From Psilocybe cubensis (taxonomy: Eukaryota): a DNA stretch of 64,000 nt. The position numbers were made by a program, and so were the translations under genes. The DNA lies in the NCBI GenBank assembly GCA_017499595.2, contig CM039005.1, forward strand, positions 2,790,001 through 2,854,000. The letters are read 5' to 3'. Position 1 is the first letter of the stretch. Each line of letters begins with the position of its first letter. Positions 1 to 64,000 of this stretch are shown one piece after another. Under the pieces are notes generated by a model. That model did not search any database and was not told the origin of the DNA. It saw nothing but the letters and a program-made list of their open reading frames with translations.

Positions 1-1073
1 AATGAATAGGTTTGGGGGTGCTCTCAGAATGCAGGCTATAATGCGCAGTGAGGCAGAAGAGATGCCGCATTGGGGGCATTTGCATTGCCACGGTGCGCAT
101 CAAGAGTAATCTTGGATGCACATCAAATGTGTTGCTACTGCTAATGCACATCAGCCATATTGCCAATGTGCGCATTAGCGGGATACGCATCAAACGCCGT
201 GGCGCGCGCATACACAGCACACACGTGGTGCGCGCATACACATTTGATGCGTATCTGTTCCCACTCCCCCTATATTCATGAGAAGGCAACAAAGACATGA
301 CACCAAACTCTGAATAGTGAGGATGTGGGGGTGGGGACACATATGAGCTTGTCCTATAGTTCTGGTTCTGGGTTGAAAAAGAAGGCAGAAACTGTGATTC
401 AGGGCATGGATACATATATGGGTGTGGATATTGTTGTTGAGTATAAATACATTGTGAGTAGTGGTGTAAATCCGTGAATAAAGAAACAAGAAAAAAGTGC
501 TACCTATCTACAAGGATTCTTGGTTACAGGGATATGTTTATGGACAAATGCCGCTGACCAAGCTTGCACCAATTCCCTTAGAACACAGACTGGCTTATTT
601 TTGAGAAGGCTCTTCTAGTCTTGAAGTGTTAAAGGTTGCGCTTTGCCATTTTGAATTAATTCCAGCCTAGTTTGGTACTAGTACTTGTTGTGTTCAGTCT
701 ATTCTAGCCATCCTATCCCATTTCTGTTGATTTCATTCCATACCGCAGGGGGAGGAAACCAAGACTTGACTCCAACCTGATTTTTAAAATCTAAAAACTA
801 CATTAAATAGAGCTGTTAGTTAAATGTAGTGAACACTTACCCGTCATGAGAGAATACGACCCGATAATAATTGCAATTTCGTGTTTTGTAAGCCCGTCAT
901 TGCAGTAAGCCAGCAACTTGGCCTCTGGATTAGCAACATATCTGCGTCCATTTCTCAGTAACTCTACTGATGGGCCTTGCAGAACAGACTCTGTGCTCAG
1001 AAACTCTTTGGCTATTTGTCCTATTATTCTACCCATGAGTAGCGCCACACAACCGTGTTGTTGGTCTAATATC

Positions 1074-2324
1074 CATCGCGAAAACCGCCAAAAACATGCA
1101 TTGCCTTTGTACCCTTTTAAGGTAAGTCAGGAATTAGCCGACCTTACCAAGCCAATCAAAACATTTGTTGACCTTGGATTGCCTTTGAAAGGTTAGTGAA
1201 TTATTAACTGATCTTTGCTTGGGATTTTAATATCTGTTCTTATTGTAAGTCATAGCAAAATATTTCAGATGTATGTATAATCAGAGAATTATAAATTCTA
1301 CCTTATTTTCCAATATAATTATATGCTTTGCCTTATATTGTGTTGTAAAGCTTTAGAAAAATATTTCCTTGTTAATGAAATCTTACCTGAAAATTGAAAG
1401 GCAAACCAATATCTAGATTAGTAGTGTAGGTTATTCATTGATTTTTAGTTATTATATTGATTGTTCAATATTTATAACCACGGGGCGCTCCTCACTGCTC
1501 AGAGCAAGCTCAGAGACAAAGTTCCGTGAGAGATCACATGACATAGAGTCAGACATTGGGGCCACGGAAATTGGGGACGGGGACTCTAAAAGACCGTCGC
1601 ACAACTCAAAACAACTCTGTCAAGGCTTTTCACTTCCCCATCTTCAAGAAATTAAATGGTAAGAATTTCTTCCTAACTTGTGAGATTCCTGCCGTATAAC
1701 CTCTAGCAAGTATACAGTTCCAACAGTACTAGCACACATGTGGGACTGGGTTTGGCTGGTCAGATAGTAAGTGCACATCATATTCTGTACCATCTATTCC
1801 ACAATGTACTCATTTTCAACACGAAGGTGACCGACTATCTGATTCTCGCACTCGGTCTCGTTCTTGCACTTGGTCTCATTCTCGCACTCGGTCTCGTTCT
1901 CGCACTCGCACTCGCACTCGGTCTCGTTCTCGCTTTTAGCATAGTTTTTTTGCTCTGCTGTTTTGACTTCTACAGTAGCTTTTTTTACTACACGTGTATT
2001 TGTATTCAGTTGGTTAATAAGCAATTTGTACATTTCTGGATACCGGCGGCCAAGCCAGAAAGAGTGAAATAAGATTCATTAATGAGCGCACATCTTTGCA
2101 AAGTTACCCAGCTTTGCAAGGGCAATTAAAGATTTGCCCTGCCTTCAAAGGTCAACTAAGAATGACCAAAAGTTACAAAGGATTCGCAATGTTGCTAATT
2201 ATAACGTGTCCTTACTTGTAAGTGCTTACAAGTAAGGCCATTTATAATCTTTGTGTCCTTAGTGTCATTTGTTACCTTTATTAGCAATGTATTATCTGGC
2301 AAACTTATGGCGGTTTTCGCGATG
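1074..2324. mobile_element. Non-autonomous DNA transposon, 1,251 bp, 17-bp perfect TIRs, 2-bp TSD (TC)
   Basis: CATCGCGAAAACCGCCA at 1074-1090 and TGGCGGTTTTCGCGATG at 2308-2324; TC at 1072-1073 and 2325-2326. Removing the element plus one TC restores the host reading frame (...ACWQILDQQHGCVALL...). Confidence 0.9.
1842..1935. repeat. Short tandem repeat (TTCTCGCACTCGGTCTCG-like 18-mer with CTCGCA 6-mers) inside the TIR element
   Basis: Directly visible; produces the ENETEC/LALGLV repeats in the overlapping ORFs. Confidence 0.85.
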
Positions 2325-5300
2325 TCTGCCAACAGGCCAGCATTGAGGACTCATAGTTGTTGTTGGTAAACTTGTAGCTGACTTTGCGGTAAAAGGTAAT
2401 TTCCTTGTAGGGTTGATGCATTTGAACCACATTTTTACGCCCAACAAGAGTTCAAAATTGCACTCCTTTGGACAAAAGTCTGTGTGCTACACTGACAACT
2501 GTATGCCTGGGATGGGACTGGAAGATGCGTAAGACATATAAAGCAGCCTCTGGGTTTTGACTCCAATACTCCAATCAGCAAACATTCTGTTGGATTCTTC
2601 CTGAGGTGCACGTATGTTGTGATGAGCGAAAACAAATAGATTTGGGATGGGCTAGTAGATGAGGCTAAGATTCCCTAAAACTTGAGGGGATAGGTAATTT
2701 TGCAGGTGAAGATTGTGAATGTCTTGAGGGAGCGGTCGGTCAGTTGACCCCATCAAACCATTATGAAACTGGCAGATGAGTTGATGATCTGTGTTTGAGA
2801 CAAACTGTTCTGCCCCGTCCTTCCTAAACCCAAAGTATTGACAGGCATGTTTCCAGCCTTCTGGTGTCTTATCCTCATTCTTTGGGACTACAGAGGCTAC
2901 AAATCCATAGCTGTATCACAAATTGGAGATGAGGTCGGCAGTGTCCCAATCGTAATCATGGATTTTGGAACCTTCATCAGTGTTGGTATTTATGGTGGAG
3001 GGGCCCAGCTCTGGACAATGTACCAAAGGCTGGGAAGGCCCCTCCTAAGATTTCTCCATGTCCATATGGAATGTTTTGTACTGAGTGAGATTCATGAGGA
3101 GAAGTCGCACTACCTGAGAAAGTGTCAATAGAGTCTACACAGGGTTCTGGGATGATGGGAACAGATTCCACACAGGGTACATTGTTGTTGGGGATGATGG
3201 ACTAGAGATTGATACGGGCGGCATGGATAGAATAGTTGTAGACATAACCGTCCTTCCTAGGAGGGAGGTCCACAAATTGCAAATATTTTTGTGGCAAATC
3301 CACTTCATCAAAAATGTTCCACTTGTTTGAGACTGCATTGTATGTTCGTTGAGAGGGAGGCACCTTTGCGAACAGTCTCTTGTGCTTTGATCAAAGGAGG
3401 CAAACTTGCATGTATAATTCTTTTCCCCCCGGCGTTGAGGACCTCCTCTCTTTTAAGTCTTTTGATCTTTGCATCCTTGGTCTCAGTTGCAATGATAAGG
3501 CACTGGTTTCTCTTGCGTTTCTCCAAGAATATTGAAACATGGTTGTACAAATCTCCTCTCTGGTGGTAATCACCTTTGTCCATCCAACCATGAGTGGGGA
3601 GATTTGCTATGGCTTGCTTGGCCTCTGCAAGGTCCATGTTCATGGCTCAGCTTACTATTTCCCTCAACTCTGCAACCATGGCCTCCACTTGGTTCTCCTC
3701 CATAGCCGGCTTGATCTTGTTGGTTTGCAAAGCAAATTTTTCAAACATATATTTTGTGATCAATGACATACTGTGTTCCATTCTCAATATATGTTTGGTG
3801 GAGTGCAGCGGGTGATTATGAAATTGAAAGTAGGACCTAAGAATTAGGCCAGTGAGAGAAACACTGGAGAATTGGTTCAGAAACTTCTCAAGGGCATCCT
3901 GAACAAGATTTGCAGGAGGCTCAAGATAGCGAAGGGTGGGGTTGTTTATGATGGCTTGTTCTGCAATGGCACACCATGGAAAGAAAACAAGAATCTGCTA
4001 GTCCAGGAAGAACTGTATCTCGGGCCTCTGATTGACATATTCATACCAGAGAATAATTATCCCAGCACGCTCAGTGTTGGGTGAGAATACATACACTGGC
4101 AATGTCAAAAGCCTGTCCAACCAGGATTGCTGTAGCATTGGAACCTTCTTGAGCAGCCTGGTATACCATTGGGGTAGTAACTTGCCCTTCTCTCTCACCA
4201 TCTTTTCTGCACAATACTTGTCATACTTTGCACTTGCAGCAAAATATGCAAAGAATCCCATTCATACGGCAAACCAATCTTGCGCCAATTTAATCTGGCA
4301 ATAAGCTTCTTCTTTTGATGTGTAGGGCTTATCAAGGGGTACGTGCTGGCAAATGCCGGCATACAGGGTGGGGGGAAGGGGGGGCAGACTAGGCTTATCC
4401 AAATTAAAAGTCGCTTTAATTTCATAATTGTTTTTATCCAATTTTGAAGCACGGTACATGTAATAAAACCACTCTACGGTCATTTTATTACTATTCCAGC
4501 TTTCTAAAGGTCGTTGTCAGTTGTCATTATAGGTTGCATTGCAGATTTGTTGCATTTTGCAGCAATGATCAGGGGTATTACGTGCATATCTTGTCACAGT
4601 CACAGAATGTCATTGTACTTGATTTTGCCATGATCAACAAACAACTTCCCGCTGCTTTCCAATTATATCCACCCTCGTGAACCATCGCCGTTCTGCTACT
4701 CAAATCTTGTACATTGTAGTGGGCGTTGGAAATATCAATAGCTGGCAGAGGTAAGTCACTGCATCCTTACCCTAGTAACTCTAGCTGAAAGTGCACCACC
4801 AGGCATTTTATACATTTATTCCCTTCCCCCATTTTTCTATCGTCCACATCACACATTGGGGGCACAATGGATGCATGTGTATTGATGATGAATGCAGAAA
4901 AAATGGAGGAGGTAGAGTGAATGGTATTAAAAAGCGCAGGTGTTACATCTAGTCCCTAGTAATGTCCGGTACTCCTACTTATTTAGGAGATTATTTGTGA
5001 ATGCGTGCACCTACACGTGACTACTTATTGCCAATTTAGGAAGGGGGAGGGGGGGGAGGGGTCTTGGAGTCCTTATCCAAATTAAACAACCCCGTGTGCC
5101 AAATTTTTTTTTTGAGTACCCCTTGGGGCTTATTGTATTTAAAGATGGAAGGTGAGGATGGTTGACTGGCTGGTATGTGGTACTATAGCTTCATTTTGTG
5201 CGCAGCTTCCAGTAAACATTGCTCCTTAAACCGCCAATGCTTTATAGTATGAATTTCAAGCTGGTAGAGAGTGGGACCAGGTGGAGTATTATAGCTAGGA

Positions 5301-5684
5301 GTTACATCCAGCTTAGGCTGCCAGGTAAAGGTGTCGAAAGGGTCGGAGATGAAGGATGGGTTAAGGGGTATAAAGGACATCCACCCAAAGGTGTTTGTCC
5401 ACCAGACAGGATGCTTGACAGAGGTGGGATCTAGCTCTGCACGTTTGGAGAATGGGTGGGGGTGATTCTGCTCTGGGGCCTTGATACAGACTGGTTGGTT
5501 ACAATTGGGAGAGTAGTAGATTATACCATCTTGTAGAAAGATGGAGCCTTTGGACTAGTCAAAGGTGGGCAAAGTCTGTTGTACGTAGAATTAGCAACCA
5601 AGTACAATTTGATATTGTAAGATACATACGGGAGGCATTCTGAACAGTCACTGGCAGGGGAGTAGGAATTCCAATTTGTCAGTG

Positions 5685-5890
5685 TGTACTGCCTGGCAAT
5701 AAGCTTGGATAGTGTCTTGCATTCTTCCCTAGCAATGAGCCTGGGTAGTTTGCACGTTCTGCCCTAGCAATGAGCCTGGGTAGTTTGTGTGTACTGCCCT
5801 AGCAATGAGTCTGGGTAGTGTCTTGCATTCTTCCCTAGCAATAAGCCTGAGTAGTTTGTGTGTACTGCCCAAGCAATGAGCCTGGGTAGT
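5685..5890. repeat. Degenerate tandem repeat of ~35-bp units (CTAGCAATGAGCCTGGGTAGT core), about 6 copies
   Basis: The core recurs with alternating tails TTGTGTGTACTGCC and GTCTTGCATTCTTCC. Confidence 0.85.
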
Positions 5891-6402
5891 AAAGAAGAAT
5901 CAATGACACAGAACATGTTGAGATCACCACACATGTTGGAGTTGGAAATTGCCATCAGGCGGAATCTGAATTTGGATAGGGTTCTGTTTGTTGGCTCTGT
6001 TTACTTCCGCACCACTACCACTCTTCAACCCATGGAGATACCTGGGGGTTTGTTGGATGTGCGTGTTTATACCCCTTCTCATTGTCAAAAGCCCTGGCCA
6101 CCAACTTCAATACACGTGTGTACCTGGCTATGGTGATTCCATAGTCTGGAGAATTCTGGGACCTCTGTGCTGGGTTGACCCCTCCATCCAAAGGGACCTT
6201 GTTGGGATATGTAATTTTGGCTATTTTTATCCTCTAACAGCTCGCTGTTGATGGCGATTGCGCCTCTTTTGCCCACTAGTTATGGCAATGGCGCGGAATA
6301 GCGTGGACATCTGTGCCTCCTCAGGTGTCCATTACATAACCACTGTGCTCGGTATATGCGGAAGGGAGTTTTTTTCATCCCTTTTCTTCCTGTACCACCA
6401 CC

Positions 6403-8460
6403 ATGCTCACCCCTACCCAGATTGAAAAAGCCCTCACAGCTATCAAGACCAACAAAGAACTCGAGTAAGCCTGAGAGCCTGAGTCCCCCCCGGCCCTGTG
6501 CACATTGACCGCTAATGTTATTTGTAAATGCCCCAAACTAGCAGACACTCTGAAGGGCGCAAGATGGGTTCACCAGTCCATCAACCCATTTTTAAACATA
6601 AAGAGTGTTATCCAAGAGGGTTTCAAGTTTCTGGGCAACAATGTAATGGATGGTATGACCTGACAACAAATATTGGAGTAAGTATATGTGCTATTTTTTT
6701 CTGGGGCATTTATTTATGCATATATTAGATTATAACTCAAGCTCTGGTCCTTCTATGAGATGCAGGGCTTGATGCCCGACCTTATGGATATCATCAAGAA
6801 GTGCAAGAACAATTCTGCCTTGATTGGCAAAGTCATTGATTTGGTAAGAATTTTGTGAGGTCCCATGTATAGATCTACTAACCATACTTGTAAGGTATCA
6901 AGTGCTGCAGCTCATTTGCAATCCAACAATCTTTTCAAGGCCCATGAATTGATCCCAGAGTTGATTCCATATGATCTGAGAGTCCTAGTTGACCTACAGG
7001 CCTACAAACTGGCCTGTCCCAGGGTGAACCAAGGCTATAAACACCCTGCATACGCCGCTCTTTTAATCCCACGTGTCAAGTCCACCAAGTTCACCTACCT
7101 CAATGCACATAAAATTCTGTAAGTCAGCTTGTTATTTTCTGCAAATATGAGTTGATTTATTTATGGATAGTGAGCATTGTGAATTATTTGAAGCCAATAC
7201 CAAAAATGAAGACGCGCTAGATTGGCCAGCTTGCTTGTATGACCCTGACATCCCATTTGACATAGACAACAAGATCCAAGATCTGTTTTAACCATCCTTG
7301 GCTCCCCAAGTAAGTTTTTTTTATGTTTTGACATATCATTGATACATATTGGCACTCTAGTTTGTCCAATGTATGCTTGTAGATGAGGCTAACAGGCTTG
7401 GAGAACGTGCCAGCAAAGGACAGATTCACAAAGTATATGAACTAACGATAAGACTCATATGTTATTATTGCATGGTGGTAAGTGGATATTGCCAGTAGTC
7501 TGTCAGTGCTAACCTCCTTCAAAGCTTGTCATTGCAATCAGCGGTAAGACTTGGCCTGAGGCAAAGAGCATTTTGAAGGCCAACCACCTCTACACATCTA
7601 TACTAACACTTCTGTTGGGTCTTTCTGATGACGATACATGGGCCAAGGAGACTGTGGCTTGGTGGCAAGAGTAAGCATGCCTTATGCACTTGATTTTATG
7701 CTAATGAATTTCTAGGAACATTATCTTGCCATCTGAGCCCGTGGATCCTGACAAGAAGTCATCCCCTTTAGAAGGTAGTGCACGCAACGGATGCCTCAGA
7801 GACCCGGTAGAATGGTGTAAAGCTCAAATGGCTACTGCGGCTCATGCACCTGCACCTGCTCGTGCACCTGCACCCAAACCTGCTTGTGCACCCACACCCA
7901 CACCTGCATCTGCTCAAGCACGCGCACCCTCCTCCGCCCCCGCCCCATATAATGTGTCTGCACCAGCACTTTCTAAAGCATTTGCAGCTGTTTTACTGGC
8001 AGAACCTGTTCCTAAACAAGTCTCCCGTTGCCAAATGATATTAAACACAATTGGAATCCCTTCAAAATCCCATCCTGACCTCCCTTCCAAGGATTCTTCC
8101 TCTCTTTCTTCCAAAAACAAACGCTCCCCTTCCCCATCAGCCCCGATTATGATCAAGGTGTGTTTTCACTTGAGATTGGTTCATTACATTAATATTATGA
8201 TTAGATTTCTGCAAAGAGGAAAGCGGTGCCACACCACTCTGGTCCAAAGCGTAAAGATGTGAGTGTATTTATTACATTCTCTATCTAGGGCTCATATTAG
8301 CTACAGGCACCACCTTCAGACCCCTTCAAGACCGGGGATGAGGCCCTGTCTACTCCCAATTCTGATGCCACTGCCACCAACGGTGAAGAACCACCAGCTA
8401 AAAAGGCCAAGAAAGGTGCCCAGACCAAGGAAAAGCGCCAATCTATCAAATGTAAGGCTA
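6403..8460 (+). pseudogene. Multi-exon decayed hypothetical gene with Pro/Ala-rich and Lys-rich C-terminal part
   Basis: ATG CTC ACC CCT at ~6403, then regular GTAAG...AG introns; the Pro/Ala-rich exon is ORF 7726-8262; internal stops in several exons. Confidence 0.5.
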
Positions 8461-9838
8461 GGAAATTCTGATGTCTCTCATTGCTATAATTATTGCTCTG
8501 CTCTGCCCTGCTTTACAACCAAATAAATAAATTTGTTCTATTATAATCTGCTGGGTGCCTCAAAATGCCATTCAATTCTCCTTATTATTAAGAAACCCAA
8601 TAAATTCTCACAATGTTTTATAACACTCATGATTCCTTGTAATCTCATATAGTTATTTGTTGAGATTATAAACTAGCCGCTTATTCTTTCATATTGCAAT
8701 ACCCTGAAATATTGTAAACCTCAAAATATTTTATTCATGCTGCAATATTTCCGGTTTCTTACAACATTTCAAGAGCATTGTAACATAGTGCAAGAATTTT
8801 GAAGAAAAAAATATTTTATTGGGTTTATAATGCTTTGTAATCTACCCGCACTTTTTATGATGTGGAGGCTATTTGAACGGGATAGGCGGGTATTTGGGAG
8901 TTTTGGGGTTGAAATTTTTGAAATTGACGCTAAAAATGTGCATGGAAAGGAAGCAAGGTGCAAATAGGTAAGGGCTTGATGCACCCAAGTGTTGAATGTG
9001 CCTAGTGTTGAAATACAAACAGTATGGTTGAATGTGAGTATTAGTTTAGTAATTTGAAGTGCAAATTACAAGAGTATAAATCCACAAGAGTACATTTGGG
9101 GTATTCCCAGTTGGAGGGCAATATAAGCTGCCTAGTAGAATATTAACCAAAGATGGAATCAACAAAGACTCTAGTGTGTAGCAGTAGAGTTTAATTGATG
9201 ATTTGATAGTTTAAATTGTCTTAGCGCAAAGCAGTAAGGCAATTTCAATTTAAGTTGTTTGTTTTAACAATAAAGTTGGATGCAGTAAATTAGATGCTAG
9301 CTAAATACATTGTTTTTTTACTTTTATACACCTTTTTTAGCTAGGACTGACTCCTACAAGTTCATTTGGAGCCACTTGGTCATTGGCAATGGAGTCAGAA
9401 GCGCTGGCAATGCTTGACTCAAGTGGTTGCTGTGCGTGCTTGGGGATAAAGTTGTTTCCCAAGCAATAGTGACATAGTGTGCATATGAATATTTTGTGGA
9501 AATTGTGATAACTCCAATTTCAGATTCCACTGCTAATATCTGGTTGGACTTTGCATGAGTTGTAACTCGTGTTGGCCGTGTATATTGATATTGCTATTTA
9601 GGATTCTCCGTGTGACACAAAGTTTTAGTCCGGGTCAGATAGCTAATGGCTAACTTTGTGCATTTGTTAAGCATAGGTGAAATATTATGAAGAATGGTAG
9701 AATAAATAGTGTGTATGGTTAATTAGGAATGGGTAAAAATGATGAAATAAAAAAGAATTATAGAGTCTTAGAATAAGTCTTAGGGTGAATAGAATTTTAG
9801 GAAAGTGTGGGGAGTTTGTCAATGCTCAAAGTAGCCAT

Positions 9839-10288
9839 TGTCAGGGTTTCTCCAGTTTCCCCTTTTTATCTTCACAGAATTATCTTATCCTTTCATTATT
9901 TTATCAATTATCTGATTAGATAGTTTATTTCTTTCATCACAGCCTTCTTGCTCCACTTCTTTCTAGTAAATTCTATATGATTCCTAGTCTTACTCATCCT
10001 TTTTCTATATGATGTCACTTTTATTCTTTAACCTTCCTTTATGATGTAATGTAGGGAATATTCTAGAATAGCTGTAGAGTATAAATACTGGACTTGTAGG
10101 TAGCTGTAGCTTCAGCTTCAATCTCTTAGAATATCCACTATCATTGGTGTGATCTCTTAGAATCATTGAGTCTCTCTCACTCTCTTATTCTCTCTTTGCT
10201 CTCTTACTCTTCCTCTGCTCTCTCTCTCTCTCCCTTGCTTGATCTTTGTTGGTGGCCTTGTCACACTGATTATAGTGTTGCCCTGACA
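9839..10288 (+). mobile_element. Solo LTR (450 bp) of an LTR retrotransposon
   Basis: TGTCAGGG...CCCTGACA termini (TG...CA, 8-bp IR); 5-bp TSD GCCAT at 9834-9838 and 10289-10293; internal TATAAATA at ~10080; CT-rich 3' part. Confidence 0.9.
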
Positions 10289-10493
10289 GCCATGGTGCCT
10301 GATACATATTATAACACCTATAAATCACATCATGTGATAATGAAATCGCAACAATGCAATACAATCTATGTGATTACTGCATCTGCAAATACTTAGCGGC
10401 AAAAGATATATCATCAGTTTGAATTTTTACCATGACACTACCTACCAACATCTACTAACCTGCTGTCCCCATACTATCCTTACTATTCACATC

Positions 10494-11080
10494 ATGTCAA
10501 ATTCCCAAGTCAATTTTGTGGAGTCCAACATTCCAAATGGTTACACCTTTGTCAATGATCAAGACGGTTGTGAATTTTTTGTCCCCAATTCATGGTCCTG
10601 TCTCTAGATCATTTGTTGGCCACTTATTATAAAAAGATAGATCTAGAGACCGCTATTTCTGATGCTATGGGATTGGTATGAGATTTTTTTATATAAATTT
10701 TATTGCATTTTAATCACACAAATGTAAACCCCATCCTTCAATAAAGGGCCTTCATATAACACACTTGCAGGGAAGTTGTGCATTCCTGCCAACCTTGTAA
10801 GTCTTGATTCTTGAATTTGATAAAACAGTTGTATAATGTACTTCAAGAGAAACTCAGAATTTCTTATCAAGATGCCATTCGCTGCCTCTATATGATTGAG
10901 ATGGAGAAATTAAAGTTGGCCGAGGTGCATAAGAAGGCATTTGCCATCTTTGATGCACATATCACTAATTTTCTTACTTATATCACCAACTGACACGATC
11001 ACAATAGTATCTATATCAAACCCAATAAGTCTGCGCCAACTGCCGCTGCAAATACAGTGGCATCCAGCTCATCAAGTTTA
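10494..11080 (+). pseudogene. Decayed small hypothetical gene (repeat-associated family)
   Basis: MSNSQVNFVESNIPNGYTFV...FFVP followed by a frameshift; later exon KLRISYQDAIRCLYMIEMEKLKLAE...; GT-AG introns between them. Confidence 0.45.
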
Positions 11081-11659
11081 TAGTTAGTTAATTAGATAAA
11101 TATGGGAATACTATCTTTCATTGATTTATTATCCACTCAGTGTGTGCAACTTTAGTACATAGTAAGCAGGCCCAGGGTTCTGACTTAAGGACCCATGAGT
11201 ACTGAGTTGAATACAATGTTGAGTATCTCTGACTATCTTAAAATGATCTGGATTAAGATAAATATACTATCTTTCAACTCGGATTGATTATGTACTACAA
11301 TTCCTCTAGTGACCAGATATTGATGGTTTCAATGCTTTTTGAGTACAAAGAACGGATTCTGATTGACTTGACTCAGATGGAAAATCCTACATATTAGGTA
11401 AAGTTCATGTTACCGTGCTGAAAAGCTGGATGCAACCCAACTAAATGGGTTATTTTGAATTTCACAATATCCAGACAATTGGATATAATGTCTGTAAGTC
11501 CATGATTCAATGAATGAGCAACATCCACTATATTGTAGATTACTTGTTTTAGATAGTATATATTTGCTGCTTGAATGAAGTCATTCAATCCATATTGTGT
11601 GCTACAATGTATGTGTTCATTGTATTATATGTTAGGGTACAATGTTATGGTACTATGTG

Positions 11660-11897
11660 GTCCAGTGTTAGTAAAACATACACATTTTCTGTAAATAATA
11701 CAAACAGCACTTACTGTAAGTAAAAATTACACACAAAGAAAACAATTTGTGTATGTTATACTTACACAAGTTTTTCAATTTATTTAATGGTGTAAGTCTG
11801 ACATATACAAATAGTGTTCTTTGTGTGTAATTTTTACTTACAGAAAGTGCTGTTTGTGTTATTTACAGAAAATGTGTATGTTTTATTAACACCGGAC
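11660..11897. repeat. Long AT-rich palindrome, MITE-like (arms of ~105 bp, loop of ~20 bp)
   Basis: GTCCAGTGTTAGTAAAACATACACATTTTCTGTAAATAA... pairs with ...TTATTTACAGAAAATGTGTATGTTTTATTAACACCGGAC with scattered mismatches; no clear TSD. Confidence 0.85.
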
Positions 11898-12399
11898 AAA
11901 CACAATTTGTGTAATTTAGGTGTTTATTCTATTTATAGGCTATTTACAATAATTGTGTTTGGTCGGCATACAGCCACCAAACACAATATGTCTTTATTAA
12001 ATATTTGTTTTCCCAACATATGTGCTATAAGTTGAACATACACCTAAAGTTACATAAGACATGTAAGTTTACTGCTATATGTTCAACTTACAATGGTTGG
12101 CACCTGCAGTATTATTTGTGTAGCTATCTACAATATGACAACTTGAACATTAGTAATTTCATTCTTTTCAGTCCAGTATTTGTCTTCAAGGCAGATAGAA
12201 CTATTATAATATTATAATGTATTGGATAAAGCCCCTCCTAAAATACATTTTTTATAAATTGCAAAGGAACTGATCACAAGGACTTGTATCTGCCATGCGT
12301 AGCAACGGCCCACCTTATAAGTTGTGCAATTAAGGTTGATGGACAGTTTTTCTGGACACATATTTGAAACCATACAATGTGCTACATGGAAGACCGCGG

Positions 12400-12854
12400 G
12401 CTAAGAGAGAGAGGAGCGCCTTGATTATGATAAAGGGACAGGAGTTTGATGCCGCTCATGCCGTATGTACCATCACGAATGTGGTGACGGCAATGCGGCA
12501 TCGAACTTCTGCGGTACACATTGGCGAGCTGGACAGGTTCTCACGGTTCCTTTTTCCTCTGTTCCATCCATGCACAACCAGCGGGTGATGCAGCACATAC
12601 AGAACGAGTAGCGTAGCAATCCATCTACATAATATAGCGTAGTGTACAATGCAAATGTCACTAAAAGGAAACTTTCAGCCATGAAATGAGGACGGAACAA
12701 TATCTGTAGAGTCGCCGTAAGCCCTTCAATTTTCTACACGGCGATGTATCTTTGGTCAGTTACTCATCGCAGATCCAGTCCAGCAGACAGAATAACTCAA
12801 AGTTTCGCAACATGTCTGGTAAGTAGCAACTCTAGTGTACCTGCTGTTTGCTAA
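12400..12854 (+). repeat. Left copy of an inverted ~450-bp module (hairpin, putative promoter, 5'-UTR intron, ATGTCTG|GTAAGT first exon)
   Basis: Reverse-complement homologous to ~32495-33000, e.g. CATGTCTGGTAAGTAGCAACTCTAGTGTACCTGCTGTTTGCTAA vs CATGTCTGGTAAGTCGCAACTCCAGTGTACCCGCTGTTTGCTAA. Outer end is approximate. Confidence 0.85.
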
Positions 12855-13613
12855 GATAACAGTGCAATTAGACATTCACGATTCTTACTGAATTGGTTCG
12901 TTGCGCCCTCTCCTCTGGTCAAGTGTGTTCGGTGCTGTCTATACAATTTCCACCAACAATTCCTACTAACGACGCTGCATAGTCTCGCCTTTGCTTGAGG
13001 TAAGGTTCCGTTCTATATACATCCATCAAATTTTCAATGCATAGCGCGTCTCAGAAAAGGTGGCGGGACTTCTCACTACAAGGCAGCTTATTTGCGCAGC
13101 ACTGCTATCCTCCAGGAGGATGGTTGTAGTCGTGTGGGGGTCTTGCAAGTACGACTTTACTCTTCATTACGTTTCATCTGTTTTACTTTCAGGACGACCA
13201 GGTTCTCAAAACTCCGGATGATTTGCCACCGACGATGCTCTTTTATCGTCTACATTGTGTATTCGGTGGTTTTTTACCACCAATCTTTAGGCCGCCTCTG
13301 TCGCTCTACTGGTCCGAGATCCCAGTACGTATTTTCATCATTGTGAAATTGTCTAAGTATAATTCACCGACATCACCATCGTAGAATCCTCGACTCAGGC
13401 CTAAAATTTGTCGACCCGGACAACAATGCTACCGAAGACGCTTTTGTGTCGCCTACATCGTATTTGGCCTACTCTTATGGTTTATTCGGTGCTGTCCATG
13501 CGTTTTATTTACTAAACGATCGTTTATGGAGCGGTGTCTAGGCATCACAAGTTTTGCGTGGCTTCGAGATTGGTAAGTTATTGACAAAATGCGGTATTAA
13601 GTCTACGCCTTAG

Positions 13614-13995
13614 ACATGCCATCATCCCTTCCACCACTCCTACTCATTCGGCGGCTTTTACAACAATTATTTTTCGCCGTTGTTCGTATTGAGAGGCATT
13701 GCTGTTGCTACAATCTGGCTAGGAGTATTGCCATGGGTGACAGTGTGGATGTGGAGAATGTACTTTTCAATGAGGGAATCCGCGTACGTACCCACGTACC
13801 CATCCGGACTTCAACCTAATATCCACTTCTGACAGCTTCCTCTGTTTAGCGCCTGGTGGATAAGTGACGGCCCTAGATCTCCGAGTACAGAATCGACAGC
13901 AGCGTTTTTCAATAGAATACGCTACGAAGCCCCTGTGCCGCCATCCAAGAGCATCTACTCCAAGGTTTCTTCACATCCGGCATGGCTAGCGCTTC
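13614..13995 (+). pseudogene. Internal fragment of a DOA10/SSM4 (MARCH6-like) ERAD E3 ubiquitin ligase gene
   Basis: DMPSSLPPLLLIRRLLQQLFFAV / LRGIAVATIWLGVLPWVTVWMWRMYFSMRES |intron| AWWISDGPR...SSHPAWLAL resembles the region just after the RING-CH domain of basidiomycete Doa10. It is frameshifted and lacks the RING and the rest of the gene. Recognised from memory. Confidence 0.65.
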
Positions 13996-14894
13996 TGGTT
14001 CAGATTTCAAGTTCAGAAAAATATATGTACTGTAAATTTCTATTGTCGACCTTCTGGCTCAAATCCATCTGCCTTCGCCTGCCACACTCTACCCACCATC
14101 CTCCCGTCCCTTGTAAGCACCTTCACCCCATCTCCCTCGTTTCTGCTGCTCAATGACTGTAAACCAACAATAATGCGACGATAGCTGCTCGAGCAGCGAG
14201 TGAAAGCGCCACTGTCGGCGGTGACTCTTCCACCCCCAGCAGCGGCAATAACACGCAGACCACGCAAAGCGCACAGAACACGCAAACCACGCAACATGCG
14301 CTAAACGCGCAGAACACGTTAAACACCAACGTGAACCTCCGTTAAACACCAACGTGAACCTCCATTTGCCTGTGCGGTTCAAGCGGAGCGTGTCGAGTAC
14401 CGTGTGATGGTTCTTCTCGTCGTTCCTCGTTTGTTGTTGTTGTCGTCTGTTGGTGTCTGTCGGTGTTGTTCGTCGTTCGTCGTCATTCCTTGTTCCTCGT
14501 CGACGTCTTTTCTTTTTTTTAGATTTTTGTTTAGATTTCTTTGGGCTGGGTTTTTTGCATGTTTTATGTCTTTTTTTTTTGTGGATGTAATTTTCTTTTT
14601 TTTCTGTTTCTGTTTCTGTTTCTGTTTCTGTTTCCTTGCTTGGTGCGGTGCTCGTTCATGGATCGTTGCTTGTGGATCACTGCTCGGTGCTCATCCATGG
14701 CCGTTTGTTTGTGTGGAAGATGTAGAAATTGGTGGGGGGGTGGAGGGCAGAGGTAGTTGTATAAGGAAGAGGAGGAGGAAGGGAAGAGATGGGCATGGGC
14801 TTGGGGGCACAACAATCCAAACGGTCACCCTACCCCTCTTTTTTTTCAGCCCGGTCCTCCAAATTGGGGTCTCTCTCTCTGAGTTGGAGATTGA

Positions 14895-15030
14895 GGTGTT
14901 GCGGCAGAGTTGGCTTCGTAGTCATTTACTTTGTGTTCGTTGTATTGACTCAAAATCCATTTAGCCAAACCTCATCCAACGGTATATTGATTAAAGTTTA
15001 ATAACATTCTTATCGGCAACACAGGACACT
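14895..15030 (-). repeat. ~135-bp segment (5' end of an unknown gene) repeated in the same orientation at ~34697-34878
   Basis: GTGTTGCG.CAGAGTTGGCTT.GTAGTCATTTACTTTGTGTT...ATCGGCAACACAGGACA at both sites. Confidence 0.85.
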
Positions 15031-15564
15031 AGGTTGTAAAAAAAACGTACAGACCATCCTGGCACAGAGTCGTACGTAATATGCTCAGAACCAGGCCTGT
15101 ATGAAGCTTTTAAAACAGGTCTTCCTGCCTACGATGCAAAGTTTGGACAAGGTCATATTTCTCTCCTCGTCTCTCCCGAAAACAAAGAATGTTTTCAAGG
15201 TACGTTCGTTGTAAAGTTGAAGTTATCTGTATTCCAGTTAACTGCTCTATGAACTCATGGCGTGTTATTATTTGACTAGCAATACTCATCCACGAATGTA
15301 CTATTGCTGGTGTGGTCCACAGGACGATATTCCCATGCGGGTTCCACGGTGAGAGGACACTCACTCAGCGTGGTTCGGTATGCCGTTTTTATCCGTCGTT
15401 TCGAAATGGACTTGATACTAATCTATCTTATTTAGTGTATAGATTCCTCGAATGATATTTCTGTCTATCCACGTTAGATCTGTATAAAAAATGCAATATG
15501 TACCTACGACTAAACATATTGTAATGTGACGTGAACACTTTGATCGATACAACATACAAAGGGT

Positions 15565-15740
15565 CCACGAGATGTCACTCAGCGATGCCTTCGGTGAATC
15601 TTGTTGGGGGAGACAAAGAGCTGCTGAACTGAAAACACATGGTATGTCATTGAATACTCTTACTCATGTTATCATCAATGTTCCTAAACTCGTCACATTT
15701 AGAGCTGTTCCTTCCCTTCTCTGTGCAGACGTATTAAGGT
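15565..15740 (-). pseudogene. Partial diverged duplicate of the exon1/intron/exon2 junction of the 15893-16400 gene
   Basis: Direct similarity to ~16130-16290 (GCTGAACTGAAAA.ACAT.GTATGTCATTGAATACTC...TCCTTCCCTTCTCTG.GCAGA.GTATTAA). Confidence 0.75.
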
Positions 15741-15892
15741 TGAACGGGAAGTTTTATTTGCAGACAGCAGACAATATGAGCTCCCCACTGTTCACGGTTT
15801 AAAATGCAAGAAATTTTATTTTACAAATAGTGCTCAAATCATATTGTATGTTACATTGCGCTCCTTTGTGTCAATCCCCTCAAACATACAAT

Positions 15893-16400
15893 CTATTCGC
15901 TGAGTTCATCGACTTGAACACTGTCGTGGGTATCGCCTATTATGAGTATCGTTTCTTTTCCTTCGAATGGGACGTCTTCTAATTTTTGATTCCTCCACCT
16001 CGATCTCCTGCTTTCTAAATCGCGATCCAAGAATGTGGCAGCTTGTTGTCGGAACACATGAGTTCCTCCTACGTAGAAGCCCTCGGAGTCGAACACCCGA
16101 ACCGTCCAGTGCACGATATGATGTGCTCCATCTCGGTGAGTTTTGTTAGAGAGATGAAGAGCTGAACTGAAAATACATCGTATGTCATTGAATACTCCGT
16201 CCAAAATTCGTTACTCACGTTATCACCAATGTCCCTGAACTCATCACATTTGGCGCTGCTCCTTCCCTTCTCTGCGCAGATGTATTAATCTCCTCAAATA
16301 CCTCCCCAATCCACCTCCTGATAGCGTCGACGACATCGTTTGGGCTTGATCGTCGAGGGTATTTGGTTTTCAGGAATCGAATAGACCATTGGGAAGACAT
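15893..16400 (-). CDS. Two-exon hypothetical protein, ~151 aa
   Basis: ATG at 16400; GTGAGT...TTTCAG intron 16218-16167 joins ...GTLVIT to SALHLSNKTHRDGAHHIVHWTVRVFD... in frame to the stop at 15893. Confidence 0.65.
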
Positions 16401-16629
16401 GAGGGAGAACAATGTTATGAGACCAGTGTCAATATAAGTGAGCGCCAGTAGTTATTTAGTCAGTCTAACTCAAGGATGGTGTTGACGGTGAGGATTTGCG
16501 AGGTTGCGAGCGCCTAACTTGTGACCCTAACCCTAGTATTGGGTTGCATTTCTATCGTTGTATGTATCGAATTTCCTGCGAACACTGCGTCATGCCAGTG
16601 AAGGTGAGTATTCTGACATACTCCGCAGA

Positions 16630-18551
16630 TTATAATGTATAATTGCCACTAATATTCATTACGCTATACAAAGTATCTAAATATGGTGACTCCAAGTCCA
16701 TCTCACTGGTCAAGGGCGTCCCTCCCACTCCTGGTATGTAGATGATTTTCTGAAGCTCGCCGTCCCCGTTTTCCCATGCAGATTCAACTAGATATGATTT
16801 GGGCTCCTTCTTGCGCTCGTCGTCCACTTCGTCATCGGAATCCCGAATGACTAGTGGCTGAGGTTCCACTCCGAGGATATTGTGCAAGACCCTTCTGTCA
16901 TATAATTCTTGAACGAGTCGCTGATGATTGATCATCTAAAAGGCCAGGTCTGTTCTGTTTGAACTAATTACAGAATAACACATAAAGTTACTTACCTCCT
17001 GGGTGATGCCCATAACCGTTGGTAGAATACTTAAATCTTCAGGCTTGCAACGTCTTCTCAGTGACACAGATCTTTCACTGTCCCGTGAACTCAAAATCCA
17101 ACACGCATATACGCCGTGGAGGTCAGAATTCCATGACATCCAGAGAAGGCGGTCCTGACTTTGTGGACATTGTACGATCCGCTGGATATATCATTGGCTA
17201 CAAAGTAATGGTCAGTGAAGAATACCGAGGAAAAGATTTGAAGGTATACTCACAGGGATCAGCAGGATCTTCAATTGACAACATATTTCTTTGTACTTGG
17301 CAGGCCACCCTCGCTGCCTTTTGCTGAAATAGGTTCCACCGTCCCCTAAAGAGATCTCTCGTACAACTCGAAAAATTCCATCACCACACTCTCAGATTCT
17401 TTTCTGGGTCGATTTTCCCTCTCCGAATCTTGGGATGCATCTGCAGGAAACTGTACTTCATTCATGCTCCTCTGGCTCAAGAACGCCTTCGTGATCATAA
17501 CCAGGCTCCGCAACGCCTTGCTTTCCTTCCCTTTCGCTCTGGGTATCATGTCGTTCAAAAAACCAGTGATAATCTGGCCTGAGACGAGGCCATTCCCTTG
17601 GTTTATGCTAATATCAGCTTTGAATCGTCCATGGGTAGTGGTAAATTTATCAATGCGGGCTTTAGCCTTCGCTATTATGGTAACATGGGAGTTATTCCGT
17701 GGCGTTTAAGAGTGTTGGCCATGACATGCAGGACGGTACTGAAAGTACAACCAGATCGATATCGCTGCATTCATATCAGCGTGTAGATATGCATTCACTA
17801 GCAAAGCACATACCCAAGAGGGAGATATAATTTTGTTTGATAACTCCCAAAGGGAAAGCCTACAGCGTCGGGGAAGGCGGCGGTAAGGCATTTTGTGATT
17901 CGAGAAACAACTAACTCACGTATCTCGTCTTCTACGGGTGTTGGTAATATCCAATTCACGAAGGCATCTACTCCCCAATTCAACCTACGGAAGTGAACAT
18001 CGGTATCAGACACATAAAACAAAATTTACAACTTACATCTCAGCAATGTTTTGACACCGTTCAAGATCTAATCCATTAACCCAAGGGGCTTTTCTAGACG
18101 GCGCATTCATTCTTTGCTTCTTGTTTGCATAACCGTCGTCGTATTCGTCATGTCTCCGGCCCCCTTCGGCTTGAGTCTCATTCTAGGTTTATCCTGTGCC
18201 CGTTCAGACATCGTTGAATCTGTTTCATTCCTGCCATTCATTTCTTTTCGTTCCTCGCGTACCTTTTCCTCCTTGCGCGTACTAGGGTCGGTTTCCTCGT
18301 CAGATGTATCGGGAAATGGTATAAGTCTTCATTTTTCTCGAACGTTGTTGTTTTATCGGATGCATTTGTTACGCTTTTCGAAGACCTCTTGTCTTCCGGT
18401 TCCTTCGTGTGTGAACCACTATCTTCATCAGCACTCTGTGCTAACCTGCGCGCTGCCCGATCCGTTCCCTGTGAGTTTTTTGTCCTGAGCTCCGACTATC
18501 CTCGTTCGCATTCCTGCTGTGCGAAGAGCCTGTGGGAGATGTTGGTGGCAT
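16630..18551 (-). pseudogene. TRF4: Near full-length, intron-containing pseudogene of a TRF4/TRF5 (PAP2-like) non-canonical poly(A) polymerase
   Basis: FVNWILPTPVEDEIR...FPFGSYQTKLYLPLG|DIDLV (nucleotidyltransferase GS/DxD), IIAKAK, ADISINQGNG, FLSQRSMNEV, FLQMHPKI, MEFFELY, LSIEDPADP, NDISSGSY. There are deletions and frameshifts, including loss of the GGLGSY segment expected after MNEV. Confidence 0.9.
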
Positions 18552-21479
18552 AATTTTGGATACCGCAAGATTTTTGCAAGTTACGCCAGCGGCTTAGTAT
18601 GTCTGAAGAAATTGATGCCGAAAAGACAAAAGTCGTGTCCTTGATTATTAACACTCACGCGACCTGACTTACTACGCGTCGCGTCAACATGATACTGACG
18701 ATTGGACATCGCCGATATATCGTCAAATCAATTTGCAAGAAAATAGCGGTTTTTTTTGGTGGATCCATGAAATGACCTTTATGTTTGACAGGAATCCTGT
18801 CAAGTTTGCTGTAATATTACAAACATATTTTGTGTTTGACAAATAGCGTTTGATTTCAAATATAATTTCTGTTTGATAATATGTGTCTGAAATCATCCAC
18901 ATATTCTGTATGTTATCGACCATAAACATGAAACATAAGTTATGTACTAAATCAAACAAATGGTCAAACGGACATCGACACGCTCATCGTGTCGATAATC
19001 GCGCGTTGAGCGACACGCCCAGCGATTTTATGGCTATCTTGGCGTCTCGGTGATAAGCGACACGCTACATAGGCGCACAAGAAACACCTCCAATAACCAC
19101 AGACAGCTTGGAAATGCCGTATTCCGCTCTCTTCATCCGTCGGGCATCTACAACTGTCTACGTTACCAATTTCCTTCACCCGCAAATCTCGGTCTTCCAA
19201 GCTCAAATTTCCAACTCGTACCATATTCACACAGCCCCTAAACCAACCCAAAACACCCTGGAATCCCCAAAACCCTCAAAATCGACGTAGAATGACATGG
19301 TACGTACGAAAGCACACCTTGAATGTTGCGAAAATTTTCGTTGCAGCTCATATCGCAGAGCTTCTAGGACGGTGCCGGCATGACTCCCGGATAGAAAGGA
19401 GACGGTGGAAATGGGCCTGAATCGCGAATCGGGAGAGGAGGAGGATGTGGGCATACGTGATTTGTGGTGTTGGTGAGTTTTCTCTTCAGATATGCGGCGG
19501 GATGAGTTGGGGACTGTAGTGCGTTGGAAGGGGGTGTTGGGTATATGTGTGTGTGGATGTGGATAAGGTGTTGTTTGTGGTTTTGAGTGTGAATGGTTGA
19601 TTGTGTTTTCGGGCGCTTAACGAATTTCACAACAGATTTTTGTTGGGCACAACAATTCAATGTGTAAATCACTACAAATATGCTATTGCACTACTGTAAC
19701 ATGACCTAGATAACCTCCAGAACTCGCAATCTACGTGCAAACGGTAAATACGAGTGGTAGCCGTGTTCAAATAACATCCAACATTTTACAAATTTCCAAT
19801 CATTCTGACGTCACCCGTACCTCGCACAGACATCTATGCACCCCTATTCAACGCTTCAAAGACCCCAGGGACGTTTAAAGACACGAAAAAACACCGGAAT
19901 TAACGCCACGTATGCATTTTGTGCAGCAAATGCACATAACGAACACACATTTCGACGAGCTTCTGGGCACCGGCGAAGCTCCGAACGTGTTTTATATCTA
20001 GAGCAGTCCATTCTGAATTGGGAAGGCTGCTGAAAGAAGACGATTGAAAAGGGCAGAACGATGAATTGGGAGAGGAGGAGGGTGACGGCGTTGACGGCGT
20101 TTGCGGTTCGCGCGGGCTGTGTATCGCGTTGGGATACGATGAATTTGTGTATTTGTGAGTGTATTTAGCTGTCTTGAGCTTTGTATGCTGCGCAGTTAGG
20201 TGGAAATTGCAATTCGAGGTGTTTTAAAGCGAAAGGGCGTTGAAGCGTTTTCCGAGTTGTTGTCAAGTCAATTTTACACAGATTTATTAACCTACACACT
20301 GACGCGATGGTGCAAAACATATAAACACTATATCACAAGTGAATCCCTCGATTAGAGCTGCCAATGCATCGCATTTCGTCGTGCACGGCTACATACTTGA
20401 TCTATATTTGGCTGCCAGGGGCGACTGCAGAGTCTACAAGGTACAAGTGATAAGATTGAAGAAACCTGATCAAGTTGCAGACTGATAAGCTGAAAATCAA
20501 GGTACATACTGACGGTCATACACAAGTGCGTCATCCCGACGCGTTACGTGAAACGCTGTTCTGCACACTGTAAATCGAGATTAGGATGCTCTCGAGGATC
20601 GGGAGAGTGGTACTAGCCTAATGTGGATCGTAAATTTAAGGAAGCAGGCGCGCTGATGAATTTTACAGCATTTCGTCATTGATTTACGCGCCTGATAGGC
20701 ATCTCTGGCGCGGCGCGACGTGGCGAGGAAACGCGTCGCGTGTGTATTTTGGAATACGCGTTTGTCCAGTGCATTTTGGGATACGCGTTTGTCCAGTGCG
20801 ATTTTACAGTGCGCATGCGGGTGGTGTACCTGCGGGAAACGCGACGCGTCGCGCGCGGGTGAGTGGAGGAGGGTTATTTTGGGACGAGAGAGAACCTGCT
20901 AGTTAGTACACGTAGGAGTTTGTTACGTGCTGCCAGCGAGGAGGGTGTGTACATACTCGTAAGTGGTGTAATGTAAAAAAAACGTAAAGTGTAGCGCGGT
21001 TGGTAGGCAACATTCAACAATCGAGCAGATTGGAGCACTGGATGTTGGAGCATTGCGGCAGCAAGTCATGTATATTTGTGAGTTTATGGATGTGAATTAT
21101 CAATAACGTTGTATGAATAATGAGAGGAAAGGTAAATACTTACAGTGGAGGGAAGCAAGTTTTCGTCGGAGGGAGGGTTATGGCATGAAATTTTTACAAT
21201 TTCTACAACTTCGGGAGTTACAACATCCTCGTCTCCGAGGATGTGTAACGAGAACGACTAGTGGGAATGATGAGACTAGCAGTTAAAAAAATAAAGACCC
21301 TTAAAATGAGGCAAGAAAAAAGGTATAAAGAGTGACGAGTTTTGAACGTACTTTACCCGCAGAGTATGCCTTTATGCTTGCGGTATGCCAGCCCGTCCGT
21401 TTCTCTTCACTTGTTGGCTGCTCCCGCAATCCGACTTGATATTTGGACGTCCGGCGAGCGGTGTATGTTATATGTGTTC

Positions 21480-22740
21480 CATGTTGGTATGCCTGCTGAC
21501 CCATGTGTAGTTTGCTTTGACACGACATATCGTCTTCCGGCGAGAGATGCTGTGGTGCAACAAAGGTATGTGTTGTGTGTTCCATGTTGGTGTGCCTGCT
21601 GACTGATTGTGTAGAAGGAATGCTCTAACACGACGTATCGCGTTCCCGCGAGCAGGTCAGCAATGCTCCGACTGGATATTTAATGTCCGGCATACTGGTA
21701 AGTATTGTTTGTGCTATGTATCTTTATTTACCCTGTTGACGCGTGTTGTAGTTGCGTTATACAGCTCGAGGTTTTGCTCTGACACGACGTATCGCCGTCC
21801 GGCGAGCGGATTCCCGGGACTTTCAGAGGGCGAGGGATATATTTTGACGTGGAAAACTTCTGACACGACGTATTGCCGTCCGCCGAGCGAGATTTTTACA
21901 CTAGTAAGTCACCATTCACTTTCTTTCTTTATGTTTTGTGCTTACCTTGTTATACAGCTCGTAATTTTGCTCTGACACGATGTATCGCCCTCCGGCGAGC
22001 AGAGTCGCCCATCTGTGCAGGACTTTCCGAAGGCAGGCGATAGGTTTGGACATGGAAAACCTTTGACATGACATATTTCCGTCCGCCAAGCGAGAGTTCC
22101 ACACTGGTAAGTCTCCTTTTAATGTATTTATGTTTTGTGCTTACCTTGTTATCCAGCTCGATATTTTGCTCTGACACGATGTATCGCCGTCCGACGAGTG
22201 GATTCCACGTATTTCCGGGACCTTCAGAGGGCGGGGATTGGTTTTTACATGGAAAACCTCTGAGACGACGTATCGCCGTCCGCCGAGCAAGAGTTCCAAA
22301 CTGGTAAGTCACTATTTAATGTATTTATGATTTGTGCTTAACTTGTTATACAGGTTGTTATTTTGCTGTGACACGACGTATGGCCATCCGCCGAGCAGGG
22401 TCGGCCATCTGTGCAGGACTTTGCAAAAGCAGGGGATAGGTTTTACATGGAAAACCTCTGCCAGGAGCCGAGCGAAGAATTCATGCTGGTAAGTCACTGT
22501 TTTACTTTGTTTGTGATTTGTGCTTAACTTGTTTTACAGCGAGTTTGCTGTCGACGTATCGCCGAGCAGAGTACACTGTCTGGATTTCCCGAGAACGAGG
22601 TGGAAAACCTCTGTAAGTCCACAAACTTGTTTCTCCCAAATTGAGTTCTGACCTTGTTATTGCAGCCTTGTCATGACGTATTGCGGCGCGGCCTTTGCCA
22701 TATTGCGACACTACCCAGTTTGCCTCTGTCAACCCCGGTG
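21480..22740 (+). repeat. Tandem array of ~200-bp exon+intron-like units
   Basis: GTAAGT donors at 21698, 21904, 22107, 22304, 22489, 22613; CAG acceptors at 21764, 21957, 22156, 22353, 22539, 22665; a GACACGACGTATCGCCGTCCG-like motif occurs about 10 times. Confidence 0.9.
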
Positions 22741-23389
22741 AGTTTTCTCTGTGTAGATAGACCGGTTACGCCCCCAACTGGCCTTCGGGCGGGGCTAACC
22801 TCCGCTGGTTAGGCTCTTTTTTCAGTCTATTATTAGATCTCAACATTTATCCGACTATTAACTCGCCAGAAATTCACTCAACCGAGTCAAAACTGCACAT
22901 TAATTAAAACGAGAATTGAGAAGAAATAAAATGTAACCAGGGCCTTATATCCTCCACCATTCAACAATATACTTGAAGAAAAATATCAAAGAAGAAAGAA
23001 CTTTCCACCCGCAAAACGACACAAGGTAACGTTTAAAATCAAGCATTGAATGAATAAATTAGTAAGGAGGTAGATGATGGATGATAACATGTGATCCGAC
23101 TTTGAAGACTGATATGCAGTGGTGGTGGTACATTAGATTGTGCGTAAATCGACATTGAACCAGAGCCAGCTTTGCTCGCAGAACATGAACATGGCAGGAG
23201 ATAGAATAGATGGAGAAGAGAGGAGCTGCAAGCTAGATAAGATGTCACATGTCAATACCCAATTGCAAGCAGAGTGTTCAGAGTGTTGAAGAATACACAC
23301 CTGCGTCCAACGCGCCCAAACTTAAAACTTCTTGAGTTTTAAAACCATAAGTATTTAAATGTAAACCTTGTAACCCAACAATACCTAAA

Positions 23390-24150
23390 CTAGAGAAGAA
23401 TCGTAGAGCTCGCGGTTCTCGAACACCGTATACAAAGGTAACGTGAATCGATGTTCGCGGTCATGTCGGTGCCTGGGTTCTTGACAAAATTTCCAAGAAG
23501 CAAACTATCGTGATGGGCGAGTTGAGGCCGGAAGGTGTAATCTGGTCGCATCAAGACCTGATCTATCGCAGGCAAAAATTCGACTTGAAACCCTGAGACC
23601 TGAAGATCTGACCCCCAAAAGATGTGTAGACAGACCAAATTGCGAACGGAAGGGCGACGGATCAATGTGTAAGGCGAGGATTCCGTGAAGAGGTGTTTGT
23701 AAACGGGAGATAGATCAAGGACCTCGGTATACCGTACTTTCGCGAGGTTAGGTTGCAGAGCTGGTTGGTGACATCCATGTTGAACGCCGAGGCGCTTTAA
23801 AGTTGGATGTACGACTTGAGACGGCGGCTGGAGATCGTTTACTGAACGAGATTTGAGGAGGAAAAAATTAATGTGATTGGAGATGCGACTTCCCAAACCA
23901 TTTTTGAAGATGCATACCTGACTCCCAGGCATAGTGCGTGCTGGAAGAATGATGAAAAGTCTTCAAGATGAAATGAAGGAAGAACTGGAGGTTGAGAGGT
24001 ACAACCTGTCAACATGAAGGCGTACAGTCTATCGCGATCGATAATTAGAAGAGATTCGACCCCTAAATATACAGGCAAAGTAGGGGCGGAAGGAGGCGCG
24101 ATGTGTGAGGCAATGGTACTATACCATTGATGGTGCAAACGAAGATAGAA
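23390..24150 (-). pseudogene. Diverged or decayed hypothetical gene (Leu-rich, possibly F-box/LRR-type C-terminal region)
   Basis: Overlapping minus ORFs of 180 aa and 99 aa in different frames with protein-like composition; no recognised motif. Confidence 0.3.
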
Positions 24151-24257
24151 GGTATCCCGAACTTCCGCACGACACCGCGAACGTAGAGATTAGGGCGATG
24201 CAAAGACGGCATTCACGTCGGATAACGGCGTATACTCAATTCAACCCGTATATGTTC

Positions 24258-24968
24258 TCATGTATCATCCCAAAAAGAGAGCAATGTTTTGCTCTGCTTC
24301 TTGGCCTTCTTGGACGACGAGGTTTTTGGGGTCTTTTCTTTAGATTTCAACTCGGCCTTGAGCTCGTCGAGCTGCCCAATGGCTTTTCTTTTGTTCGATT
24401 TTGCTCCTGCTGTACCCGGTTTGGACGACGAGGAGAACGAGAGTCCCTGAGAAGCTGATTTCGAGCTCGACGAGCTCGCCTCTTTACCCGATTTCTCTTC
24501 CGAAGCTGCCTTTTCGGCAGCAGCTTTCTCTTCTGGAGACAGCAGCGGAGGAAGGCCCTTTTCTGTAACACACAAAAAGCATAATTCATCAGGTTTAGAG
24601 CGGTAACAGAAAGCATGCCACGCACCTGCACGACGGATGTTCTCTGCCTCGAATTCAGTGAGATATTTCCCAGCCTTCAACACCACCACCTGCGGCTTCT
24701 CGTCGGCAAACTCGTCATCTTCATCCGCGCTCCCTGGGTCATCTGCAGGGCGCTCGGGAATCGCTGGGCGGGGTCTTCGCGGGATGGGCGCACGACCCTC
24801 GCCTGTGTACTCGAATTCGTCGTCGTCGCCCTCGTTATAGGTTTCTAAGTCGTCTGCGTCGGGGATTCCATTCATGCGGTTTTGCAGTTTGAGCAGGAAG
24901 ATGGGTGTGTTTTGTTGGTACAAGAGTTTTGAGGAGAGCTGTGCGCGGGTGGGTTCGCGGGGCGCCAT
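24258..24968 (-). CDS. DUF4604 / KIAA1143-like conserved protein, ~215 aa, one intron (24625-24563)
   Basis: MAPREPTRAQLSSKLLYQQNTPIFLLKL, DEKPQVVVLKAGKYLTE, and a Lys-rich tail ending LLSFWDDT; canonical GTGCGT...TACAG intron of 63 nt. Confidence 0.8.
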   Translation of the reverse strand: MAPREPTRAQLSSKLLYQQNTPIFLLKLQNRMNGIPDADDLETYNEGDDDEFEYTGEGRAPIPRRPRPAIPERPADDPGSADEDDEFADEKPQVVVLKAGKYLTEFEAENIRRAGAWHAFCYRSKPDELCFLCVTEKGLPPLLSPEEKAAAEKAASEEKSGKEASSSSSKSASQGLSFSSSSKPGTAGAKSNKRKAIGQLDELKAELKSKEKTPKTSSSKKAKKQSKTLLSFWDDT

Positions 24969-25171
24969 TGCTGGTGATGGTGGTGGTTCAAGATCAAAAG
25001 TCAAAGGTCAGGCGCCGGCAAAAGAAATGATGGCGCGCGCGTACTTGTTCCCAGATAACTTCAATATATGTATTTGAACCAGTATATTTTTATAAGAATG
25101 AATATTTGGGTACAACGGTTACTACAAGAAATCAAGAAGAAACTGAATAGAATTTAAAAAACTGTGCATCC

Positions 25172-26550
25172 CTACCCCCCCTTGAAATAACTTAGGAAAT
25201 GGACTTGCAACATTTCAATATCCATCTCGGAAACAGGCTTCCGGCATTTATTCGCGAATCGGTGTAAAAACGAGTTGATATGCTCTGGTGTCCAACTTGA
25301 AACAGCCAGGAGCATCTGTTCATCGTTAAGCCCATAAGCGTCGAAATCCTCCCAAAGATGGGCCATGGAAGGTAAGCATGAGTCGAGAAAGTGATAAATG
25401 GCATCGCCTCCATGGGATGAGGATGGTGTGCATGGCATGGAACCAATGGAACTGCGGCTGGCATTATTCGACCTTCTGGAGGGTGTTGTCCAGAGTGTTT
25501 GGGGTGACGACGGTATCCCTCCTGCGGTATTGGTTTCTGTTGACGGCCCAGGCTCGTTGCTGAACCTGGTTGGAACGATATAATCGCGGTACCCATTGGA
25601 GTTTGTTGGGTTTTTCGATGACGAAGAGAATGAAACGGTTTCTTGCAGGATAGGTTTTCTATCCACGGTCGTTCCTCTCCTCAAGCCAGATAATTTCTGT
25701 AGAGTTTCATGAGCTGCTGCAAAAATGAAGAATGTTGCTTAATTGCCTTTTTTTTTTGCAAATAACGCGCCCAATAATGGTTTTGAAAAATCATACGCTC
25801 CGCGAGACACAACCGTATCTCAGAATCTTGCTTGTTAAATGTATTTGGATATTTTTCGACAAGCTGTTGGAAGCAAGCGATCAAAGGACTGTACACCTGA
25901 AACATGAAATATGTACAGACCTCTTTACGGACGAATATTAATTTCTCCGCTTGAACAGTGGGACAAAGCTCTATCTTCAAATACTTTTCTCCGATCCTTT
26001 TGATGTCATTCTGTCGTTAAGGTATAAGAGGAGGGTCTACGAGGAGAGAAAAGGCAACTAACATAGATATCCCGGATATGATTGGGATCATTATTGTCTA
26101 GTTTAAGAAGCTCTCGCAGTTGAGATGCTGGGCCCTGTGTGCTGTTAGTGTGTTGCAAAGCTTTCTGTGATCGAAGTACCTTGCCATTCCTGTGCTCAGT
26201 TGGTCGGATTTCTAGCGAAAAACATAATAAGCTATATGATAAGATGCCCATAAAAACGGGCTTACTGTTAAGGGTGGAAGCAAGTGGCATTATTGCTTGT
26301 TAGGGGAAGGATGTAAGACCAGGTGAAGAGTTCAACGGTGTTTTATTTGCCACACGAGTCAACCCTATCTTGTTGAACGAACATGTATCAACGAACGTTA
26401 AATGACGCACTCCTTTTTGGATTATTTAGGCTTTTGAGCGTGTGTATCTTGTTGAACGAACATGTATCAACGAACTTTAAATGACGCACTCCTTTTTGGA
26501 TTATTTAGGCTTTTGAGCGTGTGCCTGGGAGCGTTGTTTGGATTCGACAT
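25172..26550 (-). pseudogene. Multi-exon hypothetical gene with an Agaricales-type C-terminal helical (SAM-like) domain; appears disabled
   Basis: C-terminus IYHFLDSCLPSMAHLWEDFDAYGLNDEQMLLAVSSWTPEHINSFL...SEMDIEMLQVHF; in-frame TAA in exon 2; frame change in the last exon (an A-run lies at ~25750); 79-bp tandem duplication over exon1/intron1. Confidence 0.55.
26366..26523. repeat. Near-perfect 79-bp tandem duplication
   Basis: TATCTTGTTGAACGAACATGTATCAACGAAC...GAGCGTGTG starts at 26366 and 26445; one mismatch seen. Confidence 0.95.
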
Positions 26551-27002
26551 ATTCAATATGGTTTTATTGTGTGATAAGATCGCTGAATGATATGAACATT
26601 CAATCTTCAACCATACGCAACAAAAAACCAGTACCGCGGTCAAAATGGATTGAAATTTACTGTGTAACTTGTTCAAACTGATTCGTTGTGACCGTTGACG
26701 TAGTGTTGCCGTCAGAGCGCAGTCACTCTGCAGTGACTGTGACTGCACTCTGTTTTTTCATTCTCCGACACACTTCACAGCGCAACAAATTTAAAGTCGC
26801 AGTGAAGTGCTCGGGTCTTCCTCTAGGCACACATCGTACTCTGCGCGTGCTCCGTCGGAGACACACCTAGGCCACGCCGAGGACAGGTACAATAATCATC
26901 CTCAGTTCAATCAACCATGTCGAGCATTAACGATCCGCGAAAGAGACCGGGAACTTGTACGATTTTTTATTAGAATTTTCTCTCTATAGATTTGATATTT
27001 AG

Positions 27003-27756
27003 GTGTCTATGAAAGCAGCCACAAGTGATCACACCCCCAGCTCCTCGAGACCAATGGAAGAGCCACGCCCGCGATCGCCGACTTCACGTTATCCGACACC
27101 TCCGCCCGCCGACGCGCCTCTCGGGCCCGCCGCACGATACCCTTACCTCCCAATGTCTCCAAGTCATCTCGGAGACGGTGGTGGTCCGGCCATCGACGAA
27201 AGCATCGCGGCTGTTCCAAGTCACATCACAGGTGCTACCATCACGTATAGTTGCCGTCCAGGGGGACCCTACCTCTTCGACCTCTTGGGTACCTTGCCTC
27301 TCGCGGAATACGGAGTACTGTCATGGGAAATTATCGATCGCGAGGACAAAATTTGGGAAAGCGACGATGTGAAGGAAGAACACAAGGTCATGCATGCTCT
27401 ATGGGCACGGTGGATATTTGTACAGGCAAATCGGTGAGTAGACCTCTTTTTAGACCTTTCTATATAAACATGATTGACACGCATATAATTAGAAATAAAT
27501 TCATCGCAAATTATGTCAAAGGTGTCAAGGCCTTTATCGATACATATTGGAGGATGATCCACAAAGCAGCTGGGTGGAGTGCACTGCGCTTTTTCTTGTT
27601 CGTAAGTAGCTTTGTGCTTGATATTGCTGGTATTTGGTCTTAAACTGAGCACCCCGTCTGTAGGTTTTGCTCGCCAACAATTTTTTGTCAAGCCATGATG
27701 TGGCTCAGGTTCTTTTATATTACCAAAATCTTACTGGGATGGATCACTGGGTATGA
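27003..27756 (+). CDS. VEFS-box-like (SUZ12 C-terminal) domain protein; probably 5'-truncated
   Basis: Exons 27003-27433, 27493-27601 and 27664-27756 splice in frame: ...SWEIIDREDKIWESDDVKEEHKVMHALWARWIFVQANRNKFIANYVKGVKAFIDTYWRMIHKAAGWSALRFFLFVLLANNFLS... This matches the VEFS pattern W..I....DV...K....LW...FIA...F...Y...I.K. Possible small upstream exons at ~26800-26956 lack an ATG. Confidence 0.6.
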
Positions 27757-27867
27757 TTTGAGTTGGACTTTGAAGTGTATATCCTAATATTAGCTTCAGG
27801 CAACGTAAACCCTTTCTGGTTCATGATACAACAGCAAACTACAACACGCTCAGGTCTCAAAATTTAC

Positions 27868-28210
27868 TCACTCCGCCTCTCGTAGAATTGGTCTTTCGAA
27901 CGCAGCTGCATCCTGATCTTTATCATCTTCATCATCAATTTCGAATCCATCGTCTTCATGCTTTTGAATAACCATCGCGCAAAGTTTGGCGATCGTGTCC
28001 TCTAACTCGGCTTCTGCTTGTGATTTCCTGGTAGCATTGTACAAACCATCTGAGAAGACAGGTTCCTTGGGATCCCAGTTGATTTCTTTGCCTCGCCAGC
28101 CACCACAGCTATGGATGTAGTTAAGAAAGGAGCGCCACAGCGGGTCGAGGGAGAGTACTGTAGGGTTGCCTACTACAATAAGCAGGGCTTGTGCGCGGGT
28201 AAGCGCCACT
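27868..28210 (-). pseudogene. Isolated last exon of a MOV10/SDE3/Armitage-like UPF1-family (SF1) RNA helicase
   Basis: (V)ALTRAQALLIVVGNPTVLSLDPLWRSFLNYI...GGWRG is helicase motif VI plus the typical tail. It is preceded by a branch point and TAG acceptor, but no upstream helicase exons are present. Confidence 0.8.
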
Positions 28211-30461
28211 AGATTTGTGTATGGTTGTCAGATTTCTTGTAGTTGAAAATGTGTAATAAATCGCTTCTTAACCATGAACCACCACGTTCAAAAATTTTCC
28301 CACAATAAACACTGGGGAAGGTTGAGACTGAGACAGGCATAAGCCCGCCTCAGAAAGGAGACTTTGCGATCCAGGAAAGATAGACACAACCCAGGGAACC
28401 CTGAACACCCTAGAAGGAAAACCGTGGTGGAGTCAAAGATGGACAACGTAGCGTTGCACGCCGCGAAAATCTAGCCCAATCACACTGTATCAACGAGCAC
28501 TAGCACAAGCTCTGACACATATAATACCAGATAAAAGCTAGATATGTAAGAGGATACACAACTAACCCAAAAACCAACCAGACACTAAAAGAAAAATGCA
28601 TAAAACACGACGTAACAAGATGCGATTTATTGAGACGTGGAAAGCAAAGACAGATCGCACACAGAAACTGGGTCACCAAACAACTTGACACAACGGAGTA
28701 CGCCATGCCCACAAACAACTACCTAACAAGAGAATGCACTATGGGCACCCTAGAGGTCAATGAAACCCAGAACACGACGCAACGGACGACAGCGTAACTC
28801 CCTGAGAGGAGCCCCGAAAATCACATAGCCCACATCATACGTACAACCAGAGAATAACTACGACCGTCAGGATACGGAAAAAACCTGAGTCAGAACCCTG
28901 CGAGAATGACGAGCCGAAACGAGCGTGGGTAGCAATGAGCAAGAAGCCCGCAGACCGAAAACCATATAAACCGCGTAAAGTTGGCAACCAGGCCCGATAA
29001 CAATACAGCTCAACGACAACGCATGGCAGCGAGGGAAAGGCCAAGACAAGAGGAACCAAACAAGTGAGTTGTGCGCCAAAAACACACCAACCCCACTTTG
29101 ACGAGACATTAAAACGCACTAAATCAGGTCCAGCGAGAATACACAACCAGCAGGAGAGCTCACCATGCACAAGCCCGGAAAGAGGAGAAAGGACAACGAT
29201 GAGAAAAGCTGGGAGAAGAAGAAGAAAACAGAACACCCTCCCCAAGAAGAGTCAGAGGAGGAAGATGATGACACCACCAACCACGTACCGGACGACCCAT
29301 ATTACCCATGGGACTACGAAGAGTGGTACAACGATTTCCACGGCATTTCGCATATGGGACAACAAGGGAAGCTAGGTGCAGACACCAAACAAACAAATTC
29401 GCCAAAATCCCAAACACCGGCGACATACGTGCTGTGGAACCCCTTCGAGAAACACATAGTGTTGTTACACTGTACAGTACTATACGATACAATGAACATA
29501 AATACATGAACATATCATGTGAGTTCAAAGAATTCACTGAACCAGTGAATATACAGTAACCATAACAGGTAATCTACAATGTACTTTATCGTACACATTC
29601 AGTGAATAAGGGACCTTTAACTCTGAAACCACTGTAACCATATAAAATTGCTCAAAGTCCCTCGAGCCGCATTCAGGACCCGCATTCCACGTGAAATCAA
29701 TCCCACAAAATGAATCTTGAATCCCGAGTTTAGGTCAATGTCTTCGATAGATTCAGAATGAAGTAATCCCGAAAACCAGGATTTCTACCTGTCTCTGCAA
29801 TGTCTCTGTAACAAATTCAGTGCCGCAGGCAATCATTAGCCAGCTAGAACTTGGAAATAATCAAAGTCTATACCGGACAACAGCAAGATTGATGTTATTT
29901 TTTGTGCAAGTCTGCCACACGCGGTTTTAGCATAAATCCTATTTCCACGTAGTACTTAACCGTGGTGTACTGAGGCGGCCCCGTTTGGATGATTTTAATC
30001 TTATCTACTATGACATGTGCAGCTATCACTGACCTTAAGGCATATTCGGACACCACAGAGCGGACTTTTGTCATACCCGCGGTTCATTTTGTTACATCTT
30101 CACTTCTCTCACCTAAGTAACTGGTTGCAGCAATCACAAACATATTGTATTTTTGACACAAAAACTCGGGCGTAAGAAATTAGAGGGATCGTACTTACCG
30201 TGTGTGAAACTTCAAATGAGCGATCGTATGTTATATTTAACACACGCGCCGGGCCAAGACATACGGCCCCTATGTCGACCGGTTATGTAATGGCCGGTCA
30301 ACCGGACTTGTCGTAAACATGCGAAAATTCTTACTTGAATTTGCAGGGTAGAACAAATAATTGTTTGGATATTGTAAAGTTAATAAAGATATTGCTTGAC
30401 AATGTAAACCGGGCCCCAAAAATTGGGTGGATTTGGAAGACCAAAAATTTATTGTATTGGT

Positions 30462-32490
30462 TTACATAGCATTGTAATCTACTGTCTGTTTAGTTGATAG
30501 TACGGAGTCTGGATGGCTATAATCATTACTCACGTCGTAGTATCCCCTCGCGACTTCCTCCCTCGCTCTTTTGTTCCTGACCTCGCACCTCCCCACAAGC
30601 TTGGTCTGGATAGCCATCACACCCGCAAAAATCGGTGCAATCGCCATGCCCGCCAAAGTAAGTTGCCACCCCGCCACCAACGCCCACACTAGACCCACGC
30701 TCAACATCGCGACCACAACCACCATCTGACCCCACACAACGGCAATGAGGTCCCGCGCGTCATCCCCATCCTTGATGAGAATCTGCACGAGGCGCGCGGG
30801 GGAGTGTTTGGACAGGTCGAACCATGCACGGTCTTGCGACATGATCTTTCCGCATGTGCGCTTGCGCAGCGACGTGGCCCACGAGATTCCGACGGTCTCC
30901 ATGACAAAGTACTTCACACCGAGGAGGAACCCCTCCATACCCGCTGCGCCTAGCACAAGTCCACCGTAAGTGTTGATGGCGTTGAGGTCCTGAGCGCCAA
31001 TGGAGACCACATACAAGAGGCGGGAGAGCAGGTAGGAGAAAATGGGCGTCATGGCACCGTTCATCACGCAGACAACGAGCCCGAAGAAAAGGAGAAGCTT
31101 GCGCGAGATGGACCTGTATGCGATACGCATGAGCGCCCAGAACGGTGGGAGGGGTTCTTCGCTCTCCACGTCTTGATACTCCTCTCCATCGTCTTCTTCT
31201 GCAAATTGAATTCGAGTTTCTCCACACTATATGTCGCCGCCGTCGCCGTCGACATCCGATAGGTGGAAGCAGTGAAAGTCGCGGAGGTAGGAGTAGGAGG
31301 GAGGCTGTATCGTCTTGTGTTGACCGTATGTGCAGAATCAGGAGAAGTTGGAAGCTGAAGACCCGAAGGAAACATGGCCGAAGATGGACGCCGCGTCGAG
31401 GTTGATTTTCGAGACTTTCCTGAGTTTCGTTGGATGGATGGACGGTGGCAGAGGCAGCGATGGCAGGCTTAGTACCGATGAGGTCGTCAAGAACGTAGAA
31501 CATCCACGCGCCGAATGTCATTGGTCGCAGGGTGAGGCTCTGATGCTTGAGGTACTGTGGCGTATCCTTGTCTTTGTTCTCATCGGCCTCTTCCTGTAGA
31601 TCCAAAGCGGGCACAGGCTTCTCCTCGTCGTCTTTCTCGGGGAGGAAACCACCAGTCTCGCGTTGAGCATCCATCAACTTTTTGAACTCGCCCTGGTCAC
31701 TACCATAATCGGCCTTGACTTCCTCAAGGTCAGACCTATACCCCTGTTCGACGACGCGGCCATCCTTAAGCACATAAACGAAATCCTGAGCGGTGATTTG
31801 GGAGAGGTCGTGGGTGATAACAATAGTCGTTTTGTTGTGTCGCCATAGCGTCGAGGGCGGAAGTGGCCTCGTCTGTAAACTATAAGTCTGGAAGAATCAT
31901 GGTATGAAAGCGAAAGGACTCGCCGAGAATCAGAACAGCTGGATTCCGCAACAACGCCCGTGCAATCGCAAGCCTCTGCTTCTGCCCACCACTGACACCA
32001 ATGCCTGCACCTCCACCGAGAAGAGTATCGTAGCCTTGAGGTAGATCTCGCACAAATTCATGCAGCAATGCAGCACGGCATGCGCCTTCCACTTGTCTCC
32101 GGCTTGGAAGTCCGTTCGGATGATCGTGCAACGCCATTGCGATGTTTTCGTAAATGCTCTTCTCATCGAAAATGACAACGCCCGCGGCTCCTTGTTGACC
32201 AACACACGCAACGTGTGAACGGAGCCAAGTTTGATCCAAAAGGCCCATATCCCATTCATCGAAGTTCATGAGACCCTGCTGGGGTTCGTAAATCTTCAAA
32301 AGAAGATGTGTGACGGTGGATTTCCCAGATCCTGAGGAGCCAACGATGAACGTCGTGTCGTTGGCGGGAAGGAATAATGATATGTCGGAAAGAACGGGTA
32401 CAGTTGGTCTGGAAGGATAGGCGAAGGTGACGTTGTAAAGAGCGAGGCCGCCGGAAAACTTGGTAGGAATGATTTTACGAGGGGAATCGC
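30462..32490 (-). pseudogene. STE6: Internal fragment (NBD1, linker, start of TMD2) of a STE6-like ABCB pheromone-export ABC transporter
   Basis: NVTFAYPSRP, Walker A GSSGSGKST, signature VSGGQKQRLAIARA, Walker B LIL|DEATSALD, TTIVITHDLSQI, then TMD2 helices ...GAMTPIFSYLLSRLL...KDGDDARDL...NKRAREEVARGYYD. A deletion/frameshift follows DEATSALDA and another lies at ~31390. TMD1 and NBD2 are absent. Confidence 0.88.
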
Positions 32491-32494
32491 ACGG

Positions 32495-33000
32495 TTAGCA
32501 AACAGCGGGTACACTGGAGTTGCGACTTACCAGACATGCTTCAACAAAAGTTTTGCGGTGTCTTGTTCACTGAACTGGATCTGCGCTGAATGACTGACCA
32601 AATATACAACATTGTGAAGAAAATTGAGTTACTTACGGCGAGCCTACGCGCTTAACATCTGTGTTGGCACTGTCTTATCTTCGATTACACCTTACGCACA
32701 ATATCGTTCGGTTTAGCTCCCTGTAGTATTTACATGGTACACTACGCTAGACTGTTTACATGGATTGCTGCGCTAATGTGCTACTTCACCCGCTAGATGT
32801 GCATGGATGGAACAGAAGAAGAAAGCATGAGAATATGGCCAGCTCGCCAACAATGTACCGCAGAAGTTCGATGCCGCTCATGCCGTCGCCAAATTGGTGA
32901 TGCGCGTGATTGTTGGCACGGCATCAGCGGCATGAGACTTCTGCTCTGTATCAAGGGGATTTTGTGACGGTGTGACGCCCTTCCTCTTCTCTCTCAACAC
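32495..33000 (-). repeat. Right (inverted) copy of the hairpin/promoter/first-exon module, fused directly to the STE6 fragment
   Basis: Homology to 12400-12854 ends at the intron branch point GCTAA, where ABC-transporter coding sequence begins; hairpin at 32860-32944. Confidence 0.85.
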
Positions 33001-33599
33001 TCACACCTATGAAGTACGTCGTACGGCATAGATGGTTCGAATAATTCGAATACGAGCTTAACTGTAGTAGCACTTTAGTGTAGACTCTAATACCATAAAC
33101 TTGGTGAAGCTAGCTGCGTGCTAGCAATACAATTGTAGTTCAAGTGACATTGTGCAGATAGACCCGGCTCGGGAGGGCAGAGCAAATAGTCGCCGGGTGA
33201 GCGACACAAAACGGAGGGGAACTACAATTCATATGGATAGTGAATTACACAGAAACATAGGTGCGAATCGTATTTGTATGTGCTACAGACAGAAAACGCG
33301 TTCTACAGCACATCCGCCGCCTCTTCGCCTGCCAGACCCGTATACGAGCGTCACAAACATAGGTGAGGAGTCATCTTTGCTATTAGTGCAGAAAACTTAT
33401 TCTACAGCATATGTGCCGCCTCATTGCCCTACAGACCTCAATTATTCAACGAAGCATCCACCTACATTCAAGGATTGAACGTTGAATGCTGCTATAAATT
33501 TACGTTTTGTACGACGCTGCCTACTGTAGGCACCCTCTCTGCGAGCTACCCTCTTTGCAGGTTGCCGTTTTAATTTGGAAACTTGGAGCGGCATCTGTG

Positions 33600-34790
33600 T
33601 GTAGGATCAGGTGTTCGAGCGGCGCCAGTCGCGACTGTTTTGCACGTACTGTAATACGAGATGTTCCCGTCTAATAATTCTCTTCAATGCTATAAAGTAT
33701 GTTGCTTCATGCATGAATATCTGTATTGATATACTAAAATTATTAACCCAAGCTCTACTTGATATAATGTTCTTCGGTGACTTTCCAACCGCATTTCGTC
33801 CTGCCAGTGGGTGGTTTAAAATCTCGTTAAACAGTCCAACACGGCCATTGCCCAGCGCCCACTTCACGATTCTCACTCAAGTCGTTCGTTTCACCGTTTC
33901 TTTCCTCTTGTTCTACACAAGTATGTTCCGTTCTGTCTACCTAAGTCTACCTAATTTTCTGTAGTAACTTACATGGTCCATTTCCTATCCGGAACACCAA
34001 CGATCCCTATTAAATCTAGGAAACTATCCTGATATGAGAAGGATGGAACGATGGCGCGCAAGAGGTGCGGTTGGACATTATACGGACTCTAACTAACCGA
34101 GGCATTGACTAGTAATGGTCCAGGTTGAATGTGCGTCAGTATTACTGTCACTGCACACTATGCGATATTAAGCAACTAGGCACCTCGCAGATAAACAAGA
34201 TCCCGGACTTGTCATCGTTCGGATACCGGTGTTTCTTCCAACTCAACTCCACGACCTAGTAGGATTGCATTGCATGATGCTTCTGACAGGCTTAGACATG
34301 TGACAACATCCAGGCGCATCTGCTTCTGCACATCAATAAACGCGTTTGGGCTCTTCTCTCACTTTCCGCCTCTCCTTGAGGCAAAATTCTGACGATGTTC
34401 GTCAGTATGCCACCCTGGGAACGGAGGCAGCTGCCGTGGATCTCTATGTATGCTGTTGCATCTCCCTATTCTTCCTCTTCGTTTGCTCATCAGCGAACCC
34501 TTTCACCCTTTCTCCAAATGTTGTACATGCCCTTCGATTCTAGGTGACGAGCGAAATACACAACCGTAACTTCAAGATCTCGATCCTTTCGCTCTTTGGC
34601 TATGTCGCACTTGCGATTGACCACACATTTGAGCCATTCTTGAGCTAAGCGCTCGTTGCTCACTTGCTTGTCGTTGCGGGATGGAAAAATCCGATGGAGG
34701 TGTTGCGACAGAGTTGGCTTTGTAGTCATTTACTTTGTGTTTGGTGTATTGACTCAAAATTCCATTAGCCGTATCAGAAACTTCATCCAA
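33600..34790 (-). pseudogene. Decayed hypothetical gene whose 5' end is shared with 14895-15030
   Basis: Frame-switching minus ORFs (34572-34790, 34490-34729, 33607-33876); no recognised domain. Confidence 0.35.
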
Positions 34791-34856
34791 CTCATATATT
34801 GATTACAATGTAATAACATTATCCAACTCATATATTGATTACAATGTAATAACATT
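34785..34856. repeat. Perfect 36-bp tandem duplication
   Basis: ATCCAACTCATATATTGATTACAATGTAATAACATT occurs twice. Confidence 0.95.
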
Positions 34857-35874
34857 AAAATCGGCAACACAGGACATTGTGGATGTTAGTCTATTATTTC
34901 TCAAAAATCTGAATAAATATAGGTAATCATGAGGCCTTCGTTCCGTAAATGAGTTGTTAACACATTGCTACCACATACATGGCCTTCGTTCCGGGTTGTT
35001 GAGCGCTCGCGAATGGGTTTGAATTGATTGGTATATTGAAGGTTGAACGGTGGGGAGCGCGACAAAAACTTGAGAGCGGAATGGTTAGAACAGTGTGGAA
35101 TATTTCTAAGATATATAGTAATGATTAGCGTCGTGCGATTTGCGGTAATGATACTCTCTGTGGGTTCACAATGGGTAATGATGCGGGTAATGAGTGGGCG
35201 ATGAGTGGGCGATGAGTGGGCATTCAATATAAAGGAGATTTTTATTTAATCTATTTTACACACTATTTGAGAAACTTTTTAAGTTAAAGAATATTTTTAA
35301 AATGAGTGAGATTTACTTTTAACAAAATAGAAATAAAATTTAGTGTCGAACTCTGTACCCAAACAGATTAAATATCAAAACATAAAATATATGTCTAAAT
35401 AGAGAATAAACTAACTAAAGTATGGATTTCTCAAACAGAAAATGTATTATTCGGCCAAATAAACAAAAATAAAGATTTTCTGAATTTTTCTGTGGATAGG
35501 ACCTATATATCAAGTTATGAAGTAAATATATATAAATCCTTTCAATGGAATAAAACATACTATAAACAGAACACTTTATTGATATATTGAAAATATTAAA
35601 TACAAAATAATATCGAATAAAAATGAATTTTAGAAAAATGATTTAAAAAGTGATAAATTGATATAAAGGGCCTTTGTTTATTGGATTCCCCGAAGTGTCA
35701 TGTTCGAATGTAATAAACCAGTTACATGCATTGGGAATGGACCCAAACCAATTTAAATATTTGAATATCACGTTAGTGTGGAAAAAAATTATCGCGCCTA
35801 AAAGCGGACCACACACGCATGAGCACATGCATGCTCGCAGCCAACCTGATTTCTTTATGTTTAGTTGGCATCGG

Positions 35875-37340
35875 AAGACGGCGGATATGACTGAGGTCGC
35901 TTGTCACACAGGTTGAATGCCGTGGGCATATACTGCGCAGTTTTAAAAATTAAAGTCCGCGATCTGGAAAATCAAACTTCAACGTGAATCACGAACGGAG
36001 TCCAAAGTGAGCTAACCGCAGCCCCCTCCCAACTTTTGTCTCGGATACGCCATACTTCGGAACTCAATCGGATCACAACGGGCGAACAGGAAGGGATGGT
36101 GAGGGTAACTGCCTCGTTTGATAGCAACTCTAGAGCGCAAAATCGGCTGTGGGTGTCAAGTTGTCGGGAGGGATCTTTGGCTATTCCAGGTGCGTTGGTC
36201 ATTTATCTTTGGAACCCGCCCGTTTTTATAGCACCCCTGGAGCTCCTGGGAAATCGGTCATATACTACCGCTTTCCTTTTCTTTTGTACAGAGCTTCCCT
36301 GTTGACATTTCCGACCTGCCTATCCCATTTGAATGACACAGCATACTTCCCCCAGATCCCTGACGCTCTACCGTCCTCTTCTGCAAACTCAAGATTCTGT
36401 AGTACTTCACTATAACATACCACCACCCTCTCTTCCACTTTTGACCAATCCTCCCCCCTTTCTGGACACGTTGCTAACTCCAGCGTATTCCCTAGATCCC
36501 TCACACTTTCCTGCACTACTCCAGCCACAGCCCCTCCCATTTTCTTCTAGAGTCACAGCGACATATCTATCAAGAACCCTTATCTGCGTCTCCATCCAAG
36601 CACACGTCATATGCTTTTCAACTTCAAGCACTGACATGCAGCACTTTACATTTGAAGCTCCTGTTAGGCCCTCTACAACGCTAATACGGCACCATTCTAA
36701 TGTGTACCTTGCTCATAACAGGCCAGGTATATCTTTCACAGAACTAGAGCACATCACCCCAGCTCACCTATTAGGGCACTACAGCGCTCTCTAAGCGTGT
36801 TTTCAGAATGGACTTCCCTGCGCCACTCGCCCATTCGCCACAGCGCATATAACTCCACCCTAAAGCCTCCGAGGGCGCCTCAGTACCAAATTCTCTCAGC
36901 ATATCGACGTTAAGAGTCTCGAGCTACTACCACATACGGTATGCTACTATTCCCCTGTATGGAAGTCTAAAACCTTGTGTGTGGTAGACTCACCTCTATC
37001 ATTTAGCTGACAATCTTTCGACGCTGTATCACCTCAAACACTCCGTTTTTGTCCTAGAGATCCTTGTGAACCAACGTGCACGATACCATCACCAACCTCA
37101 ACTGTGGTTCAACAATACCACCATCCAACTACCTCCATATCCAGACATCCGAAGGTTACCTACAATCTTTATATATATGCTCTGATACGTCTTCTTCTTC
37201 TCACTTGACACCGGCGCGTATCACAAAATAGCCCACCGCGATAGGTTAATCAGTTTCTTGGAAGAATTTATATCCCAAAGCCTTGCATCGACCGAGGAAC
37301 CGCATATTTGTCACAGATTTAAAACCTGGAGCGCATTGCA
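35875..37340. repeat. Copy A of a diverged ~1.4-kb direct duplication (copy B ~39975-41355)
   Basis: Near-identical start GACGGCGGATATGACTGAGGTCGCTTGTC...CAAACTTCAACGTGAATCACGAAC, and patchy collinear similarity through ACCG.GG.ACCGCATATTTGTC.CAG. Confidence 0.85.
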
Positions 37341-38044
37341 GACGTGAGAAGCCGTGAATCCCTCCAGTGCACTCAATGTGGATGATTTCTTGTAGGTGAG
37401 ATATATATGTCAGGAAAGGGCTTACGGAAATTTTTAGCGGCGGAGAGCGTCAAAATAACTTGCATTGAGGTTCCTTTGGTTTAAGTTGAGGATAAATGTG
37501 GGAGTAGGGTTATAGAGGGAATGCATATATGCGTGTGCGCGGCTGGGGTCGGGAGCGTAACTGTTTTGTCATGCTTCCTCTTGACAGTAAGGTTTTTCTC
37601 TATATGTCCTAGATATGACATATACACAGATGTTGCATGTTTGTCCAAACCTAATATTTCTTTGCAAATTTCCGTAGATTAGATGACACTAATTCTGTAA
37701 GATATGGCAAAATGTGCAATCAGGGTTCATGCTTTCTCTTCGGAGCCGGCCAGGTTAAAGCTGAGAGGAAAGTAGGCAGATGTTATTAATGCAGTTATAG
37801 GACCTTAACCGAACTCTAGTACGAGATCCATTGTGCATTTGTTGTTGTGGTTTCTTGCCTCGCAGATCACACAAGATTCTCAAGCACCGTCAAGTATTTT
37901 GTGAAATTACATTCAATTTTGATCAAACTACTCCTATTTAAAGTCCAGAGAAGAGACTCCCAATGTCACCACGCTGCTATAGATTAGTAGATATTAATCT
38001 GAGACAGTGAGGCACCCACTGTATACATGGTTCTCCACATCACA

Positions 38045-38544
38045 TCAGAAACTTGTGCATTCGAAAGATTCAATGTTTTGGTAAAGGACGGGGTTACCAG
38101 TCGTGGGAAGCGTCGCAACACGACCAGCCTGGACCCTTCCGGCACCCTGGCAGCCAGTGAAGCTGTAATAGCATGAGTTTGTTAATATTTTGACCAATGG
38201 CTAGGTGAAGTGATGGGTAAGATACTGACCCATAGAAAGTACAAGTATACCCAGAGCCGACGCTCATACTTTCAGCTCTGTTTCTCCAAGAGGAGGGGAG
38301 GTCGATGCAAGTGTCGGGTTGGGCATTAGTAGGAGAGTAGGTGTTGCCGACAAAGTTGATGTCGTCGTAGAATATGATGGATAATGCGTTGGCGGACTGA
38401 AAAAGTCATGTTAGCTGTATATGGTGGATGGTATTGAAATGGAAGATATTGGCGTACACGAGCAATGGGCGAGGCGGCTTGGACAGCCACCGCTGAGGAT
38501 ACAGCTGCAAAGACCAGGGAGGAGATGCTGACGGTGAACTTCAT
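38045..38544 (-). CDS. Small secreted protein 1, 123 aa, 4 Cys, beta/gamma-crystallin-like
   Basis: Exons 38544-38458, 38396-38230, 38162-38045: MKFTVSISSLVFAAVSSAVAVQAASPIARSANALSIIFYDDINFVGNTYSPTNAQPDTCIDLPSSWRNRAESMSVGSGYTCTFYGFTGCQGAGRVQAGRVATLPTTGNPVLYQNIESFECTSF. Signal-peptide-like N-terminus; TATA upstream. Confidence 0.92.
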
Positions 38545-39974
38545 GTTGCTGGTTTGTGAGTGGTTTTTTGTGCAGTAGATACTCGAGTACTTTGCTGAGG
38601 ACTATTCAACATGTATGAGCTCCTTTTATACGTTTGCTGTCCCGTATTCCTCACGTATTTCTGACTACATTGGATCAGCATACCTTGCCATCATCAAAAT
38701 CCAATCGCCGACTGCATTGGGGAGTACATTCCAAGGCCTCCGACGAGACAGTGTTTGAGAGAAATTACGCTGTATTCGTTTACGTATTAAAGATTCTTTA
38801 GTGTATAATCGATTTAAAGTATTGACATCACTTCCCTCGGTATACTACATCCTCCGTATCGCATTGCTCTGATTATTTTTTTGCAAAAAATTTGTCCATT
38901 AGAGTCCCTTTCCATTTCTTCTTGGTCAGACCGGTTCTCAAGTATCTTCATCGACACTGATCGAGTTTCCTTAGCCTCTCTCAGAGGTCCATTTTTCATT
39001 CAATGTTCATGGACATCTTGATTCTGGAACACTTTAGTCGAAGTCTATCTTTCTTTCCATAACCTCTCTTCACGGTTTGACCTCTACACAGCTTCTTTTG
39101 GTGGATAAATCTATGCCTATATGATATATCATCCAAATCTAAACGAGTTTATACGCATATCACAGCGATTTAACCAAGTATTTCACCCATATTTTTTCCT
39201 TTGTGACTGTGTATAAGGATCAGGATACATTATCTGAGGGGAGGGTCTGGAACACACTAGGCCATCACAGATTTAAGTTATAGAAGAGCATCGATTTTTG
39301 CAACACTTTCTCCGTCCCGACGCGGAGAAATCTTTTTCCCGACTTCAATAATGCCTCTTTGTATTCTGAGAATGTAGATGCCAAAAAGTCGTTGTAGTTG
39401 ATAATAGAAAGTGTTAATGATTACTAATATAGCAAAGGGTTGACAGACAATGGGATGTATCATTTTAGAAGGCCGAACGTAATATGTGACGCAGAGGTAG
39501 AAATCTAAAAAGTTACAAATCCTATTACCATCACCTATCTTCAATGAAATGACGTATTGATGTCTTTCCTGCCATCTATTGTAGCTTTTTTACCCCCGAT
39601 ATCCAGTTCGGCGCTGCTGTATGCCTCAGGTACCCCCAAAGTTCCATCCCTGTCTCAGTTAGCTGCAAGCAATGTCGCTTGTCCATCGTGCTCACTATCC
39701 ATCTGTCCATCATTTTGAAGAGCCATTTTCGTATCACTCATCTTGCACTCAGTTTTCAGACATTAATTTACTATCTTTATCTAGCTTTGGAGCAGCATGA
39801 TAGGCTCCCCGCCTCCTCCGCCCCACATCACGTCTGTCTCCTCAAAGAGCTGCAATACTGCTCTACACACGTGCTTCCACACTACCATCCATCATCCCAT
39901 TGAGGACTTTCCATCCTCCTCTAGACACGTAAACAGAAATAAGATCCCGGTTTCTTCTGTATACGTACAAAAGG

Positions 39975-41355
39975 TATGACGGCGGATATGACTGAGGTCG
40001 CTTGTCGCCCAGGTCGAATGCCGTGGGCATAAACTGCGCAGTTTTAAAAATGAAACTCCACGATCTGGAAAATCAAACTTCAACGTGAATCACGAACCTC
40101 CCAACTTTTGTTTCCCATACAGTGTACGTCAGAGCTCCATCGGATCACTGGAACGGGCGACCAGGAAGGGAGGGTAGGGGACTGCCTCGCTTGACAGCAA
40201 CTCTAGAGAGTATAGCTGTCAAGTTGTCGGGAGGGGTATTTGGCCATTCCAGGTACGTTGTTCGTTCATCTTTTGTTCCCGTTCCTTTCTATTGCTCTCC
40301 AGAAGCTCCTGGTCCGCTTGTCATCTGCCACCCCATTCCCTTGCTTTCTTACAGAGTTACCCCATTACTCCCTGCCCATCCCATTTCGATGACATGTCAT
40401 ACTTTCTCCAGATCCCCAATTGTGTGTCATCCTAATCTGCCGATAGGAAGACTTTGGGATGCATTCGAACCTCCATATCCCTACCCTCACATCAAAACCT
40501 TGACCCGTTTTGCTCCCGTTGTGGACATCTGCCTAGCTCCAGAGTGTTTTCAATATCCCCTACACATCCCTGCACAAATCCGACACGGCTTTCACGCTTC
40601 TCAATTTGTCTGCATCCAAGGCCAGTCATGCGTCATACACCTTTCCATCCCGAGCATTATCCTTTGCTAGTTTCAGTCGAAGGTACCCTGAGATCCTCCA
40701 CAACGCGTCCATCGCTCCCTCGCTGATAAATATGTGACTCCAGAGAAGTTCACGGCGAGTTTTATCAGAACCAGAGTGCGTCACCGCAGCTTACCCTATA
40801 TTATTCCTAAACAGCATTCTGCAATGCCTCAACATATGCGTAAGATATGGACCTCCTACCCCATTTGACTGTAACCCCAGCATATATTACATCAATAAAC
40901 AATACCAAGCTCCTCAACACCAGGATCATACCGCATCCGGACGCCAACAGTAGCTATCTACCACCACATATTGTGTGTTGCTGCTCACCAGTCTAGGTTT
41001 CCGACAACCTGTGAGCGGTATGCTAGATAATGGCACGCACCTTCTTTTGTACATCAACCACATCATCTTGGTTGCCGGCGCATCTTTCAACACGCATAAT
41101 AGCATTATTGAGTCATTGAATACTTGTCAACAATACCATCACGGGGCCACAGCTGTATATCGAGATTCGATGGTTTACCAAAATCTGTACATATATGCAC
41201 TAGTACGTCTTGTTTTCAGTCTTTTGAAGACTTTTTTCTATCAACATTGGTGCGTATCGCAAAACAGCGCACCGTACTACGCTAATAAGGTTTGTGACAG
41301 AATCCATATCCAAGAGTTTTGTCTTGACCGCGGTACCGCATATTTGTCGCAGCAC
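39975..41355. repeat. Copy B of the diverged ~1.4-kb direct duplication
   Basis: See copy A; no reading frame is conserved and open in both copies. Confidence 0.85.
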
Positions 41356-41499
41356 TGAGAGGCTTGACGGCGTGCCAAATCTCACACCCTCTTCTCGCAG
41401 CATTGGACAACCCTACAGAAATGTGGAAGTGGAAGTAGCTTCAATTAATATACAGGGTATATGCATTGAACGTGATTTTGTTCCGTCTCCTGATCTCTC

Positions 41500-42260
41500 C
41501 AGATGTAGTCCCTTATAAATTCATTATCTGCGTTCAGTTGCACGAATTGAAAAAATGAAACTTTGGAATTGTAGTAAACTGCCTCGCAGATGATGGACTG
41601 AGAGGCCAGCACATGTCGCTTTACCCTGGTCACTACAGATTACTTTCGCTAAAGCTCTCCGGAATTAACAGGGAGTTATTGATGTCGTTAGTGGCTAGAA
41701 CAACCGGAAGAAATGGAAGCAGTGTACGTATTAACCGAGAAATGGCGGAGATGAAACTATTTTTGTAGTCAACTATTCTATGTTCAAAGTACTTCATCGT
41801 ACATGGATCATTGTGCATTGTGTTAAGATTCGGTATAGACCAGCTGAACGATTTAACGAGATGAATGTCTTTTAAATCGGTTGCCAATTTTCGAAAAAGG
41901 AAAGTCCGAGGAAGAGTTAATTTTGCATCTCCAAACTTCGATTACGAATCCTTCCTTCATCTACTGGATCTTTCTTCATCTACTGGATCTGGAAAAAAAG
42001 ACGTAGAATGCCTGGAGGTCATGACAGGGTCAATAAGGACATTGCAAACGATGTTTATATTTACAGCTACCATCCCAAAGGAAGACCGAAATTGGAATCT
42101 TCTTCGGTCGGAAGGGTCGAACGACCGATTAGAAAGGGTTGTATGAATACAGTTCACAAACCTGGTCTCAAACCCAATGGCTAGCTCATACCAGTACCTT
42201 TGAGGCCATGAATCTAACAATTTGGCACCTTCAATCAATGACTTGGTTTTGAACTAGTTC
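41500..42260 (-). pseudogene. Decayed hypothetical gene (possibly F-box/LRR-type)
   Basis: Consecutive minus ORFs 41957-42238 and 41633-41887 separated by stops. Confidence 0.3.
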
Positions 42261-42547
42261 ATATTTACTAAGTATCCGGTATTATGGATGTGCTGCAAGT
42301 ACTTACACGTAAATGAATACATCTAAATATTGTTTGCAATCAGTATATCTGTCAGAGTATATTGTCTCCCCGCTCACGGAGTGTGCCCTTCCAAATAACC
42401 CAAAATCTAGTATCTATTTATTAGCTATGCCAAAAAAAAATCATATCCATCGGATGATTGAGATATAAGAGCAAGTCAAAATGATTTGCACGTCCTCAGC
42501 AGTTCACTCGAGTAAATCTCCTGAAATCTTCCCTCAAAGCCACCACC

Positions 42548-43056
42548 ATGAAATTTACCACCAGAATTCCTGCATTGCTCGTTGTTGCATTATCATCGTC
42601 TCTGGTTGCCCAAGCATTACCACCCGTTTCTCGCGTACGTTTGATATGTGTTCAATTCAAGTCCTATGCATAATTCACCACTTACACGTCTACCTCAGTC
42701 CGCCAATGCACTGTCTATTATCTTCTTCGACGACCTCAATTTTCTTGGTAACTCTTACTCCCCTGCAAGACCTATCCCCGACACATGCATCACCCTTTCT
42801 TCCGACTGGCGAAACCGAGCTAAAAGTCTTATCATTGGCTCCGGATATTCTTGTTCTTTCCATATGTGAGTCCTTGATATTCGCTAAGGCCTCGGTTTAT
42901 CAGTCAAAAAATGTTCAATATACTCTTTGCGACAGCTTTACCACTTGCCAAGGGACAGGACAAGCACTGAGTGGGGATGTTGGCGAGTTGTCTTCAACAA
43001 GTAGCCCACCGCTTTATCAGAACATTGAGTCCTTTGAATGCACAAAGCAGGGATGA
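42548..43056 (+). CDS. Small secreted protein 2, 124 aa, 4 Cys, beta/gamma-crystallin-like
   Basis: Exons 42548-42634, 42699-42865, 42936-43056: MKFTTRIPALLVVALSSSLVAQALPPVSRSANALSIIFFDDLNFLGNSYSPARPIPDTCITLSSDWRNRAKSLIIGSGYSCSFHIFTTCQGTGQALSGDVGELSSTSSPPLYQNIESFECTKQG. Same intron positions as its paralogs. Confidence 0.92.
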
Positions 43057-43516
43057 TCGAGCGTTATCATCCATTCAAGGTATCTTCGCCTCCCTCAGAT
43101 TGACTTGAGGTTTCTTACCTTTTCTTACCCGCTTGCAGCAGCGCCCACGGCCACTGTGAGTCTTTAATCCGGACTTTAAACAGGACACGTATGGATTACA
43201 ATTGTCGTTTACATTTCTAAATGAGAAATATGAATACAAAATCGGTTGATTCTGAAGATATCAATTCCCATGTTTGAGACATAATTATGACTCTTGGAGA
43301 TTACCTTCTCGACTAGCAGAGACCACTCCCACATCTTTCATAAGAAGGCGGATAGGATCTTTTTATCCTTGCCACGCGTATACGTGTTAGCTCTGTATGA
43401 ACCAAAATTTTGAAATGGTCGAAATTCACCTCAGTAAAAACCTCGTGGTCAGACATCTACCAGCCACTACTAAGTAGAAGAGAGCACGTATGAACATGAA
43501 AAAATTCTGGGATAAT

Positions 43517-44400
43517 TTAGTTTGGAGTATCACATGCTGTTAAGAGGTTAAACAAGTGAAGATCAGATTCATAGTATTGCAGTTTGTGCAACGTGTGACT
43601 AGCCAGCAAATCCAAGGCGAGTGTCTCTTCTGACAACCACGGTAGGGGACAAAAAAGTATTGTGGCTGACAAGGTTGAGGTTTGGAGATCCAAGGCGCTT
43701 TTTTCATGGTCTGCGCTAGCCATTGCACAGATGTGTTCTGATATTCTGGCGGCCTCCTACTCACCATAAACAGTCTAATATTGATCACATCCTGCCACCA
43801 CATACGCACGCACCTTCATTCCCGAACTCCTGAAGGGTTCTATGGCCCCAGGGTCACCTAATTACATATAATGTGAATCTCGATGTAACTGGACAACATG
43901 GCTCTTTTTCTCAGACGTCTCATTCAGGTTTTTCCAAAGCGACGTGCAAGCACCCGACAATCCGTTAAATTTGATGTCTGCTTCTTAATGACCCAACGAA
44001 CTTCTTGGAGTAGAAGAAGATGAACCGCTTCTAGTGATAACTTGGTACCGATTATTAGGCATCTAAATTAGGATATTGCCACGCGGACGAATTGTGACTT
44101 CCTGTGTCCTGACACGAGTATAACGGAGCGCCTTGAAGTTGGATCGTAGCTACCTCGAATTTGAAAATTAAAAAGAGAAGAGTAATCAGGAGGTATAACA
44201 CAGAGTAAATGGTTACATAAGTCCAACATATACCAACAACAATGTGTGTTTCACCTGACCATGTGCAAATCAAGACTTCTCGACGGAGTTCTGTGTCGTC
44301 ATATCTGTGGAGTATTTGGTGTATTGAAAGGACGATATTAAGACTTCCCACTCGTTAAATTAATCATCTTCGATATAATTTCGAAATAATATGTGTACCG
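43517..44400 (-). pseudogene. Decayed hypothetical gene (Leu-rich, possibly F-box/LRR-type)
   Basis: Broken minus ORFs such as ...LASHTLHKLQYYESDLHLFNLLTACDTPN; frame switches. Confidence 0.25.
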
Positions 44401-44560
44401 CTTTACGTGACTTTGGCTCATAGGTTTGTTTGGTGTTTTGGTTGTTCCATTCCACCCGTTGTCTTTGCTAATTTTAGCTCGTTTTTCATTCATTGCCAAA
44501 GTCGGAGAGGTTCGAGTAACCAAACATGTTGTAAACTTTGAAATAATGGATAAAGTTGGC

Positions 44561-44600
44561 ATATATAAAGGAAGTCAACAAACTCGAAGGTCCTCAGCAG
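44561..44600 (+). promoter_or_regulatory. Core promoter shared by the three secreted-protein genes: TATA box plus GTCCTCAGCA
   Basis: TATATAAA followed ~20 nt later by GTCCTCAGCA; same arrangement at ~42463-42501 (+) and ~38630-38594 (-). Confidence 0.65.
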
Positions 44601-44652
44601 TTCGCTTGACTCGCTATCACCCAGAGCTCTCTTTACTACTAGCAACACCGAC

Positions 44653-45156
44653 ATGAAATTCACTGTTAACCTTACTGCTCTGCTTTTTGCAGCATTGTCC
44701 TCGGCTATGGCTGCAAAAGCTGCACCACCTGTTGCGCGTGTATGTTGATGTTTTTTTATATCCATATTATTCATGTTATTACAACAACTCATGACAACTA
44801 TACCAGGCCCCAGATGCAATGTCCATCATATTTTTCGATGATACCTTCCTCACCGGTGATTCCTACTCTCCTGCAAATTCCGGTCCCGATGTCTGTATTA
44901 CCCTTGCGTCCAATTGGAGAAACAGAGCGGAGAGCCTGGTGATTGCGTCTGGCTATTCTTGTGCATTCCATGCGTCAGTTCTCTCCACTGCTTGGATAAC
45001 AGTTGTTGTTGTCTCTAACCCACTCTCCCTGCCAGCTTTACAAACTGCCAAGGCACCGCACGAACACTAAGCGGTACTATCAACCAGCTTCCCCAAACTG
45101 GTAACCCAGTCCTTTATCAAAACATTGAGTCTTTCGAGTGCACAAAACTGGGATAA
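44653..45156 (+). CDS. Small secreted protein 3, 124 aa, 4 Cys, beta/gamma-crystallin-like
   Basis: Exons 44653-44739, 44807-44973, 45036-45156: MKFTVNLTALLFAALSSAMAAKAAPPVARAPDAMSIIFFDDTFLTGDSYSPANSGPDVCITLASNWRNRAESLVIASGYSCAFHAFTNCQGTARTLSGTINQLPQTGNPVLYQNIESFECTKLG. Confidence 0.92.
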
Positions 45157-45858
45157 TCTCCCTTTACACCATTTATCTAGTAAGCAGCTTTTCCGCGCAA
45201 GTTGATGATATTTTTCTCACTAATCTGTAGCAAAGCTCATGGCCACTAAAAGTCTCATCTCCGGACTTTAAATAGGAGTAGCATTGATTGGGACTCCTTT
45301 TCATATTCTGTAATTTTGAAACGTGAATACAAATTTGGGTGAAATTTAAAGAGACAGAGCGCCAATACCAACCCTTGAGACATAATGCCTCTGGAAAGCA
45401 TTAAACACCCTTATCCCAACCATTTTCTACGGGTATCGATTGAAAGATGAATCAGGCACATTGTAATTTACAATCCACCCTCACCAACAATATGTGAATG
45501 TGAGGTGGATGATACATTAACAAACCCAAAACGGGTAAAATGGCTCGAAGTGGGCATCGAGGAAAGGAAAACATCGTGGTCTGACATCCATTCACAAGCA
45601 TGCAGTAGGATTATCCCACAGATCGGGTGAGTCACAGTGATGTATATTGGTGTTGATGTTGCATTGAGTCAGATTCACTGGGAGTGGAGTGCATAGAATG
45701 CACGGGCTTCAATTTAACATCGTGTTTGTGCCTAGGCTAGGGGTAGTCTAACACATAAATAGAGGGAAAAATGACCCAGAAGTTGCTGCCCTTGTTCTCC
45801 TTCCCAACTTCTACTCTCCATTCTAACATTAACATTCTGTGCATTCTTCTAGTCATCC

Positions 45859-46689
45859 ATGGAGTCAGCTAATGCGTCATTGAAGACGGATAAAGTAACC
45901 ACTTCCAAGGGCATGTTTCCACCGGAGTATCCGCCACCAGTATTGTTGACGACTTTTTTCGGTGTAGCTGTAGTTCGACCATCGCATATAAGCACCGGCG
46001 CGTCGGCCGAGTTCATCACATTCAGTGAATATGCAAGAAGCTCTAGGCTGGTACGGTCTCTTAGTCTTGAAGATATGTCTCCGAAGTATCTCGCGCTGGG
46101 TCCAGAGGACTCAGAACGTATACCTGAATTTTCTCCAGAGGAACCGTCTAGTAGACAACGCCCCTCAGGCGATCCCGACTGGGAAGACTATGAATTAAAT
46201 CACCAAAAATATCCCCGCCAGTATCTTGATCACGTCGACAACCCACTGGGCCCAAGGATAGAGAACGGTGCGATGGCAATAAGATCTGACGTTGAGATTT
46301 CTAGTTATACCTTCTGGACTCGTGGCTCAAGTTACGGTGACTCGATGCATCCAAGGAAATTCCCGGGTAGAACTCAAAATATGAAGTATGCAAAGACAAG
46401 AGGCCGCACGGAGACTCCTGTGTATTTAAAGGCCAAAGAACATCGTAAGATGGCCATGTTAAAGAAACGGAGTGTCTCTCCAAGGCAATCTGAGATGCAG
46501 TTCGGAAGAAAAATCCCACAGGTGTGCGAACATGCGGGTAGTCCTGCCAGGCATAGTCAAATGGAAAAGGAAAGCTCGCAGAGGGCCCCCTTAACGGATG
46601 AAGAACGGAGTAGAATCAATGCTTACCAGTTGTCTCTGGGTTTGAAGAACATTCCCCTCAATTTCCTTCCTCTTTCAGGGTCCTCATAG
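45859..46689 (+). CDS. Intronless hypothetical protein, 276 aa
   Basis: Long ATG-started ORF preceded by a TATA-like CATAAATA (~45753) and a pyrimidine-rich leader; no recognised domain. Confidence 0.65.
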   Translation: MESANASLKTDKVTTSKGMFPPEYPPPVLLTTFFGVAVVRPSHISTGASAEFITFSEYARSSRLVRSLSLEDMSPKYLALGPEDSERIPEFSPEEPSSRQRPSGDPDWEDYELNHQKYPRQYLDHVDNPLGPRIENGAMAIRSDVEISSYTFWTRGSSYGDSMHPRKFPGRTQNMKYAKTRGRTETPVYLKAKEHRKMAMLKKRSVSPRQSEMQFGRKIPQVCEHAGSPARHSQMEKESSQRAPLTDEERSRINAYQLSLGLKNIPLNFLPLSGSS

Positions 46690-48149
46690 ATCCATTGCGC
46701 ACCTGAGATAAGTCTGTTGAGAAGAATTCTGTAACAAGAATTGCTTAGGATCCTATTTGAATTTGGAAGACGATGGTATACGCACTTGTAGAATATCTAA
46801 ATATTATATCAGCTTCACCAGGTTTGATCAAGAGAACTCACAACAACTTGACAGAGAAGAGGTATAGGGGCGACAGGAAATACGGCGTGACTTGAATGGC
46901 AAGGCCGTGAAGCGTAAGATTAGCGTGCAACAACGTGGTATTAAAGCCACCTATGGAATGTCCGTGTCTCATTAATAACGGATCGAGAAAGTATCACATA
47001 TCGCAAGCAAACGAACAGTAGAAAGGAACCTGTGCGTACCATCTGACAGCAACCAATCGGAAATGGATACCACGTCTGAGAGATGCAGATTCACAGAGCG
47101 AGAGTGAGAATCAAGTATGTTTTGCCCTTCGGAGTAGTGACGAGGTGTGTCTCTGTGAAACTGGTGATGGTGAGACGGGGCCAGAAATCAAATGGCAAGG
47201 CTCACCACCCAAACCCCCATGTTTATGTGTAACAAATATGGCCATCATAAGAAACGAGTTGTTATTTACAGATTCCTGTGGTGCGGTCTAGGAAGAATGG
47301 GCACAGAGTTTTAGAGCTTGGTTGGATATGGATGAACAAAGCTGAATTGGCATGAAGTGAAGAGCACGGGGGGTGCGTTCGGGACATTACTATTAGACTT
47401 GTCATCGTGGGAATTTCATGGAAGAGTGGGGGCGAGTTGTTGGCTTCCCAAAGTGCACTGTACTACCCATTGGTAGCGAGAAATTGTATGTATAGTATAC
47501 ATGCCCATAAAACCAGCTTAACAGGGGCAGATGTATCTATCATAATATCAAAATTTTCCCTCAATATTTGATTACTTCCGTCGTCACGGATGCTATGAGC
47601 AGGCGGGGTTGGAACCCTATACCAAGTTTGATTTGTGAACTAGCTTAACATAGAAAATGAGTAAATAAGACCCACAAGTTTGGTTCTGAATCAGACTAGA
47701 CTTCGACACATTGGATTTGGAGGAACTTCAAAATTATTTTGGCAAGTCATGCCGGCCTCAGGCGGTTCTCGGCTGAACCTCAAATTCTCAACTCCGATTT
47801 TGCTCCGATTGATTCATGATGATGAACTTTTCGGCAATTTTTGCCGGTTCCGGCCGGTTTCCCCAACGAGACTTACGGGTGACGTGCAGGGTGCATAGAA
47901 TCATAGGAAATTCCCAGGTAGTTCCAAGCTCACGTAGATTTTTGAAAATTGGATGTCCTCGCATAATACGAGTTGAATTCTAGACATGGCGTGGCCGACT
48001 TGAACTTTGAATCTATTTCAAATGCAAAACTCTCACGGTCAAGAGGATCAATCGATTTCGAAAATTGTGCAGTGTTCAATCTGGTGCTACATCTATCGAT
48101 TCCGAGGACGCGCCAGTAAGATATAACTACGCATATCTCTGCCCTCTAC

Positions 48150-49588
48150 CTTGTTTCCTTCGACTGGACTATTGCCGAGGCATCATCGACTAAGGAAAGA
48201 CTTGAGAAATAGTCAGTTTATGATCATGATTGGGGAAGGCACGAGTGAGTACTCACTTGGGTGTTTTCTGTGGTCCAATGTCAGTATTTGGTCGGTCAGT
48301 GCCCTTTGTTGCAGGTATTCCCCGTGCCCCACATTTTCCTGAGGCTTTGGCGCCTGGTTGTGGAATAGCAAGCGATCATATCGCTTGCCCTGTTTCCCCT
48401 TCTTTTTCACTTCGCCTGGTATGGGCGCGTCACCATTTCCATCGCCGGACACAGGCAATGGGTCCATTGACCTTGTGCTCCGTTGATCTCTGCAGAAAAA
48501 ATGCCAAATTTTAGAGGAATCTCAGGTGCGTAACAAGTAACACCACGTACCTTTTAACTTGATCGCGGTTGCGACCTTTAGGCGTCCGACTCGAGCCTTT
48601 TCTAGGGTCCCTTGAACGCGACTCGGTCGCATCATCACAGTTCTGGAGATTCTGTGATGAAGTCCCAACGCTGCTGAAACTAAGCTGTCGTTAATTCCGA
48701 TTCATCGAGAGCCGGAGAGACAAAATTTACCTTCGAACAGCTGTTGCATGACTCCCACCTTGATTGACCCGCTCGACGGTGTTTATACCGGAGCTATTGT
48801 CGTCATTGTTGGGCTGTTGGAATATTAAATTTTGTTGTTCTTCTGGCTCTCCAGTGGAAGGGCGGAAATACGGTGGATTATCTTGTGTACGCTGCATGTC
48901 CATTCCGTGCATATCATTGTATATGCTGTTCTCCCCGCGAGTCCTCTCCTCCACGTGCATCCGTGGAGCCAGACGTCTCCTTGAGGATTGATAAGGAGAA
49001 TGGCGATGGCTTTTGGTGGCCAACGCCGTCTTTGCCTTGCCTGTGGTAGTGTACAGGCTCGTACCATTCCCCGTCGTGCCGTTCCTAACCCTAGCATTTG
49101 ACGCATACGCAGAGGGCGTCGCTGACGGGCATGCGACAGCATGCGCGGGCGGCGTATCGTGTGACGTCTGGCTGCCTCCCACCGTCGGATACGTTGTCAT
49201 AGATAACTCCGGATTTGGCTCGGAGTGCCCGTTTTCAAAGCTTCCACTGGGATCCGGGAAGTTGATAAAGGCGAAGAGCGAATCCAGAAGATCTGGATCG
49301 AATTCGGGGGCGGTTGACAGTATTTTCTTAATGTTGCCATTGAGGTCAAGGCCACTGGTATCGAAGCCCAGGGATTCCATAAAATCTTTAGAGATCAGCT
49401 CTGGTAAATCATTGTGAGTGGCGCATCGATAAACAACCGTCATAATTATCACCTTCGAAGATCTGACTTGACCCTGCTGCCTGGTTATCTAGTGTGTTGT
49501 TCGAGGTAGAATGAATAATCGTGCTGTGGCCCTCGACGGATGAGATGATGGAGGAGGGATACGAGTACGAGTAAGATGATGGGTGCAT
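48150..49588 (-). CDS. Multi-exon low-complexity hypothetical protein
   Basis: Main exon within the 241-aa ORF 48727-49452; upstream MHPSSYSYS exon; downstream basic exons bounded by GT-AG sites. Exact 3' end uncertain. Confidence 0.5.
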
Positions 49589-50842
49589 TTTGCTATTCTT
49601 CGAATACGTGATAATGATACTTGAACAGGTCACTTGTAGATGTATTGTTTAAATAACAAAGAACATTGGAACAACACGCGACATCAGACTCTCTGAGTAC
49701 CACCGCCCTTTGTCCTACGAGGGAAGAACTGACCCAATCATCCAGCTTAAACGCGATCGTGAATGTCATGTTATTTCCCAGGATGTTGCACTGCATTTCT
49801 TTTTTGCGTCTTTTGGATGATTTAGGACACACTAAAGACCGCTAGACAACACCTCGTGGCATGGAACCTCAGTTTCGGTTGAAATTCCACATCCTCGGGT
49901 GCGAGATCCGTCATCCGACGTCTTCCATCTGTAACTCCGACAGTGCACACAACTGAAAGGGGACGCTAGACACGCACCCCCCACGAAGTGTGGTGCACGC
50001 TGTTCTAGTTGAGGGGTGGAGTGCGAGCGCTAGGTTGTTTACTTGGATGCCGGAGGGTACGTGTTTCACAAAATTGCCACTCAAATCAAGCAGAGTGTAA
50101 CCTCTGTAACCTCATTGTGGAGGTCGGTTCACTGTGGTTTTCTCATAGCATGTAAATGATCCGAATCCGCACGCAGGTACAAGGCACTTCTAAATCATCC
50201 AGTCGAGTGGCGAGGGAAAATGTTGATGGGTGTACAATCGGCCTCTGTCTGATAAAATAATCGGTGTGTTAGGAAGGATTTCATGCCTCGGACGGCAGTG
50301 ACGTACATTTCTACTATAATCCCCTGTTCAGGACTCGATTTTGACATTTCCGGTGAGTCCAAACTTTCCCATAAACCGTTCACATTTCTCCTCTACAAGG
50401 ATCTTGGCTTTGTTATCCACCGCGTCGGGAAACATATAATCACAAGCCTTGTATCTACCACCTCAGACGTGAGCTCTTCACTGATTCTCCGCAAGCAAGC
50501 AGCTCTACGCGAAAGCATTAAAAGCCACAGAGATAGCACTTGATCTATCTATTTTGAACAATAGTTTGTCCCAATTTTCTCGGATGGAATTACGCATGCC
50601 GCTCTACACTATTGCCTCGAAGTTCGGGAATGTCGACAATGGGACGTTATAAAAAGTAAATTATTTATCAAGACGAGCAGATATTTTGAATGCGTTCAAT
50701 TATTGACTGTATACTATCACTCCAACCATCATGGAAGGTTAATCTTGGACCATGATGGACCTTACTGGCACCAATTTCTGCGCCTGGATTGCTGAAATAT
50801 GAATCCCTCGAAGCCAGAAAGGTTCGTCCACGAGATTTTTTT

Positions 50843-51417
50843 GCGCGGACTGTCTGGCGGACTGTCCGCCGGACACTGGGTATATGGTGGGTATTTGTGA
50901 CCATAGTGTGACCTCCAGGCCACGTCGGGGGATTCACTTGCATGGTCACTGCCCTAGACAGCGAGCTCATTTCCCAACAATGCCCCACCGTCTGATGCGC
51001 TACACAGCGCGCGCATTGTTGGTAGCACATTTAAACTGCTGCATAACGCGTGAGAATTTGTTTGGCACATTGCGGCTTTTTTTGAATATTGGCTGGCTCA
51101 ACTTCAACGTCAAGCAAGCTGTTATTCGGGCGCTTCATTTACTACACCAACGCAGTCATTGAGACAGAGACAGTATGTACTTCTATAGGAAAAAAATTGT
51201 AATATAAAGAGCAAAAATCTACAAAGCTGAAACAATGGTGACCATCCTCAAGGTCAGCTTGGAGGTGGAGGGTGGTAGTTGTTGGGGAGGGGCACTGCCA
51301 GTGGTCGCTGTGGAACACAGTGAGCACGGCTGTCACTAACCCAGGTCACGCTGGCTCACTGTAAGGCCTATAAGTCCGGCGGACAGTCCGGCAGACAGTC
51401 TGGCGGACAGTCCGCGC
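50843..51417. mobile_element. Candidate non-autonomous element with inverted termini built from a 12-bp unit (GTCCGGCGGACA)
   Basis: GCGCGGACTGTCTGGCGGACTGTCCGCCGGAC at 50843-50874 is inverted relative to GTCCGGCGGACAGTCCGGCAGACAGTCTGGCGGACAGTCCGCGC at 51374-51417; T-runs flank both ends. Confidence 0.6.
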
Positions 51418-51768
51418 CTTTTTTTTTCGCAAACCACCTGTCCTCCTCGAAGCCATTTTTCCACCTCGAGTCAATGTAAAAATAGAATATTTGATCCCGA
51501 AGGATAGATATTAGGATCACATTCTCTATCGGCCTGTGCACCAGAACTGCATTCACTTTGAGGTGAACAGCCCTCACCACTGCGAGTCAAAAATACGCAC
51601 CACCCAGTGAGTCAATTCGACTAATTGAGGTTGGACTCCAACCTCACGTCCTACACAAGCTGGTAGTCCAACCTTGACTATTTAAAGTCTTACTCGTATG
51701 GCTTTACCTCTACATTTGTTCGTCTCTCAAATAACTTTGTCTACGCATAATTGCATCATATAACAAAC

Positions 51769-52670
51769 ATGGCTAGCCTCATACCTTCCGTACTTGAAGT
51801 CGTAGCAAGCATTGACGTTACAGGTGGGGAGCAATTACACCTTAAATCAGGGACGTTACTCATCCAACTTTTTGATTGCTTCAGCACCTTCCGTCAATGA
51901 AAAATCGACAAGTCAAAGCAATAACGTCGGTTCCAATGGCTCAACATCACCAATTCAAACATTTTTCTCCAGTTCTTCTTCAGACTTCATATTTCCGGCT
52001 AATATGAGTTTTGACTATCCCTCAAGTAACGACCCCATCGTACCTCTCGATCTATTTCCATTTCATCAAGAATCACCATCCCGATCGGATAAGAACATGA
52101 TTCTCCCGGACGGTTTTGGAGCATTCTATGGAACTGGAAACGAACCGAATACGGTAGAATTCAGTGTGAATAGCAACTCCTCTCAGAACCTGCCTTCCCA
52201 GCCTGCATTCACGGAATTCCCTATTGCACGGGACCATAGCGACAATCCATATGCCCCTAGTATCAGTAGTTCTATGAAATTGGATAGTACGCATTACAGA
52301 TATGCGCCGGAGCCTATGGAAGTCAGCGTGTTTGACAACCCACCTCAAAATTTGCTGTCGGGATTCACTCCAAGAAAAGTGAAACAGAGAGGCAAGGCAA
52401 ATCTGAGGTATGCGATAGTAACATTGCGGCGAGGATGATACTGACAGTCAATAATCACCGCCCTCCACCTACAGATTACCTACATCCTCACAGAAAGGTG
52501 TAGCAGCAGATGTCATATTGTGTGTTTGTCAACAACGCTGGGTAGATGGGAAGCGAGGGCCGGTGGAGACCTATACAGGGCCACCGAAAACTCCAGGGCG
52601 AGGCTACCGTTCTGACCTGGCAAGCAGGTCGGTGGTAAGATGTGCCATCTGCAATAGAGCATTGGATTAA
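51769..52670 (+). CDS. Three-exon hypothetical protein, Ser/Pro-rich with C-terminal CxC...CxxC
   Basis: MASLIPSVLEVVASIDVT|APSVNEKS...KVKQRGKANLR|LPTSSQKGVAADVILCVCQQRW...VRCAICNRALD* using GT-AG introns. Confidence 0.6.
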
Positions 52671-55252
52671 GAGGAACAAGCAGGAGCTTTGGAGACAGTC
52701 AATGGCTGCATCAGACGCCATTTAGGTAGTTAGTGTGAGGAACCGCAGGGTCGGTTGCCTCTTGTACATGGGTTCACTGGTGGAATCGATGGGGAGGACG
52801 GTTTGGGGTGTGAGAAGTTCCGATGGTCAATGTTTAGTATATTTATCGTCAATATAAATATCCAGTATCTACCGATGATGTGATTGAATATGGTGTGATA
52901 GCTGAAGAAGCAAGAGAAACATCAGAGAGACGATCCCGCGAGGATCTTTGAATATACGCACCGACTTTGGACAAAGAATTAGTATCAAAAACAAGAATGT
53001 TTAGGTGCTCTTGTAGAATCCATTAGCGTCGAGGCGAGTCGAGCTCTTGACTGCTCTTGAGCGTCGTGACAGAACGGAAGGCTACTCCGCAAATATCCGC
53101 ACCCCTATCACTGTATCAGCGATTCATCGACTCGCGAAGCAACATCTATTTTACGAACTCGTCATTATGTTACACAAATACCGAGTAAAAGCAATACACC
53201 TGATGCTGATCCCTTGGGTGGGAGGAGAAAATTTCATACAGTTCAAAACGAGTCAGCCTTCCCTGTTCTTTCCCTTGAAATGACGACAATATGAAGCTCT
53301 GTACGGTAGTGGACGTTTACCACCAGCTACAACACCAGTGCGTTTCCGCTTCCAGCGATCAACAGCAGCGGTCTCCTTGTTTGTCTCCCGAAATGCGCTT
53401 CCAAAACCAGAATATTAAAACCAGATTCCATACTAACATCAGAATCCACACACCAACACCCCGCCCAACGACCTCATCTGCCGACACATCCGCGAAACTC
53501 ATGTCGGCGCTGTAAAGTGTCATACACGGTCTTCGCGCCGAGGAGGCTCCGCATTTCATGGTGTACCTTGTACTGCGGGGGAGGGGGTGGGCCTAGGTTT
53601 TAGGTTTGACATCGGACTGCTGTTTTTTGCTTTTCACTTTCTCTTCACTCTCCCTCTCTCCCCGGGTGTGGGTGGCGATGGTGGAGGGCCAAGGCTGAGG
53701 CGCTGATAGTTTCCAAAAGAGCAGACGCTGGTGAAGATGAAGGGGTGTTTCCGGTGTATCCCCATCTACAACCCCTCCTGCAGCGCCCCTTCCGCAAGTC
53801 ACAACAAAACCGACCAAACCAAACTCCCTAATGAGGGGTACCACATCAATCCAATGTGCAACATCCCCCCGCCCCTTCCCACCAGCTCTGACCTAGTAGA
53901 TGCTTGGCAATGGGCGAGACGTACAGAGATGCGCATTTAAGCGAGACGACGTAGATGAAGTCGGGGATTTGTGTGAGAGGGAAGAGGTGGAGAGGGTGGT
54001 TTTGGTTTGGGCAGTGGAGGTGGTGAGGTTCGAAGATGCAAATAGAAATTGGATGAGACCCATGAATTGCTGCATTTTGCAACACTTGTTGTTGCGTGAT
54101 TACGAACAACGACACCAACGGGTGCTTCTGTGGTGAAGATCTAAACCATCACACCCCAAAATCAAACGATACAAAGAAATGCGAGAGTAAACAGAGCGTG
54201 TTCAGCACCTAAACACCTCCCTTGAGCCTCGAGTAGTGACTACGCACCTGCGACAGCTGCCACCCTCCGATGTTGCTCCCCCTTGCTGTCCCTGTCCATC
54301 TCATGCGATTAACGCCTCCCCATTCATCCGACCGGGATCTCTCGCGACTAAGCCCACCCATAACCGAAGATGAATACATCTGTAGAACAACCACCCCAAG
54401 CCTGTGAGTACAGTAAGCTCCTCTCCAACTCCGCGGAGAAGTATAGTAATGAAGATGGGGAATTTATAAGAAATGGGGGGATGTACGTGTTGGAAATGTG
54501 TGCGTGGGATGTGCACAAGCTCCATGACGTTGTGCTCGCCTTTGTCCGTGTCCATGTACGTGTCGTTGTCTGCAAAGATTATCGCATTGCTATTGCTTTG
54601 TATCCTATAGCCTGTACATAATTTCCGGAGAACAGTATTATGAGCTGGATTTCAGGAATAGAAAACCGCGACTCACCTACATAATGTCTTGTAAACCGTG
54701 GAAATCCCAAAGAAGATTACTGACGGGCATATACATCGTGGCTGATGTAGGGGTAGGCGTATAAAAGATTCTTGAAGGGCGTAACACAATCGATGTGGCT
54801 GGAAGCGGAAGCATAGGGAAACAGTTTCTAGTACGTGGTGCAAGTCACTGTGTCAAATTGAGTCCACGTCCGTGAAAAGCGGAGTTTCAATAGTCACATC
54901 ATGCCGTCAAGCCGAATGGGACATCGAAATTGTAAACGTCTAGCCTTATTAAACAGGAGATTTTGAGCTGTAAGATATGATGGATACATTTGAGGATACA
55001 TTTAATCCCCAGATAAACTCACTCAAAAGTTCAATAGATAGCCCAAGTCATCAAGTAATTTACAATCTGCCCTTAATCACATTTTACAATCCATATCTAT
55101 AATGTCTGATAAGATAAATATACATATTACATCTGATGGATTGATTATCTCGGAGTATATTCGGATTCCATACGAGCCATCCCATCTCTTCCATCGATTT
55201 CGTTGTCTTATGAGCCCCAACTCCTTAATTTACATGGCAGGTGCGTTAAGGG

Positions 55253-56650
55253 AGACTATCTTGAGACTTTTACGGAGGAAATCTAGATGAGTGGATCATT
55301 TGTTAGATGACAGGATGTGCTCACCTTCTCTTCAGTTTGATCAGTTCGTTTCCCTTGCGACATTATCTTCCCTGTAACAAAGTCCAAGCGCTGCACTACA
55401 GTTCGAGGCCTAAGCGGCACATTATCTGCGGCTCTCCCCCTCCTTTGTGGCCGTACCGCTATCGTCGATTCGTCCTCAAATTTGGCCGATACGGGAGTCT
55501 GCGCATTGTTGCCATCCCTGGCGGTACGTCTACGCTTCCTTGTTCTCGCGCTCGAAGAGCCAGTTTCGTTGGAGGTACTGCCTCCTGTTTCTCTTATCGG
55601 GGTAGTGCTTCTGCTGTAAATCAAGATTATTTCGTAAAATCAGTAACCACTCAATTCCAGTTCTTGAGAGATGGAACACCAGGATATACCTTCGAGCACG
55701 CTTTGAGCCATCCCTCCTGGAGGTTGACTGCTCAACGGGATTATACCCGGAGCCGTTGGCTTCGCTATATTCCATGTGCTGGAATATACTATATGTCTGT
55801 GTTTCCGTCTCTCCAGATGGATGCTGGAAACGAGTAGGGTGAAACTGCTCATATGGCTGGGTGGTGTCGTTGCGCTCCTGATCTCCGCTTCTTGGCACAG
55901 ATTCCACGAAACGCCTTTTAACGCTTTCGTATGCGGGGTGACTGATCAAAACAGGATCTATTTCATAACGTGGGGACCCTGGTAAATGCCGTCCTCTAGC
56001 AGGCAGCGCCAACAATGCAGGATTTATTGTGCCAGTAGCGTGTATTTCAGGTACATTATCAGCTGCATCTTGTGTTGCACGGCTAAAGACAGTGACTTCT
56101 TGCATAGATCCACTGTCAGCACTACGATTAAGCGACATAAATCCATAAGGCCTGTAAACATTCTGGAGCGCATCTTGAGGTGCCTGAGGGATATGTTCGG
56201 GTAGATTCGGTGAATAGACAGATACTTCAAGCGATAGATTTTGAGAAGAATTGTCCCAGGGTTGAATATGCCCCGGTGAGTAAGATTCGGCAGCCGACGA
56301 TGGATGGTTATGGTGAAAAAATGATGAGGATTGTGAATGTAACCCTTGCGATTGTGGGACCTCTTGTGGAGGAGTTCCAGAGACAGCATCGGTATTATTT
56401 GAGGTATTACTCGGTATTTCTGTAAAATTCAAATAGGTCTCGAATAGCTGGTAATCATCGCCATCAACTCTGACTTCTGTGATTAGATTAATTAGTGTAC
56501 GTAGGAGATGGATGCTGGCCACTTGTTGTAACACTTACCATTCCAGCCACTGCTTTCGAATAAATCCAGCGTCGGGTTTTTCTGAACGTTCCCGGTGTCT
56601 TCGTAGACAGTTTGTTCTGGACGCTGGTATTCCGAAGCTTTTGGGCCAGA
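55253..56650 (-). CDS. Multi-exon low-complexity hypothetical protein with a basic NLS-like C-terminal region
   Basis: The 334-aa ORF core splices in frame to ...RSTTPIRETGG...ARTRKRRR... and a final ISSVKVSR* exon; upstream exon YQRPEQTVYED...; start not resolved. Confidence 0.55.
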
Positions 56651-59600
56651 ATCAGGTCATCGTGCAGTTCAAATAAGGGTATCAAAACTCACTATTTTTG
56701 TCAACAGTAGGGGAAGATTCAGAGACACTTGAGTTCGACATCGAGTGGAAGAGAAGACGAGGGTGGTGAAATGCAAAAAGTGATGTTTGTTTCTAACAAC
56801 TCGCTTTCTACTCGTCTGTCTTAAAAGTCCAAAATCATTGCCTTGACACGCGTGGAAATCGTACCCTAGAACAACATTGACACCTGTGCGTATCCATGAG
56901 TCAAACATCGCGGATTCGTGTTACATTAATTCTCGATCCACTCCAAGATATGTTTAGAGACAAACGACAGCGACAGATAGCCTCATTGTATGGAATATAC
57001 ATTCCGTCGAGCGACAAAAATAGAATGTCAACCTCATGCAAACCAGCTGGCTGAGCCGAACCTGAACGACTTTGATCCCGTGTTCCACGCTCAATCCAGA
57101 AACGGATCCTAACACTACTCTAAACTAAAAGGCATACTACGGCTGGCATGCGTAGGTGATTTAACAATGTGAAAGTGCTGTCTCTAATAGAGTCTATTAA
57201 ACGCAATTTTCTTAGAGGCTGAGTGCAGTGCCGGTAAAGGTATGATCGAAGTTTGGGAGGGGGTAAATTTAAACCGCAGAACATAGGTTATGAAGTAGAG
57301 ACGAATGTTACAACATCGAGGCATTTTGGTATGAACACAGCCATGTCGCGTGGCGGCAGCGAGGTGCGTTCATGCGTGTGAACCGAGGTTACCCAAATCA
57401 TCGCAACACCGCTATAAACCATGAATAATTTCAGTACTTTGCTCAGGAGCCATCGCGTTCATTCCGATTCAGGTATGCATGGCATTAAAAGCCCGACTAA
57501 CGTATCCTACTAGACATTACAACAATGCAATTTAAACAATAACAAGCGAAAGCATTGAAAAAGAAGCCCTTTGGAATGAGAGTATGGAAAGACAAACGTA
57601 TGAGAGAACTCCGACGAGCGTAGAAAGTGGCGACTTGAACCGAGGCCAGTATATGCTGTGATTGGGTTTTTGGATCGTGAACAGTTGTAAGAATATACCT
57701 AGAGAGAAAAATGAAACAACAGAGAATCTAACAAAATTAGTACATTCACATCATAATGAAACTAGAAGGTAAACTTACATAGAATAAAGAGGTCCAACGC
57801 ATCAAATCTCTTGAGACTCGGGTGTTACACAGAACTGGGGGTACTCTCATAGCATAGTATCGGAGGCAAGGTGTGCATTGACGTTTATGTTTAAAAGTCC
57901 ATGATGATGCTGGTTGTACGCATTCGGAGACTTTTGTGACAACTTAAATGACTCCCCAAGTCATGATTGTTTTTGTAATGGCGAAGGCAACGGTTTAGTA
58001 AAGTTGCAAGGGGGTACGAGTCGCGAACACCTGGGATATGTTAGTGAGATGACGATTAAATTCAGGCACAGATTTCACTTACCAGAAAAGAGATCTTTCA
58101 ACGTAAAGACCCGACGCATAACCTATTAACTACTTTAAGAGCAAAACCAAAGGAATGAAAACGAAAACAAAAATAAAAATAAAAACGAGAGAGCTAAGCA
58201 ATAGTAAAATCATCAGGCTTATTGAAGAACAATAAGCGACAGAGGGACTCACATATGAAAGAAAACCAGGCACCAAGATCTGACTTGACTGCGAGTGGCT
58301 ACTTGATTGATGGCATGATGTGTGTCAATAACCAAATAGTAGTTGCAATGAATGTGTCAAGTGATGACGTGCTTGAAGTACAGAGGGTATACGCCGTTAG
58401 GATGCAGCTCTGCGAAGGCGGAATTAGACGGTAATGTCAGAGGGATAATAAACCCACCAGTCACGATTTTTCCAAAGACTCGACAGGGCAATGGTTATTT
58501 TAAATAAATCAAGTATGAATTCAAGTCCCTAACATTGCATGTCAAAAGTTGAGAGACTAATGGACATTGGAGACTCACTGTAGGTGCCCTTTCTGAAGAA
58601 AGGCCGTCGATATTCCAACCAAACATTGACGCTATAGCATAAATTGATAAGCATGTGTGCGATACACAAAACTCGCGGAAGAAATGATGTTAAACGTATT
58701 GCGAGTGTTGTCGTGCGGTGCTAGACGTCCACGGTCCTGTCACATTGCCTGAGACTACGAGGGAATAAGTCAATGATATCAATACAACAACAGAAACAAA
58801 CTGACCTCACGCCAACCACCGCTCGCCTAAGCCCACCCAACACACAAGGTCCAAAGCAAGCTTTTATCAATCTCCACCCCTGCGATTCACGGTAGAAGCG
58901 ACGATGTCCTGCAAGTCTACCGCTACTGCTTAGGGGGGTGGGCGAACCAACCAGCACTCCGTACCTCACCCCCTGGTTTCCACGACCCCCGATTAACAGG
59001 GGTGGCGGCGGGGGGGTGCCACACATCGAGCGGGTAGGGTCAATTTCAGCTGCCCCGCATGTCCTAAGACAATCGCGCACTCCAGCCTGACACCAGCAGA
59101 CTGAAGATACGCGACCTGAATGGAGTGGTATACTTCTGTGCTGGGCTTCTTGACCGTTGTGTGCGAGTGAGCCTGCATTGTGTGGGGTTGGTTAGTGGCT
59201 TTTAGGGAGATGGGACAGACGTTGGTTGGTCCAAGGCGGGTTGATGAAATTGCTGTGAGGTGTTGTTAGAGGTGTTTTAATCTAGGCGAGATGAGCTTAC
59301 ACATATTGGGACTTGCCACCCCATGTATGGTGAAGATGGCTCAGGGCGGGGTGATGAAAGTACTGCAAATAATGTTAATAGGCAGTTTGATAAAGGTGGG
59401 TTGACTTTAACTTACGTTGCCTGATTGAGAGCCATCACCGCAATAAGAGTCGACCTTATCGTCAAGGGTATTAGAGGAACTCTTCAAATATGCGACGAGA
59501 TGATGGTGGAAGAGAGTCAAGAGACGATGGGGGTCTCTCTGCTTGCCTGTCCGATTCTTATACCCTTCCAGGGTATGTTCTTGTTTGTTTCCAGCCTCCC

Positions 59601-60321
59601 TCGATCGCTGATATGTCATCCGCCACTCTGAAAAGAGAAATTACGTTTCTAAAAAGGGTTTTCTGTATGTCGTCAGTATACACGCAATGCAGGACAAACC
59701 TGAATTGGCAGAGTATCTGACGGGCTGAGACAGATGGGCTTAACTGGCAAAACATTATCGTCACTTATAACCAGGCCATGTCGTCTTGAACTCACTAAAC
59801 TAAACAAACATCCTAGAACTTGGCGTGCACCATGAAAGTCGAAAAGTGAAGTTGAAAATGTTGGAAGACAAATAACATGCCCTGATCCAACGTCCGGTTC
59901 GGCTTGACGGCATTTATCAGATGCGCAGTGTGCACATTAAAACTCCGCCGTTCGACGGCCAAACGAGACGTGACGTGGGCTCAAACTTGACACAGTTCTT
60001 TGCTCTTTCCCTATGTCCAGCCACATAACTTGTGCTACCCCCTTCAAGATTCTTCCAACTTGCAACTCAAGGATAATGTAGGCCATTGTAAGTAAATTTT
60101 TTTGTGATTTTTACGGTTTACAAGACGTTCCAATCACGGTCATCAACACTGGTTCATAATTCAGTATGGCCGAAGCTACTTACGAGTAATGGATGCGGAG
60201 ACATGGAAATAAGATATTGGTTCTGTGCAGACATAGACGCAGACATTGGACATGGATAGGTGCAGACGAGGGTCTTGGGCAGGGTTGGTGAGTTTGTTGT
60301 TATTCTGAGTCGAGTACGGAT

Positions 60322-60794
60322 AGGCCCCGGGAAGCTCCCCTAGGGGCGTATCGACTTTTCGCGGATTTGAGACCTGAAAAAATAGCATTTTACTGTCCGT
60401 TTTTTGCGGATTTGAGAGGTCCGGAGGCCTACCTTTGACCGGGGCACTGCGGATTTGAGGAGAAGAATCTGCATGGGCGGCTGGTTTGGCCGGCAAATAG
60501 GGCGCGCTGCCAAATATGGACAAAAATTAGTTTCCTTGTGAGGACATAAATGCTTTCTGACTGCCAAAAACAGAAGAACTGTGAAAAAGACTGCTTGAAA
60601 AAAGCTGTAGAATTTTTTGCGCCTTTTTTTTGCTCCTTTAACTCTGTCCGAGGGTGAGAAAAATTACCTAAATAGGAAGGTCTTGGCAAAATGACCGTCC
60701 GGTTTCGCGGATTGGAGACCCAAAATCTCGCGGATTTCAGACAAATATTTTGGGTTCGGCGGGGATACGCCTGTAGGGGAGCTTCCCGGGGCCT
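60322..60794. mobile_element. Non-autonomous DNA transposon (MITE), 473 bp, 31-bp TIRs, 8-bp TSD
   Basis: AGGCCCCGGGAAGCTCCCCTAGGGGCGTATC (60322-60352) and GATACGCCTGTAGGGGAGCTTCCCGGGGCCT (60764-60794), 2 mismatches; TSD GTACGGAT at 60314-60321 and 60795-60802; internal GCGGATTTGAG-like motif about 5 times. Confidence 0.93.
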
Positions 60795-62394
60795 GTACGG
60801 ATTCCGGTTTTGGTATTTTTTATTTTGGCAGCGCGTTTTCACAGATTGAAGAGCTTGTGATGGGGATGAGGGTTTTTTAGCGCTAGCGCGCTTCGGAGGG
60901 CCATGAGCAGGGAAGCCATTGATACTGGTGTTAGGAAGCAAAAGTTCCATGGTGTTGTAGCTGGTGGTAAAGATCCGCAGAACAACAAAGTGAGAGAAAT
61001 GTTCAAGACAAAGGCGAGAGCGGAGCTCCCGAGGACCATCGCGCGGTGGCTTAAAGTGCACTGTCGGATGCCTACACGGGACAGGCAGCATACGGATGTC
61101 CAAAAACACACGCACGGACGGTCATGTTGATTCACATACTCTGGAAGATGAATCACCCTTTCGCCGGGATTCTAAACGAAGCCATCGTGGCTGGAAAATG
61201 AATAATATTGGTCTTTATGGCGGGGTATGGAGGATCCAGAGTCAGTGAGTCGCCTGTCGCTTTCTCTGGTCTGTCGCTTGACATTACATCAGGGCAAGGC
61301 AAACTCAAGCTTAGCCGTCGAATTTGAGTGGTGAGAAATATTCTTGTTCCCCAGTCTTGGTCATGCTTCTGATCCATTCCACAGTTGAAGAACCCAAGCG
61401 CAAACACGGGTAGAGAACGAAGGTTGAACATGACGCGTGAACTTTGAACATTGAGGAACGTTGATACTGAGGGCTCAGGGTAGAGAGAAAGAGTGATTGT
61501 GAATATGTGAGCAAAGTGGGGAGTGTATAAAGGTATGTCAGTTGGCGTTGGCATGTGGCTACGCTTCTAATACTTATTATTGAAGGGACGCCAGCAGGAT
61601 TGCGACGCGGTATAATTGGGCGTCGTTAATTGGTTGAACCAACAGATGGGTGGCGTGGGTACGGAGTAATTTTCCTGTGTATCCGTGTTTCCTTGTTTCT
61701 TGGTCCTGACTATCTTCTACCACTTCCCATCTTCAAATCTTGGTCTCTCCCCCATGTAAATCCAGCCGCTTTGGTTACCACTGATTCAAGCTTCAACTCA
61801 TTGACCATTTAAATCAATAATTCAATTCAAAGGCTTGGTACTTTGGTAAGTCATTGAGTCTGGTGTATTCTGCGTTGTCAATTGATGTGTCCTTGAACCC
61901 AGTCCTCGGCAGTGCACCAGGGCTTATTACCCTGTGCACAGACGTTTGTTACATGGTTCCCATCTCACTGAAGTTGGACATACCTCACTCCCCACTTCTT
62001 TTCCTCCTTCAATCTCAAAGTAATCCCATTCTCTGCATAATCTCCCGCCCGCCCGTCAGAAGCACTTCCATGCTACGACCAGCCCCGAATTCCCCCGAAG
62101 CATGCATGCAAATGGGGGTCTAGGCAGCTGTAGCTCCCGGAATGCCGCCATCTGTCGAGTGGGCGGCGATCTATCTGCACTCCAAATCCCAATCATGGCT
62201 GGCGACTATGCTTGCTCTTTTCCGTATCACACTCGCTCACAGTTTTGCACAGTAGCGACTCGCAAGGACGCGGGGGCGGACCAGGGTAAGTAGGCATTGT
62301 GGTCATGTTACCCAATAGAAGCTTCGTTGAAAAAGCCCCGCCTTTGCACGCTGTTATTTCCCATCAACCTACCATGTTTTTATCCCTCGTCTAC

Positions 62395-62530
62395 TCTAAT
62401 ATCCTCGAACTATCTCGAAGGAGCGACGTTGAAGTAATATGACTCTTACATACGTGCTCATTCTAATATCCTCGAACTATCTCGAAGGAGCGACGTTGAA
62501 GTAATATGACTCTTACATACGTGCTCATTC
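62395..62530. repeat. Perfect 67-bp tandem duplication
   Basis: TCTAATATCCTCGAACTATCTCGAAGGAGCGACG...GTGCTCAT starts at 62395 and 62462. Confidence 0.95.
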
Positions 62531-63640
62531 CTTCTCGCTAGCATCCTCAAGTCCCATATCTGTCTGTTAGAAACACCTTCCAAGGAGAATCATAACGCGC
62601 GCAATAACGGATACAAAGAATCTTTATTTATCCAGAAACATTAAATACAGATGTTATCCGATTTTTCACGACGAATTGATATCATCACCTGGTTCACCAT
62701 GTCCTTCTTTTTCACTTACGTCGCATCTTCTATCATTCCTTTGATGGGATAAGGACGCATATGTCCAATTAACGTACATATAGTCATTTTCTATCCATCA
62801 CTATGTCAACATGGAACCCCTGTGCACTGCAAGGGGAGTGTTGGATCCGTCATATATTGGACTCTGCTGCTCGCCTTTGCCTTCGCGCATCTGTACACGC
62901 GTCTGTTGATCTCATAAAGTACATCTATATTTTCGTGCACCGTTCCTAATTTCAGACGTTTTCCTGCCATTTTACTACCTGCCTTTTTATTTTCATCGTC
63001 ATCTGTGTATCACAGGCGTCTGATGATCACTTTCGTGCATCAAAGCCATACAATTGACCCATCCCTCCCGTAGACCTCATTCCGAACTCCGAAAGAGTAT
63101 TTATAAGTTCTGAATTAACATAGAAGGCTGGTATTATAAGTCTTTCGGTGATTTCCTGATTCCTCTTTCCTTTCCTCCTTTTTTGAATCAATCAATCGAT
63201 ATTCGTTTGTATTTTTGGGTGCAGTGTCAAGGGCTATACGCTTTGGAGCTTTCTTTGATAGTTTCTGCATTGCGCCGCGGCAAGAGCATCATCAGAAGTA
63301 CACAATATCAGAAACGTTCAACAGCTTGAAGAATAGCAAGGCTTCGTAAGGCATCGTGTGTTTCTTTATCACAACCAGGAGTATTGATTAATCAAAATGT
63401 TATCTTTATCATCTTTCATAGCATTCACAGTCCACACTAGGGATGGGAAACTGATGTCCTGAATTACACTACTATTACCCACATTTCTCGCATTCCTTCT
63501 GAGGGAAATCATGATGGTTAAAGATGAGATATCCGATATGCCCTTCCATGATACATGTAAGTACCGCATGCAATGGAACTTGGTCAAGTATAAATCACTT
63601 TTACCCAAACTCCCTCAGGATTAGTGACGCCCTCACGGAG

Positions 63641-64000
63641 ATGACATCCTCCACTGTCCCATCTTCTTTAGATGAATACATTCAAACGTTGAACATTGCG
63701 CAGTTCTACAAGATTACAGAATGTAAGCTGTTCCATATTGATCCCGTACAGAGCCTCTCATTTGCCACGATTCTTTGATAGTGTCAGCATATTGCATCAT
63801 CTTATACGACTATGGTGAGCAATATCATCCGCAAACGTCATTTTATAATGTATACTGATGTTAGTTTTGGGAAGTCATCACCCTTGATAAGGAGGCAAGT
63901 CCACAAACTTACCGTTGCAGATTATCGCGTATTCACTATGTTCATTGATACAGAGAACATTCCTATGGGTACGTGTTTACACGGCACTAAAAGATGGCAT
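63641..64000 (+). CDS. 5' part of a DUF6533-type basidiomycete membrane protein (runs off the window)
   Basis: MTSSTVPSSLDEYIQTLNIAQFYKITE|LSAYCIILYDY|VITLDKE|RTFLW shows the YDY..T...E....W signature; microexons of 20 and 15 nt; GC-AG intron 63895-63953. Confidence 0.75.

What the first reader, a model, noticed from the sequence alone, without database searches (positions are those of the whole stretch)
12300..33140. ~20-kb mosaic of captured housekeeping-gene pieces bracketed by inward-facing inverted promoter modules: candidate giant Pack-type element
Seen: two diverged inverted copies of a ~450-bp module (12400-12854 and 32495-33000), each with a hairpin, an intron and ATGTCTG|GTAAGT pointing inward. 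Between them lie intron-retaining pieces of at least six unrelated conserved genes (DOA10-like, TRF4-like, DUF4604-like, VEFS-box, MOV10-like, STE6-like), most truncated or frameshifted. Established: plant Pack-MULEs carry DNA-level host gene fragments between long TIRs that contain inward promoters, and Helitrons also capture fragments. Inference: this is a large gene-capturing element or capture hotspot in a mushroom genome. No transposase is visible and I could not identify a TSD, so serial segmental duplication is a real alternative.
Basis: partly seen in the sequence, partly recalled or inferred. Interest (0 to 1): 0.78.

Follow-up and report, generated by a model that had tools for sequence, protein, structure and literature searches.

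The report
Mushroom patchwork of duplicated gene pieces
A 20-kb stretch of the Psilocybe cubensis genome is a patchwork of mostly broken DNA copies of genes from other chromosomes, and the inverted 'promoter modules' at its ends look like a duplicated gene start flipped by a small inversion, not like the ends of a jumping element.

Summary
The observation largely holds. The window is Psilocybe cubensis. Two inverted modules of about 430-460 bp are real (E about 1e-49). Each has a palindrome, ATGTCTG|GTAAGT and the start of an intron.

Between them lie intron-retaining DNA copies of unrelated genes:
- a DOA10-type N-terminal remnant with a frameshift;
- a cid14/TRF4 pseudogene covering aa 1-574 of 701, with at least 3 frame-breaking lesions;
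- a complete DUF4604 paralogue;
- only the C-terminal tail of a UPF1/MOV10-type helicase;
- an internal slice of a STE6-type ABC transporter (aa 382-1071 of 1450).

The VEFS-box was not confirmed. Intact parents of cid14 and DUF4604 lie on two other contigs, and the orthologues are unlinked in relatives.

The Pack-type reading is not supported:
- module similarity is weakest at the outer ends;
- I found no TSD, transposase or Helitron-type end;
- the homology that follows the left module inside the region continues outside the right module in direct orientation. This fits a second copy of one unit plus a 1.4-kb inversion.

Best reading: a lineage-specific acceptor site of serial DNA-level duplications. 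Mobility of a larger block stays open, because a near-identical DUF4604 twin lies 42 genes away.

The parts
12428..12854 (+). Module L: upstream region, imperfect palindrome (arms 12439-12455/12495-12511), 7-nt first exon ATGTCTG (12812-12818), donor GTAAGT and the 5' part of intron 1 up to CTGTTTGCTAA. Weak similarity extends out to about 12400.
12875..12941 (+). Piece d. It follows module L directly and matches 33863-33939 in direct orientation (72.7% of 77 columns, E 1e-6).
   Evidence: Caution: a 27-nt part of it also recurs at 13480-13506 (family D14).
13385..13816 (+). DOA10-type (RING-CH E3 ligase) N-terminal remnant. 13601-13696 and 13668-13799 match aa 70-101 (75%) and aa 93-136 (59%) of a Gymnopilus dilepis RING-type E3 in two different frames, which means a frameshift. 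The RING-CH part upstream (13385-13600) is my own reading by eye and gives no Pfam hit.
   Evidence: no RINGv hit
14889..15028 (+). Piece b. It matches 34693-34876 in direct orientation (82.8% of 128 columns, E 8e-33, plus a 17/17 block).
16762..18551 (-). cid14/TRF4 poly(A) polymerase pseudogene. It is an intron-retaining copy covering aa 1-574 of the 701-aa P. cubensis cid14. It has at least 3 frame-breaking lesions: DSMAYSDKA lost with a frameshift after DIDLVVLS; 15-16 codons (YTGGLGSYAIVCLAV) lost with a frameshift; and one more frameshift before VMEFFELY.
24261..24968 (-). Complete DUF4604 gene copy (215 aa, one 63-nt intron at about 24626-24564). It is identical to JR316_0009350.
27003..27640 (+). 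The identity is not confirmed.
   Evidence: no Pfam or relevant PDB support
27871..28227 (-). C-terminal tail of a UPF1/MOV10-type SF1 helicase. Only motif VI and what follows it are present (28212-28114 aligns to UPF1 aa 746-778 of an 800-aa construct). Motifs I-V were found nowhere in the window.
   Evidence: AAA_12 positions 179-194 of 195, E 0.14
30465..32485 (-). Internal slice of a STE6-type ABCB transporter: NBD1, linker and most of TMD2, equal to aa 382-1071 of the 1450-aa P. cyanescens orthologue. TMD1 and NBD2 are absent from the whole window. It is annotated as a 640-aa 'Alpha-factor-transporting ATPase' (KAH9478892), whose first exon lies in module R.
32495..32953 (-). Module R, the inverted copy of module L. 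Palindrome arms are 32860-32886/32918-32944 and ATGTCTG is at 32537-32531. A probable 10-nt extension reaches 32484, and weak similarity extends out to about 32998.
32484..33862 (.). Inferred 1.38-kb inverted segment: module R plus about 0.9 kb that formerly lay upstream of it.
   Evidence: Inference. The inner end of module R and the start of d' abut within 5-20 nt in left-copy coordinates.
33863..34876 (+). Remainder of the second copy of the unit, lying outside the proposed element: d' (33863-33939) and b' (34693-34876). Spacing is about 750 nt, against about 1950 nt in the left copy, and no DOA10-like coding remnant is detected.

Best explanation
The region is a lineage-specific acceptor site of serial DNA-mediated duplications, i.e. 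a patchwork of duplicated pseudogenes. It is not a TIR-bounded transposon.

SHOWN.
- Pieces of at least five unrelated genes were copied as genomic DNA, introns included, from elsewhere in the P. cubensis genome. At least two came from other contigs.
- Four of the five are truncated and/or frame-broken. One, DUF4604, is whole.
- The two 'modules' are the 5' ends of two old copies (about 75% identity) of one unit of about 2.6 kb. That unit comprises upstream region with palindrome, 7-nt first exon, intron 1, the DOA10-type remnant (left copy only), and pieces d and b.

INFERRED.
- The two unit copies were originally in direct orientation.
- In the right copy, a simple inversion of about 1.38 kb (32484-33862) had one break in intron 1 and the other at the 5' edge of the ABC fragment. 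It turned the promoter/first-exon module round and joined it to the ABC slice. That produced both the 'inward-facing' look and a chimeric annotated gene.
- The younger cargo pieces (cid14, DUF4604) were inserted later between the unit copies. The likely route is repair of breaks with ectopic templates.
- As a whole the region probably has no function. Possible exceptions are the extra DUF4604 gene and the module-R/ABC chimera.
For: CARGO ORIGIN.
- The window's cid14 copy is 385/461 aa (83.5%) identical to P. cubensis cid14 on another contig, but 317/481 (65.9%) identical to the P. cyanescens orthologue. The two orthologues are 71.4% alike.
- The cid14 lesions were read directly.
- DUF4604: 0 mismatches to JR316_0009350, and 15/215 mismatches to JR316_0006292 on a different contig. 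The three P. cubensis copies form a clade beside P. cyanescens (support 93/75).
- The STE6, cid14 and DUF4604 orthologues lie on three different contigs in 4 of the 4 relatives where all three were listed: P. cyanescens, Crassisporium funariophilum, Cyclocybe aegerita and Crepidotus variabilis. I judged this from contig lengths.

MODULES ARE NOT TIR-LIKE.
- Identity per 40 columns is 0.40, 0.30 and 0.60 at the outer end, against 0.68-0.88 in inner blocks.
- No >=7-mer is shared between the 140-bp outer flanks, where 1.08 would be expected by chance.

SECOND DIRECT COPY.
- 12875-12941, 14889-15008 and 15012-15028 match 33863-33939, 34693-34820 and 34860-34876 in the same order and orientation (E 1e-6, 8e-33, 0.006).
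- Module R ends at left-copy coordinate 12854 (probably 12869), and d' starts at 12875.

NO MOBILE-ELEMENT PROTEIN OR END.
- 355 ORFs >=40 aa in 11000-35500 and 135 ORFs >=75 aa in the flanks gave no transposase, integrase, RT or RepHel family.
- HelSearch-type 3' ends: 12 found against 15.0 in shuffles.
Against: - Ordinary segmental duplication does not by itself explain why five or more ectopic pieces from different chromosomes sit within 20 kb.
- Four of the five confirmed pieces are on the minus strand. This is not significant (two-sided p about 0.38, my arithmetic), but it is what a single carrier would give.
- A DUF4604 twin differing by 1 aa (JR316_0009308) lies 42 locus tags away on the same contig.
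- A second ABC-fragment protein (P0013) has the same ends and 2 real substitutions. Part of the mosaic may therefore have been copied again recently, by a mechanism I cannot see.
- An unnamed 101-aa protein (P0365) shares the frameshifted reading of the DOA10 remnant, so further copies of that piece exist somewhere.
- No intact P. cubensis STE6-type parent appeared among the best 120 hits. The ABC slice may be a broken native gene rather than a copy.
- Piece d is short, and part of it recurs a third time. The inversion model rests mainly on piece b and on the abutting coordinates.
- Module copy number in the genome is unknown.
Confidence: 0.6

Rival explanations
1. Giant Pack-type (MULE/CACTA-like) non-autonomous element. 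The two modules are its terminal inverted repeats with inward promoters, and the 20 kb between them is captured cargo that moves as one unit.
For: - Inverted modules bracket gene fragments whose parents lie elsewhere.
- Each module has a palindrome about 10-40 nt from the edge of clear homology.
- A near-identical DUF4604 twin lies 42 locus tags away.
Against: - The modules are 75% alike and least alike at the outer ends.
- No TSD of >=7 nt.
- No transposase in the window.
- Homology next to the left module (inside) continues outside the right module in direct orientation. A TIR pair does not predict this.
- The cargo pieces differ less from their parents than the modules differ from each other. 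At protein level DUF4604 is 93% and cid14 83.5% identical to its parent; at DNA level the modules are 75% alike.
Confidence: 0.07
2. Capture by another kind of mobile element, such as a Helitron-like or an unknown giant element whose ends lie outside or between the modules. That element carried several host gene fragments on one strand.
For: - The pieces are intron-retaining fragments from several loci.
- 4 of the 5 confirmed pieces are on the minus strand.
- There are signs of a recent second copy of at least DUF4604, and perhaps of the ABC slice.
Against: - No RepHel, tyrosine recombinase or other mobile-element protein in the window.
- Helitron-type 3' ends are not enriched: 12 against 15.0 expected.
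- In the one agaricomycete studied in detail, Pleurotus ostreatus, the authors state that intact helitrons carried no host gene fragments (PMC4289320; abstract and passages read).
- The pieces differ in age. cid14 is 83.5% and DUF4604 93% identical to its parent.
Confidence: 0.15
3. Assembly artefact. The mosaic or its twin would come from mis-joined or uncollapsed haplotypes.
For: The source is a cultivated strain. I saw nothing in the assembly paper about purging haplotigs (PMC8220353; term search).
Against: - The assembly was made from high-fidelity reads, with 32 contigs and 1.2% duplicated BUSCOs (PMC8220353, abstract and Table 1).
- The pieces are diverged and decayed copies (75-93% identical), which mis-assembly does not produce.
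- Two annotation versions carry the same fragment proteins.
Confidence: 0.03

Closest known systems
Mosaic 'acceptor' regions of segmental duplication (duplicated, non-processed pseudogene clusters, as described for primate pericentromeric and subtelomeric regions; recalled, not from a call)
   Same: - Juxtaposed DNA-level copies of pieces of unlinked genes, with introns kept.
- Truncated at arbitrary points, of different ages and mixed orientations.
- Later secondary duplication of the mosaic.
- No transposon hallmarks.
   Different: - Much smaller scale: pieces of 0.4-2 kb within 20 kb.
- Found in a compact mushroom genome.
- The chromosomal position (subtelomeric or not) is unknown here.
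Pack-MULEs / Pack-type TIR elements of plants
   Same: - Host gene fragments with introns lie between inverted repeats that contain outward-to-inward promoters.
- Chimeric transcripts are possible.
   Different: - The repeats here are 75% alike and weakest at their outer ends.
- No TSD and no related transposase were seen.
- The right repeat is the flipped 5' end of a second direct copy whose remainder lies outside the region.
Helitron gene capture, and fungal helitrons HELPO1/2 of Pleurotus ostreatus (PMC4289320)
   Same: Multi-gene, intron-retaining fragments, mostly on one strand.
   Different: - No RepHel.
- No enrichment of hairpin+CTRR ends.
- The Pleurotus paper reports no host gene fragments in intact elements.
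Transposon-mediated amplification ('transduplication') of host genes in ascomycetes (PMC6710886, PMC3538342; search listing and abstract starts only)
   Same: Host genes or fragments are copied to new places in a fungal genome and often decay.
   Different: Those cases are tied to identifiable transposons. None is identifiable here, and the host is a basidiomycete.

Membership tests
Pack-MULE / Pack-type TIR element | Terminal inverted repeats, best conserved at the very termini | tested here: not met
   An inverted repeat exists. Identity is 0.40, 0.30 and 0.60 in the three outermost 40-column windows against 0.68-0.88 further in, and 315/418 overall.
Pack-MULE / Pack-type TIR element | Target-site duplication flanking the two ends (8-11 bp for MULEs) | tested here: not met
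   No shared k-mer of >=7 nt between 12300-12440 and 32940-33080, where 1.08 would be expected by chance for 7-mers. TSDs of 2-5 bp cannot be judged without exact termini.
Pack-MULE / Pack-type TIR element | Cargo made of host gene fragments whose parents lie elsewhere | tested here: met
   The cid14 and DUF4604 parents are on other contigs. The ABC, helicase and DOA10 pieces are truncated, but their parents in P. cubensis were not found or not searched.
Pack-MULE / Pack-type TIR element | Repeat homology confined to the two ends of the element | tested here: not met
   Pieces d and b, which follow the left module inside, recur outside the right module in direct orientation.
Pack-MULE / Pack-type TIR element | Multiple copies, and an autonomous relative with the same ends that encodes a transposase | not testable with these tools
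   No fungal genome collection was available. Within the window there is no further module copy and no transposase family.
Helitron | RepHel protein, or the ends of a known family | tested here: not met
   No Rep or PIF1-type helicase family in 490 ORFs. The one helicase remnant is UPF1-like.
Helitron | Subterminal GC-rich hairpin 5-8 nt before a 3' CTRR | tested here: inconclusive
   12 candidates in 11000-35500 on both strands, against a mean of 15.0 (range 6-22) in 30 shuffles. There is no enrichment, but a single true end cannot be excluded.
Duplicated (non-processed) pseudogene cluster from segmental duplication | Copies keep introns and flanking non-coding DNA | tested here: met
   - cid14: intron after LYLPLG.
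- DUF4604: 63-nt intron kept.
- ABC: exon ends at a GTGAGT donor.
Duplicated (non-processed) pseudogene cluster from segmental duplication | Disabling lesions or truncation relative to an intact parent | tested here: met
   - cid14: at least 3 frame-breaking lesions.
- DOA10: frameshift.
- ABC: aa 382-1071 of 1450.
- Helicase: tail only.
- DUF4604 is the exception, being intact.
Duplicated (non-processed) pseudogene cluster from segmental duplication | Copies arose within the lineage and are closer to the species' own parent than to orthologues | tested here: met
   - cid14: 83.5% to the parent against 65.9% to the orthologue.
- DUF4604: tree.
- Not testable for the other three pieces.
Processed pseudogenes / retrocopies | Intronless, poly(A) tail | tested here: not met
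   Introns are retained.
Starship-type giant cargo elements | Tyrosine-recombinase 'captain' (DUF3435) at one end | tested here: not met
   No such Pfam family among the 490 ORFs scanned. That the group is known only from Pezizomycotina is recalled, not from a call.

The most novel reading that the evidence does not exclude
A block of this mosaic is still being copied as a unit by an unrecognised mechanism. The block includes at least the DUF4604 gene and perhaps the ABC slice joined to module R. A twin that differs by one amino acid sits 42 genes away on the same chromosome, and a second ABC-fragment protein has the same ends. If the two copies share sharp, conserved boundaries, this would be a new kind of large cargo-carrying mobile unit in a basidiomycete. 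Its ends need not be the modules.
Probability: 0.15. Interest if true: 0.7.

Novelty: new member of a known kind. Interest (0 to 1): 0.4.

Why it matters
If my reading is right, this is a clean, small example of how a compact mushroom genome collects and reshuffles DNA copies of genes from other chromosomes. One small inversion has put a duplicated promoter and first exon in front of a foreign gene slice, producing an annotated chimeric 'gene'.

It also gives practical warnings for annotation of Psilocybe genomes:
- KAH9478892, 'Alpha-factor-transporting ATPase', is a two-ended truncation.
- The cid14-like stretch is a pseudogene.
- DUF4604 is present three times.

Only if the block proves to be mobile would it bear on the open question of whether basidiomycetes have large cargo-carrying elements.

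Tried and rejected
I then sent stop-free ORFs.
- My own intron-aware 'longest ORF' script strung an open frame through almost anything. It gave 981 aa across regions that are clearly other genes, so I dropped it as a gene predictor. None of its output was used.
- A codon-usage score trained on a few window ORFs was too weak to decide which ORFs are coding.
- PDB searches with the DOA10-region ORFs, the VEFS-like ORFs, ORF 25175-25738 and ORF 15896-16210 gave nothing meaningful.
- The tblastx self-comparison added nothing to blastn, and its summed E-values are not usable.
- Rfam and tRNA scans found nothing.
- A search for TMD1 or NBD2 of the ABC transporter anywhere in the window, at E up to 20, found only cross-matches to the parts already present.
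- RIP-like decay of the modules was considered. There are 64 transitions against 39 transversions, which is not the near-pure transition pattern of RIP.
- Solo-LTR and CACTA ends were considered by eye at the module edges. No TG...CA or CACTA termini were seen. This is a weak test.
- Literature: searches with 'Psilocybe cubensis' + 'transposable elements' + 'duplication' (4 papers, none on this region) and with 'Pack-MULE' + 'fungi' + 'gene fragments' found no description of such a locus in Psilocybe.

Full report
WHAT THE WINDOW IS. The STE6-like exon at 31883-32494 (-) is 99% identical to Psilocybe cubensis proteins. Its best full-length relative is a 1450-aa P. cyanescens protein. The DUF4604 gene of the window is identical (0 mismatches in 215 aa) to JR316_0009350. 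The ABC fragment equals KAH9478892 in all exons. Both are on a P. cubensis contig of 3,335,923 bp.

THE MODULES. Self-comparison confirms two inverted copies. 12428-12854 (+) matches 32953-32495 (-) at 69.3% over 473 columns with E 1e-49, and the window holds no third copy. In the MAFFT alignment 315 of 418 aligned bases are identical, with 64 transitions and 39 transversions. Both copies hold:
- an imperfect palindrome near the outer side, which includes a 24-nt block that is identical in the two;
- ATGTCTG followed by GTAAGT (12812-12824; 32537-32525).

Homology ends inside the intron just after CTGTTTGCTAA.

THE CARGO, PIECE BY PIECE.

(a) cid14/TRF4.
- 18551-16762 (-) aligns with aa 1-574 of the 701-aa P. 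cubensis 'Poly(A) RNA polymerase cid14', which lies on a 4,186,456-bp contig.
- An intron is kept after LYLPLG.
- DSMAYSDKA is lost with a frameshift.
- 15-16 codons of the conserved core are lost with another frameshift.
- A third frameshift precedes VMEFFELY.
- Over 13 blocks the copy is 385/461 (83.5%) identical to the P. cubensis parent and 317/481 (65.9%) identical to the P. cyanescens orthologue. The two orthologues are 71.4% alike.
- It is therefore a pseudogene made after the two species split.

(b) DUF4604.
- 24968-24261 (-) is a complete gene with its 63-nt intron (Pfam 4.6e-18).
- P. cubensis has three such genes: JR316_0009350 (this one), JR316_0009308 on the same contig (1 aa different) and JR316_0006292 on a 3,675,134-bp contig (15/215 different).
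- In a 14-sequence tree the three form a clade next to P. cyanescens. Support is 93/75, and the tool said the bootstrap had not settled.

(c) ABC transporter.
- 32485-30531 (-) covers aa 382-1071 of 1450: NBD1, linker and about two thirds of TMD2.
- It ends at a GTGAGT donor.
- TMD1 and NBD2 are nowhere in the window, even at E up to 20.
- Among the best 120 of 7922 hits, the only P. cubensis entries are the fragment proteins themselves. An intact parent was therefore not seen.

(d) Helicase.
- ORF 27871-28227 (-) matches only UPF1 aa 746-778 of an 800-aa construct and AAA_12 positions 179-194 of 195 (E 0.14).
- Patterns for motifs I-V hit nothing in six frames (the patterns are recalled).

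(e) DOA10-like.
- The exhaustive search with ORF 13601-13816 found 3 proteins.
- One is a Gymnopilus dilepis 'RING-type E3 ubiquitin transferase'. Its aa 70-101 and aa 93-136 match 13601-13696 and 13668-13799 in two frames, which means a frameshift.
- Less than 3 kb separates it from the next features, too little for a whole DOA10. The typical size of that protein is recalled.
- An unnamed 101-aa protein (P0365) shares the frameshifted reading.

(f) VEFS-box.
- The ORFs at 27003-27640 (+) gave no Pfam hit at E<=5 and no relevant PDB hit.
- The identity is not confirmed.

THE PARENTS ARE UNLINKED. In P. cubensis the cid14 parent, the divergent DUF4604 copy and the window lie on three contigs. 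In all 4 relatives for which the three orthologues were listed, the three contig lengths differ. These relatives are P. cyanescens, Crassisporium funariophilum, Cyclocybe aegerita and Crepidotus variabilis. In six further species two of the genes are listed, again on contigs of different length. The region is therefore not a decayed copy of one ancestral gene block.

IS IT A PACK-TYPE ELEMENT?
- The modules are least alike at their outer ends: 0.40, 0.30 and 0.60 identity per 40 columns, against up to 0.88 inside.
- The outer flanks share no direct repeat of >=7 nt.
- 355 ORFs >=40 aa in 11000-35500 and 135 ORFs >=75 aa in the flanks hit no mobile-element family.
- Helitron-type 3' ends are not enriched: 12 against 15.0.
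- The DNA that follows the left module inside the region recurs outside the right module, in the same order and in direct orientation:
  - 12875-12941 ~ 33863-33939 (E 1e-6);
  - 14889-15008 ~ 34693-34820 (E 8e-33);
  - 15012-15028 ~ 34860-34876 (E 0.006).
- In left-copy coordinates module R ends at 12854 (probably 12869, 8 of 10 further bases matching after a 5-nt gap), and the outside piece starts at 12875. The two right-hand pieces thus abut within 5-20 nt of one another in the reference copy. That is what a single break in a once contiguous second copy would give.
- A simple inversion of 32484-33862 restores a direct copy [module-d'-b'], and explains why the module now points at the ABC slice.
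- Cautions: piece d is short and a 27-nt part of it occurs a third time. Piece b could be an independent small repeat.

BEST EXPLANATION AND RIVALS.

Best (0.6): this is an acceptor site that collected DNA-level copies of gene pieces at different times.
- The unit copies are about 75% alike at DNA level, cid14 is 83.5% identical to its parent, and DUF4604 is 93%.
- One local inversion created the inverted-module picture and a chimeric annotated gene, whose first exon MSGIELLRYI lies in module R.
- Shown: the pieces, their lesions, parents elsewhere, unlinked orthologues, and the direct homology outside module R.
- Inferred: the inversion, the order of events, the repair-based mechanism, and that the module is the 5' end of the DOA10-type copy.

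Rivals:
- a Pack-type TIR element (0.07);
- another carrier such as a Helitron-like or unknown giant element (0.15);
- an assembly artefact (0.03). The assembly paper reports HiFi reads, 32 contigs and 1.2% duplicated BUSCOs (PMC8220353, abstract and Table 1).

What speaks for some mobility:
- the DUF4604 twin 42 locus tags away;
- a second ABC-fragment protein (P0013) with the same ends and two real substitutions;
- the clustering itself.

COMPARISON WITH WHAT IS KNOWN.
- The region works most like the mosaic duplication acceptor regions known from larger genomes (recalled).
- It resembles Pack-MULEs only in its layout.
- For agaricomycetes, the Pleurotus helitron study states that intact helitrons carried no host gene fragments (PMC4289320; abstract and passages).
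- Transposon-linked amplification of host genes is described in ascomycetes (PMC6710886, PMC3538342; search listing and abstract starts only).
- My two literature searches found no description of this locus.

WHAT STAYED UNCHECKED.
- Genome-wide copy number of the module.
- The second copy near JR316_0009308.
- Parent DNA and exact breakpoints.
- Synteny in relatives and empty sites.
- An intact STE6-type gene in P. cubensis.
- The identity of the VEFS-like ORFs and of ORFs 23393-23962 and 25175-26300.
- Expression.

The causes were these.

Noticed in passing
window 11660-11897: A 238-bp near-palindrome (two 108-nt arms, 92% complementary, 22-nt spacer). It lies in an AT-rich tract (GC 0.34-0.37 at 8-12 kb) just left of the region and could be a foldback or MITE-like remnant.
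   Followed up: partly
window 21430-22560: Tandem array with a 197-bp period (3.6 good copies at 21756-22460, 78% matches, with weaker copies on both sides). Each unit holds a canonical GTAAGT...YAG intron-like stretch on the + strand. The two half-units of about 99 nt are 89 nt apart, so they are not in one reading frame. This looks like an amplified exon-intron fragment or a minisatellite.
   Followed up: partly
window 11498-11659 and 29453-29614: A 162-bp dispersed repeat in inverted orientation (69.5%). One copy lies left of module L and the other inside the region. It is not collinear with the modules.
   Followed up: partly
window 35845-45340: Local duplications right of the region. 35877-37316 ~ 39978-41352 is direct (about 74%). 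38043-38663 matches 42431-43058 and 44649-45158 in inverted orientation. This is probably a small lineage-specific gene family.
   Followed up: no
window 1-11000 and 35500-64000: None of the 135 ORFs >=75 aa in the flanks gave a credible Pfam hit at E<=1e-3; the only hit was one chance-level TMEM218_N match. This is unusual for a gene-dense mushroom genome. The whole window may be a lineage-specific, fast-changing region.
   Followed up: no
window 15421-16451 (-): Two tandem copies of a stretch (15591-15737 ~ 16133-16288, 78%), with a weak TRAF/MATH-like Pfam hit for ORF 15896-16210 (E 0.0056). This may be another gene remnant between the DOA10 and cid14 pieces.
   Followed up: partly
window 26366-26523 and 34785-34857: Young perfect or near-perfect tandem duplications: 79 bp x2 at 98% and 36 bp x2 at 100%. 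The second lies inside piece b'.
   Followed up: no
P. cyanescens proteins P0367 and P0122 (no locus held): P. cyanescens carries two cid14-like genes on one 89,815-bp contig: CVT25_012816 (758 aa) and CVT25_012824 (284 aa, 94% identical over 277 aa). cid14 may therefore be prone to partial duplication in this genus.
   Followed up: no
window 32854-32877 / 12495-12518: The 24-nt block that is identical in both modules forms the 3' arm of the palindrome. In module R it is read by the public gene model as the first exon (MSGIELLRYI) of the ABC-fragment gene. In module L the same block is in another frame relative to its ATG, so there is no shared ORF.
   Followed up: partly
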